Shown piece after piece: positions 1 through 63,949 of a stretch of 63,949 nt of DNA. Position numbers and translations under genes: made by a program. Positions within the stretch are counted from its first letter, which is position 1; every line of letters starts with the position of its first letter. Origin of the DNA: Phyllobates terribilis (taxonomy: Eukaryota); assembly GCF_046119375.1 (NCBI RefSeq), contig NW_027362772.1, positions 91,450,001 to 91,513,949 of the forward strand, written 5' to 3'. Under the pieces are notes generated by a model, which worked only from the letters and a program-made list of their open reading frames with translations, was not told where the DNA came from and searched no databases.

Positions 1-668
1 ACAAAAATTGTAAGACTCGTTTTGAGTTTACCAAACACTTGGGAGACACCCCAAAAGTACAGAGGAAGGTGCTGTGGTCAGATGAGACCAAAATTTAACT
101 TTTTGGCCACCAAGGTAAACACTATGTCTGGCGCCAAACCAACACAGCTCAACACCCCAAGAACACCATCCCCAAAGTGAAACATGATGGTGGCAGCATC
201 ATGCTGTGGGAATGTTTTTCGGCAGCAGGGACAAGGAAAATGGTCCGAGTCAAGGGAAAGATGGATGGTGCGAAATACAGGGATTTTCTGGAGCAAAACC
301 TGTTTGTCTGTCAGTGATTTGAGACTGGGACGGAGGTTCAGCTTCCAGCAAGACAATGACCCAAAGCTACTGCTAAAGCAACACTCGAGTGGTGTAAGGG
401 GAAACGTGGAAATGTTCTGGAGTGGCCGAGTCACAGCCCAGACCTTAATCCAATGGAGAACCTGTGGTCAGACGTGAAGATCGCTGTTCACCAGAGGAAA
501 CCATCTAACCTGAAGGAGCTGGAGCAGTTGTTCCTTGAGGAACGGGCAAAAATCCCAGTGGTCAGAGGTGGAAAGATCATAGAGACTTATCCAAAGCGAC
601 TGCAGCTGTAATTGCCGCAAAAGGAGGCTCCACAAAGTACTGACTGTAGGGGGGTGAATAGTTATGCA
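1..668 (+). mobile_element. Degraded Tc1/mariner transposon, 3' part (catalytic domain plus start of right inverted repeat); truncated by window start
   Basis: Frameshifted translation gives KVLWSDETK, FQQDNDPK and WPSHSPDLNPMENLW (DDE motifs), stop TGA at 641-643, then a GGGGGTGAATAGTTATGCA direct-repeat-like motif. Confidence 0.9.
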
Positions 669-1039
669 CACTGAAGTTTTCATTTATTTTGTCCTATTTG
701 TTGTTTACTTCACTCATCCCATCACTAAATGCCGTAAAGAGAGAAAAACAAAGGAAAAGGCAGAATTTTGATTTTCGTTTGTAGCATCTCCCTAAAATAA
801 GCAATAAAAGTGATGAAACGTCAGTGGAAAACGGGATCAGTAAAAACGTCCCTGCCCGCGCATCAGTGGAGCCGGACAGCAGCGCCCCCTCAGGGCAGTG
901 TCTGTAAATTTCAGTGTCACCAGAAACACAAAACCCAAAAAAAAACAGTGAGTTTTGTGACTCGCTGGTCGATGCGACACCTACAGAGAGCGGCGCTGAC
1001 TGACACAGCCCAAGAGGAAAAAAATGTCTCTGTTGCCCT

Positions 1040-1347
1040 TAACAGCCAATCAGAGCTCAGCTTTCATTTCTTAAACTGCTCAAGTAACAGGACACCCGCG
1101 CTGTGATTGGCTTGTGACTGCTTGTGGCTGTCGGCTTCCCGGCTCTACTACAGCTGTTTCCTGGGTGTACCAAAATGGCGCCGAAGACGGCTTCCTGGGT
1201 CTGATGACGTAAGAGGCGTGGTCTTCTATCACGTGTTGACGTCGGGGCGGGTGCACGTGTAATGACATGAGCGTGCTCGGTCACGTATGGCGCGTGCGCT
1301 GTAAAGCCCGGCGCTTGGCCTGATTTCCGGCGGCGGCTGAGCGGAAG
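1040..1347 (+). promoter_or_regulatory. SZRD1: CpG-rich SZRD1 promoter and 5' UTR
   Basis: CCAAT 1046-1050, YY1-type CAAAATGGCG 1171-1180, CRE-like TGACGTAA 1205-1212, CACGTG 1230-1235 and 1254-1259, GC box near 1244, NRF1-like GCGCGTGCGC 1290-1299, all directly upstream of the ATG. Confidence 0.7.
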
Positions 1348-1398
1348 ATGGAAGAAGATGAAGTCGCGGATAGCTGGGAGGAAGCGGCCGACAGCGGG
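1348..1398 (+). CDS. SZRD1: SZRD1 coding exon 1
   Basis: [17 protein letters not shown], donor GTGAGC at 1399, phase 0. Confidence 0.96.
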
Positions 1399-4300
1399 GT
1401 GAGCGGAGGCGGGGAGCGGGCGGAGGCTGTGAGACCGCGGAGTGCGCCGGGAGGAGGGCGGGCCTTGTGTGCGCGGGTGGAGCGGAGCACGCCGGCATCA
1501 CTGCTCCCTGCGGACCGGCGCCCTGCTCTGTGTGCTGCTGTCCTGAGGCCGCACAGCATCCGGGGTCACCGGAGCCCCTGCGGACCAGAGCCCCGGGACG
1601 TGTCCGCCCCTGCGGGTGTGACTGTCACCAGGAGCCCTGAGCGCACAGGGCAGCCATGACTATGGCCAGCAGAGGGTCCGAGACCTGAGAGGAGAGCGCC
1701 CCCCGCAGGAACTGGACTAGTGAACGTGTGCACCACAGACCCCCCTGGTGTCCGCCTGCCCTCTTTTTTTTTCTCTCCCCCGCCCGGTGTCTGCGGTGCC
1801 GCCCGCCTGCCCTCTTTCCTCCCCCCCTCCTGTGGCCGCCCGCCTGCCCTCTTTCCTCCCCCCCTCCTGTGGCCGCCCGCCTGCCCTAACCTCCCCCCCC
1901 CCCCCCCCTGGTGTCCGCCTGCCCTCTTTTTTTCTCTCCCCCGCCCGGTGTCTGCGGTGCCGCCCACCTGCCCTCTCCCCCCCCCCCCCCTCCTGTGGCC
2001 GCCCGCCTGCCCTCTTTCCTCCCCCCCTCCTGTGGCCGCCCGCCTGCCCTAACCCCCCCCCCCCCGGTGTCCGCCTGCCCTCTTTCCTCCCCACTCCTGT
2101 GGCCGCCCGCCTGCCCTCTTTCCTCCCCCCTCCTGTGGCCGCCTGCCCTCTTTTTTTCTCTCCCCCGCCCGGTGTCTGCGGTGCCGCCTGCCTGCCCTAA
2201 CCCCTCCACCCCCCCCCCCCCCCCTGGTGTCCGCCTGCCCTCTTTTTTTCTCTCCCCCGCCCGGTGTCTGCGGTGCTGCCCGCCTGCCCTCTTTCCTCCC
2301 CCCCCCCCCCCCCCCCCCCCTTCCCCGGTGGCTGCCCGCCTGCCCTCCTTTTTTTTTTTTTTTTCCCCCCGGGGGCCACACACATGCCCTCCCTCCGTTA
2401 CTCCCTTTGTTTTCTGTGGGTGAGGAGTTTGCAGCATGTCGCCCGGTTTGGGGTGTGCAGCCCTTCGTATCTGCAGGCTCCGGGTGATGGCGGCTATTTA
2501 TAGTGCGCCCCCTGTAGGAGCGGCCGCAGATATTTATACCTCTATGTATCTGTCACTTTATTTGGCAGAGGAGTCGCACTGAAGTCCTGAGCTGCAGCCA
2601 AGTCATGTGACCTGACACCCGAGGGTCGGCGCTGCTACCAGGGGGGGGCGCTCACCAGCCGATGCTGGGAGTTGTAGTCTAGCTTAACCCCTTCCTGATG
2701 TGTGTGGTGCTGAGGTCGCTCCGTACACAGTTGTGCCGGCTGTATAGCTGCAGCTGAACCTCTTTGTTGCCACGGCCATTAGTGACTGCAACATCCTAAG
2801 GTTTATATACAACAGGAGGCACTGAGATTCCTATAGGTCGTCGTGGCAGCTGCGGACCCTCAGCCGGCTCCTGTGATCGCAGGTTCCTGGGTGGGTGTAA
2901 TAATAGGCAGAAATTCACTACAGATCGACCACTTTAATATAAGATATCCCTGAGCAAGGAAAGCGGCTGCGCTCCAGAAAGTCAGATGTGTGAGACTTGT
3001 ACACTGAAACGCAGACTCTGCTCACAGCAGCATTTATCTCTTCCAGGAAATAGATCGACGGTTAGAGAAGAAGCTGCGGATAACAGAAAGGGAGAGGTAA
3101 GAGCCGAGCGTGACTGCACCAGCAGAATAGTGAGTGCAGCTCTGGAGTATAATACAGGATGTAACTCAGGATCAGTAATGTAATGTATGTACACAGTGAC
3201 TGCACCAGCAGAATAGTGAGTGCAGCTCTGGAGTATAATACAGGAGGTAACTCAGGATCAGTAATGTAATGTATGTACACAGTGACTGCACCAGCAGAAT
3301 AGTGAGTGCAGCTCTGGAGTATAATACAGGAGGTAACTCAGGGTCAGTAATGTAATGTATGTACACAGTGACTGCACCAGCAGAATAGTGAGTGCAGCTC
3401 TGGAGTATAATACAGGATGTAACTCAGGATCAGTAATGTAATGTATGTACACAGTGACTGCACCAGCAGAATAGTGAGTGCAGCTCTGGAGTATAATACC
3501 GGATGTAACTCAGGATCAGTAATGTAATGTATGTACACAGTGACTGCACCAGCAGAATAGTGAGTGCAGCTCTGGAGTATAATACAGGATGTAACTCAGG
3601 ATCAGTAATGTAATGTATGTACACAGTGACTGCACCAGCAGAATAGTGAGTGCAGCTCTGGAGTATAATACAAGAGGTAACTCAGGATCAGTAATGTAAT
3701 GTATGTACACAGTGACTGCACCAGCAGAATAGTGAGTGCAGCTCTGGAGTATAATACAGGATGTAACTCAGGATCAGTAATGTAATGTATGTACACAGTG
3801 ACTGCACCAGCAGAATAGTGAGTGCAGCTCTGGGGTATAATACAGGACGTAACTCAGGATCAGTAATGTAATGTATGTACACAGTGACTGCACCAGCAGA
3901 ATAGTGAGTGCAGCTCTGGAGTATAATACAGGATGTAACTCAGGATCAGTAATGTAATGTATGTACACAGTGACTGCATCTGCAGAATAGTGAGTGCAGC
4001 TCTGGAGTATAATACAGGAGGTAACTCAGGATCAGTAATGTAATGTATGTACACAGTGACTGCATCTGCAGAATAGTGAGTGCAGCTCTGGAGTATAATA
4101 CAGGATGTAACTTATTGGAATCAGTGTCTTTCACTCAATAGTGCTCCTCTGTCTGCTCCTCCTGGCAGCCAGTTTGATCAGTGTTGGGTCAGGCTTCTAA
4201 TGAAGTGCTGTTTTCTCCTCCAGTCTCCCTTGTCGTTGTGCTGTCAGTCGGCGGTGCCAATCCTTCATTTGTGACTTTCCTGGTTTTTATATTCTTTCTT

Positions 4301-4835
4301 TCTTCAGCAGGAAATCTAAGTCTCCTCAGAAAGCTCCGGTGGTTATTCAGGACGACTCTCTCCCGGCGGGCCCTCCTCCGCAAATCAGGATCCTTAAGAG
4401 GCCTACAAGCAACGGATTGTCCGGTAACCCTAATGCCAGCAGCCGGCCGGCCGTCCCTTTGAAGACCTTGGCTCAGAGGGAGGCGGAGTACGCAGAGGCC
4501 AGGAAACGTATCCTCGGCAGCGCCAGTCCGGAGGAGGAGCCGGAGAAGCCTATAGTGGACCGGTGAGTGGTTCCGAGGCAGCGCTGCCGCCATTCATGGC
4601 CTCTGCAGGGCCCTATGGCTATTACAGGGGCCCCGAAGATCGTCAGCCTCTCTGGCTGCCTCGGTGGTGGATGTGGCTCCTCACTGATGGTACAATGGAC
4701 GCCGCGCTGACGCTCACTCTCTTGTCTTTCAGGCCTATCCGGATCAACCAGTCGGAGGACAGCAGACCTTCCAATGATGTGATCCGGCAGCCGCTGGGTC
4801 CCGACGGTTCACAGGGTTTCAAACAGCGCAGATAG
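1348..4835 (+). CDS. SZRD1: SUZ RNA-binding domain-containing protein 1; join(1348-1398,3047-3096,4308-4562,4733-4835), 152 aa
   Basis: Spliced translation [38 protein letters not shown]...[20 protein letters not shown]...[18 protein letters not shown]...[16 protein letters not shown] matches vertebrate SZRD1; 459 nt, GT-AG introns. Confidence 0.97.
1741..2390. repeat. C-rich complex minisatellite in SZRD1 intron 1
   Basis: Recurring GGCCGCCCGCCTGCCCTCTTT and CCCGGTGTCTGCGGTGCCG units with variable poly-C/poly-T runs; G-tracts on the minus strand. Confidence 0.9.
3047..3096 (+). CDS. SZRD1: SZRD1 coding exon 2
   Basis: TTCCAG acceptor, [16 protein letters not shown], donor GTAAGA at 3097. 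Confidence 0.96.
3110..4111. repeat. 86-bp tandem repeat, about 11.6 copies, SZRD1 intron 2
   Basis: Unit GTGACTGCACCAGCAGAATAGTGAGTGCAGCTCTGGAGTATAATACAGGATGTAACTCAGGATCAGTAATGTAATGTATGTACACA; starts at 3110, 3196 ... 4056. Confidence 0.98.
4308..4562 (+). CDS. SZRD1: SZRD1 coding exon 3 (SUZ domain); tandem acceptor at 4308 or 4311
   Basis: TTCAGCAG acceptor, [16 protein letters not shown]...EKPIVDR, donor GTGAGT at 4563. Confidence 0.96.
4733..4835 (+). CDS. SZRD1: SZRD1 coding exon 4 (SUZ-C motif, stop)
   Basis: CTTTCAG acceptor, [33 protein letters not shown]. Confidence 0.96.
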
Positions 4836-5565
4836 ATGTACCTGGAGAATGCCGCCATGGGCCACACCGGCCTGTCACACCAATGGACACGAGCAGAGGG
4901 AGTCGCCTCATTTACTTGCACTTTGATGACCTTTTGCTCCGCCCACTGTGACCTTAAACCCCGTGCACTGTGACCCCCTTTCCGCCACCCTTGTAGCTCC
5001 GACCACTGTGACCGGCACACCGCCACATGCTGCCCTAGGTCTTATCACAAGGGCAGGCGTGCGCGTGTGCAGAGGATGGGTGGGGAGGGAGCAGGCAGAG
5101 TTGGGGGCGCCTCGTGCCTGCAACTGCCACTTCTACGGAAGTTACCGCCAGCAATAACGTTCTGTGAGTCCTGTCTGTGGGGGGCGCGGGGCTCGTGTCC
5201 CCTCCCCTTGTCATGAGTTTCCTTTGAGTGCATGTCTGCCTCCTCGCTGCTGAGGACGTTCTCGGTGCACACCGGGGCCCCTCTCCTCAGGTGTCGTGTT
5301 CATGAGCCAGTTTTAATTAAGAGATTATTTTAGCAGAGTGTCTTTCTAGTATTATGGAGCGGCCGCCATTGCTGTGTGTTATCAGGCGCTTTTGTGTGAT
5401 GACCGGTGGCGGTCCAGTGCTTAGGATCGCAGGGTCTGTTCTGAGCCCTGGTGCAGTGAGGGGGTTAATGCCTGTGCTGTCCCGAGATCAGAAGGAGATA
5501 TGGAAGAGAGCGGGTGTTTTTATTTTTTCGCATGGTTTGGAAGTGATTTCCCCATAGTGACGACA

Positions 5566-5768
5566 GGGTGCGGTGCTGCCGCAGACACCCGGAGGCGGTG
5601 GACGGTGGGTGCGGTGCTGCAGCAGACACCCGGAGGCGGTGGACGGTGGGTGCGGTGCTGCAGCAGACACCCGGAGGCGGTGGACGGTGGGTGCGGTGCT
5701 GCAGCAGACACCCGGAGGCGGTGGACGGTGGGTGCGGTGCTGCAGCAGACACCCGGAGGCGGTGGACG
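5566..5768. repeat. 41-bp tandem repeat x5 in putative SZRD1 3' UTR
   Basis: Unit GGGTGCGGTGCTGCAGCAGACACCCGGAGGCGGTGGACGGT at 5566, 5607, 5648, 5689, 5730. Confidence 0.95.
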
Positions 5769-6037
5769 ATATGGAAGGTGGTGGGGTCTTTTCTGGCAGT
5801 TTTTTGGACGTTTTGTGCACTGAATTGGATGAAACTTGTAGAGTCCAGATCCAAACTGCGTTCAATGGAGCGTTAATGTCTACGTTATCTGTCACGTGAC
5901 TGCACCATCTGCTCCGCCTCCCGCGGTGGCCATGTTGTACGGAGGACCCTGAATGATCTGGGTGGAGGGATGACCTATTCATGTGCACGGACCGTGCGTC
6001 CTCCGGCTCGCTGCGCTCTCTTGCTGGTTTGTGTATG

Positions 6038-6045
6038 TGTACATA
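6038..6045 (+). promoter_or_regulatory. Candidate Pumilio response element in SZRD1 3' UTR
   Basis: TGTACATA (UGUANAUA) within a U/A-rich patch. Confidence 0.4.
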
Positions 6046-6447
6046 TATATATTTTTTTCATTTTATAATCATGGGTTTCATGTATAATTATCCCTGAAAG
6101 ATCAGGTCCCTACGATGCCAAAATGTCCCTGCGGGCCGCTGTGTGCCCGCCGGGTGCCGGAGGTGAACAGACAAGAGGGAGGTGCCTTATATAAGACGAA
6201 GCTACTGAGCATTCCCCATAGATCACGGCCTCATCCATGTACTGGACCCGTCGCTGACAGTGGCACAGCAGGCCATCAGTGGGTTAATAGTGGTGTGGTT
6301 CTGGACGAGGTCTTCCGCAGCTCCTCACGGGACGGGCCCGCCGTTATTACACTTCCGCTCTTCTGATGTGTGAATGTTTTAGTAGCTCTTTTATATAAGT
6401 CAGAGATTTGTAACGATGAATTTCGCATCTGGAGAAACGTCGGCCTT

Positions 6448-6453
6448 AATAAA
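6448..6453 (+). terminator. SZRD1: Candidate proximal polyadenylation signal for SZRD1
   Basis: AATAAA downstream of a U-rich UTR segment. Confidence 0.4.
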
Positions 6454-7066
6454 GAATGTAAATTGTCGCCATCCACGGGAACGTCTGCAGAGCGTCTCTA
6501 CCGCGTCGGGGGGCTTCAGTCATATCCGGGCCTATCCTCCGCTCACCTCCAGAGCTGCGGTTATTCTGCTGCAGGTATTTCATTACTATGACTTGTAGTA
6601 AACTAAAGCGTGGGTGAGCTGACGGCCTCCTACGTGCAGCCACAACGGTGGCTGCTGCTCTGGATGTGACTAGAGAGACTATGGGGGTCAGTACAGTAAG
6701 TAGAGAGGAGGATCTGGTTCTGCCACGGACGGGAATGAATATCTGCTGTTCTTGCAGCACCCCCTCTGTCCGTGTATGGTACTGCAGACCACCTGACGCA
6801 GCCATGGCGCTGTCTATAGATATAGACAGCGGCTCGTCTGTTCCTGGACGTTCAGTCTACAGCACTGGTCTTGATCCGCCGCTCCGTGTAGTCACGTGTC
6901 CGCTAGGACGGCCCCTGACTGACCCGAATCTTCAGTATTAGCGGCGTCCGCTTTCCCGGGGGGAAGGGGCATTTATTGTATGTTCAGTCCTGAATCTCCC
7001 GTGTTTCTGGAGGGGCAGCGCCGCTCCCGGTTTACAGAATCCGGAAGATTAATTTCACTCTTTCTA

Positions 7067-7072
7067 AATAAA
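7067..7072 (+). terminator. SZRD1: Candidate distal polyadenylation signal for SZRD1
   Basis: AATAAA followed by GU-rich GTGTCGTGTGATTT. Confidence 0.55.
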
Positions 7073-7659
7073 CGAGTGTCGTGTGATTTCCACCAATGTC
7101 CTCTGCATATTGTTGTGGGGGGGGGGGGGGGTCTGTTGCACGCTTTTGTCTGTCCCCTCTCCCCCTGCTGCGCGCTCTTGTCCGTGCCCCCGCCCCGCCC
7201 TGGAGACTGGGGTGTTAAAGAGCTGCACATCGCCTGCACCTCTCACCCCTAGGACCTGGGCTGGGGGCAGAGACCACCAAGTCAGACCCCACGTCCTCAT
7301 GGCACTAATCTGTCGATGTGAAGGGGTCCGATTCAATACGAGCCGTCGTCTCGTTCCTCACCCGCGGGCGGGGGCTCCGCTCCTGGTTTTGCAGCACAGC
7401 GGGTTCTGGAGCCGTTGGACGATGCGCTGACGTCTTGGCACAGATTCAGACGCTGCGGTTTTGGCGGCGCGGACACTGATGTCTACAAGCCTCGTCGATG
7501 AACAGCGCAGGCAGAGAAACCGCTAATAATGGTGATGGCGCTACGCCCGGACCGTCCCTCCTCACCTGGCGCCAGGTGTCCAGATTCTCCTCCATAGCGG
7601 ATACAAGTAATGATGTAAATCACGGACCGTCATCCTCATCCACAGCGTTCAGGGAAGCA

Positions 7660-7888
7660 GGGAGTGTTGCCATAGGGACAGATTCCAGGGGTCTGGCTGC
7701 AGAGCTCACTGCTGCCCCCTGGAGCGGACTATGTGCTTGTGCAGGAGCCTTTGCTGCTTCTCACCCAGTGATGTAGGCGGGGATGTCCCTGCAGTTACCT
7801 GAGGCGCCCGCCTGGCGGTGTCAGCTGCTGTGACGACGCTCTGACTTCCCGGTGACCATAGAGCTGGCGGAAGTCCGGGTGTAGTGAG
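7660..7888 (+). promoter_or_regulatory. NECAP2: NECAP2 proximal promoter and 5' UTR
   Basis: ETS motif CGGAAGT near 7868, ACTTCCCGG, YY1-like AGATGGCGG over the ATG, RFX-like half site GTTGCCATAG at 7666. Confidence 0.55.
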
Positions 7889-7980
7889 ATGGCGGACGGC
7901 GAATACGAGTCGGTGTTGTGTGTGAAGCCGGAAGTTCACGTTTACCGGATTCCTCCCCGATCGTCCAACCGGGGCTACAG
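7889..7980 (+). CDS. NECAP2: NECAP2 exon 1
   Basis: [31 protein letters not shown], donor GTGAGT at 7981. Confidence 0.96.
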
Positions 7981-10900
7981 GTGAGTGCGGGGCGGGGACT
8001 CCGGGGAGGAGCCGCTGTTACCGGGTAACCCGTGTCCTCTCCACAGAGCGGCGGAATGGCAGCTGGACCAACCGGCCTGGAGCGGCCGCCTCCGCATCAC
8101 CGCCCGGGGGAAGATGGCGTACATCAAGCTGGAGGACCGGAGCTCCGGTGAGGAGGGGAAACCGGGGAGCGTAATAACGGGACAGGAGCCTAATAACGGG
8201 ATGATGAGGGAAGAGGAGCCCGACAGCAAACGGCAGGGGGAGAGGAGCAGGATAACGAGGGGAGAGGAGCGGGATAACGAGGGGAGAGGAGCAGGATAGC
8301 GGGATAACGAGGGGAGAGGAGCAGGATGGTGAGGGGAGAGGAGCAGGATAGCGGGATAACGAGGGGAGAGGAGCAGGATAGCAGGATGGTGAGGGGAGAG
8401 GAGCAGGATAGCGGGATAACGAGGGGAGAGGAGCAGGATAGTGGGATGGTGAGGGGAGAGGAGCAGGATAGTGGGATAACGAGGGGAGAGGAGCGCGACG
8501 GCGGGATAACGAGGGGAGAGGAGCAGGATAGTGGGATAACGAGGGGAGAGGAGCAGGATAGTGGGATGGTGAGGGGAGAGGAGCAGGATAGCGGGATAAC
8601 GAGGGGAGAGGAGCAGGATAGCAGGATGGTGAGGGGAGAGGAGCAGGATAGCAGGATGGTGAGGGGAGAGGAGCAGGATAGCGGGATAACGAGGGGAGAG
8701 GAGCAGGATAGTGGGATGGTGAGGGGAGAGGAGCAGGATAGTGGGATAACGAGGGGAGAGGAGCAGGATAGCAGGATGGTGAGGGGAGAGGAGCAGGATA
8801 GTGGGATAACGAGGGGAGAGGAGCAGGATAGTGGGATGGTGAGGGGAGAGGAGCAGGATAGCGGGATAACGAGGGGAGAGGAGCAGGATAGCAGGATGGT
8901 GAGGGGAGAGGAGCAGGATAGCAGGATGGTGAGGGGAGAGGAGCAGGATAGTGGGATAACGAGGGGAGAGGAGCAGGATAGTGGGATGGTGAGGGGAGAG
9001 GAGCAGGATAGTGGGATGGTGAGGGGAGAGGAGCAGGATAGTGGGATGGTGAGGGGAGAGGAGCAGGATAGCGGGATAACGAGGGGAGAGGAGCGCGACA
9101 GCGGGATATCGAGGGGAGAGGAGCAGGATAGCAGGATGGTGAGGGGAGAGGAGCAGGATAGCAGGATGGTGAGGGGAGAGGAGCAGGATAGCAGGATGGT
9201 GAGGGGAGAGGAGCAGGATAGCAGGATGGTGAGGGGAGAGGAGCAGGATAGCAGGATGGTGAGGGGAGAGGAGCAGGATAGCGGGATGGTGAGGGGAGAG
9301 GAGCAGGATAGCGGGATGGTGAGGGGAGAGGAGCAGGATAGTGGGATGGTGAGGGGAGAGGAGCGCGACGGCGGGATAACGAGGGGAGAGGAGCGCGACA
9401 GCGGGATAACGAGGGGAGAGGAGCAGGATAGCGGGATAACGAGGGGAGAGGAGCAGGATAGCAGGATGGTGAGGGGAGAGGAGCAGGATAGCGGGATAAC
9501 GAGGGGAGAGGAGCAGGATAGTGGGATGGTGAGGGGAGAGGAGCAGGATAGTGGGATAACGAGGGGAGAGGAGCAGGATAGTGGGATGGTGAGGGGAGAG
9601 GAGCAGGATAGTGGGATGGTGAGGGGAGAGGAGCAGGATAGTGGGATGGTGAGGGGAGAGGAGCAGGATAGCGGGATAACGAGGGGAGAGGAGCGCGACA
9701 GCGGGATATCGAGGGGAGAGGAGCAGGATAGCAGGATGGTGAGGGGAGAGGAGCAGGATAGCAGGATGGTGAGGGGAGAGGAGCAGGATAGCAGGATGGT
9801 GAGGGGAGAGGAGCAGGATAGCAGGATGGTGAGGGGAGAGGAGCAGGATAGCAGGATGGTGAGGGGAGAGGAGCAGGATAGCAGGATGGTGAGGGGAGAG
9901 GAGCAGGATAGCGGGATGGTGAGGGGAGAGGAGCAGGATAGTGGGATGGTGAGGGGAGAGGAGCGCGACGGCGGGATAACGAGGGGAGAGGAGCAGGATA
10001 GCGTGATGGTGAGGGGAGAGGAGCGCAACAGCGGGATAACGAGGGGAGAGGAGCAGGATAAGCGGGATGGTGAGGGGAGAGGAGCGCGGCAGCGGGATAA
10101 CGAGGGGAGTGGAGCGCGACGGCGGGATAACGAGGGGAGAGGAGCAGGATAGTGGGATAACGAGGGGAGAGGAGCAGGATAGCAGGATGGTGAGGGGAGA
10201 GGAGCGCGACGGCGGGATAACGAGGGGAGAGGAGCGCGACGGCGGGATAACGAGGGGAGAGGAGCGCGACGGCGGGATAACGAGGGGAGAGGAGCGCGAC
10301 GGCGGGATAACGAGGGGAGAGGAGCGCGACGGCGGGATAACGAGGGGAGAGGAGCGCGACGGCGGGATAACGAGGGGAGAGGAGCAGGATAGCAGGATGG
10401 TGGGATGGTGAGGGGAGAGGAGCAGGATAGTGGGATAACGAGGGGAGAGGAGCGTAATAACGGGATAATGAGGGAAGAGGAGCAGGACGGCAGGGGGAGA
10501 GGAGCAGGATAGCAGGATGGTGAGGGGAGAGGAGCAGGATAGCGGGATAACGAGGGGAGAGGAGCGCGACAGCGGGATAACGAGGGGAGAGGAGCAGGAT
10601 AGCAGGATGGTGAGGGGAGAGGAGCAGGATAGTGGGATGGTGAGGGGAGAGGAGCAGGATAGTGGGATGGTGAGGGGAGAGGAGCAGGATAGCGGGATAA
10701 CGAGGGGAGAGGAGCGCGACAGCGGGATATCGAGGGGAGAGGAGCAGGATAGCAGGATGGTGAGGGGAGAGGAGCAGGATAGTGGGATAACGAGGGGAGA
10801 GGAGGAGGATAGCAGGATAACGAGGGGAGAGGAGCGCGACGGCGGGATAACGAGGGGAGAGGAGCGCGACGGCGGGATAACGAGGGGAGAGGAGCAGGAT

Positions 10901-13900
10901 AGTGGGATAACGAGGGGAGAGGAGCGCGACGGCGGGATAACGAGGGGAGAGGAGCAGGATAGCGGGATAACGAGGGGAGAGGAGCAGGATAGCGGGATAA
11001 CGAGGGGAGAGGAGCGCGACGGCGGGATAACGAGGGGAGAGGAGCGCGACAGCGGGATAACGAGGGGAGAGGAGCAGGATAGCGGGATGGTGAGGGGAGA
11101 GGAGCGCGACAGCGGGATAACGAGGGGAGAGGAGCAGGATAGCGGGATAACGAGGGGAGAGAAGCAGGATAGCGGGATGGTGAGGGGAGAGGAGCGCGAC
11201 GGCGGGATAACGAGGAGAGAGGAGCGCGACAGCGGGATAACGAGGGGAGAGGAGCAGGATAGCGTGATGGTGAGGGGAGAGGAGCGCAACAGCGGGATAA
11301 CGAGGGGAGAGGAGCAGGATAAGCGGGATGGTGAGGGGAGAGGAGCAGGATAAGCGGGATGGTGAGGGGAGAGGAGCAGGATAAGCGGGATGGTGAGGGG
11401 AGAGGAGCGCGGCAGCGGGATAACAAGGAGAGAGGAGCGCGACGGCGGGATAACGAGGGGAGAGGAGCAGGATAGTGGGATAACGAGGGGAGAGGAGCAG
11501 GATAGCAGGATGGAGAGGGGAGAGGAGCGCGACGGCGGGATAACGAGGGGAGAGGAGCGCGACGGCGGGATAACGAGGGGAGAGGAGCGCGACGGCGGGA
11601 TAACGAGGGGAGAGGAGCGCGACGGCGGGATAACGAGGGGAGAGGAGCAGGATAGCGGGATAACGAGGGGAGAGGAGCAGGATAGCGGGATAACGAGGGG
11701 AGAGGAGCAGGATAGCGGGATAACGAGGGGAGAGGAGCAGGATAGCGGGATAACGAGGGGAAAGGAGCAGGATAGCGGGATAACGAGGGGAGAGGAGCAG
11801 GATAGCGGGATAACGAGGGGAGAGGAGCAGGATAGCGGGATAACGAGGGGAGAGGAGCAGGATAGCGGGATAACGAGGGGAGAGGAGCGCGACGGCGGGA
11901 TAACGAGGGGAGAGGAGCGCGACGGCGGGATAACGAGGGGAGAGGAGCGCGACGGCGGGATAACGAGGGGAGAGGAGCGCGACGGCGGGATAACGAGGGG
12001 AGAGGAGCGCGACGGCGGGATAACGAGGGGAGAGGAGCGCGACGGCGGGATAACGAGGGGAGAGGAGCGCGACGGCGGGATAACGAGGGGAGAGGAGCGC
12101 GACGGCGGGATAACGAGGGGAGAGGAGCGCGACGGCGGGATAACGAGGGGAGAGGAGCGCGACGGCGGGATAACGAGGGGAGAGGAGCGCGACGGCGGGA
12201 TAACGAGGGGAGAGGAGCAGGATAGCAGGATGGTGGGATGGTGAGGGGAGAGGAGCAGGATAGTGGGATAACGAGGGGAGAGGAGCAGGATAGCGGGATA
12301 ACGAGGGGAGAGGAGCGCGACGGCGGGATAACGAGGGGAGAGGAGCGCGACGGCGGGATAACGAGGGGAGAGGAGCGCGACGGCGGGATAACGAGGGGAG
12401 AGGAGCGCGACGGCGGGATAACGAGGGGAGAGGAGCGCGACGGCGGGATAACGAGGGGAGAGGAGCGCGACGGCGGGATGCCGAGGGGAGAGGAGCGCGA
12501 CGGCGGGATGCCGAGGGGAGAGGAGCGCGACGGCGGGATGCCGAGGGGAGAGGAGCGCGACGGCGGGATGCCGAGGGGAGAGGAGCGCGACGGCGGGATG
12601 GTGAGGGGAGAGGAGCAGGATAGTGGGATGGTGAGGGGAGAGGAGCGCGACGGCGGGATAACGAGGGGAGAGGAGCGCGACAGCGGGATAACGAGGGGAG
12701 AGGAGCAGGATAGCGGGATAACGAGGGGAGAGGAGCAGGATGGTGAGGGGAGAGGAGCAGGATAGCGGGATAACGAGGGGAGAGGAGCAGGATAGTGGGA
12801 TGGTGAGGGGAGAGGAGCAGGATAGTGGGATAACGAGGGGAGAGGAGCAGGATAGTGGGATGGTGAGGGGAGAGGAGCAGGATAGTGGGATGGTGAGGGG
12901 AGAGGAGCAGGATAGTGGGATGGTGAGGGGAGAGGAGCAGGATAGCGGGATAACGAGGGGAGAGGAGCGCGACAGCGGGATATCGAGGGGAGAGGAGCAG
13001 GATAGCAGGATGGTGAGGGGAGAGGAGCAGGATAGCAGGATGGTGAGGGGAGAGGAGCAGGATAGCAGGATGGTGAGGGGAGAGGAGCAGGATAGCAGGA
13101 TGGTGAGGGGAGAGGAGCAGGATAGCAGGATGGTGAGGGGAGAGGAGCAGGATAGCGGGATGGTGAGGGGAGAGGAGCAGGATAGCGGGATGGTGAGGGG
13201 AGAGGAGCAGGATAGCGGGATGGTGAGGGGAGAGGAGCAGGATAGTGGGATGGTGAGGGGAGAGGAGCGCGACGGCGGGATAACGAGGGGAGAGGAGCGC
13301 GACGGCAGGATAACGAGGGGAGAGGAGCGCGACGGCGGGATGCCGAGGGGAGAGGAGCGCGACGGCGGGATGCCGAGGGGAGAGGAGCGCGACGGCGGGA
13401 TGCCGAGGGGAGAGGAGCGCGACGGCGGGATGCCGAGGGGAGAGGAGCGCGACGGCGGGATGCCGAGGGGAGAGGAGCAGGATAGCGGGATGGTGAGGGG
13501 AGAGGAGCAGGATAGTGGGATGGTGAGGGGAGAGGAGCGCGACGGCGGGATAACGAGGGGAGAGGAGCGCGACAGCGGGATAACGAGGGGAGAGGAGCAG
13601 GATAGCGGGATAACGAGGGGAGAGGAGCAGGATGGTGAGGGGAGAGGAGCAGGATAGCGGGATAACGAGGGGAGAGGAGCAGGATAGCGGGATGGTGAGG
13701 GGAGAGGAGCAGGATAGTGGGATAACGAGGGGAGAGGAGCAGGATAGCAGGATGGTGAGGGGAGAGGAGCAGGATAGCAGGATGGTGAGGGGAGAGGAGC
13801 AGGATAGCAGGATGGTGAGGGGAGAGGAGCAGGATAGCAGGATGGTGAGGGGAGAGGAGCAGGATAGCAGGATGGTGAGGGGAGAGGAGCAGGATAGCAG

Positions 13901-16900
13901 GATGGTGAGGGGAGAGGAGCAGGATAGCGGGATGGTGAGGGGAGAGGAGCAGGATAGTGGGATGGTGAGGGGAGAGGAGCGCGACGGCGGGATAACGAGG
14001 GGAGAGGAGCGCGACAGCGGGATAACGAGGGGAGAGGAGCAGGATAGCGTGATGGTGAGGGGAGAGGAGCGCAACAGCGGGATAACGAGGGGAGAGGAGC
14101 AGGATAAGCGGGATAACGAGGGGAGTGGAGCGCGACGGCGGGATAACGAGGGGAGAGGAGCAGGATAGTGGGATAACGAGGGGAGAGGAGCAGGATAGCA
14201 GGATGGTGAGGGGAGAGGAGCGCGACGGCGGGATAACGAGGGGAGAGGAGCGCGACGGCGGGATAACGAGGGGAGAGGAGCGCGACGGCGGGATAACGAG
14301 GGGAGAGGAGCGCGACGGCGGGATAACGAGGGGAGAGGAGCGCGACGGCGGGATAACGAGGGGAGAGGAGCAGGATAGCAGGATGGTGGGATGGTGAGGG
14401 GAGAGGAGCAGGATAGTGGGATAACGAGGGGAGAGGAGCGTAATAACGGGATAATGAGGGAAGAGGAGCAGGACGGCAGGGGGAGAGGAGCAGGATAACG
14501 AGGGGAGAGGAGCAGGATAGCAGGATGGTGAGGGGAGAGGAGCAGGATAGCGGGATAACGAGGGGAGAGGAGCGCGACAGCGGGATAACGAGGGGAGAGG
14601 AGCAGGATAGCAGGATGGTGAGGGGAGAGGAGCAGGATAGTGGGATGGTGAGGGGAGAGGAGCAGGATAGTGGGATGGTGAGGGGAGAGGAGCAGGATAG
14701 CGGGATAACGAGGGGAGAGGAGCGCGACAGCGGGATATCGAGGGGAGAGGAGCAGGATAGCAGGATGGTGAGGGGAGAGGAGCAGGATAGTGGGATAACG
14801 AGGGGAGAGGAGGAGGATAGCAGGATAACGAGGGGAGAGGAGCGCGACGGCGGGATAACGAGGGGAGAGGAGCGCGACGGCGGGATAACGAGGGGAGAGG
14901 AGCAGGATAGTGGGATAACGAGGGGAGAGGAGCGCGACGGCGGGATAACGAGGGGAGAGGAGCAGGATAGCGGGATAACGAGGGGAGAGGAGCAGGATAG
15001 CGGGATAACGAGGGGAGAGGAGCGCGACGGCGGGATAACGAGGGGAGAGGAGCGCGACAGCGGGATAACGAGGGGAGAGGAGCAGGATAGCGGGATGGTG
15101 AGGGGAGAGGAGCGCGACAGCGGGATAACGGGAGAGGAGCAGGATAGCGGGATAACGAGGGGAGAGAAGCAGGATAGCGGGATGGTGAGGGGAGAGGAGC
15201 GCGACGGCGGGATAACGAGGGGAGAGGAGCGCGACAGCGGGATAACGAGGGGAGAGGAGCAGGATAGCGTGATGGTGAGGGGAGAGGAGCGCAACAGCGG
15301 GATAACGAGGGGAGAGGAGCAGGATAAGCGGGATGGTGAGGGGAGAGGAGCAGGATAAGCGGGATGGTGAGGGGAGAGGAGCAGGATAAGCGGGATGGTG
15401 AGGGGAGAGGAGCGCGGCAGCGGGATAACAAGGAGAGAGGAGCGCGACGGCGGGATAACGAGGGGAGAGGAGCAGGATAGTGGGATAACGAGGGGAGAGG
15501 AGCAGGATAGCAGGATGGAGAGGGGAGAGGAGCGCGACGGCGGGATAACGAGGGGAGAGGAGCGCGACGGCGGGATAACGAGGGGAGAGGAGCGCGACGG
15601 CGGGATAACGAGGGGAGAGGAGCGCGACGGCGGGATAACGAGGGGAGAGGAGCGCGACGGCGGGATAACGAGGGGAGAGGAGCAGGATAGCGGGATAACG
15701 AGGGGAGAGGAGCAGGATAGCGGGATAACGAGGGGAGAGGAGCAGGATAGCGGGATAACGAGGGGAGAGGAGCAGGATAGCGGGATAACGAGGGGAGAGG
15801 AGCGCGACGGCGGGATAACGAGGGGAGAGGAGCGCGACGGCGGGATAACGAGGGGAGAGGAGCGCGACGGCGGGATAACGAGGGGAGAGGAGCGCGACGG
15901 CGGGATAACGAGGGGAGAGGAGCGCGACGGCGGGATGCCGAGGGGAGAGGAGCGCGACGGCGGGATGCCGAGGGGAGAGGAGCGCGACGGCGGGATGCCG
16001 AGGGGAGAGGAGCGCGACGGCGGGATGCCGAGGGGAGAGGAGCGCGACGGCGGGATGCCGAGGGGAGAGGAGCGCGACGGCGGGATGCCGAGGGGAGAGG
16101 AGCGCGACGGCGGGATGCCGAGGGGAGAGGAGCGCGACGGCGGGATGCCGAGGGGAGAGGAGCGCGACGGCGGGATGCCGAGGGGAGAGGAGCGCGACGG
16201 CGGGATGCCGAGGGGAGAGGAGCGCGACGGCGGGATGCCGAGGGGAGAGGAGCGCGACGGCGGGATGCCGAGGGGAGAGGAGCGCGACGGCGGGATGCCG
16301 AGGGGAGAGGAGCGCGACGGCGGGATGCCGAGGGGAGAGGAGCGCGACGGCGGGATAACGAGGGGAGAGGAGCGCGACGGCAGGATAACGAGGGGAGAGG
16401 AGTAGGATAGCGGGATGCCGAGGGGAGAGGAGCGCGACGGCGGGATGCCGAGGGGAGAGGAGCGCGACGGCGGGATGCCGAGGGGAGAGGAGCGCGACGG
16501 CGGGATGCCGAGGGGAGAGGAGCGCGACGGCGGGATGCCGAGGGGAGAGGAGCGCGACGGCGGGATGCCGAGGGGAGAGGAGCGCGACGGCGGGATAACG
16601 AGGGGAGAGGAGCGCGACGGCAGGATAACGAGGGGAGAGGAGTAGGATAGCGGGATGCCGAGGGGAGAGGAGCGCGACGGCGGGATGCCGAGGGGAGAGG
16701 AGCGCGACGGCGGGATGCCGAGGGGAGAGGAGCGCGACGGCGGGATGCCGAGGGGAGAGGAGCGCGACGGCGGGATGCCGAGGGGAGAGGAGCGCGACGG
16801 CGGGATAACGAGGGGAGAGGAGCGCGACGGCGGGATAACGAGGGGAGAGGAGCAGGATAGCGGGATAACGAGGGGAGAGGAGCAGGATAGCGGGATAACG

Positions 16901-19900
16901 AGGGGAGAGGAGCGCGACGGCGGGATAACGAGGGGAGAGGAGCGCGACGGCGGGATAACGAGGGGAGAGGAGCGCGACGGCGGGATAACGAGGGGAGAGG
17001 AGCGCGACGGCGGGATAACGAGGGGAGAGGAGCGCGACGGCGGGATAACGAGGGGAGAGGAGCGCGACGGCGGGATAACGAGGGGAGAGGAGCGCGACGG
17101 CGGGATAACGAGGGGAGAGGAGCAGGATAGCGGGATGCCGAGGGGAGAGGAGCGCGACGGCGGGATGCCGAGGGGAGAGGAGCGCGACGGCGGGATGCCG
17201 AGGGGAGAGGAGCGCGACGGCGGGATGCCGAGGGGAGAGGAGCGCGACGGCGGGATGCCGAGGGGAGAGGAGCGCGACGGCGGGATGCCGAGGGGAGAGG
17301 AGCGCGACGGCGGGATGCCGAGGGGAGAGGAGCGCGACGGCGGGATGCCGAGGGGAGAGGAGCAGGATAGCGGGATGGTGAGGGGAGAGGAGCAGGATAG
17401 TGGGATGGTGAGGGGAGAGGAGCGCGACGGCGGGATAACGAGGGGAGAGGAGCGCGACAGCGGGATAACGAGGGGAGAGGAGCAGGATAGCGGGATAACG
17501 AGGGGAGAGGAGCAGGATGGTGAGGGGAGAGGAGCAGGATAGCGGGATAACGAGGGGAGAGGAGCAGGATAGCGGGATGGTGAGGGGAGAGGAGCAGGAT
17601 AGTGGGATAACGAGGGGAGAGGAGCAGGATAGTGGGATGGTGAGGGGAGAGGAGCAGGATAGTGGGATGGTGAGGGGAGAGGAGCAGGATAGTGGGATGG
17701 TGAGGGGAGAGGAGCAGGATAGCGGGATAACGAGGGGAGAGGAGCGCGACAGCGGGATATCGAGGGGAGAGGAGCAGGATAGCAGGATGGTGAGGGGAGA
17801 GGAGCAGGATAGCAGGATGGTGAGGGGAGAGGAGCAGGATAGCAGGATGGTGAGGGGAGAGGAGCAGGATAGCAGGATGGTGAGGGGAGAGGAGCAGGAT
17901 AGCAGGATGGTGAGGGGAGAGGAGCAGGATAGCAGGATGGTGAGGGGAGAGGAGCAGGATAGCAGGATGGTGAGGGGAGAGGAGCAGGATAGCAGGATGG
18001 TGAGGGGAGAGGAGCAGGATAGCAGGATGGTGAGGGGAGAGGAGCAGGATAGCGGGATGGTGAGGGGAGAGGAGCAGGATAGTGGGATGGTGAGGGGAGA
18101 GGAGCGCGACGGCGGGATAACGAGGGGAGAGGAGCGCGACAGCGGGATAACGAGGGGAGAGGAGCAGGATAGCGGGATAACGAGGGGAGAGGAGCAGGAT
18201 GGTGAGGGGAGAGGAGCAGGATAGCGGGATAACGAGGGGAGAGGAGCAGGATAGCGGGATGGTGAGGGGAGAGGAGCAGGATAGTGGGATAACGAGGGGA
18301 GAGGAGCAGGATAGTGGGATGGTGAGGGGAGAGGAGCAGGATAGTGGGATGGTGAGGGGAGAGGAGCAGGATAGTGGGATGGTGAGGGGAGAGGAGCAGG
18401 ATAGCGGGATAACGAGGGGAGAGGAGCGCGACAGCGGGATATCGAGGGGAGAGGAGCAGGATAGCAGGATGGTGAGGGGAGAGGAGCAGGATAGCAGGAT
18501 GGTGAGGGGAGAGGAGCAGGATAGCAGGATGGTGAGGGGAGAGGAGCAGGATAGCAGGATGGTGAGGGGAGAGGAGCAGGATAGCAGGATGGTGAGGGGA
18601 GAGGAGCAGGATAGCAGGATGGTGAGGGGAGAGGAGCAGGATAGCAGGATGGTGAGGGGAGAGGAGCAGGATAGCAGGATGGTGAGGGGAGAGGAGCAGG
18701 ATAGCAGGATGGTGAGGGGAGAGGAGCAGGATAGCGGGATGGTGAGGGGAGAGGAGCAGGATAGTGGGATGGTGAGGGGAGAGGAGCGCGACGGCGGGAT
18801 AACGAGGGGAGAGGAGCGCGACGGCGGGATAACGAGGGGAGAGGAGCAGGATAGCGGGATGCCGAGGGGAGAGGAGCGCGACGGCGGGATGCCGAGGGGA
18901 GAGGAGCGCGACGGCGGGATGCCGAGGGGAGAGGAGCGCGACGGCGGGATGCCGAGGGGAGAGGAGCGCGACGGCGGGATGCCGAGGGGAGAGGAGCGCG
19001 ACGGCGGGATGCCGAGGGGAGAGGAGCGCGACGGCGGGATGCCGAGGGGAGAGGAGCAGGATAGTGGGATGGTGAGGGGAGAGGAGCGCGACGGCGGGAT
19101 AACGAGGGGAGAGGAGCGCGACAGCGGGATAACGAGGGGAGAGGAGCAGGATAGCGGGATAACGAGGGGAGAGGAGCAGGATGGTGAGGGGAGAGGAGCA
19201 GGATAGCGGGATAACGAGGGGAGAGGAGCAGGATAGCGGGATGGTGAGGGGAGAGGAGCAGGATAGTGGGATAACGAGGGGAGAGGAGCAGGATAGTGGG
19301 ATGGTGAGGGGAGAGGAGCAGGATAGTGGGATGGTGAGGGGAGAGGAGCAGGATAGTGGGATGGTGAGGGGAGAGGAGCAGGATAGCGGGATAACGAGGG
19401 GAGAGGAGCGCGACAGCGGGATATCGAGGGGAGAGGAGCAGGATAGCAGGATGGTGAGGGGAGAGGAGCAGGATAGCAGGATGGTGAGGGGAGAGGAGCA
19501 GGATAGCAGGATGGTGAGGGGAGAGGAGCAGGATAGCAGGATGGTGAGGGGAGAGGAGCAGGATAGCGGGATGGTGAGGGGAGAGGAGCAGGATAGCGGG
19601 ATGGTGAGGGGAGAGGAGCAGGATAGCGGGATGGTGAGGGGAGAGGAGCAGGATAGCGGGATGGTGAGGGGAGAGGAGCAGGATAGCGGGATGGTGAGGG
19701 GAGAGGAGCAGGATAGTGGGATGGTGAGGGGAGAGGAGCGCGACGGCGGGATAACGAGGGGAGAGGAGCGCGACGGCGGGATAACGAGGGGAGAGGAGCA
19801 GGATAGCGTGATGGTGAGGGGAGAGGAGCGCAACAGCGGGATAACGAGGGGAGAGGAGCAGGATAAGCGGGATAACGAGGGGAGTGGAGCGCGACGGCGG

Positions 19901-22900
19901 GATAACGAGGGGAGAGGAGCAGGATAGTGGGATAACGAGGGGAGAGGAGCAGGATAGCAGGATGGTGAGGGGAGAGGAGCGCGACGGCGGGATAACGAGG
20001 GGAGAGGAGCGCGACGGCGGGATAACGAGGGGAGAGGAGCGCGACGGCGGGATAACGAGGGGAGAGGAGCGCGACGGCGGGATAACGAGGGGAGAGGAGC
20101 AGGATAGCGGGATGGTGAGGGGAGAGGAGCAGGATAGTGGGATAACGAGGGGAGAGGAGCGTAATAACGGGATAATGAGGGAAGAGGAGCAGGACGGCAG
20201 GGGGAGAGGAGCAGGATAACGAGGGGAGAGGAGCAGGATAGCAGGATGGTGAGGGGAGAGGAGCAGGATAGCGGGATAACGAGGGGAGAGGAGCGCGACA
20301 GCGGGATAACGAGGGGAGAGGAGCAGGATAGCAGGATGGTGAGGGGAGAGGAGCAGGATAGTGGGATGGTGAGGGGAGAGGAGCAGGATAGTGGGATGGT
20401 GAGGGGAGAGGAGCAGGATAGCGGGATAACGAGGGGAGAGGAGCGCGACAGCGGGATATCGAGGGGAGAGGAGCAGGATAGCAGGATGGTGAGGGGAGAG
20501 GAGCAGGATAGTGGGATAACGAGGGGAGAGGAGGAGGATAGCAGGATAACGAGGGGAGAGGAGCGCGACGGCGGGATAACGAGGGGAGAGGAGCGCGACG
20601 GCGGGATAACGAGGGGAGAGGAGCAGGATAGTGGGATAACGAGGGGAGAGGAGCGCGACGGCGGGATAACGAGGGGAGAGGAGCAGGATAGCGGGATAAC
20701 GAGGGGAGAGGAGCAGGATAGCGGGATAACGAGGGGAGAGGAGCGCGACGGCGGGATAACGAGGGGAGAGGAGCGCGACAGCGGGATAACGAGGGGAGAG
20801 GAGCAGGATAGCGGGATGGTGAGGGGAGAGGAGCGCGACAGCGGGATAACGGGAGAGGAGCAGGATAGCGGGATAACGAGGGGAGAGAAGCAGGATAGCG
20901 GGATGGTGAGGGGAGAGGAGCGCGACGGCGGGATAACGAGGGGAGAGGAGCGCGACAGCGGGATAACGAGGGGAGAGGAGCAGGATAGCGTGATGGTGAG
21001 GGGAGAGGAGCGCAACAGCGGGATAACGAGGGGAGAGGAGCAGGATAAGCGGGATGGTGAGGGGAGAGGAGCAGGATAAGCGGGATGGTGAGGGGAGAGG
21101 AGCAGGATAAGCGGGATGGTGAGGGGAGAGGAGCGCGGCAGCGGGATAACAAGGAGAGAGGAGCGCGACGGCGGGATAACGAGGGGAGAGGAGCAGGATA
21201 GTGGGATAACGAGGGGAGAGGAGCAGGATAGCAGGATGGAGAGGGGAGAGGAGCGCGACGGCGGGATAACGAGGGGAGAGGAGCGCGACGGCGGGATAAC
21301 GAGGGGAGAGGAGCGCGACGGCGGGATAACGAGGGGAGAGGAGCAGGATAGCGGGATAACGAGGGGAGAGGAGCAGGATAGCGGGATAACGAGGGGAGAG
21401 GAGCAGGATAGCGGGATAACGAGGGGAGAGGAGCAGGATAGCGGGATAACGAGGGGAGAGGAGCAGGATAGCGGGATAACGAGGGGAGAGGAGCGCGACG
21501 GCGGGATAACGAGGGGAGAGGAGCGCGACGGCGGGATAACGAGGGGAGAGGAGCGCGACGGCGGGATAACGAGGGGAGAGGAGCGCGACGGCGGGATAAC
21601 GAGGGGAGAGGAGCGCGACGGCGGGATAACGAGGGGAGAGGAGCGCGACGGCGGGATAACGAGGGGAGAGGAGCAGGATAGCGGGATGCCGAGGGGAGAG
21701 GAGCGCGACGGCGGGATGCCGAGGGGAGAGGAGCGCGACGGCGGGATGCCGAGGGGAGAGGAGCGCGACGGCGGGATGCCGAGGGGAGAGGAGCGCGACG
21801 GCGGGATGCCGAGGGGAGAGGAGCGCGACGGCGGGATGCCGAGGGGAGAGGAGCGCGACGGCGGGATGCCGAGGGGAGAGGAGCGCGACGGCGGGATGCC
21901 GAGGGGAGAGGAGCAGGATAGCGGGATGGTGAGGGGAGAGGAGCGCGACGGCGGGATAACGAGGGGAGAGGAGCGCGACGGCGGGATAACGAGGGGAGAG
22001 GAGTAGGATAGCGGGATGCCGAGGGGAGAGGAGCGCGACGGCGGGATGCCGAGGGGAGAGGAGCGCGACGGCGGGATGCCGAGGGGAGAGGAGCGCGACG
22101 GCGGGATGCCGAGGGGAGAGGAGCGCGACGGCGGGATGCCGAGGGGAGAGGAGCGCGACGGCGAGGGGAGAGGAGCAGGATAGCGGGATGCTGAGCGGAG
22201 AGGAGCGCGACGGCGGGATAACGAGGGGAGAGGAGCCCGACGGCGAGGGGAGAGGAGCCCGACAGCGGGACGGCGAGAGGAGCCCGACGGCGATGGGGAG
22301 AGGAGCCCGACAGCGGGACGGCGATGGGGAGAGGAGCCCGACAGCGGGACGGCGATGGGGAGAGGAGCCCGACAGCGGGACGGCGATGGGGAGAGGAGCC
22401 CGACAGTGGGACGGCGAGGGGGAGAGGAGCGGGACGGCGTGATATATACTTGGGCAGTAATATATCGGCAGACTGAGCGTCCTGTAGTTCGGGCGACGTC
22501 TCAGAATCTCACGTGGTAACGAGGCGTTGGCTGCAGACGCCCCGATATCATCTGTAGTGTTAGATGATGGCAGCTGCAGATCTGCGCCCCTTATTAACCC
22601 ATCACGTCGTCTCTCTGCCGCGCCGTCTCTTATATCGATCGTTAACATGCTATAATACACTGTGTGCAGAATTATTAGGCAAATGAGTATTTTGCTCACA
22701 TGATGCTTTTTATGTCGTCCTACTCCAAGCTGCATAGACTTGAGAACTTGATTAATGACATCAACACCCTATATAAGGTGCGCTTAATTATTAGGCAACT
22801 TCCTTTCCTTTTGGCAAAATGGGTCAGAAGAGAGATTTGACGGCTCTGAAAAGTCCAAAATTGTGAGATGTCTTGCAGAGGGAGGCAGCAGTCTTGAAAT

Positions 22901-25900
22901 TTCCAAACGTTTGAAGCGTGATCACCGAACAATCAAGCGTTTCATGGCAAATAGCCAACAGGGTCGCAAGAAGCGTGTTGGCCAAAAAAGGCGCAAAATA
23001 ACTGCCCATGAATTGAGGAAAATCAAGCGTGAAGCTGCCAAGATGCCATTCGCCACCAGTTTTGCCATATTTCAGAGCTGCAACGTTACTGGAGTATCAA
23101 AAAGCACAAGGTGTGCGATACTCAGGGACATGGCCAAGGTAAGGAAGGCGGAAAAACCACCACCTCTGAACAAGAAACATAAGATAAAACGTCAAGAATG
23201 GGCCAAGAAATATCTGAAGACTGATTTTTCAAAGGTTTTATGGACTGATGAAATGAGAGTGACTCTTGCTGGGCCAGATGGATGGGCCAGAGGCTGGATC
23301 AGTAAAGGGTAGAGAGCGCCACTCCGACTCAGACGCCAGCAAGGTGGAGGTGGGGTACTGGTATGGGCTGGGATCATCAAAGATGAACTTGTGGGACCTT
23401 TTTGGGTTGAGGATGGAGTGAAGCTCAACTCCCAGACCTACTGCCAGTTTCTGGAAGACAACTTCTTCAAGCAGTGGTAAGTAAGAAGTCGGTATCGTTC
23501 AAGAAAAACATGATTTTCATGCAGGACAATGCTCCATCACATGCATCCAACTACTCCACAGCGTGGCTGGCCAGTAAAGGTCTAAAAGAAAAAAAAATAA
23601 TGACATGGCCCCCTTGTTCACCTGATCTGAACCCCATAGAGAACCTGTGGTCCATCATAAAATGTGAGATCTGCAGGGAGGGAAAACAGTACACCTCTCG
23701 GAGCAATGTCTGGGAGGCTGTGGTGAGATCTACAGGGAGGGAAAACAGTACACCTCTCGGAGCAATGTCTGGGAGACTGTGGTGAGATCTACAGGGAGGG
23801 AAAACAGTACACCTCTCGGAGCAATGTCTGGGAGACTGTGGTGAGATCTACAGGGAGGGAAAACAGTACACCTCTCGGAGCAATGTCTGGGAGGCTGTGG
23901 TGAGATCTACAGGGAGGGAAAACAGTACACCTCTCGGAGCAGTGTCTGGGAGGCTGTGACGAGATCTACAGGGAGGGAAAACAGTACACCTCTCGGAGCA
24001 GTGTCTGGGAGGCTGTGGTGGCTGCTGCACGCAATGGTGATCGAAAACAGATCAAGCAACTGACAGAATCTATGCATGGAGGCTGCTGAGCGTCATCATA
24101 AAGAAAGGGGGCTATATTCATCACTAATTTTTTTTGTTTTTGCATGTCAGAAATGTTTATTTCTAAATTTTGTGCACTGATATTGGTTTACCTGGTGAAA
24201 ATAAACACGTGAGATGGGATTATATTTGGTTTTTATTAAGTTGCCTAATAATTCTGCACAGTAATAGTTACCTGCACAAACAGATATCCTCCTAAGATAG
24301 CCAAATCGAAAAAAAAAACACTCCAACTTCCAAAAATATTAAGCTTGGATATTTATGAGTCTTTTGGGTTGATTGAGAACAGAGTTGTTGATCAATAATA
24401 AAAATAATCCTCTAAAATACAACTTGCCTAATAATTCTGCACACAGTGTATGTGTAAGTCTTGTTATTAGGCTGTGTGCCCCCTATTAGGCTGTGTGCCC
24501 CCGATGTGTTTTTTTTTAATTGTTTCCACAGCGGCAATTCCTCTGCAGAAACGCTTAAACGCATGGTAGAAGGCCTGCCATGTCCCCCAATGATAATCCG
24601 CTGTGCTGTGCACATGCTGCAGAAACTTCCGCTGCGGATTATCATTGCGGAAAAAAATGCAGCACTACCAATTATTTTGCAGAAGCGCAGCGTTGCATTG
24701 GAACGCATGGATTACGCATCACTGTATCTGTACATGCAGAATCCATGCGTTTCAATGTGCGGATGGTACCCGGGTGTGGAGGACAGGAGACTCTCCTCCA
24801 GACCCGGGTACCATAGAACCTGTAAAAAAAGAATAAAATAATAAATATACATTATACTCACCTTCTGATGGCCCCCGGTGTCCTTGTCTCAGCTTGCCGG
24901 CAGATCGTGGTGGATTAAAGGACCTTCGCTGACATCATTTAGTCATGTGACGGCAGGTCCTTCAGTCCACCGCGAGCTGCCGGCAAGCGAAGACAAGCAC
25001 ACCGGGGGCCATCAGAAGGTGAGTATAGATTTGTTTTTTTTATTTTTTACCATTCTTTTGGTCACTATATAAATCCATGCCGGTTGAAAGTGATAAGTGA
25101 TTGATTGCACTAATCACTTTAATGTTCTAATTATTATTATATGAGGACCTTGATTGTGTAAATTATATAATTGGCAATACAACATTTTTGTTAATTTTTT
25201 AATATCAGAGATTAATGCCCTACTTTATCTGGTATTTTTTTTGGATGGTATGAAAATATTGACTATCGATTCCAGCACTTTCTTTCTACGTTTTGTGAAT
25301 TTTAAATATTTAGTAATAAAGATTAATTATGGTTTAAGTATATTCTGGGTGTTGGGCTTTTCTCGTGGCCGTATTTGTGTCACTGCTGCGCCGTCTCTTG
25401 TATTCCGCGCCGTTCTCACCCGCCTCTCTCCGCAGGCGAGCTCTTCGCTCAGGCGTCGGTGGAGCAGTTCCCAGGAATCGCTGTAGAAAATGTCGTTGAT
25501 TCGAGTCGTTATTTTGTGATTTGCATTGAGGACGGGACTGGTGAGTGCCCGCGGGGTGCCCCATAGGGGCATGCCTCCCACCCACATGTCCTACCTGTTC
25601 TTCTCCTCCTGCAGGACGGCGGGCGTTCATCGGGGTGGGATTTGCTGACCGCGGGGATGCTTTTGACTTCAATGTGGCTCTGCAGGATCACTTCAAGTAA
25701 GTCTCACCGAGGAGGCGCCTGTGTGTGTATCAGGGCTGTGGAGTCCGTAAGTTAAACCTCCGACTCAGACTCCTCAATTTCCACGACTCTGATTCCACAG
25801 CCCTGGTGTGTACAGCGTCTAATGTCTCTGTGTATGCGCCATGGTTTCCGGCCCGCCGGTGGCGGCCTCGGCTGCTGGCTTCCGGCCCGCCGGTGGCGGC

Positions 25901-27047
25901 CTCGGCTGCTGGCTTCCGGCCCGCCGGTGGCGGCCTCGGCTTCCGGCCCGCCGGTGGCGGCCTCGGCTGCTGGCTTCCGGCCCGCCGGTGGCGGTCTCCT
26001 TTTTGTGACTCCCCGTCTTTGTCTTTCCGCCTCCAGATGGGTGAAGCAACAGTCAGAATTTGCAAAACAAGCTCAGAACCCGGATCCGGGACCGAAACTG
26101 GACCTCGGCTTCAAGGAGGGACAGACTATCAAGATCAACATAGCTGTAGGTGTAGGGCGCTCGCACCCGCTGGCACCGGAGATCTCTGCTGACGGGTTGG
26201 GTTTATCTCGTGTCTTGTGTGTGGTTAATGGGCCCCATTGATCTCCAGAACGGAGGCCCGCGAGCTGCAGGCGGTTGTGCGCCGCCGCCTCCACAAGGTT
26301 GCAGAAGGAGACTAGTTCCATCAGCTGAGTATCCATGTTACGGTATCGGTGCCGCCCCTGCGCACAGGCCGTGTCTGGCACTGCAGGTCAGCCGCACTCA
26401 CTTCTGTAGGGCTGGGCTACAATTTCAGACACGACCCTTGGGGCGCTGTGTTACTGATCTGGGAATTGAGCAGCCATGGTCTCTGATCCCGGAGAGCCCC
26501 TTTAAAGCCTTCTGTACGGACTTGTCTCCATAGTCTGCAGACGCCTTCATCGTTTCATTGTCTCGGCCCAGGAACCCTCGGAGTGCCGCTCTGCTTCAAC
26601 ATGTCCCTTCTCTCCCCACAGAACATGAAGAAAAAAGAGGGCGCCCCTACAGGTGCTAAACCGCGACCACTGAGCTCTGGCCCCAGCCTGCTTCCCCCAC
26701 CGCCGGGCACCAGGACCACCACTCAGCAGAGCGCCCCCCAGCCGGCCTCAGCAGGTGAGGGTATGATTCCTGTGTGGTCAGGCTGTGGATCCCCCCGGCC
26801 CCTGTCAGTCACTTCTCTCTCCCCTCCAGGGCTGCTCTTGGATATCGGAAGCTTTTCCTCCAGCGCAGAACCAGCGGCTCCTACCGACGCGTGGGGCGAC
26901 TTCACGAAGGCTGCGGGGTGAGTTGGGGTCACAGTGGGTTCTCCTTGCTCTGGGTGGGGGGCTCGTTCATTGTTACACGTTCTCTCCTGTTTTGCCCCTC
27001 ACAGTTCAGCCTCTGAACAGCCGAGCTCCGGGTGGGTGCAGTTCTGA
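7889..27047 (+). CDS. NECAP2: Adaptin ear-binding coat-associated protein 2; join(7889-7980,8047-8147,25436-25540,25615-25696,26037-26145,26622-26754,26830-26917,27005-27047), 250 aa
   Basis: PHear domain [19 protein letters not shown]...[21 protein letters not shown]..., [13 protein letters not shown] motif, WGDF motif and C-terminal WVQF; NECAP2-type residues and position between SZRD1 and CROCC. Confidence 0.97.
8047..8147 (+). CDS. NECAP2: NECAP2 exon 2
   Basis: CCACAG acceptor, [33 protein letters not shown], donor GTGAGG at 8148. Confidence 0.96.
8160..22440. repeat. 14.3-kb purine-rich 30-bp minisatellite with higher-order structure, NECAP2 intron 2
   Basis: Core GAGGGGAGAGGAGC plus variant halves (AGGATAGCGGGATAAC, AGGATAGCAGGATGGT, GCGACGGCGGGATAAC, GCGACGGCGGGATGCC); about 470 units by length. 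Confidence 0.99.
22658..24448 (+). mobile_element. Full-length but inactivated Tc1-like transposon with DD37E spacing (TRT-like)
   Basis: TA at 22656-57 and 24449-50; perfect 25-bp ITR CACTGTGTGCAGAATTATTAGGCAA; inner repeats near 22780 and 24240; transposase ATG 22819 with frameshift and stops; WTDEMR, QDNAPSH, 37 residues, then PIENLW. Confidence 0.95.
23666..24019. repeat. 59-bp tandem repeat x6 inside the transposase 3' end
   Basis: Unit GAGATCTACAGGGAGGGAAAACAGTACACCTCTCGGAGCAATGTCTGGGAGGCTGTGGT at 23666, 23725, 23784, 23843, 23902, 23961. Confidence 0.97.
24465..25030. mobile_element. Non-autonomous hairpin-rich (MITE-like) element or elements
   Basis: Serial inverted repeats ATAATCCGC/GCGGATTAT, AACGCATGGATT/AATCCATGCGTT, ATGGTACCCGGG/CCCGGGTACCAT, and a 175-bp palindrome at 24853-25027; no coding capacity. 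Confidence 0.6.
25436..25540 (+). CDS. NECAP2: NECAP2 exon 3
   Basis: CCGCAG acceptor, [34 protein letters not shown], donor GTGAGT at 25541. Confidence 0.95.
25615..25696 (+). CDS. NECAP2: NECAP2 exon 4
   Basis: [26 protein letters not shown], donor GTAAGT at 25697. Confidence 0.96.
25843..25995. repeat. GC-rich 27/36-bp tandem repeat, about 5 copies, NECAP2 intron 4
   Basis: TTCCGGCCCGCCGGTGGCGGCCTCGGC(TGCTGGC) units. Confidence 0.9.
26037..26145 (+). CDS. NECAP2: NECAP2 exon 5
   Basis: [36 protein letters not shown], donor GTAGGT. Confidence 0.96.
26622..26754 (+). CDS. NECAP2: NECAP2 exon 6
   Basis: [29 protein letters not shown]..., donor GTGAGG at 26755. Confidence 0.92.
26830..26917 (+). 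CDS. NECAP2: NECAP2 exon 7
   Basis: [28 protein letters not shown], donor GTGAGT at 26918; phase-consistent. Confidence 0.9.
27005..27047 (+). CDS. NECAP2: NECAP2 exon 8 (stop)
   Basis: [14 protein letters not shown]-terminal WXXF AP-2 ear-binding motif. Confidence 0.95.
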
Positions 27048-27886
27048 GGGTCCGGCCTGCTGTGCCCCGCGGGGGTCCCTATCTGATGGACCAGAGCAGC
27101 ACTGGACACTCTTGGATCTTGCAGACAATGATGGTGGTTCTGTTGTTGCTCCTCTGACGGCGTCTGATGAAGGTTTCCTGTTCACCTCTTGGGTCGGGGG
27201 TCTCCCATACGGAGCTGCTGTCTTCTGCTGCTGAGATAAGGTTGTTCAGAACCTCACGGAACTTTCTGGAACGATGGCGGATTGTGGTGGGCCGAGCCAC
27301 GGTTGTCTGATGCCGCCCGGAAAACTGTTTACTGAAAAATGGTGCCACCCCGACCCCTCCTGTGACCGGACTTGTCACCGACTAAACCTGTCACCAAAGA
27401 GCTAATCCCAAAACGTGACCTCTGGTGACATGTGAGGCTACCAGTCTGCATCAGGAAAGCTGGGTGCCCCCAATATTATCTCCAAGACCCCCTAGCCTTG
27501 TCCTCAGGTTAACATCCTGGGCCGCTGCGTGACTGGTGATGGCGCCGTGGTGGCAGTGCCCGGCTTTTCCTGAGGATCGGCCGTCGCTCTCTGTCCCTGC
27601 GACGGGTTTAGATGTGTGCCCCCCTCACCTAAGTGCCTGATGCTGAAGCCCCCATTGGTGTCCTGCCCCGAGTGAATGTAGATTGAAAGCTTCTGCCGTC
27701 CCCTCCGCCCCGTGCCCCCTTCATGTTTCTAGATTTTCTTTCCTGTCAGATTTTGGTGCAATGAAAATTTCCAAAGATTTTAAATGATTTTATACAAGAA
27801 GCCGAATGTGAAGAGGAAGACGGAGCGAGAGACGCTGGGAATCTGCCCCTGCACAGGCTCCATACACCAGCACAGGGTATCCTACA

Positions 27887-28195
27887 CTCCAGTCACCTCC
27901 GGAGCTGCGCTCACCTCACGTCTCCTCCTCCAGTCACCTCCGGAGCTGCGCTCACCTCACGTCTCCTCCTCCAGTCACCTCCGGAGCTGCGCTCACCTCA
28001 CGTCTCCTCCTCCAGTCACCTCCGGAGCTGCGCTCACCTCACGTCTCCTCCTCCAGTCACCTCCGGAGCTGCGCTCACCTCACGTCTCCTCCTTCAGTCA
28101 CCTCCGGAGCTGCGCTCACCTCACGTCTCCTCCTTCAGTCACCTCCGGAGCTGCGCTCACCTCACGTCTCCTACTCCAGTCACAGCCAGAGCTGC
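27887..28195. repeat. 41-bp tandem repeat, about 7.5 copies, downstream of the NECAP2 stop (putative 3' UTR)
   Basis: Unit CTCCAGTCACCTCCGGAGCTGCGCTCACCTCACGTCTCCTC at 27887, 27928, 27969 ... 28174. Confidence 0.96.
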
Positions 28196-28614
28196 CGGCA
28201 TCATTTTATAGTTTTCCTTTGGCTCTCAGTGCTGCCCCCCCGGTGGTGACTGTGTGAGCCCTGTGGGGACAAGGTGCAGGACAGCGAGTCTGGGCTCATT
28301 ATCAATGAGTGCAGCTCTGGATGTGACTGCAGCATACATGGAGTGCACATGACGTCACTCGAGAAGTAATGGTGACTTGGTTGCAGCTTTACCTGTGATT
28401 GGAGCTCAGAAGCGCGGCTGCCTTGGCTGCGGAGCTGACAATCCGCCCCGTTCTGTAACATTCCCGCCTGGACCATTATTTCTCTGACCAATCGGCCTCT
28501 TTCCTCTTGCCGCGATCGCTATCTTCGGCTTTTACTAATAACCGCGTGATTTTCTGATTTTTGGGCTTTTTGTCTTAAATATTTGTGAAATTCTATGAAG
28601 ATTTCTAACAGTGG

Positions 28615-28620
28615 AATAAA
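28615..28620 (+). terminator. NECAP2: Candidate NECAP2 polyadenylation signal
   Basis: AATAAA in a U-rich context, about 1.57 kb after the stop. Confidence 0.55.
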
Positions 28621-29737
28621 GATTTATTTCAGTAAATAGACGTCGTCGTTCTTCGATCTCCGCCATCTTGGTCCTGCCGGGTGACGCCATTACAGCGCGA
28701 CCACCCTGCCCGGCACGGCCGCTGTCTGTCCTTACCACCGTCTGCATGAAGCAGAAAGCTCCGGATGAGCAGCTCTCCCCACATGTCTGGTACTGCGGAG
28801 CAGGGAATGGTGTGTATGATGATGGGGGTTGTAGGCCGCCACCTCCTCCTCGATATCTCCAGGCCTCCTGTATCTACCACACGACTCGCTGCTGTATAAA
28901 GGGGTCCGTGGCCGTGTGGGGTCCGTACACTGACTGTAGCGGGAGGTGAGGGATTGGGCACCGCTCCAGTACGAGGGCCGGGGCCTCATTCACCAGGTGT
29001 CGGCCGGGTACAGATGGGCAGGATCCTGGGTGACGCGGATAGAAGTGCAGCTCTGGTGTATGGTGCACACAGCGCCTGAAGCCTGGGGTCATCCTGTGCC
29101 CCCGGGGGACATTGTCAGTGCCAGCTGTGCCACCTCCAGGGTGCATGTGTTGATTATGCTGTTGCCACAGAGTGTGCGGGAGTCCTGATTGGCTCTTAGA
29201 AATATGTGCGCCGGCCACACTGTGCCCGCAGGATGAGTGTGCCCCCCTATGTGACCATGTGAGCTGTTACCTGCCACCCCCACTTTGTGCTTGTATGACT
29301 CAGGCAGTGCCCGTCTGTCGGGCCATGCCCCCCGTCTTGTGTCCTTGTGTTAGTCAGGCCGGTCCCCCACCTCCCAGCGTGTGAGTCGGGCCCTGGGGCA
29401 GGTGCGTGCTTGTGCCTGGCGCTCGCTGAGTTGAGCAGTCGCCTCTCGGCTGTAATGGAGATGATGGAGCCGTGTGACCGAAGCGGAGTCACTGAATTCA
29501 GGCCGTTCTCCCCTGACAACCCCTCCACCCTGACAACCACACAGGTTGTGTTTACCAGCCGCACACATGCTAATAAGATTAGGATTACTGCCGCTCTTTC
29601 CCGGCTTCACTACCTGGTAACCAGGGCGCAGAACAAAAGCCCTTTAAATTGATTGATTGTGTGCGGGGCGGGGATGGCGGCTGCTGCATCCAGGGAGAGC
29701 GACCCAGAGACCACAGAAGCCACCGAGCAGCAGCCAG

Positions 29738-31713
29738 GAGCACACAGGTGAGGCCGCCGCTCAGAGGGGAGGCACACGGGGGAGGCCGCCGCTCACAGGG
29801 GAGCACACAGGGGAGGCCGCCGCTCACAGGGGAGGCACACGGGGGAGGCTGCCGCTCACAGGTGAGGCCGCCGCTCACAGGGGGGAACATGGGGGGAGGC
29901 TGCTGCTCACAGGGGGGAACATGGGGGGAGGCTGCCGCTCACAGGGGAGCACACAGGTGAGGCCGCCGCTCACAGGGGAGCACACGGGGGAGGCCGCCGC
30001 TCACAGGGGAGCACACGGGGGAGGCCGCCGCTCACAGGGGGGAACACGGGGGAGGCCGCCGCTCACAGGGGGGAACACGGGGGAGGCCGCCGCTCACAGG
30101 GGAGCACACAGGTGAGGCCGCCGCTCACAGGGGGGAACACAGGGGAGGAGGCCGCCGCTCACAGGGGGGCACACGGGGGAGGCCGCCGCTCACAGGGGGG
30201 CACACGGGGGAGGAGGCCGCCGCTCACAGGGGGGAACACGGGGGAGGCCGCCGCTCACAGGGGAGCACACAGGTGAGGCCGCCGCTCACAGGGGGGGGCC
30301 GCCGCTCACAGGGGGGAACACAGGGGAGGCCGCCGCTCACAGGGGGGCACACGGGGGAGGCCGCCGCTCACAGGGAGCACGCGGGGGACGCCGCCGCTCA
30401 CAGGGGAGCACACAGGTGAGGCCGCCGCTCACAGGGGGGAACACGGGGGAGGCCGCCGCTCACAGGGGGGAACACGGGGGAGGCCGCCGCTCACAGGGGG
30501 GAACACGGGGGAGGCCGCCGCTCACAGGGGGCACGCGGGGGAGGCTGCCGCTCACAGGGGGTCACACAGGTGAGGCCGCCGCTCACAGGGGAGCACACGG
30601 GGGAGGCCGCCGCTCACAGGGGGGAACACGGGGGAGGCCGCCGCTCACAGGGGGGAACACAGGGGGAGGCCGCTCACAGGGGAGGCCGCCGCTCACAAGG
30701 AGGGCCGCCGCTCACAGGGGGTCACATGGGTGAGGCCGCTGCTCACTGGGGGGCACACGGGGGAGGCCGCCGCTCACAGGGGGGCACACGGGGGAGGCCG
30801 CCGCTCACAGGGGGGAACACGGGTGAGGCCGCCGCTCACAGGGGGGAACACAGGGGGAGGCCGCTCACAGGGGAGGCCGCCGCTCACAAGGAGGGCCGCC
30901 GCTCACAGGGGGTCACATGGGTGAGGCCGCTGCTCACTGGGGGGCACACGGGGAGACCGCTGCTCACTGGGGGGCACACGGGGGAGGCCGCTGCTCACTG
31001 GGGGGCACACGGGGGAGGCTGCTGCTCACTGGGGGACACATGGGGGAGGCCGCTGCTCACTGGGGGACACACGGGGGAGGCCGCCGCTCACAGGGGGGAC
31101 ACACGGGGGAGGCCGCCGCTCACAGGGGGGAACATGAGGGAGGCCGCCACTCTCAGGGGAGCACACAGGTGAGGCCGCCACTCTCAGGGGAGCACACAGG
31201 TGAGGCCGCCACTCTCAGGGGAGCACACAGGTGAGGCCGCCACTCTCAGGGGAGCACACAGGTGAGGCCGCCGCTCACAGGGGGGATACACGGGGGAGGC
31301 CGCCACTCACAGGGGGGAACATGAGGGAGGCCGCCACTCTCAGGGGAGCACACAGGTGAGGCCACCGCTCACAGGGGAGCACACAGGTGAGGCCGCCACT
31401 CTCAGGGGAGCACACAGGTGAGGCCGCCACTCTCAGGGGAGCACACAGGTGAGGCCGCCACTCTCAGGGGAGCACACAGGTGAGGCCGCCGCTCACAGGG
31501 GGGATACACGGGGGAGGCCGCCGCTCACAGGGGGGAACATGAGGGAGGCCGCCACTCTCAGGGGAGCACACAGGGGAGGCCACCGCTCACAGGGGGGAAC
31601 ACGGGGGAGGCCGCCGCTCACAGGGGGGAACACGGGGGAGGCCAATGCTCACAGGGGGGCCCGTGGGGGAGGCCGCCGCTCACAGGGGGGCCTGCGGGGG
31701 GAGGTCGCCGCTC
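29738..31713. repeat. G-rich minisatellite of about 30 bp with variable units, between NECAP2 and CROCC
   Basis: Recurring GAGGCCGCCGCTCACAGGGGG(AA/AG)CAC units with variable G runs. Confidence 0.97.
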
Positions 31714-32549
31714 CCAGACGCTTCCAAAATAAATCCCTGCAAGTGATGGAGCAATGCTGGGGGCCTCTGCCGCTGGGGCCGCGCTTCATGTGTCCTGTCA
31801 GAGGTGGGCAAAGCATTGGTGCAGCCGCAGGGCGGCCCCGGGGTCAGGGGCCACATCCATTGCCAGGCTGCACTATGAGCTACCGGCAGTGCGGAGCCCC
31901 TCTCCTGTCCGGCCCCCATGTATCTGCTTTACGGCCCGGTCCGCTGGGGCGACCAGAGGATGATCCTCCTGTCCAGGGGCACTGCAGACCCCTCATGGCC
32001 TTCGCTGCCCCCTGGATCTCACATTTACCCGACGCCCGTTCTGCCGTCTCTATCACCACCATAGACCCCAGTGCTGCTGAGACTTCTGGTTCTCCGTGTT
32101 GGTCTGCAGCGGTTCTCTCTAGGCTGCAGGTGACGGGCGCGGGCCGCGGCGCTGGATTTTGGAGCTTTTCATTCTGTGCCAGGGCTAATAGAAAGGTGGC
32201 GGGAGGACGACGTCTGCGGGGGTGAAGGGAAACCGTCAGCAGGCAGGCGCAGCGAGCTGTGGTGTGCGGCCTCTTCCACGTGGAGTTCTGATCCCCAGAG
32301 ATCAAGTGCAGGAGCCGTATGCAAATCAGGCAGGAGGTGCACTGGGGGCGGGCCCTTCTGATAATTTGTGAGTGCACTGCCCGCCCCCAGTGCACCTCCT
32401 GCCTGCTGACGGTTTCCCTGTGATGAGGAGCCTGGGCCTCGTTCACACTGCAGGACATGATATCCTGAGGGTGGCCGGGGCCAACGGTTACGGTGTGTTG
32501 CGTGCGACACTGGAGAAAACCGCCGGCCCCAGTGTCCCAGTCCTCCGGC

Positions 32550-32641
32550 ATCTGATAATCCGGAGCATCTGATAATCCGGAGCATCTGGTAATCCGGAGC
32601 ATCTGATAATCCGGAGCATCTGATAATCCGGAGCATCTGAT
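32550..32641. repeat. 17-bp tandem repeat, about 5.4 copies
   Basis: ATCTGATAATCCGGAGC units. Confidence 0.95.
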
Positions 32642-32999
32642 CGTCCGGCGAGCGCTACTGCGAGGGGCGAAAACCATCCAGAACGGATCCCTTTGGCCGC
32701 GGAATAGTCCGGTGCTGGTGACCGGCGGCGCCTGTGTCAGGGAATCGCCATCAGCGGTTTTCGGTCGCCGTTTTCCGCTGCGGTCGCACGGCTGCAGTGT
32801 GTGAACTCGTCCTGACAGGAGGTGGATTTTGTGGTGATTATTTTGGAGCTTCTGCAGGAAAATGACAATACAAAAAAGGACGAACAAACCGAGAATCTCC
32901 CTCCACGTGAGGATGGCCGCCTCCGCACAAACCGCGGGGAAGAGCGGCCGCTCCGTGTGAATAGCGGGGATCGTTACCACATGACCCGGGCTGTTAGAC

Positions 33000-33013
33000 G
33001 TTTCCATGGCTAC
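33000..33013. promoter_or_regulatory. Candidate RFX X-box upstream of CROCC
   Basis: GTTTCCATGGCTAC, one mismatch from the X-box consensus, about 220 bp upstream of the ATG. Confidence 0.5.
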
Positions 33014-33231
33014 AGGCGCTTGCTGGTTACTGTGTCCTCCGGTGGCGCTGGGTCCTAGCCTCCGCCCTCCGCTGTGATGTCTCCATTCATTGTGAGCCGG
33101 GGCTGGCGGGCTCTAGGGCCCGGGAGGAGGAGGAGGAGGATGAGGAGGATGGGCCTGAGCAGATTGGCCGCTAATCCGCGGAGTCCCGGGGCCGCCAGCA
33201 GCGCCGTCCTCAGCCGGGAGTTGTGTCCCCG

Positions 33232-33270
33232 ATGAACGCAGCGGAGCAGACGCTGGAGGCGGTGATACAG
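33232..33270 (+). CDS. CROCC: CROCC coding exon 1
   Basis: MNAAEQTLEAVIQ resembles mammalian ELTLETVIQ; upstream in-frame TAA at 33172; weak donor GTCGGC. Confidence 0.8.
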
Positions 33271-36200
33271 GTCGGCCGAGTGTAGGCCGCGGAGGGAAGG
33301 GATGTGACCGCCGCAGCCACTCAGCCCCGCCGCCGCCGCCGATCACTTCCCCTCTTCTCTCCCGCTGCAGGCGCTCTCCGCCCATGTGATCGGATCCCGG
33401 GAAGACAAGACCCTCACAGTCCGCGGAGACTCTGCAGACCCCCGACCTGCCCGTCTGCCGGCGAGAATCCGAGAGATCGTCACCCGGAACCTGAGCCCCC
33501 CGCCCGGCGCTGGTGAGGACCCTGAGCCCAGGCCCCCTGTACCTCTATACCACCCCCGACCCGAGCCCCCCCCCCCCCTGTTCCTCCATATCCCCCCCTC
33601 AACCCGAGCCCGGTGGCCCCCTGTACCTCTATACACCCCCAAGCCCTGTGCCCCCCTGTACCTCTATACCCCCCGAGCCGTGTGCCCCCCTGTACCTCTA
33701 TACACCCCCCCGACCCGAGCCCTGTGCCCCCCTGTGGATTAGCGGCCAATCTGCTCAGGCCCATCCTCATCATCCTCCTCCTCCTCCCGGGCCCCCCTGT
33801 ACCTCTATACACCCCCCCGACCCGAGCCCGGTGCCCCCCGTACCTCTATACACCCCCCCCCGACCCGAGCCCTGTGCCCCCCTGTACCTCTATACCCACC
33901 CGAGCCTTGTGCCCCCCCTGTACCTGTATACACCCCCCCGACCCGAGCCCGGTGCCCCCCTGTACCTCTATACACCCCCCCCGACCTGAGCCCTGTGCCC
34001 CCCCCTGTACCTCTATACCCCCTCCGACCCAAGCCCTGTGCCCCCCCCCCTGTACCTCTATACACCCCCCCGACCCGAGCCCTGTGCCCCTCCCCCTGTA
34101 CCTCTATACACCCCCCCCCCCGACCCGAGCCTGGTGCCCCCCTGCACTCTGTACCCCCCCCCCCGACCTGAGCCCGCTGCCCCCCTGTACCTCTATACAC
34201 CCCCGAGCCCTGTGCCCCCCCGTACCTCTATACACCCCCCGAGCCCTGTGCCCCCCTGTACCTCTATACACCCCCCTGACCCGAGCCCGGTGCCCCCCCC
34301 TGTACCTCTATACCCCCCCCCCGACCCGAGCCCGGTGCGCCCCCCCCCTTGTACCTCTATACCCACCCGAGCCCGGTGCCCCCCTGTACCTCTATACCCC
34401 CCCGACCAGAGCCCAGTGCCCCCTGTACCTCTATACCCCCCCGACCCTAGCCCGGTGCCCCCCTGTACCTCTATACACCCCCAGAGCCCTATGCCCCCCT
34501 GTACCTCTATACACCCCCAGAGCCCTATGCCCCCCTGTACCTCTATACCCCCCGACCCGAGCTCTGTGCCCTCCTGTACTTCTATACCCCCCCCAACCCG
34601 AGCCCGGGGCCCCCCTGTACCTCTATACTCCCCCCGAGCCCGGGGCCCCCCCTATACCTCTATACACCCCCGACCCGAGCCCTGTGCCCCCCCCCTGTAC
34701 CTCTATACCCCCCCCGACCCGAGCCTGGTGCCCACCTGTACCTCTATACCCCCCCCGACCCGAGCCTGGTGCCCCCCTGTACCTCTATACCCCCCCCGAC
34801 CCGAGCCTGGTGCCCCCCTGTACCTCTATACACCCCCCGACCAGAGCCTCTTGTTCCTCTGTCACTCACCCCCCCCCTCTTGTTCCTCTGTCACTCGCCC
34901 CCCCCTCTTGTTCCTCTGTCACTCACCCCCCCCTCTTGTTCCTCTGTCACTCACCCCCCCCTCTTGTTCCTCTGTCACTCACCCCCCCCTCTTGTTCCTC
35001 TGTCACTCACCCCCCCTCTTGTTCCTCTGTCACTCACCCCCCCTCTTGTTCCTCTGTCACTCACCCCCCCTCTTGTTCCTCTGTGACTCACCCCCCCCTC
35101 TTGTTCCTCTGTGACTCACCCCCCCCTCTTGTTCCTCTGTGACTCACCCCCCCCTCTTGTTCCTCTGTCACTCACCCCCCCTCTTGTTCCTCTGTCACTC
35201 ACCCCCCCCCTCTTGTTCCTCTGTCACTCACCCCCCCCCTCTTGTTCCTCTGTCACTCACCCCCCCCCTCTTGTTCCTCTGTCACTCACCCCCCCCCTCT
35301 TGTTCCTCTGTCACTCACCCCCCCCCCTCTTGTTCCTCTGTCACTCACCCCCCCCCTCTTGTTCCTCTGTCACTCACCCCCCCCCTCTTGTTCCTCTGTC
35401 ACTCACCCCCCCCCTCTTGTTCCTCTGTCACTCACCCCCCCCTCTTGTTCCTCTGTCACTCACCCCCCCCCTCTTGTTCCTCTGTCACTCACCCCCCCCC
35501 TCTTGTTCCTCTGTCACTCACCCCCCCCCTCTTGTTCCTCTGTGTCCCCCCCCTCTTGTTCCTCTGTCACTCACCCCCCCCTCTTGTTCCTCTGTCACTC
35601 ACCCCCCCCCTCTTGTTCCTCTGTCACTCACCCCCCCCTCTTGTTCCTCTGTCACTCACCCCCCCCTCTTGTTCCTCTGTCACTCACCCCCCCCCTCTTG
35701 TTCCTCTGTGTCCCCCCCCTCTTGTTCCTCTGTCACTCACCCCCCCCTCTTGTTCCTCTGTCACTCACCCCCCCCTCTTGTTCCTCTGTCACTCACCCCC
35801 CCCTCTTGTTCCTCTGTCACTCACCCCCCCCTCTTGTTCCTCTGTCACTCACCCCCCCCTCTTGTTCCTCTGTCACTCACCCCCCCCCTCTTGTTCCTCT
35901 GTCACTCACCCCCCCCCTCTTGTTCCTCTGTCACTCACCCCCCCCTCTTGTTCCTCTGTCACTCACCCCCCCCCCTCTTGTTCCTCTGTGTCCCCCCCCT
36001 CTTGTTCCTCTGTCACTCACCCCCCCCCCTCTTGTTCCTCTGTGTCCCCCCCCTCTTGTTCCTCTGTGTCCCCCCCCTCTTGTTCCTCTGTCACTCACCC
36101 CCCCCTCTTGTTCCTCTGTCACTCCCCCCCCTCTTGTTCCTCTGTCACTCACCCCCCCCTCTTGTTCCTCTGTCACTCGCCCCCCCCTCTTGTTCCTCTG

Positions 36201-39200
36201 TCACTCGCCCCCCCCTCTTGTTCCTCTGTCACTCACCCCCCCCTCTTGTTCCTCTGTCACTCCCCCCCCCCTCTTGTTCCTCTGTCACTCCCCCCCCCCT
36301 CTTGTTCCTCTGTCACTCGCCCCCCCCTCTTGTTCCTCTGTCACTCGCCCCCCCCTCTTGTTCCTCTGTCACTCGCCCCCCCCTCTTGTTCCTCTGTCAC
36401 TCGCCCCCCCCTCTTGTTCCTCTGTCACTCGCCCCCCCCTCTTGTTCCTCTGTCACTCGCCCCCCCCTCTTGTTCCTCTGTCACTCGCCCCCCCCTCTTG
36501 TTCCTCTGTCACTCGCCCCCCCCTCTTGTTCCTCTGTCACTCACCCCCCCCTCTTGTTCCTCTGTCACTCACCCCCCCCTCTTGTTCCTCTGTCACTCAC
36601 CCCCCCCTCTTGTTCCTCTGTCACTCACCCCCCCCTCTTGTTCCTCTGTCACTCACCCCCCCCCTCTTGTTCCTCTGTCACTCGCCCCCCCCTCTTGTTC
36701 CTCTGTCACTCACCCCCCCCTCTTGTTCCTCTGTCACTCACCCCCCCCCTCTTGTTCCTCTGTCACTCACCCCCCCCTCTTGTTCCTCTGTCACTCACCC
36801 CCCCCTCTTGTTCCTCTGTCACTCACCCCCCCCTCTTGTTCCTCTGTCACTCACTCCCCCCTCTTGTTCCTCTGTCACTCACTCCCCCCTCTTGTTCCTC
36901 TGTCACTCACCCCCCCCTCTTGTTCCTCTGTCACTCACCCCCCCCTCTTGTTCCTCTGTCACTCACCCCCCCCTCTTGTTCCTCTGTCACTCACCCCCCC
37001 TCTTGTTCCTCTGTCACTCACCCCCCCCTCTTGTTCCTCTGTCACTCGCCCCCCCCTCTTGTTCCTCTGTCACTCACCCCCCCCTCTTGTTCCTCTGTCA
37101 CTCGCCCCCCCCTCTTGTTCCTCTGTCACTCGCCCCCCCTCTTGTTCCTCTGTCACTCGCCCCCCCCTCTTGTTCCTCTGTCACTCGCCCCCCCCTCTTG
37201 TTCCTCTGTCACTCGCCCCCCCCTCTTGTTCCTCTGTCACTCACTCCCCCCTCTTGTTCCTCTGTCACTCACTCCCCCCTCTTGTTCCTCTGTCACTCAC
37301 CCCCCCCTCTTGTTCCTCTGTCACTCGCCCCCCCCTCTTGTTCCTCTGTCACTCGCCCCCCCTCTTGTTCCTCTGTCACTCGCCCCCCCCTCTTGTTCCT
37401 CTGTCACTCACTCCCCCCTCTTGTTCCTCTGTCACTCACCCCCCCCTCTTGTTCCTCTGTCACTCGCCCCCCCTCTTGTTCCTCTGTCACTCGCCCCCCC
37501 CTCTTGTTCCTCTGTCACTCACCCCCCCCTCTTGTTCCTCTGTCACTCACCCCCCCCTCTTGTTCCTCTGTCACTCACTCCCCCCTCTTGTTCCTCTGTC
37601 ACTCACTCCCCCCTCTTGTTCCTCTGTCACTCACCCCCCCCTCTTGTTCCTCTGTCACTCACCCCCCCCTCTTGTTCCTCTGTCACTCACCCCCCCCTCT
37701 TGTTCCTCTGTGTCCCCCCCCTCTTGTTCCTCTGTCACTCGCCCCCCCCTCTTGTTCCTCTGTCACTCACCCCCCCTCTTGTTCCTCTGTCACTCACCCC
37801 CCCCTCTTGTTCCTCTGTCACTCGCCCCCCCCTCTTGTTCCTCTGTCACTCACCCCCCCCTCTTGTTCCTCTGTCACTCACCCCCCCCTCTTGTTCCTCT
37901 GTCACTCACCCCCCCCTCTTGTTCCTCTGTCACTCACCCCCCCCCTCTTGTTCCTCTGTCACTCGCCCCCCCCTCTTGTTCCTCTGTCACTCGCCCCCCC
38001 CTCTTGTTCCTCTGTCACTCGCCCCCCCCTCTTGTTCCTCTGTCACTCACCCCCCCCCTCTTGTTCCTCTGTGTCCCCCCCCTCTTGTTCCTCTGTCACT
38101 CGCCCCCCCCTCTTGTTCCTCTGTCACTCGCCCCCCCCTCTTGTTCCTCTGTCACTCGCCCCCCCCTCTTGTTCCTCTGTCACTCGCCCCCCCCTCTTGT
38201 TCCTCTGTCACTCACCCCCCCCTCTTGTTCCTCTGTGTCCCCCCCCTCTTGTTCCTCTGTCACTCACCCCCCCCTCTTGTTCCTCTGTCACTCACCCCCC
38301 CTCTTGTTCCTCTGTCACTCACCCCCCCCTCTTGTTCCTCTGTCACTCGCCCCCCCCTCTTGTTCCTCTGTCACTCACCCCCCCCTCTTGTTCCTCTGTC
38401 ACTCACCCCCCCCTCTTGTTCCTCTGTCACTCACCCCCCCCTCTTGTTCCTCTGTCACTCACCCCCCCCCTCTTGTTCCTCTGTCACTCGCCCCCCCCTC
38501 TTGTTCCTCTGTCACTCGCCCCCCCCTCTTGTTCCTCTGTCACTCGCCCCCCCCTCTTGTTCCTCTGTCACTCGCCCCCCCCTCTTGTTCCTCTGTCACT
38601 CACCCCCCCCCTCTTGTTCCTCTGTGTCCCCCCCCTCTTGTTCCTCTGTCACTCGCCCCCCCCTCTTGTTCCTCTGTCACTCGCCCCCCCCTCTTGTTCC
38701 TCTGTCACTCGCCCCCCCCTCTTGTTCCTCTGTCACTCGCCCCCCCCTCTTGTTCCTCTGTCACTCGCCCCCCCCTCTTGTTCCTCTGTCACTCGCCCCC
38801 CCCTCTTGTTCCTCTGTCACTCACCCCCCCCCTCTTGTTCCTCTGTCACTCGCCCCCCCCTCTTGTTCCTCTGTCACTCGCCCCCCCCTCTTGTTCCTCT
38901 GTCACTCACCCCCCCCTCTTGTTCCTCTGTCACTCACCCCCCCCTCTTGTTCCTCTGTCACTCACCCCCCCCCTCTTGTTCCTCTGTCACTCGCCCCCCC
39001 CTCTTGTTCCTCTGTCACTCGCCCCCCCCTCTTGTTCCTCTGTCACTCGCCCCCCCCTCTTGTTCCTCTGTCACTCGCCCCCCCCTCTTGTTCCTCTGTC
39101 ACTCGCCCCCCCCTCTTGTTCCTCTGTCACTCGCCCCCCCCTCTTGTTCCTCTGTCACTCGCCCCCCCGTCGTGTTCCTCTGTGTCCCCCGTCGTGTTCC

Positions 39201-42200
39201 TCTGTCCCCCCCTGTCTGTCACCCTCTGTGCCTCCTCTTTTGCCCCCTGCCGGCTCCGCCCCTGTAGTTTCGGGGTGATGTCGGCCCCTCGCTCCCTCTA
39301 TATCTGGGTTCTGATCAGTTGCTGGTAGATCGCAGCCTCTGCGGCCGCTGTAGCACTACAACTCCCAGCATGCTCACAGTGGACGTTGGCTTCGGGCTAC
39401 CAGTGTTCCAGGTGCCTCCTCCTACAGGGCGGCTCTTCTGACCGACTGCTGAGCCCCACTGGAGGGTGTTGGGGGTCCCGATGTCTGTGGTTCCCATCCC
39501 CCGCTGTGGCCCTTTACCCGGTGGTGCGGTGGGTGCGGGGGCCGCTCCCGCCGTTGCCTCAGCGCTGTGTTCTCGCCCCGTCCAGGTCTTGCTGCCGACA
39601 TGTCATCACTTCTGTCTCTACAAGAGGAGAACCGCCTCCTGCAGCAGGAGCTGTCGCGGGTGGAGGACCTGCTGGCGCAGAGCCGGGCGGAGCGGGACGA
39701 GCTGGCCATCAAATACAACGCCATCAGCGAGCGGGTAATAATATAATAATAATTATATGTACAGCTGGTATAACCTGGGCATCTCCTGTATATAATTATA
39801 TATGTACAGCTGGTATAACCTGGGCATCTCCTGTATATAATTATATATGTGCAGCTGGTATAACCTGGTATCTCCTGTATATAATTATATATGTACAGCC
39901 GGTATAACCTGGGCATCTCCTCTATATAATTATATGTGTACAGCCGGTATAACCTGGTATCTCCTGTATATAATTATATATGTACAGCTGGTATAACCTG
40001 GGCATCTCCTGTATATAATTATATATGTACAGCTGGTATAACCTGGGCATCTCCTGTATATAATTATATATGTACAGCTGGTATAACCTGGGCATCTCCT
40101 GTATATAATTATATATGTACAGCTGGTATAACCTGGGCATCTCCTGTATATAATGATATATGTACAGCTGGTATAACTTGGGCATCTCCTGTATATAATG
40201 ATATATGTACAGCCGGTATAACCTGGGCATCTCCTCTATATAATTATATGTGTACAGCCGGTATAACATGGGCATCTCCTGTATATAATTATATGTGTAC
40301 AGCCGGTATAACCTGGGCATCTCCTGTATATAATTATATATGTACAGCTGGTATAACCTGGGCATCTCCTGTATATAATTATATATGTACAGCTGGTATA
40401 ACCTGGGCATCTCCTGTATATAATTATATATGTACAGCTGGTATAACCTGGGCATCCCCTGTATATAATTATATATGTGCAGCTGGTATAACCTGGGCAT
40501 CTCCTGTATATAATTATATATGTACAGCCGGTATAACCTGGGCATCTCCTCTATATAATTATATGTGTACAGCCGGTATAACCTGGTATCTCCTGTATAT
40601 AATTATATATGTACAGCTGGTATAACCTGGGCATCTCCTGTATATAATGATATATGTACAGCTGGTATAACTTGGGCATCTCCTGTATATAATTATATAT
40701 GTACAGCCGGTATAACCTGGGCATCTCCTCTATATAATTATATGTGTACAGCCGGTATAACATGGGCATCTCCTGTATATAATTATATGTGTACAGCCGG
40801 TATAACCTGGGCATCTCCTGTATATAATTATATGTGTACAGCCGGTATAACCTGGGCATCTCCTGTATATAATTATATATGTACAGCTGGTATAACCTGG
40901 ACATCTCCTGTATATTATTATATATGTACAGCCGCTATAACCTGGGCATCTCCTGTATATAATTATATATGTGCGGCTGGTATAACCTGGGCATCTCCTG
41001 TATATAATTATATATGTGCGGCTGGTATAACCTGGGCATCTCCTGTATATAATTATATATGTACGGCTGGTATAACCTGGGCATCTCCTGTATATAATTA
41101 TATATGTACGGCTGGTATAACCTGGGCATCTCCTGTATATAATTATGTATGTACGGCTGGTATAACCTGGGCATCTCCTGTATATAATTATATATGTACG
41201 GCTGGTATAACCTGGGCATCTCCTGTATATAATTATATATGTACGGCTGGTATAACCTGGGCATCTCCTGTATATAATTATATATGTACAGCTGGTATAA
41301 CCTGGGCATCTCCTGTATATAATTATATATGTACAGCCGGTATAACCTGGGCATCTCCTGTATATAATTATATATGTACAGCCGGTATAACCTGGGCATC
41401 TCCTGTATATAATTATATATGTATAGCTGATATAACCTGGGCATCTCCTGTATATAATTATATGTGTACAGCCGGTATAACCTGGGCATCTCCTGTATAT
41501 AATTATATATGTACAGCTGGTATAACCTGGGCATCTCCTGTATATAATTATATATGTACAGCCGGTATAACCTGGGCATCTTCTGTATATAATTATATAT
41601 GTACAGCTGGTATAACCTGAGTATCTCCTGTATATAATTATATATGTATAGCTGGTATAACCTGGGCATCTCCTGTATATAATTATATATGTACAGCTGG
41701 TATAACCCGGGCATCTCCTGTATATAATTATATATGTACAGCTGGTATAACCTGGGCATCTCCTGTATATAATTATATATGTACAGCTGGTATAACCCGG
41801 GCATCTCCTGTATATAATTATATATGTACAGCTGGTATAACCTGGGCATCTTCTGTATATAATTATATATGTACAGCTGGTATAACCTGGGCATCTCCTG
41901 TATATAATTATATATGTACAGCTGGTATAACCTGGGCATCTCCTGTATATAATTATATATGTATAGCTGGTATAACCTGGGCATCTCCTGTATATAATTA
42001 TATATGTACAGCTGGTATAACCCGGGCATCTCCTGTATATAATTATATATGTACAGCTGGTATAACCTGGGCATCTCCTGTATATAATTATATATGTACA
42101 GCTGCTATAACCTGGACATCTCCTGTATATTATTATATATGTACAGCTGGTATAACCTGGGCATCTCCTGTATATAATTATATATGTACAGCCGGTATAA

Positions 42201-45200
42201 CCTGGGCATCTCCTGTATATAATTATATATGTATAGCTGATATAACCTGGGCATCTCCTGTATATAATTATATATGTATAGCTGATATAACCTGGGCATC
42301 TCCTGTATATAATTATATATGTATAGCTGATATAACCTGGGCATCTCCTGTATATAATTATATATGTACAGCTGGTATAACCTGGGCATCTCCTGTATAT
42401 AATTATATATGTACAGCCGGTATAACCTGGGCATCTCCTGTATATAATTATATATGTATAGCTGATATAACCCGGGCATCTCCTGTATATAATGATATAT
42501 GTACAGCCGGTATAACCTGGGCATCTCCTGTATATAATTATATATGTATAGCTGATATAACCTGGGCATCTCCTGTATATAATTATATATGTACAGCTGG
42601 TATAACCTGGGCATCTCCTGTATATAATTATATATGTATAGCTGATATAACCTGGGCATCTCCTGTATATAATTATATATGTATAGCTGATATAACCTGG
42701 GCATCTCCTGTATATTATTATATATGTACAGCCGGTATAACCTGGGCATCTCCTGTATATAATTATATATGTATAGCTGATATAACCTGGGCATCTCCTG
42801 TATATAATTATATATGTACAGCTGGTATAACCTGGGCATCTCCTGTATATAATTGTATATGTACAGCTGGTATAACCTGGGTATCTACTGTATATAATTA
42901 TATATGTACAGCTGGTATAACCTGGGCATCTCCTGTATATAATTATATATGTACAGCTGGTATAACCTGGGCATCTCCTGTATATAATTATATATGTATA
43001 GCTGATATAACCTGGGCATCTCCTGTATATAATTATATATGTATAGCTGATATAACCTGGGCATCTCCTGTATATAATTATATATGTACAGCCGGTATAA
43101 CCTGGGCATCTCCTCTATATAATTATATGTGTACAGCCGGTATAACCTGGGCATCTCCTGTATATAATTATATATGTACAGCTGGTATAACCCGGGTATC
43201 TCCTGTATATAATTATATATGTACAGCTGGTATAACCTGGACATCTCCTGTATATAATTATATGTGTACAGCCGGTATAACCTGGGCATGCTGTATATAA
43301 TTATATATGTACAGCCGGTATCACCCGGGCATCTCCTGTATATAATTATATATGTACAGCTGGTATAACCTGGACATCTCCTGTATATTATTATATATGT
43401 ACAGCTGGTATAACCTGGGCATCTCCTCTATATAATTATATGTGTACAGCTGGTATAACCTGGGCATCTCCTGTATATAATTATATATGTACAGCTGGTA
43501 TAACCTGGGCATCTCCTGTATATAATTATATATGTACAGCTGGTATAACCTGGGCATCTCCTGTATATAATTATATATGTATAGCTGATATAACCTGGGC
43601 ATCTCCTGTATATAATTATATATGTACAGCTGGTATAACCCGGGCATCTCCTGTATATAATTATATATGTACAGCTGGTATAACCTGGGCTTCTCTGTAT
43701 ATAATGATATATGCACAGCTGGTATAACCTGGACATCTCCTGTATATTATTATATATGTACAGCTGGTATAACCCGGGCATCTCCTGTATATAATTATAT
43801 GTGTACAGCTGGTATAACCTGGGCATCTCCTGTATATAATTATATATGTACAGCTGGTATAACCTGGGCATCTCCTGTATATAATTATATATGTACAGCT
43901 GGTATAACCTGGGCATCTCCTGTATATAATTATATATGTATAGCTGATATAACCTGGGCATCTCCTGTATATAATTATATATGTACAGCTGGTATAACCC
44001 GGGCATCTCCTGTATATAATTATATATGTACAGCTGGTATAACCTGGGCTTCTCTGTATATAATGATATATGCACAGCTGGTATAACCTGGACATCTCCT
44101 GTATATTATTATATATGTACAGCTGGTATAACCCGGGCATCTCCTCTATATAATTATATGTGTACAGCTGGTATAACCTGGGCATCTCCTGTATATAATT
44201 ATATATGTACAGCTGGTATAACCTGGGCATCTCCTGTATATAATTATATATGTACAGCTGGTATAACCTGGGCATCTCCTGTATATAATTATATATGTAT
44301 AGCTGATATAACCTGGGCATCTCCTGTATATAATTATATATGTACAGCTGGTATAACCCGGGCATCTCCTGTATATAATTATATATGTACAGCTGGTATA
44401 ACCTGGGCTTCTCTGTATATAATGATATATGCACAGCTGGTATAACCTGGACATCTCCTGTATATTATTATATATGTACAGCTGGTATAACCCGGGCATC
44501 TCCTGTATATAATTATATATGTACAGCTGGTATAACCTGGGCTTCTCTGTATATAATGATATATGCACAGCTGGTATAACCTGGGCATATCCTGTATATA
44601 CACTGTCTTGAAAAGTCTTCACACCCCGTGACCTTTTTCCTGTTACACCACAAACATAAATGTATTTTATTGGGATTTTCTGTGATAGAAAGTAACGAGT
44701 ATTAGTGACGAGTGAGGAAATGATACGAGGTCACTGATTATTATATAAACCTGACCATTGTGAGGGGCGTTATATTCAGCCCCTGAGTCAGTGCATTATA
44801 GGACCACCTCTCGCTGCAGTCTTTTGCGGTCTGTCTCTCCCACCTCTCGCTGCAGTCTTTTGCGGTCTGTCTCTCCCACCTCTCGCTGCAGTCTTTTGGG
44901 GTCTGTCACTCCCACCTCTCGCTGCAGTCTTTTGGGGTCTGTCACTCCCACCTCTCGCTGCAGTCTTTTGGGGTCTGTCACTCCCACCTCTCGCTGCAGT
45001 CTTTTGGGGTCTGTCTCTCCCACCTTTCTCTGCAGTCTTTTGGGGTCTGTCTCTCCAGCTTTCTCTGCAGTCTTTTGGGGTCTGTCTCTCCAGCTTTCTC
45101 TGCAGTCTTTTGGGGTCTGTCTCTCCAGCTTTCTCTGCAGTCTTTTGGGGTCTGTCTCTCCAGCTTTCTCTGCACTCTTTTGGAGTCTGTCTCTCCAGCT

Positions 45201-48200
45201 TTCTCTGCAGTCTTTTGGGGTCTGTCTCTCCAGCTTTCTCTGCAGTCTTTTGGGGTCTGTCTCTCCAGCTTTCTCTGCAGTCTTTTGGGGTCTGTCTCTC
45301 CAGCTTTCTCTGCAGTCTTTTGGGGTCTGTCTCTCCAGCTTTCTCTGCAGTCTTTTGGGGTCTGTCTCTCCAGCTTTCCCTGCAGTCTTTTGGGGTCTGT
45401 CTCTCCACCTTTCCCTGCAGTCTTTTGGGGTCTGTCTCTCCACCTTTCTCTGCAGTCTTTTGGGGTCTGTCTCTCCACCTTTCCCTGCAGTCTTTTGGGG
45501 TCTGTCTCTCCACCTTTCTCTGCAGTCTTTTGGGGTCTGTCTCTCCACCTTTCTCTGCAGTCTTTTGGGGTCTGTCTCTCCACCTTTCTCTGCAGTCTTT
45601 TGGGGTCTGTCTCTCCACCTTTCCCTGCAGTCTTTTGGGGTCTGTCTCTCCAGCTTTCGCTGCAGTCTTTTGGGGTCTGTCTCTCCACCTTTCCCTGCAG
45701 TCTTTTGGGGTCTGTCTCTCCAGCTTTCTCTGCAGTCTCTGGGGTCTGTCTCTCCAGCTTTCCCTGCAGTCTCTTGGGACCTGTCTCTCCAGCTTTCTCT
45801 GCAGTCTCTGGGGTCTGTCTCTCCAGCTTTCTCTGCAGTCTCTGGGGTCTGTCTCTCCAGCTTTCTCTGCAGTCTCTGGGGTCTGTCTCTCCAGCTTTCT
45901 CTGCAGTCTCTGGGGTCTGTCTCTCCAGCTTTGCCCCTCGCTCTCGCTCAGTGATTGGATGGAGACGTCTGTGATCAGTGATTTTCGCGTATTGTCACAG
46001 ATTCTCTGGGATTTGGGTCTGGACTGTGACTGCGCCGTTCACACACAGGAATATGCTCTGATCTAAACCCTCCATTGTAGCTCTGCAGGATGTTGAGGGT
46101 TGTTGTCCTGCTGGAACGTGAACCTACGCCCCGGTCTCAGGTCTTCTGCAGCCTCTGACAGGTTTTCCTCCAGGATTATCCTGTATTTAGCTCCATCCAT
46201 CTTCCCATCACCTCTGACCAGCTTCCCTGCCCCTGCTGAAGAAAAGCCTCCCCACAGCAGGATGCTGCCTCCACCATGTGTGACGATGGGGATGGTGTTT
46301 TCGGGGTCATGTGCAGGGTTAGTTTTCCACCACACATAGAGTTTTACATTTAGCCTAAAAAGTTCTCCTTTGGCCTCATCTGACTAGAGCTCCTGCTTCC
46401 ACATGCTCACTGTGTTCTTTACATGGGACTTCTTATGGCTTTTTCTTGCTCCTCTTCCATAAAGACCAGATTTGTGGAGTTCACGACTAATAGTCGCCCT
46501 GGAACAGATTCTCCTCCTGAGTTGTAGATCTGCAGCTCCTCAGTGACCATGGATCTCTCAGCTGCTTCTCTCATTAGCGCTCTCCTTGCTGGGATGTCAG
46601 GTTAGGTGACGGCCATGTCTTGGTAGGTTTATAGTTGTGCCGTACTCCTTCCATGTTTATGGATTGCACAGTGCTCCGTGAGGTGTTCAGAGCTCCTCTG
46701 GCTATTTTCTATAACCTAACCCTGATTTCCTCTTCTCCACAACTTTATCCCTGACCTGTCTGGTGTGCTCCTTAGTTTTCAGCTTTATCCCTGACCTGTC
46801 TGGTGTGCTCCTTAGTTTTCAGCTTTATCCCTGACCTGTCTGGTGGGCTCCTTAGTTTTCAGCTTTATCCCTGACCTGTCTGGTGGGCTCCTTAGTTTTC
46901 AGCTTTATACCTGACCTGTCTGGTGGGCTCTTTGGTTTTCATGGTGTTGTTTGAGCCGGCTTGTTCTCTGAAGCCTTCACAGAACAGCTGTAGTTATACT
47001 GAGGATAAATCACACCCAGGTGGACTCAGTGTACTAATTATGTGACTTCTGGGGGTGATTGGTCTGTCAGGATGTTATTTCGGGGGCATCAGGCTACAGG
47101 GGGCTGAATACTAACGCACTTCACAATGGTCAGATTTATATTTGTATAATAATTAGTGCGTTTTTTTCGTTACACCCACAAACCTAAATGTATGAAGAGT
47201 TTTTCAAGGCTCTGTTTCTGTCTACATCTGGTATGAGCTGGGCGCCTCCTGTCCATTATGATGTAGGGGGTCTCCTCTGGTTCGGGGGCTCTCTCCCCCG
47301 CTCTGTCTTGTCCGGGCAGGCCACGGGCAGTGACTGGCAGCCGGCAGGCTCAGACTTGCCCGCAGTCGCTTTGTCACTGCCGCATTCATTGCCCTCGTTC
47401 ACCCATCATCTGTTCCCACCAGACCCCCTGCTGTGGATGTCGCCTCGTCTCCATGGTGACCGCTGCCCCCAACATTGGATGAGGACATCACAGCTCTGCC
47501 AGTATAAAGCTATAATACCCGGCCGCTCATCCATCCCACCGGGCACTTCATGGAGTTTTTCCCAGGATCCTGGATGACTGTACTGATACACTGTGACGAA
47601 CCGGGGGTCTGCCAGTGTCTACCGGGGTTCTGCCAGTGTTTAGCAGTGGTCTGCCCGTGTCTAGCGGGACCCCGGGGGTCTTCCCTGCCCTGGGGACTCC
47701 GGGTTTACGTGCAAGTTGGTGCAGACTCCAGCAGAACCATTGCGGGACCCCGTAGGTCTGCTGTACTGATTTTCTGTGACGAACCGGGGGTCTTCCCATG
47801 TCTAGCAGGGCCCCGGGGGTCTGCCAGAGTGTAGCGGGGCCCCGGGGGTCTGCCAGAGTGTAGCGGGGCCCCGGGGGCCTGCCCGTGTCTAGCGGGGGTC
47901 TACCTGTGTCTAGCAGGGCCCCAGGGGTCTGCCTGTGTCTAGCGGGGCCCTGTAAGTCGGTGCAGACACCAGGAGAACCATCCCGTCATACCCGGCTCAG
48001 TCAGCGGCGGCGCTGTTCTCCTTTGCTGACGTTCCCCCGTTATAATCTCCGCTCTGTTATACGTCTCCTCTCGCTCCGGCAGCTGGAGCAGAACCTGCGG
48101 CTGGAGACCGGAGAGCGTGAGCGGGATTCCTTGGAGACGCGGAGCCTGGCGCAGCAGAATGTGGAGCTGCGGCGGCGGCTGGAGGAGGAGCAGGCGGCGT

Positions 48201-51200
48201 ACAAGCGGAAGCTGCAGGCCTATCAGGAGGGGCAGCAGCGGCAGGCACAGCTCGTACAGAAGCTCCAGGCCAAGGTGAGCGAGTGACCGCAGGTGATAAC
48301 AGAGAGCAATAGCACTGATGTGACATGTTCCCAAGATGCCGTCTCTTCTCATCCCTCCGGCAGGTCCTGCAGTACAAGAAACGGTGCGGAGAGGTGGAGC
48401 AGCAGCTTCTAGAACGTTCCACGGAGCTGGAGCAAGAACGTCTGAGCGTGAGTCTGACCGGCCATGACTGAGCAACACCCGATCCCGAGCGTCGTGCACC
48501 AAGAAGGGCCGCAGCGGCGCAACCATCTCTGCTCGCTGTCAGTGACTGCAGACATAACACATCGTAGCCATCTAATAACCGGGAGGCGAAAGGTCTCATT
48601 CACTGATAGCGGCCGGAGAGACCCCCCCCCCCGACTGTGGCGGCGGGCGGAGAGACCCCCCCCGACTGTGGCGGCGGGCGGAGACCCTGACGTGGCGGCC
48701 TATAATGTTGCAGTGATTAATTGTAGCATGGAAACAGCAGCAAATCACAACCCGCCCACACAAAGCGGCACAATAACACCCGCGCCGCCCACACAAAGCG
48801 GCACAATAACACCTGCGCCGCCCACACAAAGCGGCACAATAACACCTGCGCCGCCCACACAAAGCGGCACAATAACACCCGCGCCGCCCACACAAAGCAG
48901 CGCAATAACACCCGCGCCGCCCACACAAAGCGGCACAATAACACCCGCGCCGCCCACACAAAGCGGCACAATAACACCCGCGCCGCCCACACAAAGCAGC
49001 GCAATAACACCCGCGCCGCCCACACAAAGCGACACAATAACACCGGCGCCGCCCACACAAAGCGGCACAATAACACCGGCGCCGCCCACACAAAGCGGCA
49101 CAATAACACCGGCGCCGCCCACACAAAGCGGCACAATAACACCCGCGCCGCCCACACAAAGCGGCACAATAACACCCGCGCCGCCCACAGAAAGCGGCAC
49201 AATAACACCGGCGCCGCCCACACAAAGCGGCACAATAACACCGGCGCCGCCCACACAATGCGGCACAATAACACCGGCGCCGCCCACACAATGCGGCACA
49301 ATAACACCGGCGCCGCCCACACAATGCGGCACAATAACACCGGCGCCGCCCACACAATGCGGCACAATAACACCGGCGCCGCCCACACAATGCGGCACAA
49401 TAACACCGGCGCCGCCCACACAATGCGGCACAATAACACCGGCGCCGCCCACACAATGCGGCACAATAACACCCGCGCCGCCCACACAATGCGGCACAAT
49501 AACACCCGCGCCGCCCACACAAAGCGGCACAATAACACCCGCGCCGCCCACACAAAGCGGCACAATAACACCCGCGCCGCCCACACAAAGCGGCACAATA
49601 ACACCCGCGCCGCCCACACAAAGCGGCACAATAACACCCGCGCCGCCCACACAAAGCGGCACAATAACACCCGCGCCGCCCACACAAAGCGGCACAATAA
49701 CACCCGCGCCGCCCACACAAAGCGGCACAATAACACCCGCGCCGCCCACACAAAGCGGCACAATAACACCCGCGCCGCCCACACAAAGCGGCACAATAAC
49801 ACCCGCGCCGCCCACACAAAGCGGCACAATAACACCCGCGCCGCCCATACAAAGCGGCACAATAACACCCGCGCCGCCCACACAATGCGGCACAATAACA
49901 CCCGCGCCGCCCACAGAAAGCGGCACAATAACACCCGCGCCGCCCACACAATGCGGCACAATAACACCGGCGCCGCCCACACAATGCGGCGCAATAACAC
50001 CGGCGCCGCGCTCTCAAGCTCCGTAGAATCTGTGATCCATCAGGTGATTTTGGCGTTTTCCGCGCAGAGCCGCCTGGAGGTGACGGACTCGCGGCTGCGG
50101 CAGGAGGAGGAGAGCAGCAATGAGCTGGAGAACGCTCTGATACGACTGGAGGAGGAGCAGCAGAGGTACGGAGCCTGCGGCCACTCACCAGATATTCGGA
50201 TTAACTCTTTATGCGCCTCACCCATTATTGTAATCCCCAATGTAGAAAGCATCAGGGGGACGGAGCGGCTGATAACAGGGAGCAATAGTTCGCTCATTTC
50301 TGGGGTTCGTGTCCCTTTTCTCCTGTTATTTTGCCGTCGTTCTCACCGTCTCCTGCGCCCACAGAAGCGCCAGCCTGACCCAGGTGAACGTGATGCTGCG
50401 CGAGCAGCTGGACCAGGCAAACTCCGCCAACCAGGCGCTGAGCGAGGACCTGCGCAAACTGACGGCCGACTGGACCAAAGCCCGCGAGGAGCTGGAGCAG
50501 AAGGAGAGCGAGTGGAGGCGCGAAGAGGAGGTGAGGGCACAGGCCGGCGGCATGGCCGCCATTACATTGCTGACATAGCGGATTGACTCCGTCTCTCGGT
50601 GTCGCCCCCCGCAGTCCTTTAACGCCTACTTCAGCAATGAGCACAGCCGTCTGCTGTCCCTGTGGAGACAGGTTGTCGGCTTCAGGAGACATTTCAGCGA
50701 GATGAAGACCATGACGGAGAGGTGGGTGTCCGGCCGGGGGTCTCTGACCTGCTGTGCCGTCCTGGGTCTGACCCCCCCCCTCTGTATGCAGGGACCTGTC
50801 GGCGATGCAGAAGGGGCTGTCGCAGTCCTGCCGCTCGCTGCACGCCTCCTGCCTGACTGTGGGCAGCTCGCTGAGACTGGCAGAGAACAGCGGCGTGGTG
50901 GAGAGACAAGCGCTGCAGATGGCGCAACTGGACGAGCAACTGAAGGACAAAGTGCGCGACATGATCCAGCTGCAGGCTGCGTGCGACGCCGAGAAAGCCG
51001 AGCTCAGCGCCAGGTACGGAGCCGCCCGAGGGCAGCCGTGGTGCCGCGAGCCTGGCGCTCTGCATGACTCTGATCTCCTTTTATATCACAGGGCAGCAGA
51101 GATGAATAAGACGATCGAGCGGCTGCAGGTCGACAGCAGAGACAAGGAGCTGACGATCCGACAGCTGCAAGAGCAGGTACCGGGGTCCGTGAAGGGGTTA

Positions 51201-54200
51201 AACCTGAGCTCCGCTTTAAAACCTCACAGGAGGCCGCACAGCGGAGCTGATTAGCCCTTGTGTGTAACCTGCATTACATCAGCTCTTGTACTCCAGTCAC
51301 AGCCAAAGCTGCGTGCACATTCTGATCGTTCTCTGCAGCACATGCTTTATTGTAGTGTATGAAGACCCGGGGTCTTCTGTGGGCATAATACTACTCAGAC
51401 AACACAGGGTGAGGGTACAAGACCAGGAGACCCGAGGGTCCCAACCTGGCCTCTCCGAGAGTTTCCATGGGGCCAGGCGACCGGTGGATCCCTCCTGGCA
51501 ACTCCAAACAACATATCCAATGGGGCTAGATGACTAGCTCGTCCCACCATGGTCTCCCCAAAATGTATCCATGGTCTCTCTGATGGTCAATGGAGCAAAT
51601 CCCAATCTTTCCAGTCAGGGCCGATACCCTTAGGCTGGAATTATATAGAATTCAAATCTGTGTCTCTTTGGGTAATGCCATGCAATCCATCTACTGTCCT
51701 GAAGGATGTCTCTCATTCTCCTTGTAAAGTCTTTCTGACGCTCCTTGATTCTGCTTCCCAAGTCTGACTGCTAGAGAAACACCTGACCCTTCTGCTTCTT
51801 TGGGCTCAGCCTCCTAAATGGCAGAACTGCTCTCACCTGCCCCCCCCCAAAAAAAAAAAGCTCAGTGTGCATTAGTGGAGGGATCTTTCTCAGGTCGACC
51901 TCATCACCTGGGTCTACATGTGAGACTCCCTGTGGTGAAGGCTCCGCCAGATCTTCTTTCAACACACAATGGGCTTAGACGATTTTTAAACAATGGTTAG
52001 AGGGTCCTGAGATACTGATGAGATTAGTGGAATGCTGGACACTTTACAAGTTATATTGGTGTACATAAACTGACGAGCAAGCAGAACATTAATAAAGCAC
52101 AGCAAGAAATCGCTAATAAAGCACAATCGGGTATTTCTCTTGACTTAATAAATCTAATCGTCTGGCTTATTAAGATTTTAAGTTGTATCATCACACATAG
52201 TAACAAACATCATTGTTTCAGAACCAAGAGAAGACAACATTCAGGGTTATACGAATGCTGGTCTGTTTTTCTTGATCCACCAAAGAAACGCACACAAGTT
52301 CTAAAGTCAACACAAACACTATAGTTAATTTCTCTTGGCTTAACAAATCTAGACATCTGGCTGATTAAGGATAAGAAGCTGTATCGTCACATAGTGCATT
52401 GTGGGACGTATAATGGCAGTACTCCTAGTAATGCTCCATCCAGCGTGGCGGAGAGGCGCGGGACTCCTGTCTGTGGTTGTCTGAGGGGATACGATGGCTC
52501 CAGGAGTGGGGGGATGTGACGGTGTGTATCTGGTTCTTGCAGGAGATGAGTCGGGTGGACGAACGAGTTACGCTGGTAGGAGAAGAGGTGGAAGCACTGA
52601 GGTGTGAGAGGGAGACTCTGCAGGAGACGCTGCGGGAGCTGACGCAGGTGCGCGCTGTGCGGGGAGATCTGACACCCGCCTTATGCCCCCCTGAGATCTT
52701 GTGAAGCCCCTTAGAATTGTTTCCTCATCGGTGCCATTAGTAATCGGTGATGGACTCAGTCAGTGCCGTCTGGACGTCCCTCACTTTGCTCCACGTGTTT
52801 TTCTTTCCTCCGTCTGGATCTGTTGCTGTTTACGGATCCGGCACACACTGACTGTCCAGCCTTGTGATTGTCGATAACTGTTCCGTCCTTGTGGCCTCTC
52901 CTCCAGGCCGTCCTCAGTGATGCAGACAGTGGTCTTCAGCTCTCCACCAGTGAGAAGACCTTGGAGCTTCTGGATAGCGAGGGTCCGTCTCTCAGCCTGA
53001 GGGGGCTCTCCAGCAGCCTGCGCACATCCTCTCCCATCCGGCGCCCTTCTCCGCACCGCAGCAGCTCACCGAGACGCAGCCTGTCCCCGGCCTTCCGTGA
53101 CTCCGCGCTCTCCGCCGTACACTCTGCTCTGCAGAGGCGACAGCTCCAGATCCAGGTACATTTTGTCCCGTGGTTCGCGCCCCGGCCCTCTGCCCTCCGC
53201 GCGCCCCTCTGCCCTCCGCGCGCCCCTCTGCCCTCCCCTGGGCTCGTTGCCCTCGGCCCGCTGCCCTCCGCGCGCGCCCCGATACTCTGCCATCAGTCAT
53301 GTTGGATTCCTTCCCTCCGAATGGGGCAGCTGCTAATGAAACCTCTTGGAGGCGCCACTGTGCCTCGTGCTGCATTTCTCGGCGCATTGCTGATTGGCTG
53401 CAGATTTGTTTTGCGCCTTTCTTTCCCCCTCAATGTTCAGACTAAATCCTTCTCACCGGGTCTCACTTTGGTCCTTAGTTTTGCTCTAACTCGATTGTTT
53501 GCAGGAGCTGCGGGGGCGGCTGGAGGGCGGACAGGAGGCGGCGGGCACGCTGCGGAGACAGCTGAGCGACAGCGAGAACGACCGCAGGGTCCTGGAGCAG
53601 AAAATAACGCAGATGCAAAAAGATCTGGACTCGTCCACTATGAGCAAAGACGACGCGGAGCTGACACTCTCCAGACTCCGCAGCAGCTTAGAGCAGCTGA
53701 ACAGGTGCCGACGCCTGGGGGTGGCCGCCCTGACCCTGGGGGTACCGCGTTGACGCTACAAAATGTTCTCCGTGCGCCCCATACATGCCCCCAATCTTCT
53801 CTGGTGTCTGATGCACCGTTGTCTCCGCAGTGATCGCACCGCCCTGGAGCGCAGCGTCCACAATCTGCAGGAACAGCTGGAGACGCAGCGTCAAGAGGCT
53901 GAAAAACTGCAGCTGGCGAACAGCGACCTCCAGCGGCAGAGAGACGTCTTGCAGGAGGAGAAGGACGACACCTGCCAGGACCGAGACCGAGCCCAGCGAG
54001 AGGTGGACAGAGGGTGAGTTCATGAGGGTCAGGAGATCGCCCCCCAGTTTTGGGGCCACACAGCGGAGACCCCTAAAGGGGCACAGGCAGACTTAGAGGG
54101 GTCCCTGTGTCTGCAGATTGTGGGGTGACTGCTGAGCCCCCAGTTATTCTGATCCGCAGGCACAAGAGCCAGGAGCAGCTGGAGGTGAAGCTCTCGGCCC

Positions 54201-57200
54201 TCAGGAAAGAGCTGGTCGTGGTGAAAGAGGTTCTGCATCAGTCCAGCCTGGAGAAGGAGGTGCTGGAGGCCGAGAAGACGGACATCACCCAAGCACTCTC
54301 CAAGGTAAAGTCCAGCAAATCCTCCTCTGCCCATACCTCCTGACACACTGTCACAAGCACCGCAGCCCCGAACAAGACTGTCAGGTTCTCTCTCCAGTGC
54401 GCCCCATTCACTGACGGCAAACAGAGATCCTGAAAATAGTGACGAATTGAATCTCTGTCCGTCATAAAGCGGAAAAAGCAGAGACCGGACCCCAGGACTT
54501 CACAGTCCGAGGAGCGTGGATTATCTCCGGCTGTGAGGGTCCGGCTGCTACAGTACAGTAGTGTCCACAGTAACAGCCGTCCAATATGGCTGACCAGATT
54601 AATCGCTGTTTTTGGTATTGATTCTATCACCACATGTCAGACAATTTACCAGTCGGTGCAGTAGATTGTAAGAAACCCCCCAGACTCCGCATTCATCATC
54701 TGCAGGTTTCTGACTCTGTGTATGTGAAGCAGCACATGTTGTACCTGCATTTCTCCTTGAAAGCCTGAGAAATATGGGTCGTTGCAGACATTGTTCAGAA
54801 GAACAGCGTACTGTGATTAAAAAGTTGATTGGAGAGGGTAAAACTTATAAAGAAGTGCAGACAATGATCGACTGATCAGCTAAAATGGTCTCCAATGCTT
54901 TATAATGGAAAGCAAAACCAGAGAGACGAGGAAGAAAACGGAAGACCACCATCCGAATGGATGGAAGAATAGCCAGAATGGCGAAGGCTCAGCCAATGAT
55001 CGGCTCCAGGATGATCACAGACAGTCTCCAATTACCTGTGAGGACTGCGACAGTTAGAAGACGCCTGTGTGAAGCTAATCTCTGAACAAGAAGTCCCCGC
55101 AAAGTCCAAAAAAGACATGTACTGAAGCGGATACAATTGACCAAAGAACACCTCAACCGGCCTAAAGAGACATGGAGAAACATTTTGTGGACTGATGAAA
55201 GGAAAATTGTTCTTTTTGGGTCCAAGGTCCGCAGACAGTTCGTCAGACGACCCCCAAACTCTGCATTCAGCCACAGTACAACCTGCAGACAGTGAAGCAT
55301 GGTGGAAACATTGTGATATGGGCATGTTTCTGTTACTATGGTGCCGGACCTATATACCGCATACCAGAAATCATGGACCAGCTTGCAGATATTAAAACAC
55401 TTGAAGAGGTCACACACCGGTCCCCTATAACCTACCAACATGAAGCAGCTACGAGGATGATACTGTAGACACTGAACATCATGTATCCCCCCCCCCCCCT
55501 CTGTTATCCTGCAGGCTGAGATACACCGGGCTGAGCTGGAGTTGGCGCTGAACAGACAGAGGACAGAGGAGGCTTCTGTGCGAGACGCCTTGTCTAAGAT
55601 GAGCGCCCTGAATGAGAGCCTGGCCCAGGACAAGACCGAGCTCAACAAGGTCATTGCTCAGGTAGGTGAGGCCGTGGGACCCCCACACCTCAGCCCCCTC
55701 GTAGCAGTGCGAGGAGGCCGCGAGACCCCCACACCTCAGCCCCTCATAGCAGTGCGAGGAGGCCACGGGACCCCCACACCTCAGCCCCTCGTGGCAGTGC
55801 CAGGAGGCTGCGGGACCCCCACACCTCAGCCCCTCGTGGCAGTGGGACCCCCACACCTCAGCCCCTCGTGGCAGTGTGGTGAGGCCACGGGACCCCCACA
55901 CCTTAGCCCCTCGTATCAGTGCGAGGAGGCCGCGGGATCCCCACACCTCAGCCCCTCGTGGCAGTGCCAGGAGGCCGCGGGACCCCCACACCTCAGCCCC
56001 TCGTGGCAGTGGGACCCCCACACCTCAGCCCCTCGTGGCAGTGTGGTGAGGCCGCGGGACCCCAACACCCTCAGCCCCTCGTGGCAGTGGGACCCCAACA
56101 CCCTCAGCCCCTCGTGGCAGTGTGGTGAGGCCACGGGACCCCCACACCTTAGCCCCTCGTATCAGTGCGAGGAGGCCGCGGGATCCCCACACCTCAGCCC
56201 CTCGTGGCAGTGCCAGGAGGCCGCGGGACCCCCACACCTCAGCCCCTCGTGGCAGTGGGACCCCCACACCTCAGCCCCTCGTAGCAGTGTGGTGAGGCCG
56301 CGGGACCCCCACACCCTCAGCCCCTCGTAGCAGTGTGGTGAGGCCGCGGGAGCCTCGGAGTCGCCGGTGGTGGATAATGCTGGCCTCCTTTTGCAGCTGG
56401 AGCAGCAGCGATCCTCCCTGCAGGGGCAGAAGCACGAGGTGGAGCAGGAGAAAGCCTCCATCCGCGACGAGCTGGTGCGACTGGAGCAGGAGAAGCTGGA
56501 GCTGGACACCGAGCGTTTCGGGCTGGATAACTCCCTGCAGGCCATGGAGCAGAACCGGGAGAAGCTGCTGCAGGAGCTGCAGGCGCTGCGCAGAGACCGG
56601 GCCAACGTGCAGGAGCAGCTGGGGCAGGTACGGAGCACGGTATTGTGGGTAAGGGCAGTACCCAGGATAGCACAGGTGGCTGCAGAGCATTGTGGGTCGT
56701 CTTGGCCCCCGGGATTGGACGGGTGGGTGCAGAGCATTGTGGGTCATCTTGGTCCCCGGGATTGGACAGGTAGTTGCAGAGCATTGTGAGTCATCTTGGT
56801 CCCCGGGATTGGACGGGTGGGTGCAGAGCATTGTGGGTCGTCTTGGCCCCCGGGATTGGACGGGTGGGTGCAGAGCATTGCGGGTCATCTTGGTCCCCGG
56901 GATTGGACAGGTAGTTGCAGAGCATTGTGAGTCGTCTTGGTCCCAGGGATGCGCTGTGTGTGACCGGTCTCCTCCATCTTTTCATCGTTAGTTGAGTCGT
57001 CAGAGGAACGTCCTGAGCGAGGACCTGGTGCAGAGCCGCAGGGAGGTGGAGCAGCAGAGCGAGAGCCTCCTCCGCGCCTCCAGAGAGAAAGAGGCGCTGA
57101 TGAAGGAGAAGGGCGGCCTGGTGGTGCAGCTGACCGCCTGCGAGAGGGAGAACCGGGTGCAGTCAGAGGAGATGGCCGCCCTCAGGTATATGGACCACGG

Positions 57201-60200
57201 CTTCTAGCTCCATCCCCGTGTTATCTGGGTGCGCGTACCCGGCCGCCATCACTGCTCTCATCACTGCTTCCCCTTCGCTGGACTGACTGAATGCCGGACG
57301 AGCACCGGAGCTCCGCTGGACGGACTGAATGCCGGACGAGCACCGGAGCTCCGCTGGACGGACTGAATGCCGGACGAGCACCGGAGCTCCGCTGGACGGA
57401 CTGAATGCCGGACGAGCACCGGAGCTCCGCTGGACGGACTGAATGCCGGACGAGCACCGGAGCTCCGCTGGACGGACTGAATGCCTGACGAGCACCGGAG
57501 CTCCGCTGGACGGACTGAATGCCGGACGAGCAGCGGAGCTCCGCTGGACGGACTGAATGCCGGACGAGCACCGGAGCTCCGCTGGACGGACTGAATGCCG
57601 GACGAGCACCGGAGCTCCGCTGGACGGACTGAATGCCGGACGAGCACCGGAGCTCCGCTGGACGGACTGAATGCCGGACGAGCACCGGAGCTCCGCTGGA
57701 CGGACTGAATGCCGGACGAGCAGCGGAGCTCCGCTGGACGGACTGAATGCCGGACGAGCAGCGGAGCTCCGCTGGACGGACTGAATGCCGGACGAGCAGC
57801 GGAGCTCCGCTGGACGGACTGAATGCCGGACGAGCAGCGGAGCTCCGCTGGACGGACTGAATGCCGGACGAGCAGCGGAGCTCCGCTGGACGGACTGAAT
57901 GCCGGACGAGCAGCGGAGCTCCGCTGGACGGACTGAATGCCGGACGAGCAGCGGAGCTCCGCTGGACGGACTGAATGCCGGACGAGCAGCGGAGCTCCGC
58001 TGGACGGACTGAATGCCGGACGAGCAGCGGAGCTCCGCTGGACGGACTGAATGCCGGACGAGCAGCGGAGCTCCGCTGGACGGACTGAATGCCGGACGAG
58101 CAGCGGAGCTCCGCTGGACGGACTGAATGCCGGACGAGCAGCGGAGCTCCGCTGGACGGACTGAATGCCGGACGAGCAGCGGAGCTCCGCTGGACGGACT
58201 GAATGCCGGACGAGCAGCGGAGCTCCGCTGGACGGACTGAATGCCGGACGAGCAGCGGAGCTCCGCTGGACTGATGGATCCTGATCGCTGTCTGTCCCCG
58301 CAGGTCAGAGAAGGAGGCGCTGGAGACGACCCTGTACGACATCCAGCAGCAGCTCGTCCACATCACCAACCGCAAGGAGCAGCTGGAGGGAGAGACACAG
58401 GGTCTGCGGCTGGCGAAGGAGGCGTTACAGGGTGAGAGAGGGCAGTATATACAGGGCACCCGGCCCCCCAGGTGGGTGCACCCCAGATAATCTCTCCATC
58501 GCCTTGTTCCCGCTCCTATAGTGGAGGTCAGCTCCGCGCGGAGGCTGATGGAGGCCGAGATCGCTAAGCTGGAGCGCGACAAGGAGGCCGTGAACCAGAA
58601 ACTGATCTGCATGGAGGAGGAAGCGAAGATCACCCTGAAGAGCAAAGAGAAGGCGCATGAAGAGGACGTGGAGCGGCTGCTGCAGGAGAAGGTGGGTGTG
58701 CAGCCGTGACTTGTGGAACTACAGGTCCCGGCAGGCTGTGGTGCTCGTGGGCATCTGTACGTAGTGAGTGGACGGTTCTGTGTTGCAGGACGCCGTCCGT
58801 CTGGAGCTGCAGTTAGAGAAGGAAGAGTTGCTCCGCCGGCTGACGCAGGAGCGCGAGGAGCTGCTGGCGCGATACGAGATGGAGCGTGAGGAGCTGAGCG
58901 AGGAGATCGCGGCGCTGCAGCAGGAGCGCGACGACGGCTTGTTACAGGCGGAGAGCGAGAAGCAGCAGGTGAGGATGAGGGGGCGTCCGGGGCTCCGGGC
59001 CGACATCATGGCACCTTACCGTCTCCTCCTCCTCATCTCCTCCTCCTCATCTCCTCCTCCTCATCTCCTCCTCCTCATCTCCTCCTCCTCATCTCCTCCT
59101 CCTCCTCCTCCTCCTCCTCCTCCTCCTCCTCCTCCTCCTCCTCCTCCTCCTCCACCGTCTCCTCACCGTCTCCTCCTCCTCCTCCTCACCGTCTCCTCCT
59201 CCTCACCGTCTCCTCCTCCTCACCGTCTCCTCCTCCTCACCGTCTCCTCCTCCTCCTCCTCACCGTCTCCTCCTCCTCACCGTCTCCTCCTCCTCACCGT
59301 CTCCTCCTCCTCACCGTCTCCTCCTCCTCACCGTCTCCTCCTCCTCACCGTCTCCTCCTCCTCACCGTCTCCTCCTCCTCACCGTCTCCTCCTCCTCACC
59401 GTCTCCTCCTCCTCACCGTCTCCTCCTCCTCACCGTCTCCTCCTCCTCACCGTCTCCTCCTCCTCACGTCTCCTCTTTCTCATCCTCATCCTCCTCCTCA
59501 TCCTCCTCCTCCTCATCCTCCTCCTCATCCTCTCCTCATCCTCTCCTCATCCTCTCCTCACCGTCTCCTCACCGTCTCCTCATCCTCCTCCTCACCGTCT
59601 CCTCATCCTCCTCCTCACCGTCTCCTCATCCTCCTCCTCACCGTCTCCTCATCCTCTCCTCCTCCTCCTCATCCTCTCCTCCTCCTCCTTATCCTCTCCT
59701 CCTCCTCCTTATCCTCTCCTCCTCCTCCTTATCCTCTCCTCCTCCTCCTTATCCTCTCCTCCTCCTCCTTATCCTCTCCTCATCCTCTCCTCCGTCTCCT
59801 CCTCCTCATCCTCTCCTCCTCCTCATCCTCTCCTCCTCCTCATCCTCTCCTCCTCCTCACCGTCTCCTCCTCACCGTCTCCTCCTCCTCACCGTCTCCTC
59901 CTCCTCACCGTCTCCTCCTCCTCACCGTCTCCTCCTCCTCACCGTCTCCTCCTCCCTCACCGTCTCCTCCTCCTCACCGTCTCCTCCTCCTCTCCTCCTC
60001 CGTCTCCTCATCCTCNNNNNNNNNNNNNNNNNNNNNNNNNNNNNNNNNNNNNNNNNNNNNNNNNNNNNNNNNNNNNNNNNNNNNNNNNNNNNNNNNNNNN
60101 NNNNNNNNNNNNNNNNNNNNNNNNNNNNNNNNNNNNNNNNNNNNNNNNNNNNTCCTCCTCATCCTCTCCTCATCCTCCTCCTCATCCTCCTCCTCATCCT

Positions 60201-63200
60201 CTCCTCATCCTCCTCCTCATCCTCTCCTCATCCTCTCCTCATCCTCTCCTCATCCTCTCCTCATCCTCTCCTCATCCTCTCCTCATCCTCTCCTCATCCT
60301 CTCCTCATCCTCTCCTCATCCTCTCCTCATCCTCTCCTCATCCTCTCCTCTCACCGTCTCCTCATCCTCCTCCTCACCCTCCTCATCCTCCCACCGTCTC
60401 CTCATCCTCCTCCTCACCGTCTCCTCATCCTCTCCTCCTCCTCCTCATCCTCTCCTCCTCCTCCTTATCCTCTCCTCCTCCTCTCCTCCTCATCCTCTCC
60501 TCCTCATCCTCTCCTCCCTCCTCTCCTCATCCTCTCCTCCGTCTCCTCATCCTCCTCCTCCTCCTCACCTCCTCTTCCTCCTCACCTCCTCCTCCTCCTC
60601 CGTCTCCTCCTCACCACCTCCTCCTCCTCACCTCCTCCTCCCTCCGTCTCCTCCTCATCCTCCTCTTCCTCCTCTTCCTCATCCTCCTCNNNNNNNNNNN
60701 NNNNNNNNNNNNNNNNNNNNNNNNNNNNNNNNNNNNNNNNNNNNNNNNNNNNNNNNNNNNNNNNNNNNNNNNNNNNNNNNNNNNNNNNNNNNNNNNNNNN
60801 NNNNNNNNNNNNNNNNNNNNNNNNNNNNNNNNNNNNNNNNNCTCATCCTCTCCCATCCTCCTCATCCTCTCCTCATCCTCCTCATCCTCCTCATCCTCTC
60901 CTCATCCTCCTCATCCTCTCCTCATCCTCCTCATCCTCCTCATCCTCTCCTCATCCTCTCCTCATCCTCTCCTCATCCTCTCCTCATCCTCCTCCTCACC
61001 CTCCTCCTCACCGTCTCCTCATCCTCCTCCTCACCGTCTCCTCATCCTCCTCCTCACCGTCTCCTCATCCTCCTCCTCACTCCTCTCCTCCTCCTCCTCC
61101 TCACCGTCTCCTCATCCTCTNNNNNNNNNNNNNNNNNNNNNNNNNNNNNNNNNNNNNNNNNNNNNNNNNNNNNNNNNNNNNNNNNNNNNNNNNNNNNNNN
61201 NNNNNNNNNNNNNNNNNNNNNNNNNNNNNNNNNNNNNNNNNNNNNNNNNNNNNNATCCTCTCCTCATCCTCTCCTCCTCATCCTCTCCTCCTCCTCCTCA
61301 TCCTCTCCTCCTCCTCTCATCCTCCTCCTCCTCCTCCGTCTCCTCATCCTCCTCCTCACCTCCTCCTCCTCCTCACCTCCTNNNNNNNNNNNNNNNNNNN
61401 NNNNNNNNNNNNNNNNNNNNNNNNNNNNNNNNNNNNNNNNNNNNNNNNNNNNNNNNNNNNNNNNNNNNNNNNNNNNNNNNNNNNNNNNNNNNNNNNNNNN
61501 NNNNNNNNNNNNNNNNNNNNNNNNNNNNNNNNNNNNNNNNNNNNNNNNNNNNNNNNNNNNNNNNNNNNNNNNNNNNNNNNNNNNNNNNNNNNNNNNNNNN
61601 NNNNNNNNNNNNNNNNNNNTCATCCTCTCCTCATCCTCTCCTCATCCTCTCCTCATCCTCTCCTCATCCTCTCCTCATCCTCTCCTCATCCTCTCCCTCA
61701 TCCTCTCCTCATCCTCTCCCTCACCGTCTCCTCCTCCTCCTCCTCACCGTCTCCTCATCCTCCTCCTCTCCTCCTTATCCTCTCCTCCTCCTCCTTATCC
61801 TCTCCTCCTCCTCCTTATCCCTCCTCCTCCTCCTTATCCTCCTCCTCCCTTATCCTCTCCTCCCTCTCCTCTCCTCATCCTCTCCTCCTCCTCCTCCTCC
61901 TCCCCTCCTCCTCCTCCTCCTCCTCCTCCTCCTCCTCCTCCTCCGTCTCCTCATCCTCCTCCTCACCGTCTCCTCATCCTCCTCCTCACCTCTCCTCATC
62001 CTCCTCCTCACCGTCTCCTCATCCTCCTCCTCACCGTCTCCTCATCCTCCTCCTCACCGTCTCCTCATCCTCCTCACTCATCCTCTCCTCATCCTCTCCT
62101 CCTCCTCCTCATCCTCTCCTCCTCCTCCACCCCTCATCCTCTCCTCCTCCCTCCTTCCCTCCCTCCTCCGTCTCCTCATCCTCCTCACCTCATCCCTCCT
62201 CCTCATNNNNNNNNNNNNNNNNNNNNNNNNNNNNNNNNNNNNNNNNNNNNNNNNNNNNNNNNNNNNNNNNNNNNNNNNNNNNNNNNNNNNNNNNNNNNNN
62301 NNNNNNNNNNNNNNNNNNNNNNNNNNNNNNNNNNNNNNNNNNNNNNNNNNNNNNNNNNNNNCCGTCTCCTCATCCTCCTCTTCCTCTTTCTCATCTCCTC
62401 CTCATCCTCTTCCTCATCCTTCTCCTCCTCATCCTCCTCCTCCTCTCCTCATCCTCCTCTCCTCATCCTCCTCTCCTCATCCCTCCTCCTCCTCATCCTC
62501 TCCTCATCCTCCTCTCCTCCCACCGTCTCCTCATCCTCCTCCTCACCGTCTCCTCATCCTCCTCCTCACCGTCTCCTCATCCTCCTCCTCACCGTCTCCT
62601 CATCCTCCTCCTCTCCTCCTCCTCCTTATCCTCTCCTCCTCATCCTCATCCTCTCCTCCTCCTCCTCATTATCCTCTCCTCCTCCTCCTTATCCTCTCCT
62701 CCTCCTCCTTATCCTCCCTCCTCCTCCTTATCCTCTCCTCCTTATCCTCTCCTCCTTATCCTNNNNNNNNNNNNNNNNNNNNNNNNNNNNNNNNNNNNNN
62801 NNNNNNNNNNNNNNNNNNNNNNNNNNNNNNNNNNNNNNNNNNNNNNNNNNNNNNNNNNNNNNNNNNNNNNNNNNNNNNNNNNNNNNNNNNNNNNNNNNNN
62901 NNNNNNNNNNNNNNNNNNNNNNNNNNNNNNNNNNNNNNNNNNNNNNNNNNNNNNNNNNNNNNNNNNNNNNNNNNNNNNNNNNNNNNNNNNNNNNNNNNNN
63001 NNNNNNNNNNNNNNNNNNNNNNNNNNNNNNNNNNNNNNNNNNNNNNNNNNNNNNNNNNNNNNNNNNNNNNNNNNNNNNNNNNNNNNNNNNNNNNNNNNNN
63101 NNNNNNNNNNNNNNNCTCACCGTCTCCTCATCCTCCTCCTCACCGTCTCCTCATCCTCCTCCTCACCGTCTCCTCATCCTCCTCCTCACCGTCTCCTCAT

Positions 63201-63851
63201 CCTCCTCCTCACCGTCTCCTCATCCTCCTCCTCACCGTCTCCTCATCCTCCTCCTCACCGTCTCCTCATCCTCCTCCTCACCGTCTCCTCATCCTCCTCC
63301 TCACCGTCTCCTCATCCTCCTCCTCACCGTCTCCTCATCCTCCTCCTCATCCTCCTCCTCACCGTCTCCTCATCCTCNNNNNNNNNNNNNNNNNNNNNNN
63401 NNNNNNNNNNNNNNNNNNNNNNNNNNNNNNNNNNNNNNNNNNNNNNNNNNNNNNNNNNNNNNNNNNNNNNNNNNNNNNNNNNNNNNNNNNNNNNNNNNNN
63501 NNNNNNNNNNNNNNNNNNNNNNNNNNNNNNNNNNNNNNNNNNNNNNNNNNNNNNNNNNNNNNNNNNNNNNNNNNNNNNNNNNNNNNNNNNNNNNNNNNNN
63601 NNNNNNNNNNNNNNNNNNNNNNNNNNNNNNNNNNNNNNNNNNNNNNNNNNNNNNNNNNNNNNNNNNNNNNNNNNNNNNNNNNNNNNNNNNNNNNNNNNNN
63701 NNNNNNNNNNNNNNNNNNNNTATCACTGAAGGAATCAGAAAAAGCTTCTCTGAGTGAGAAACTCGGCAGCGCTCACAGCACAATGGCCGCCCTGACCCTG
63801 GAGATGGAGCGACACAAGCGGGAGAGTCAGGGGAGGCACGAGCAGGAGCGG
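33232..63851 (+). CDS. CROCC: Rootletin (ciliary rootlet coiled-coil), 5' partial: 22 coding exons in window, about 1117 codons, continues downstream
   Basis: Hallmarks TLEAVIQ, IREIVTRNLS, LSLQEENRLLQQELSRVEDLLAQSRAERDELAIKYNA, SFNAYFSNEHSRLLSLWRQVVGFRR, EELSEEIAALQQERDDGLLQAESEKQQ; all traced junctions GT-AG and in phase. Confidence 0.97.
33371..33512 (+). CDS. CROCC: CROCC exon 2
   Basis: ALSAHV...LPARIREIVTRNLSPPPGA, donor GTGAGG at 33513. Confidence 0.92.
33520..34846. repeat. C-rich minisatellite of about 40 bp at the start of CROCC intron 2
   Basis: CCCCCTGTACCTCTATACACCCCCCGACCCGAGCCC(T/G)GTG units with variable C runs. Confidence 0.96.
34847..39200. repeat. Pyrimidine-rich 28-30-bp minisatellite, about 150 copies, CROCC intron 2
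   Basis: CTCTTGTTCCTCTGTCACTC(A/G)CCCCCCC units. Confidence 0.99.
39355..39373 (+). promoter_or_regulatory. ZNF143/THAP11-type ACTACA-SBS motif
   Basis: ACTACAACTCCCAGCATGC; reverse copy at 2662-2678 and a variant at 58718-58736. Confidence 0.45.
39586..39734 (+). CDS. CROCC: CROCC exon 3
   Basis: LAADMSSLLSLQEENRLLQQELSRVEDLLAQSRAERDELAIKYNAISER, donor GTAATA. Confidence 0.95.
39740..44598. repeat. AT-rich 45-bp minisatellite, about 108 copies, CROCC intron 3
   Basis: TATAACCTGGGCATCTCCTGTATATAATTATATATGTACAGCTGG units. Confidence 0.99.
44804..45934. repeat. 34-36-bp tandem repeat, about 32 copies, derived from the Tc1 transposase 3' end
   Basis: CAGCTTTCTCTGCAGTCTTTTGGGGTCTGTCTCTC; minus strand reads ETDPKRLQ, like ETYPKRL of Tc1 transposases. 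Confidence 0.93.
46744..46940. repeat. 40-bp tandem repeat x5 inside the Tc1 relic
   Basis: TTTATCCCTGACCTGTCTGGTG(T/G)GCTCCTTAGTTTTCAGC at 46744, 46784, 46824, 46864, 46904. Confidence 0.95.
47447..47460. promoter_or_regulatory. Candidate RFX X-box in CROCC intron 3
   Basis: GTCTCCATGGTGAC fits RYYNYY-WW-RRNRAC exactly. Confidence 0.5.
47590..47955. repeat. Degenerate GC-rich repeat of about 29 bp
   Basis: Recurring TAGCGGGGCCCCGGGGGTCTGCC(A/C)G(A/T)GT(G/C). Confidence 0.7.
48083..48274 (+). CDS. CROCC: CROCC exon 4
   Basis: LEQNLRLETGE...YKRKLQAYQEGQQRQAQLVQKLQAK, donor GTGAGC. Confidence 0.96.
48364..48447 (+). CDS. CROCC: CROCC exon 5
   Basis: VLQYKKRCGEVEQQLLERSTELEQERLS, donor GTGAGT. 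Confidence 0.95.
48753..50008. repeat. 33-bp minisatellite, about 38 copies, CROCC intron 5
   Basis: CCCACACAAAGCGGCACAATAACACCCGCGCCG units. Confidence 0.98.
50068..50165 (+). CDS. CROCC: CROCC exon 6
   Basis: SRLEVTDSRLRQEEESSNELENALIRLEEEQQR, donor GTACGG. Confidence 0.9.
50365..50530 (+). CDS. CROCC: CROCC exon 7
   Basis: SASLTQVNVMLREQLDQANSANQALSEDLRK...WRREEE. Confidence 0.95.
50615..50721 (+). CDS. CROCC: CROCC exon 8
   Basis: SFNAYFSNEHSRLLSLWRQVVGFRRHFSEMKTMTER. Confidence 0.96.
50792..51013 (+). CDS. CROCC: CROCC exon 9
   Basis: DLSAMQKGLSQ...LRLAENS...EKAELSAR. Confidence 0.92.
51092..51176 (+). CDS. CROCC: CROCC exon 10
   Basis: AAEMNKTIERLQVDSRDKELTIRQLQEQ; phase-consistent. 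Confidence 0.88.
52543..52647 (+). CDS. CROCC: CROCC exon 11
   Basis: EMSRVDERVTLVGEEVEALRCERETLQETLRELTQ. Confidence 0.88.
52907..53155 (+). CDS. CROCC: CROCC exon 12
   Basis: AVLSDADSGLQLS...SPRRSLSPAFRDSALSAVHSALQRRQLQIQ. Confidence 0.95.
53505..53704 (+). CDS. CROCC: CROCC exon 13
   Basis: ELRGRLEGGQEAAGTLRRQLSDSENDRRVLEQK... Confidence 0.94.
53831..54013 (+). CDS. CROCC: CROCC exon 14
   Basis: DRTALERSVHNLQEQLETQRQEAEKLQ...QREVDRG. Confidence 0.92.
54160..54304 (+). CDS. CROCC: CROCC exon 15
   Basis: HKSQEQLEVKLSALRKELVVVKEVL...ITQALSK. Confidence 0.93.
54690..55410 (+). mobile_element. Truncated Tc1-like transposase relic in CROCC intron 15
   Basis: ATG at 54774: MGRCRHCSEEQRTVIKKLIGEGKTYKEVQ...GRKRKTT...NILWTDERKIVLFGS with stops and frameshifts; breaks off before the second Asp. 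Confidence 0.85.
55515..55661 (+). CDS. CROCC: CROCC exon 16
   Basis: AEIHRAELELAL...DALSKMSALNESLAQDKTELNKVIAQ. Confidence 0.96.
55668..56350. repeat. 30-43-bp minisatellite filling CROCC intron 16
   Basis: GAGGCCGCGGGACCCCCACACCTCAGCCCCTCGTGGCAGTG units with internal duplicated blocks. Confidence 0.95.
56397..56627 (+). CDS. CROCC: CROCC exon 17
   Basis: LEQQRSSLQGQKHEVEQE...RANVQEQLGQ. Confidence 0.94.
56681..56948. repeat. 47-bp tandem repeat, about 6 copies, CROCC intron 17
   Basis: GCAGAGCATTGTGGGTC(G/A)TCTTGG(C/T)CCCCGGGATTGGAC(G/A)GGT(GGG/AGT)T units. Confidence 0.93.
56992..57185 (+). CDS. CROCC: CROCC exon 18
   Basis: LSRQRNVLSEDLVQSRRE...REKEALMKEKGGLVVQLTACERE... Confidence 0.94.
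57285..58271. repeat. 38-bp minisatellite x26, CROCC intron 18
   Basis: GACTGAATGCCGGACGAGCA(C/G)CGGAGCTCCGCTGGACG units. Confidence 0.98.
58304..58431 (+). CDS. CROCC: CROCC exon 19
   Basis: SEKEALETTLYDIQQQL...LAKEALQ. Confidence 0.94.
58522..58691 (+). CDS. CROCC: CROCC exon 20
   Basis: EVSSARRLME...DKEAVNQKL...AHEEDVERLLQEK. Confidence 0.94.
58789..58968 (+). CDS. CROCC: CROCC exon 21
   Basis: DAVRLELQLEKEE...EELSEEIAALQQERDDGLLQAESEKQQ. Confidence 0.96.
59015..63720. repeat. (TCC)n-based cryptic microsatellite interrupted by seven N-runs, CROCC intron 21
   Basis: TCC, CATCC and CACCGTCTCC motifs; N at 60016-60152, 60690-60841, 61121-61254, 61382-61619, 62207-62361, 62763-63115, 63378-63720. 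Confidence 0.95.
63721..63851 (+). CDS. CROCC: CROCC exon 22 (acceptor and about the first 4 nt hidden by N)
   Basis: (L)SLKESEKASLSEKLGSAHSTMAALTLEMERHKRESQGRHEQER, donor GTAAGT at 63852. Confidence 0.93.
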
Positions 63852-63949
63852 GTAAGTGAGGGACGCATCGCCCCGTCCTCTGTCACCCCCTCTCCAGGCA
63901 GCTGATGAGATATTGGGGTCAGCGCTGCCCCATGTATCGTCGCCCGTAT

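What the first reader, a model, noticed from the sequence alone, without database searches (positions are those of the whole stretch)
1348..63851. Locus-wide minisatellite seeding: a different, locally derived array in almost every enlarged intron
At least 15 unrelated units (17, 29, 30, 33, 35, 38, 40, 41, 41, 45, 47, 59, 86 bp and others) occupy this window. Many start at or near a donor: SZRD1 i2 13 nt after, NECAP2 i2 about 10 nt, CROCC i2, i3 and i16 almost immediately, i17 and i21 about 50 nt. Others end just before an acceptor (CROCC i5 about 60 nt, i18 about 32 nt). Repeat-free introns are mostly 66-260 nt, so the genes are compact and were inflated intron by intron. Seeds are visible in flanking sequence in several cases. 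Many units have palindromic cores (TATATAATTATATA, CAGCGGAGCTCCGCTG, CTCCGGAG, TCCGGA, GGGGCCCC). Inference: an active regional process, such as slippage or recombination in a GC-rich, possibly subtelomeric domain, perhaps tied to transcription or splicing, turns local sequence into arrays.
Basis: partly seen in the sequence, partly recalled or inferred. Interest (0 to 1): 0.72.

Follow-up and report, generated by a model that had tools for sequence, protein, structure and literature searches.

The report
Intron-filling minisatellites in frog genes
Three neighbouring genes of the golden poison frog have had their short introns swollen by about twenty different tandem repeats; this is real, but it is a local example of repeat growth already described for GC-rich regions near frog chromosome ends.

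Summary
Tandem Repeats Finder gives 21 array blocks with at least 20 unit families, covering 60% of the window: 75% of intron bases, 24% of intergenic bases, no coding base. SZRD1, NECAP2 and CROCC lie on the + strand. Seventeen of 19 array-free introns are 66-476 nt; the other two are enlarged by transposons.

- **Locus-specific arrays:** three CROCC arrays (introns 16-18) are locus-specific by contig evidence. Orthologous introns in other frogs are short and array-free.
- **Not de novo local seeds:** at least five arrays. Three lie inside Tc1-like transposons. The 86-bp SZRD1 intron-2 unit is 85-98% identical to repeats in that intron in four other hyloid frogs, and a 41-bp array is its diverged relative.
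- **Splice sites:** array starts within 15 nt of a donor are modestly over-represented (4 seen, about 1 expected, post-hoc P about 0.01). Acceptor proximity is at chance.
- **Palindromes:** only 2 of 23 units exceed chance.
- **Position:** orthologous loci lie 6-25 Mb from chromosome ends, matching the recombination-driven subtelomeric expansion described for frogs.

The scan has already reported this array type at many other loci of this genome, so the process is not specific to this locus.

The parts
1348..4835 (+). SZRD1 coding span: exons 1348-1398, 3047-3096, 4308-4562, 4733-4835
   Evidence: Pfam SUZ. The named Phyllobates terribilis SZRD1 is the top protein hit. Splice sites read.
1740..2316 (.). 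C-rich 37/163-bp array in SZRD1 intron 1, starting 341 nt after the donor
   Evidence: TRF. Degenerate copy in the right flank, z 3.5.
3110..4112 (+). 86-bp x 11.7 array in SZRD1 intron 2, starting 13 nt after the donor; member of a family conserved in this intron across hyloid frogs
   Evidence: TRF. 85-98% identical repeats in SZRD1 intron 2 of L002-L005.
5566..5768 (.). 41-bp x 5 array downstream of the SZRD1 stop codon (3'UTR or intergenic, not an intron)
   Evidence: TRF; exon map.
7889..27047 (+). NECAP2 coding span: exons 7889-7980, 8047-8147, 25436-25540, 25615-25696, 26037-26145, 26622-26754, 26830-26917, 27005-27047
   Evidence: Pfam DUF1681/PHear on four exons. Exons conserved in L002 and L005. 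Splice sites read.
8206..22439 (+). 30-bp purine-rich array of about 470 copies in NECAP2 intron 2, with a degenerate 5' edge and a 31/52/82-bp variant tail at 22080-22439
   Evidence: TRF. Left-flank z 8.3. Internal 98-100% identical blocks of about 2 kb at offset 5721. Absent from Engystomops intron 2.
22655..24451 (+). Tc1/mariner-like element with perfect 28-nt terminal inverted repeats, carrying the 59-bp x 6 array at 23664-24020
   Evidence: Inverted repeats. Weak, sub-threshold Pfam HTH_Tnp_Tc3_2 match on 22788-23309 (28.5 bits, below the 31.5-bit cut-off). TRF.
25842..25998 (.). 34-bp x 4.8 array in NECAP2 intron 4, ending 38 nt before the acceptor
   Evidence: TRF.
27887..28195 (-). 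41-bp x 7.5 array downstream of the NECAP2 stop codon; diverged reverse-orientation relative of the 86-bp family
   Evidence: Unit-pair z 7.5. Alignment with single copies in L003 and L005.
29740..31717 (.). G-rich 31-bp array (187-bp higher-order period, about 60 copies) between NECAP2 and CROCC
   Evidence: TRF.
32548..32641 (.). 17-bp x 5.5 array upstream of CROCC exon 1
   Evidence: TRF.
33232..63851 (+). CROCC exons 1-22: 33232-33270, 33371-33512, 39586-39734, 48083-48274, 48364-48447, 50068-50165, 50365-50530, 50615-50721, 50792-51013, 51092-51176, 52543-52647, 52907-53155, 53505-53704, 53831-54013, 54160-54304, 55515-55661, 56397-56627, 56992-57185, 58304-58431, 58522-58691, 58789-58968, and exon 22 ending at 63851 with its start hidden in an N run
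   Evidence: tblastn with rootletin P0007. Weak Pfam Rootletin match (28.2 bits, cut-off 36). Splice sites and phases read.
33527..34848 (.). C-rich 41/43-bp array in CROCC intron 2, starting 14 nt after the donor
   Evidence: TRF.
34847..39210 (.). 28-bp x 156 pyrimidine-rich array abutting the 41-bp array in CROCC intron 2, with a 22-bp tail
   Evidence: TRF. 95% self-identity at all offsets.
39746..44600 (.). 45-bp x 108 AT-rich array in CROCC intron 3, starting 11 nt after the donor; the unit holds a 14-nt palindrome
   Evidence: TRF; palindrome P 0.0035.
44601..47222 (-). Tc1/mariner-like element inserted at the 3' edge of the 45-bp array; carries the 35-bp x 32 array (44814-45932) and the 40-bp x 5 array (46743-46941)
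   Evidence: Inverted arms 44743-44772 / 47112-47141. Minus-strand ORF 46066-46335 is 63% identical to the Tc1 fragment at 99-314. Sequence read.
47223..47270 (+). Degenerate single copy of the 45-bp unit, to the right of the transposon
   Evidence: About 75% identity to array units.
47600..47950 (.). Related 21-bp and 29-bp arrays near the 3' end of CROCC intron 3
   Evidence: TRF; unit-pair z 11.9.
48752..50009 (.). 33-bp x 38 array in CROCC intron 5, ending 58 nt before the acceptor; a 31-bp x 1.9 duplication lies at 48625-48684
   Evidence: TRF; acceptor read.
51700..52495 (.). High-copy dispersed repeat that enlarges CROCC intron 10 (1366 nt) without any array
   Evidence: Many contigs pile up here and summed word depth is 6e3-4e4, against about 7 on exons.
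54486..55480 (+). Tc1-like transposon remnant that enlarges CROCC intron 15 (1210 nt)
   Evidence: Transposase-like frames. Up to 92 contigs per site and depth 1e3-1e5 in three DNA samples.
55665..56351 (+). 32/45-bp array (246-bp higher-order period) filling CROCC intron 16, from 4-6 nt after the exon to 45 nt before the acceptor; units repeat the donor-adjacent motif
   Evidence: TRF. Units printed. Junction contigs in three samples and locus-level depth. Orthologous intron is 213 nt and array-free.
56661..56950 (.). 47-bp x 6.2 array (141-bp higher-order period) in CROCC intron 17
   Evidence: TRF. A contig of sample S2 skips 141 bp. Orthologous intron is 86 nt.
57276..58271 (.). 38-bp x 26 array in CROCC intron 18, ending 32 nt before the acceptor; the unit holds a 16-nt palindrome
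   Evidence: TRF. Palindrome P 0.002. Locus-level depth on its first ten copies.
59023..63720 (.). CT-rich 11/17/23-bp arrays in CROCC intron 21, starting 54 nt after the donor and broken by seven N runs; true length unknown
   Evidence: TRF; N runs listed; exon ends read.

Best explanation
The window is a GC-rich, gene-dense stretch of a Phyllobates terribilis chromosome, probably in the extended subtelomeric part. Introns that were originally about 70-500 nt, and the intergenic spacers, have been inflated by some twenty independent minisatellites.

Most arrays began as a tandem duplication of whatever sequence lay there. That could be plain intron sequence (in CROCC i16 starting at the donor-adjacent bases) or the inside of a resident Tc1-like transposon. 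They then grew by unequal exchange or replication slippage, which is common in recombination-rich, GC-rich frog chromosome ends. A minority come from an older or mobile repeat family: the 86-bp unit and its 41-bp relative.

Selection keeps the 5' splice site (about 6 nt) and the branch-point, pyrimidine-tract and acceptor region (about 30-60 nt) intact. Arrays in short introns therefore end up next to the donor and a few tens of bases from the acceptor. The arrays are tolerated by-products, not devices.

Shown here: the arrays, their positions, the nesting inside transposons, their absence from orthologous introns, and the large internal duplications. Inferred: recombination as the driver and the subtelomeric position in this species.
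For: - **Arrays:** present and confined to non-coding DNA.
- **Intron sizes:** array-free introns have a median of 97 nt. Array-bearing introns leave 51-389 nt once the array is removed in 8 of 11 cases.
- **Lineage-specific growth:** NECAP2 i2 is 650 nt and array-free in Engystomops. CROCC i16/i17 are 213/86 nt and array-free in contig L006.
- **Locus-specific units:** on the i16, i17 and i18 arrays the contig word depth is 4-37 where contigs were laid (some bins in X5/X8 had none), like the exons at about 7. Transposon segments in the same stretch reach 1e3-1e5 with tens of contigs per site. Exon-array junction contigs occur in three samples.
- **Local origin:** i16 units repeat the donor-adjacent motif. 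A degenerate 45-bp unit lies beyond the transposon in i3. NECAP2 i2 has degenerate copies at its 5' edge.
- **Unequal exchange:** blocks of about 2 kb are 98-100% identical at offset 5721 inside an array that is 89% identical overall. Higher-order periods of 141, 187 and 246 bp occur. Sample S2 has a contig 141 bp shorter in i17.
- **Domain:** unique sequence is 54.8% GC against 42% for a draft assembly (PMC12208295). Orthologous loci lie 6.4, 10.5, 14.4 and 25.3 Mb from chromosome ends and are themselves 23-48% tandem arrays.
- **Literature:** PMC10794172 links frog extended subtelomeres, satellites, high recombination and GC, and reports transposon-derived minisatellites there.
Against: - The chromosomal position and recombination rate of this locus in P. 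terribilis itself could not be obtained.
- Array lengths are unverified. Only short-read contigs were available, and one array is broken by N runs.
- Copy number elsewhere in the genome was tested for only three arrays. The tool itself warns that contig depth is a coarse measure.
- The 86-bp family is better conserved across species than the coding exons, which simple local slippage does not explain.
- Donor-proximal starts occur in introns with long residual sequence (208, 389 and 520-1824 nt), where 'short intron plus selection' does not fully account for them.
- The 141-bp difference in sample S2 could be a k-mer collapse and not a real allele.
Confidence: 0.7

Rival explanations
1. Most arrays were brought in from elsewhere as parts of mobile elements or dispersed satellite families, and were not made from local sequence.
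For: - Three arrays lie inside Tc1-like elements bounded by inverted repeats.
- The 86-bp unit is 85-98% identical to repeats in four other hyloid species and occurs in both orientations.
- Its 41-bp relative sits at a second place in the window, and single diverged copies occur in L003 and L005.
- Earlier scan notes describe transposon-derived minisatellites in this genome.
Against: - The i16-i18 arrays show locus-level contig depth while true dispersed repeats in the same stretch reach 1e3-1e5.
- No other unit matches anything else in the window or in about 140 kb of orthologous frog DNA.
- i16 units copy the local donor-adjacent sequence.
- Arrays inside transposons may have expanded after insertion. 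The Tc1-like remnants at 99-608 and 54486-55480 carry no arrays.
Confidence: 0.12
2. A transcription- or splicing-coupled mutational process seeds arrays preferentially just downstream of 5' splice sites.
For: - Four of 15 array blocks start within 15 nt of the donor against about 1.0 expected under uniform placement (P about 0.01). A KS test against uniform gives P 0.044.
- Three of the four are in introns with more than 200 nt of residual sequence.
- Earlier scan notes list many donor-adjacent arrays elsewhere in this genome.
Against: - The threshold was chosen after seeing the data, and n is small.
- One of the four is the old 86-bp family.
- Acceptor proximity is at chance (P 0.25).
- Arrays also occur in intergenic DNA and inside transposons.
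- Strand composition is inconsistent: purine-rich in NECAP2 i2, pyrimidine-rich in CROCC i2 and i21.
- The earlier notes were gathered by readers who look at exon borders, so they are biased.
Confidence: 0.1
3. The arrays, or their sizes, are assembly artefacts.
For: - Seven N runs lie inside the CT-rich array.
- Perfectly identical 1.2-kb blocks inside the 14-kb array could be mis-joined long reads.
- Source-sample contigs break inside arrays.
Against: - Exon-to-array junctions are reproduced without mismatches in contigs of three samples from two studies.
- Orthologous loci in four independently assembled frog genomes are also 23-48% tandem arrays.
Confidence: 0.05
4. The arrays are selected regulatory devices, for example protein-binding platforms or splicing modulators.
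For: - The conserved 86-bp family in SZRD1 intron 2 across hyloids.
Against: - Nearly all arrays are lineage-specific and absent from orthologous introns.
- The units are unrelated to each other.
- No Rfam family matches.
- No RNA data were available.
Confidence: 0.03

Closest known systems
[quoted passage not shown] 2024, PMC10794172)
   Same: - Many different tandem arrays in GC-rich DNA within tens of Mb of chromosome ends.
- Some arrays derive from pieces of transposons.
- Different expansions occur in different frog lineages.
- Unequal crossing-over is the proposed driver.
   Different: - That work is genome-scale and centred on Xenopus tropicalis. It does not describe intron-by-intron inflation of compact genes or positions relative to splice sites.
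- Recombination rate and chromosome position are not known for this locus in P. terribilis.
- Enrichment of the TGGG/AGGG/ACAG tetramers is only partly seen here.
GC-rich VNTRs with units over 15 bp, enriched 21-fold in human subtelomeres and often intronic (Linthorst et al. 2020, PMC7608644)
   Same: - Unit sizes and GC richness.
- Intronic location, with several arrays per gene.
- Length variation between haplotypes.
   Different: - The density here is far higher, at 75% of intron bases.
- Polymorphism is only hinted at, by one 141-bp difference.
Transposon-derived minisatellites, such as the 52-bp SINE/tRNA-V tail repeat in Xenopus (PMC10794172) and internal arrays of DNA transposons
   Same: The 35-, 40- and 59-bp arrays lie inside Tc1-like elements. 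The 86/41-bp family occurs at several places and in several species.
   Different: Most arrays in the window show no link to a mobile element, and three are demonstrably locus-specific.
Splice-donor minisatellites of human genes such as F7, IFI6 and CBS (from my own knowledge, and named in earlier scan notes)
   Same: The CROCC i16 array starts at the donor and repeats a donor-like GGTGAG motif five more times.
   Different: The unit does not include exon sequence or the true GTAGGT donor. The other arrays start 11-341 nt into the intron and do not copy the donor.
Satellite-filled giant introns of Drosophila Y-linked fertility genes (from my own knowledge)
   Same: Introns consisting almost entirely of tandem repeats inside functional genes.
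   Different: Those introns are hundreds of kb to Mb of simple satellites in heterochromatin. Here the largest is 17 kb, with minisatellite units in GC-rich euchromatin.

Membership tests
Minisatellite / VNTR | Head-to-tail copies of a 10-100 bp unit, several to hundreds of copies | tested here: met
   TRF: periods 17-86 bp, 2.7-468 copies, 70-99% matches.
Minisatellite / VNTR | Copy number varies between individuals | tested here: inconclusive
   One contig of sample S2 is 141 bp (3 units) shorter in CROCC i17. This could be a k-mer collapse. No long reads were available.
Frog extended-subtelomere tandem-repeat domain (PMC10794172) | Lies within the terminal tens of Mb of a chromosome | tested here: inconclusive
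   Orthologous loci lie 6.4-25.3 Mb from an end in Dendropsophus, Engystomops, E. coqui and Leptodactylus. Coordinates in P. terribilis were not obtainable.
Frog extended-subtelomere tandem-repeat domain (PMC10794172) | Elevated GC content | tested here: met
   Unique sequence is 54.8% GC and arrays 60.4%, against 42.3% for the draft assembly (PMC12208295).
Frog extended-subtelomere tandem-repeat domain (PMC10794172) | High meiotic recombination rate | not testable with these tools
   No linkage map or population data were available.
Frog extended-subtelomere tandem-repeat domain (PMC10794172) | Tandem repeats enriched in TGGG, AGGG and ACAG | tested here: inconclusive
   AGGG and ACAG are about 2x the composition expectation in array bases, TGGG is not. 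20 of 27 units hold at least one, about what chance gives.
Transposon-borne or dispersed satellite family | The array lies inside an element bounded by terminal inverted repeats | tested here: met
   Met for 3 arrays only: 59-bp and 35-bp and 40-bp. No inverted repeats were found around the arrays at 1740, 3110 or 27887.
Transposon-borne or dispersed satellite family | The same unit occurs at many unlinked loci (high copy number) | tested here: not met
   Not met for CROCC i16, i17 and i18: locus-level depth against 1e3-1e5 on true dispersed repeats. Partly met for the 86/41-bp family. Not tested for the other arrays.
Splice-donor minisatellite (F7 type) | The unit contains the exon end and the functional donor | tested here: not met
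   No array overlaps an exon. The i16 units carry only a donor-like GGTGAG that starts at intron position +4.

The most novel reading that the evidence does not exclude
In this frog, minisatellite seeding is truly biased to the first 15 or so nucleotides downstream of 5' splice sites across the genome. This would reflect a mutational process coupled to transcription or spliceosome assembly, and would not be only an effect of short introns and selection. In the same repeat-prone domain, the near-invariant 86-97-bp repeat in SZRD1 intron 2 of hyloid frogs would be a constrained element.
Probability: 0.1. Interest if true: 0.7.

Novelty: new member of a known kind. Interest (0 to 1): 0.3.

Why it matters
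The locus shows clearly how compact vertebrate genes can be inflated several-fold by tandem repeats without touching exons or splice signals. It also shows that the same process acts on plain intron DNA and on resident transposons alike. It gives concrete minimal distances that arrays keep from splice sites: 6-14 nt at donors and 32-58 nt at acceptors.

If the donor-side excess held genome-wide, it would point to a splice-site-linked mutational bias. The SZRD1 intron-2 repeat, conserved better than the coding exons across five frog families, is the one item here that current explanations do not cover.

Tried and rejected
- **RNA evidence for the exon map and array splicing:** no RNA run holds the stretch. 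The small libraries X9-X20 carry adapters and an unspliced exon14-intron14-exon15 contig, so they look like capture DNA.
- **Read laying on 53100-59000:** I laid 51700-57650 instead. The 3' junction of the i18 array and all other arrays therefore remain untested.
- **A script holding typed peptide strings:** I redid exon location by coordinates only.
- **Orthologous DNA:**
  - The closest relative, Ranitomeya imitator, has no DNA on hand because its file is too large.
  - P0007, P0038, P0067 and P0081 are not on record.
  - Frog CROCC proteins were not reached by the word search seeded with a marsupial rootletin.
- **Earlier-findings look-ups by sequence or relatives:** blank.
- **Pfam on short transposase pieces:** no hit. 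I used BLASTP against the window's own Tc1 fragment instead. PHROGs was irrelevant.
- **Rfam on the whole window:** no family.
- **Single-copy 'seeds' in orthologous introns of NECAP2 i2 and CROCC i16/i17:** nothing aligns beyond the splice sites.
- **Palindromic cores as a general property:** rejected.
- **Tetramer enrichment as a unit-level property:** rejected.
- **Higher-order structure by megablast self-comparison of the 14-kb array:** the search failed. Ungapped offset comparison worked.

Full report
**Scope and rules followed**

I worked only from the window, from loci and proteins returned by the tools, and from papers.
- I did not fill or look up any N run.
- I fetched no human contig.
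- I never joined exons into a spliced model for a search. Exons were searched one at a time by reference, and continuity was checked by splice-site phase arithmetic only.
I repeated that step with coordinates.

**The arrays are real**

Tandem Repeats Finder reports 99 rows, which collapse to 21 array blocks holding at least 20 unit families. They cover 38.7 kb, or 60% of the window. By compartment this is 75% of intron bases, 24% of intergenic bases and no coding base.

The largest arrays are:

| Unit | Copies | Location |
|---|---|---|
| 30 bp | about 470 | 8206-22439 |
| 28 bp | 156 | 34847-39210 |
| 45 bp | 108 | 39746-44600 |
| 31 bp | about 60 | 29740-31717 |
| 33 bp | 38 | 48752-50009 |
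| 35 bp | 32 | 44814-45932 |
| 41 bp | about 30 | 33527-34848 |
| 38 bp | 26 | 57276-58271 |
| 86 bp | 11.7 | 3110-4112 |
| CT-rich, mixed | not known | 59023-63720, broken by N runs |

In an all-against-all comparison of 20 units, only 4 of 190 pairs are related. Three are neighbouring variants of one array. The fourth links the 86-bp unit to the 41-bp unit at 27887.

**Genes and introns**

All three genes are on the + strand.
- Pfam finds SUZ in SZRD1 and the NECAP PHear domain in four NECAP2 exons. It gives a weak Rootletin match in CROCC.
- The best protein match to the SZRD1 exon is named Phyllobates terribilis SZRD1 and lies on a 324-Mb record.
- A rootletin from the representative search (P0007) mapped 14 CROCC segments by tblastn.
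- I placed the remaining exons and all splice sites by reading three-frame views.

Every junction has GT..AG and a compatible phase. CROCC exon 22 starts inside the N run 63378-63720.

Nineteen introns carry no array. Seventeen are 66-476 nt (median over all 19 is 97). The other two, CROCC i10 (1366 nt) and i15 (1210 nt), are enlarged by dispersed repeats. Eleven measurable introns carry arrays, and CROCC i21 is a twelfth that cannot be measured because of the gaps. Once the arrays are removed, eight of the eleven leave only 51-389 nt.

However, four arrays lie outside any coding-exon intron, and CROCC i3 and i2 each hold several arrays.

**Distance to splice sites**

I treated each array as an insertion into the array-free intron and placed it uniformly at random.

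| Measure | Seen | Expected | P |
|---|---|---|---|
| Blocks starting within 15 nt of the donor (of 15) | 4 | 1.0 | about 0.01 |
| Blocks within 60 nt of the acceptor | 5 | 3.7 | 0.25 |
| KS test of relative positions against uniform | n/a | n/a | 0.044 |

The donor result is the same when the donor and acceptor signal regions are excluded from the null. The donor excess is suggestive only:
- the threshold was set after seeing the data;
- n is small;
- one of the four arrays is the old 86-bp family;
- three blocks are positioned by transposon insertions.

No array comes closer than 6 nt to a donor or 32 nt to an acceptor. That fits the footprints of the 5' splice site and of the branch point, pyrimidine tract and acceptor. 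In introns that were originally 50-120 nt, any 30-47-bp duplication must start close to the donor.

**Local or imported?**

Only Logan contigs were available, and no RNA. On 51700-57650, two segments serve as positive controls for dispersed repeats: 51700-52495, and the Tc1 remnant at 54486-55480. Tens of contigs per site at 90-99% likeness pile up there, and summed word depth reaches 1e3-1e5 in three DNA samples.

Exons and unique intron sequence sit at about 7. The arrays of CROCC i16, i17 and i18 sit at 4-37 where contigs were laid (some bins in X5 and X8 had none). The tool warns that contig depth is coarse, but the contrast is three to four orders of magnitude. These three units are therefore locus-specific.

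Contigs from samples S1, S2 and S3 run from exon 16 straight into the array with at most one mismatch (none in S1 and S2). S1 contigs also bridge array-exon 17-array and array-exon 18-array. These arrays are therefore not assembly inventions. Supporting local origin:
- the i16 units repeat the bases that follow the true donor, adding five donor-like GGTGAG motifs;
- NECAP2 i2 has degenerate copies at its 5' edge.

At least five arrays, however, are not simple local seeds.
- **59-bp array.** It lies inside a Tc1-like element with perfect 28-nt terminal inverted repeats, at 22655-24451.
- **35-bp and 40-bp arrays.** They lie inside a second, minus-strand Tc1-like element at about 44601-47222. 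Its inverted arms are and its sequence. Its ORF at 46066-46335 is 63% identical to the Tc1 fragment at 99-314. This element inserted at the 3' edge of the 45-bp array, and a degenerate unit lies to its right. Whether these internal arrays grew before or after insertion is not known.
- **86-bp unit of SZRD1 i2.** See the next section.
- **41-bp array at 27887-28195.** It is a diverged, reverse-oriented relative of the 86-bp family.

**Orthologous loci**

I fetched the SZRD1 loci of Nanorana (L001), Engystomops (L002), Dendropsophus (L003), Eleutherodactylus coqui (L004) and Leptodactylus fuscus (L005).
- **Position.** In the four chromosome-scale hyloids the locus lies 10.5, 6.4, 14.4 and 25.3 Mb from a chromosome end.
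- **Repeat content.** These loci are 23-48% tandem arrays, mostly with species-specific units.
- **NECAP2 i2.** It is 650 nt and array-free in Engystomops.
- **CROCC i16 and i17.** A 1-kb genomic contig of another frog (L006) holds CROCC exons 16-18, with introns of 213 and 86 nt and no array.
- **Precursors.** Nothing beyond the splice sites aligns, so no single-copy precursor could be recognised.

None of the window's units matches these loci except the 86-bp unit. That unit is 85-98% identical to 81-100-bp repeats in SZRD1 intron 2 of all four hyloids. The repeats start 8-184 nt from the exon-2 donor and occur in both orientations.

Coding exons between the same species are only 80-87% identical, and unique intron sequence does not align. 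The family is absent from Nanorana. Diverged single copies lie downstream of SZRD1 in L003 and L005.

This array is therefore old or mobile, not a new local seed. Its conservation is unexplained.

**Mechanism**

- Inside the 14-kb NECAP2 array, which is 89% identical overall, the segment 14400-16400 matches 20121-22121 at 98-100%. The match is perfect for 1.2 kb.
- A 0.6-kb piece recurs at offset -4008, and 13000-13800 recurs at offset 5549.
- Higher-order periods of 141, 187 and 246 bp occur in other arrays.
- A contig of sample S2 joins 56740 to 56882 and so skips one 141-bp higher-order unit of the i17 array. This is either a shorter allele or a k-mer collapse.

These are the expected marks of unequal exchange, with slippage likely for the first duplications. 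Unique sequence in the window is 54.8% GC, against 42.3% for a draft assembly of the species (PMC12208295).

**Minor claims**

- **Palindromes.** The five listed cores exist, but only two units exceed shuffled controls. The combined test is not significant.
- **Flanking seeds.** Significant beyond the TRF borders in only two arrays.
- **Subtelomeric tetramers.** The tetramers reported for Xenopus are enriched about 2-fold for AGGG and ACAG in array bases, but not at the level of units.
- **Strand composition.** It shows no consistent relation to the direction of transcription.

**Comparison with what is known**

Bredeson et al. (PMC10794172) describe terminal regions of about 20-30 Mb on frog chromosomes that are rich in satellites, GC and recombination. 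Some minisatellites there derive from transposons, and different frogs show different expansions. They propose unequal crossing-over as the cause.

Human subtelomeres show a 21-fold enrichment of GC-rich VNTRs with units over 15 bp, often inside genes (PMC7608644).

Earlier notes of this scan report the same kind of intronic and donor-adjacent minisatellite at many other loci of this genome. These include MRTO4 and EMC1 about 4.75 Mb away on the same record, as well as transposon-derived arrays and an old, positionally conserved array.

The finding is thus a dense, well-resolved example of a known kind, not a locus-specific process.

**Limits**

- No RNA data.
- No long reads.
- No genome-wide copy counts.
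- No coordinates or recombination data for this species.
- Copy number was tested for only three arrays.
- The CROCC i21 array length is unknown because of the gaps.

Noticed in passing
window 3110-4112; L002 13396-14766 and 19623-20827; L003 14019-14117 and 14907-15185; L004 15688-16387; L005 13783-14006: An 81-100-bp repeat in SZRD1 intron 2 is 85-98% identical across five hyloid frog families. That is better conserved than the coding exons (80-87%), while the surrounding intron does not align. Orientation and offset from the donor differ between species. It could be a mobile family with a conserved master copy or a constrained element; this is unresolved.
   Followed up: partly
L002 8197-9701; L003 5438-8138 and 9616-9688; L004 3704-5861 and 8113-9703; L005 1-5731: A conserved 35/36-bp AT-rich repeat forms kb-scale arrays upstream of SZRD1 in all four hyloid loci. 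This is a second array family that keeps both its position and its sequence. The window starts too close to SZRD1 to show whether P. terribilis has it.
   Followed up: no
L002 15035-18145: In Engystomops, SZRD1 intron 2 contains a diverged partial duplicate of exon 3, exon 4 and the 3'UTR. Copies of the 86-bp-family repeat block flank it, which points to a segmental duplication of about 6 kb.
   Followed up: no
window 44601-47222: A minus-strand Tc1-like transposon inserted into the edge of the 45-bp array, and itself carries two internal tandem arrays (35 bp x 32 and 40 bp x 5). From my recollection of Tc1 sequences (not tested here), the 40-bp unit appears to come from the start of the transposase coding region.
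   Followed up: partly
window 55665-56351: Each unit of the CROCC intron-16 array holds an acceptor-like CCTCAG, and five units hold a donor-like GGTGAG. The intron is therefore full of cryptic splice-site pairs.
   Followed up: no
window 14400-16400 vs 20121-22121: Blocks of about 2 kb are 98-100% identical inside a 14-kb array that is otherwise about 89% identical. This is either a recent unequal exchange or a long-read mis-join.
   Followed up: partly
window 56740-56882: A contig from an independent individual (sample S2) lacks 141 bp, which is three 47-bp units, of the CROCC intron-17 array. This may be a length polymorphism.
   Followed up: no
window 1348-4835: SZRD1 spans 3.5 kb in P. 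terribilis, against 5.3-11.5 kb in six other frogs. This is despite P. terribilis having the largest genome of them, estimated at 12.6 Gb in PMC12208295.
   Followed up: no
window 51700-52495: CROCC intron 10 is enlarged by a very high-copy dispersed repeat of unknown class, with no tandem array.
   Followed up: no
window 4305-4311: SZRD1 exon 3 has a tandem CAGCAG acceptor, so two in-frame acceptors 3 nt apart are possible, differing by one Ser codon.
   Followed up: no
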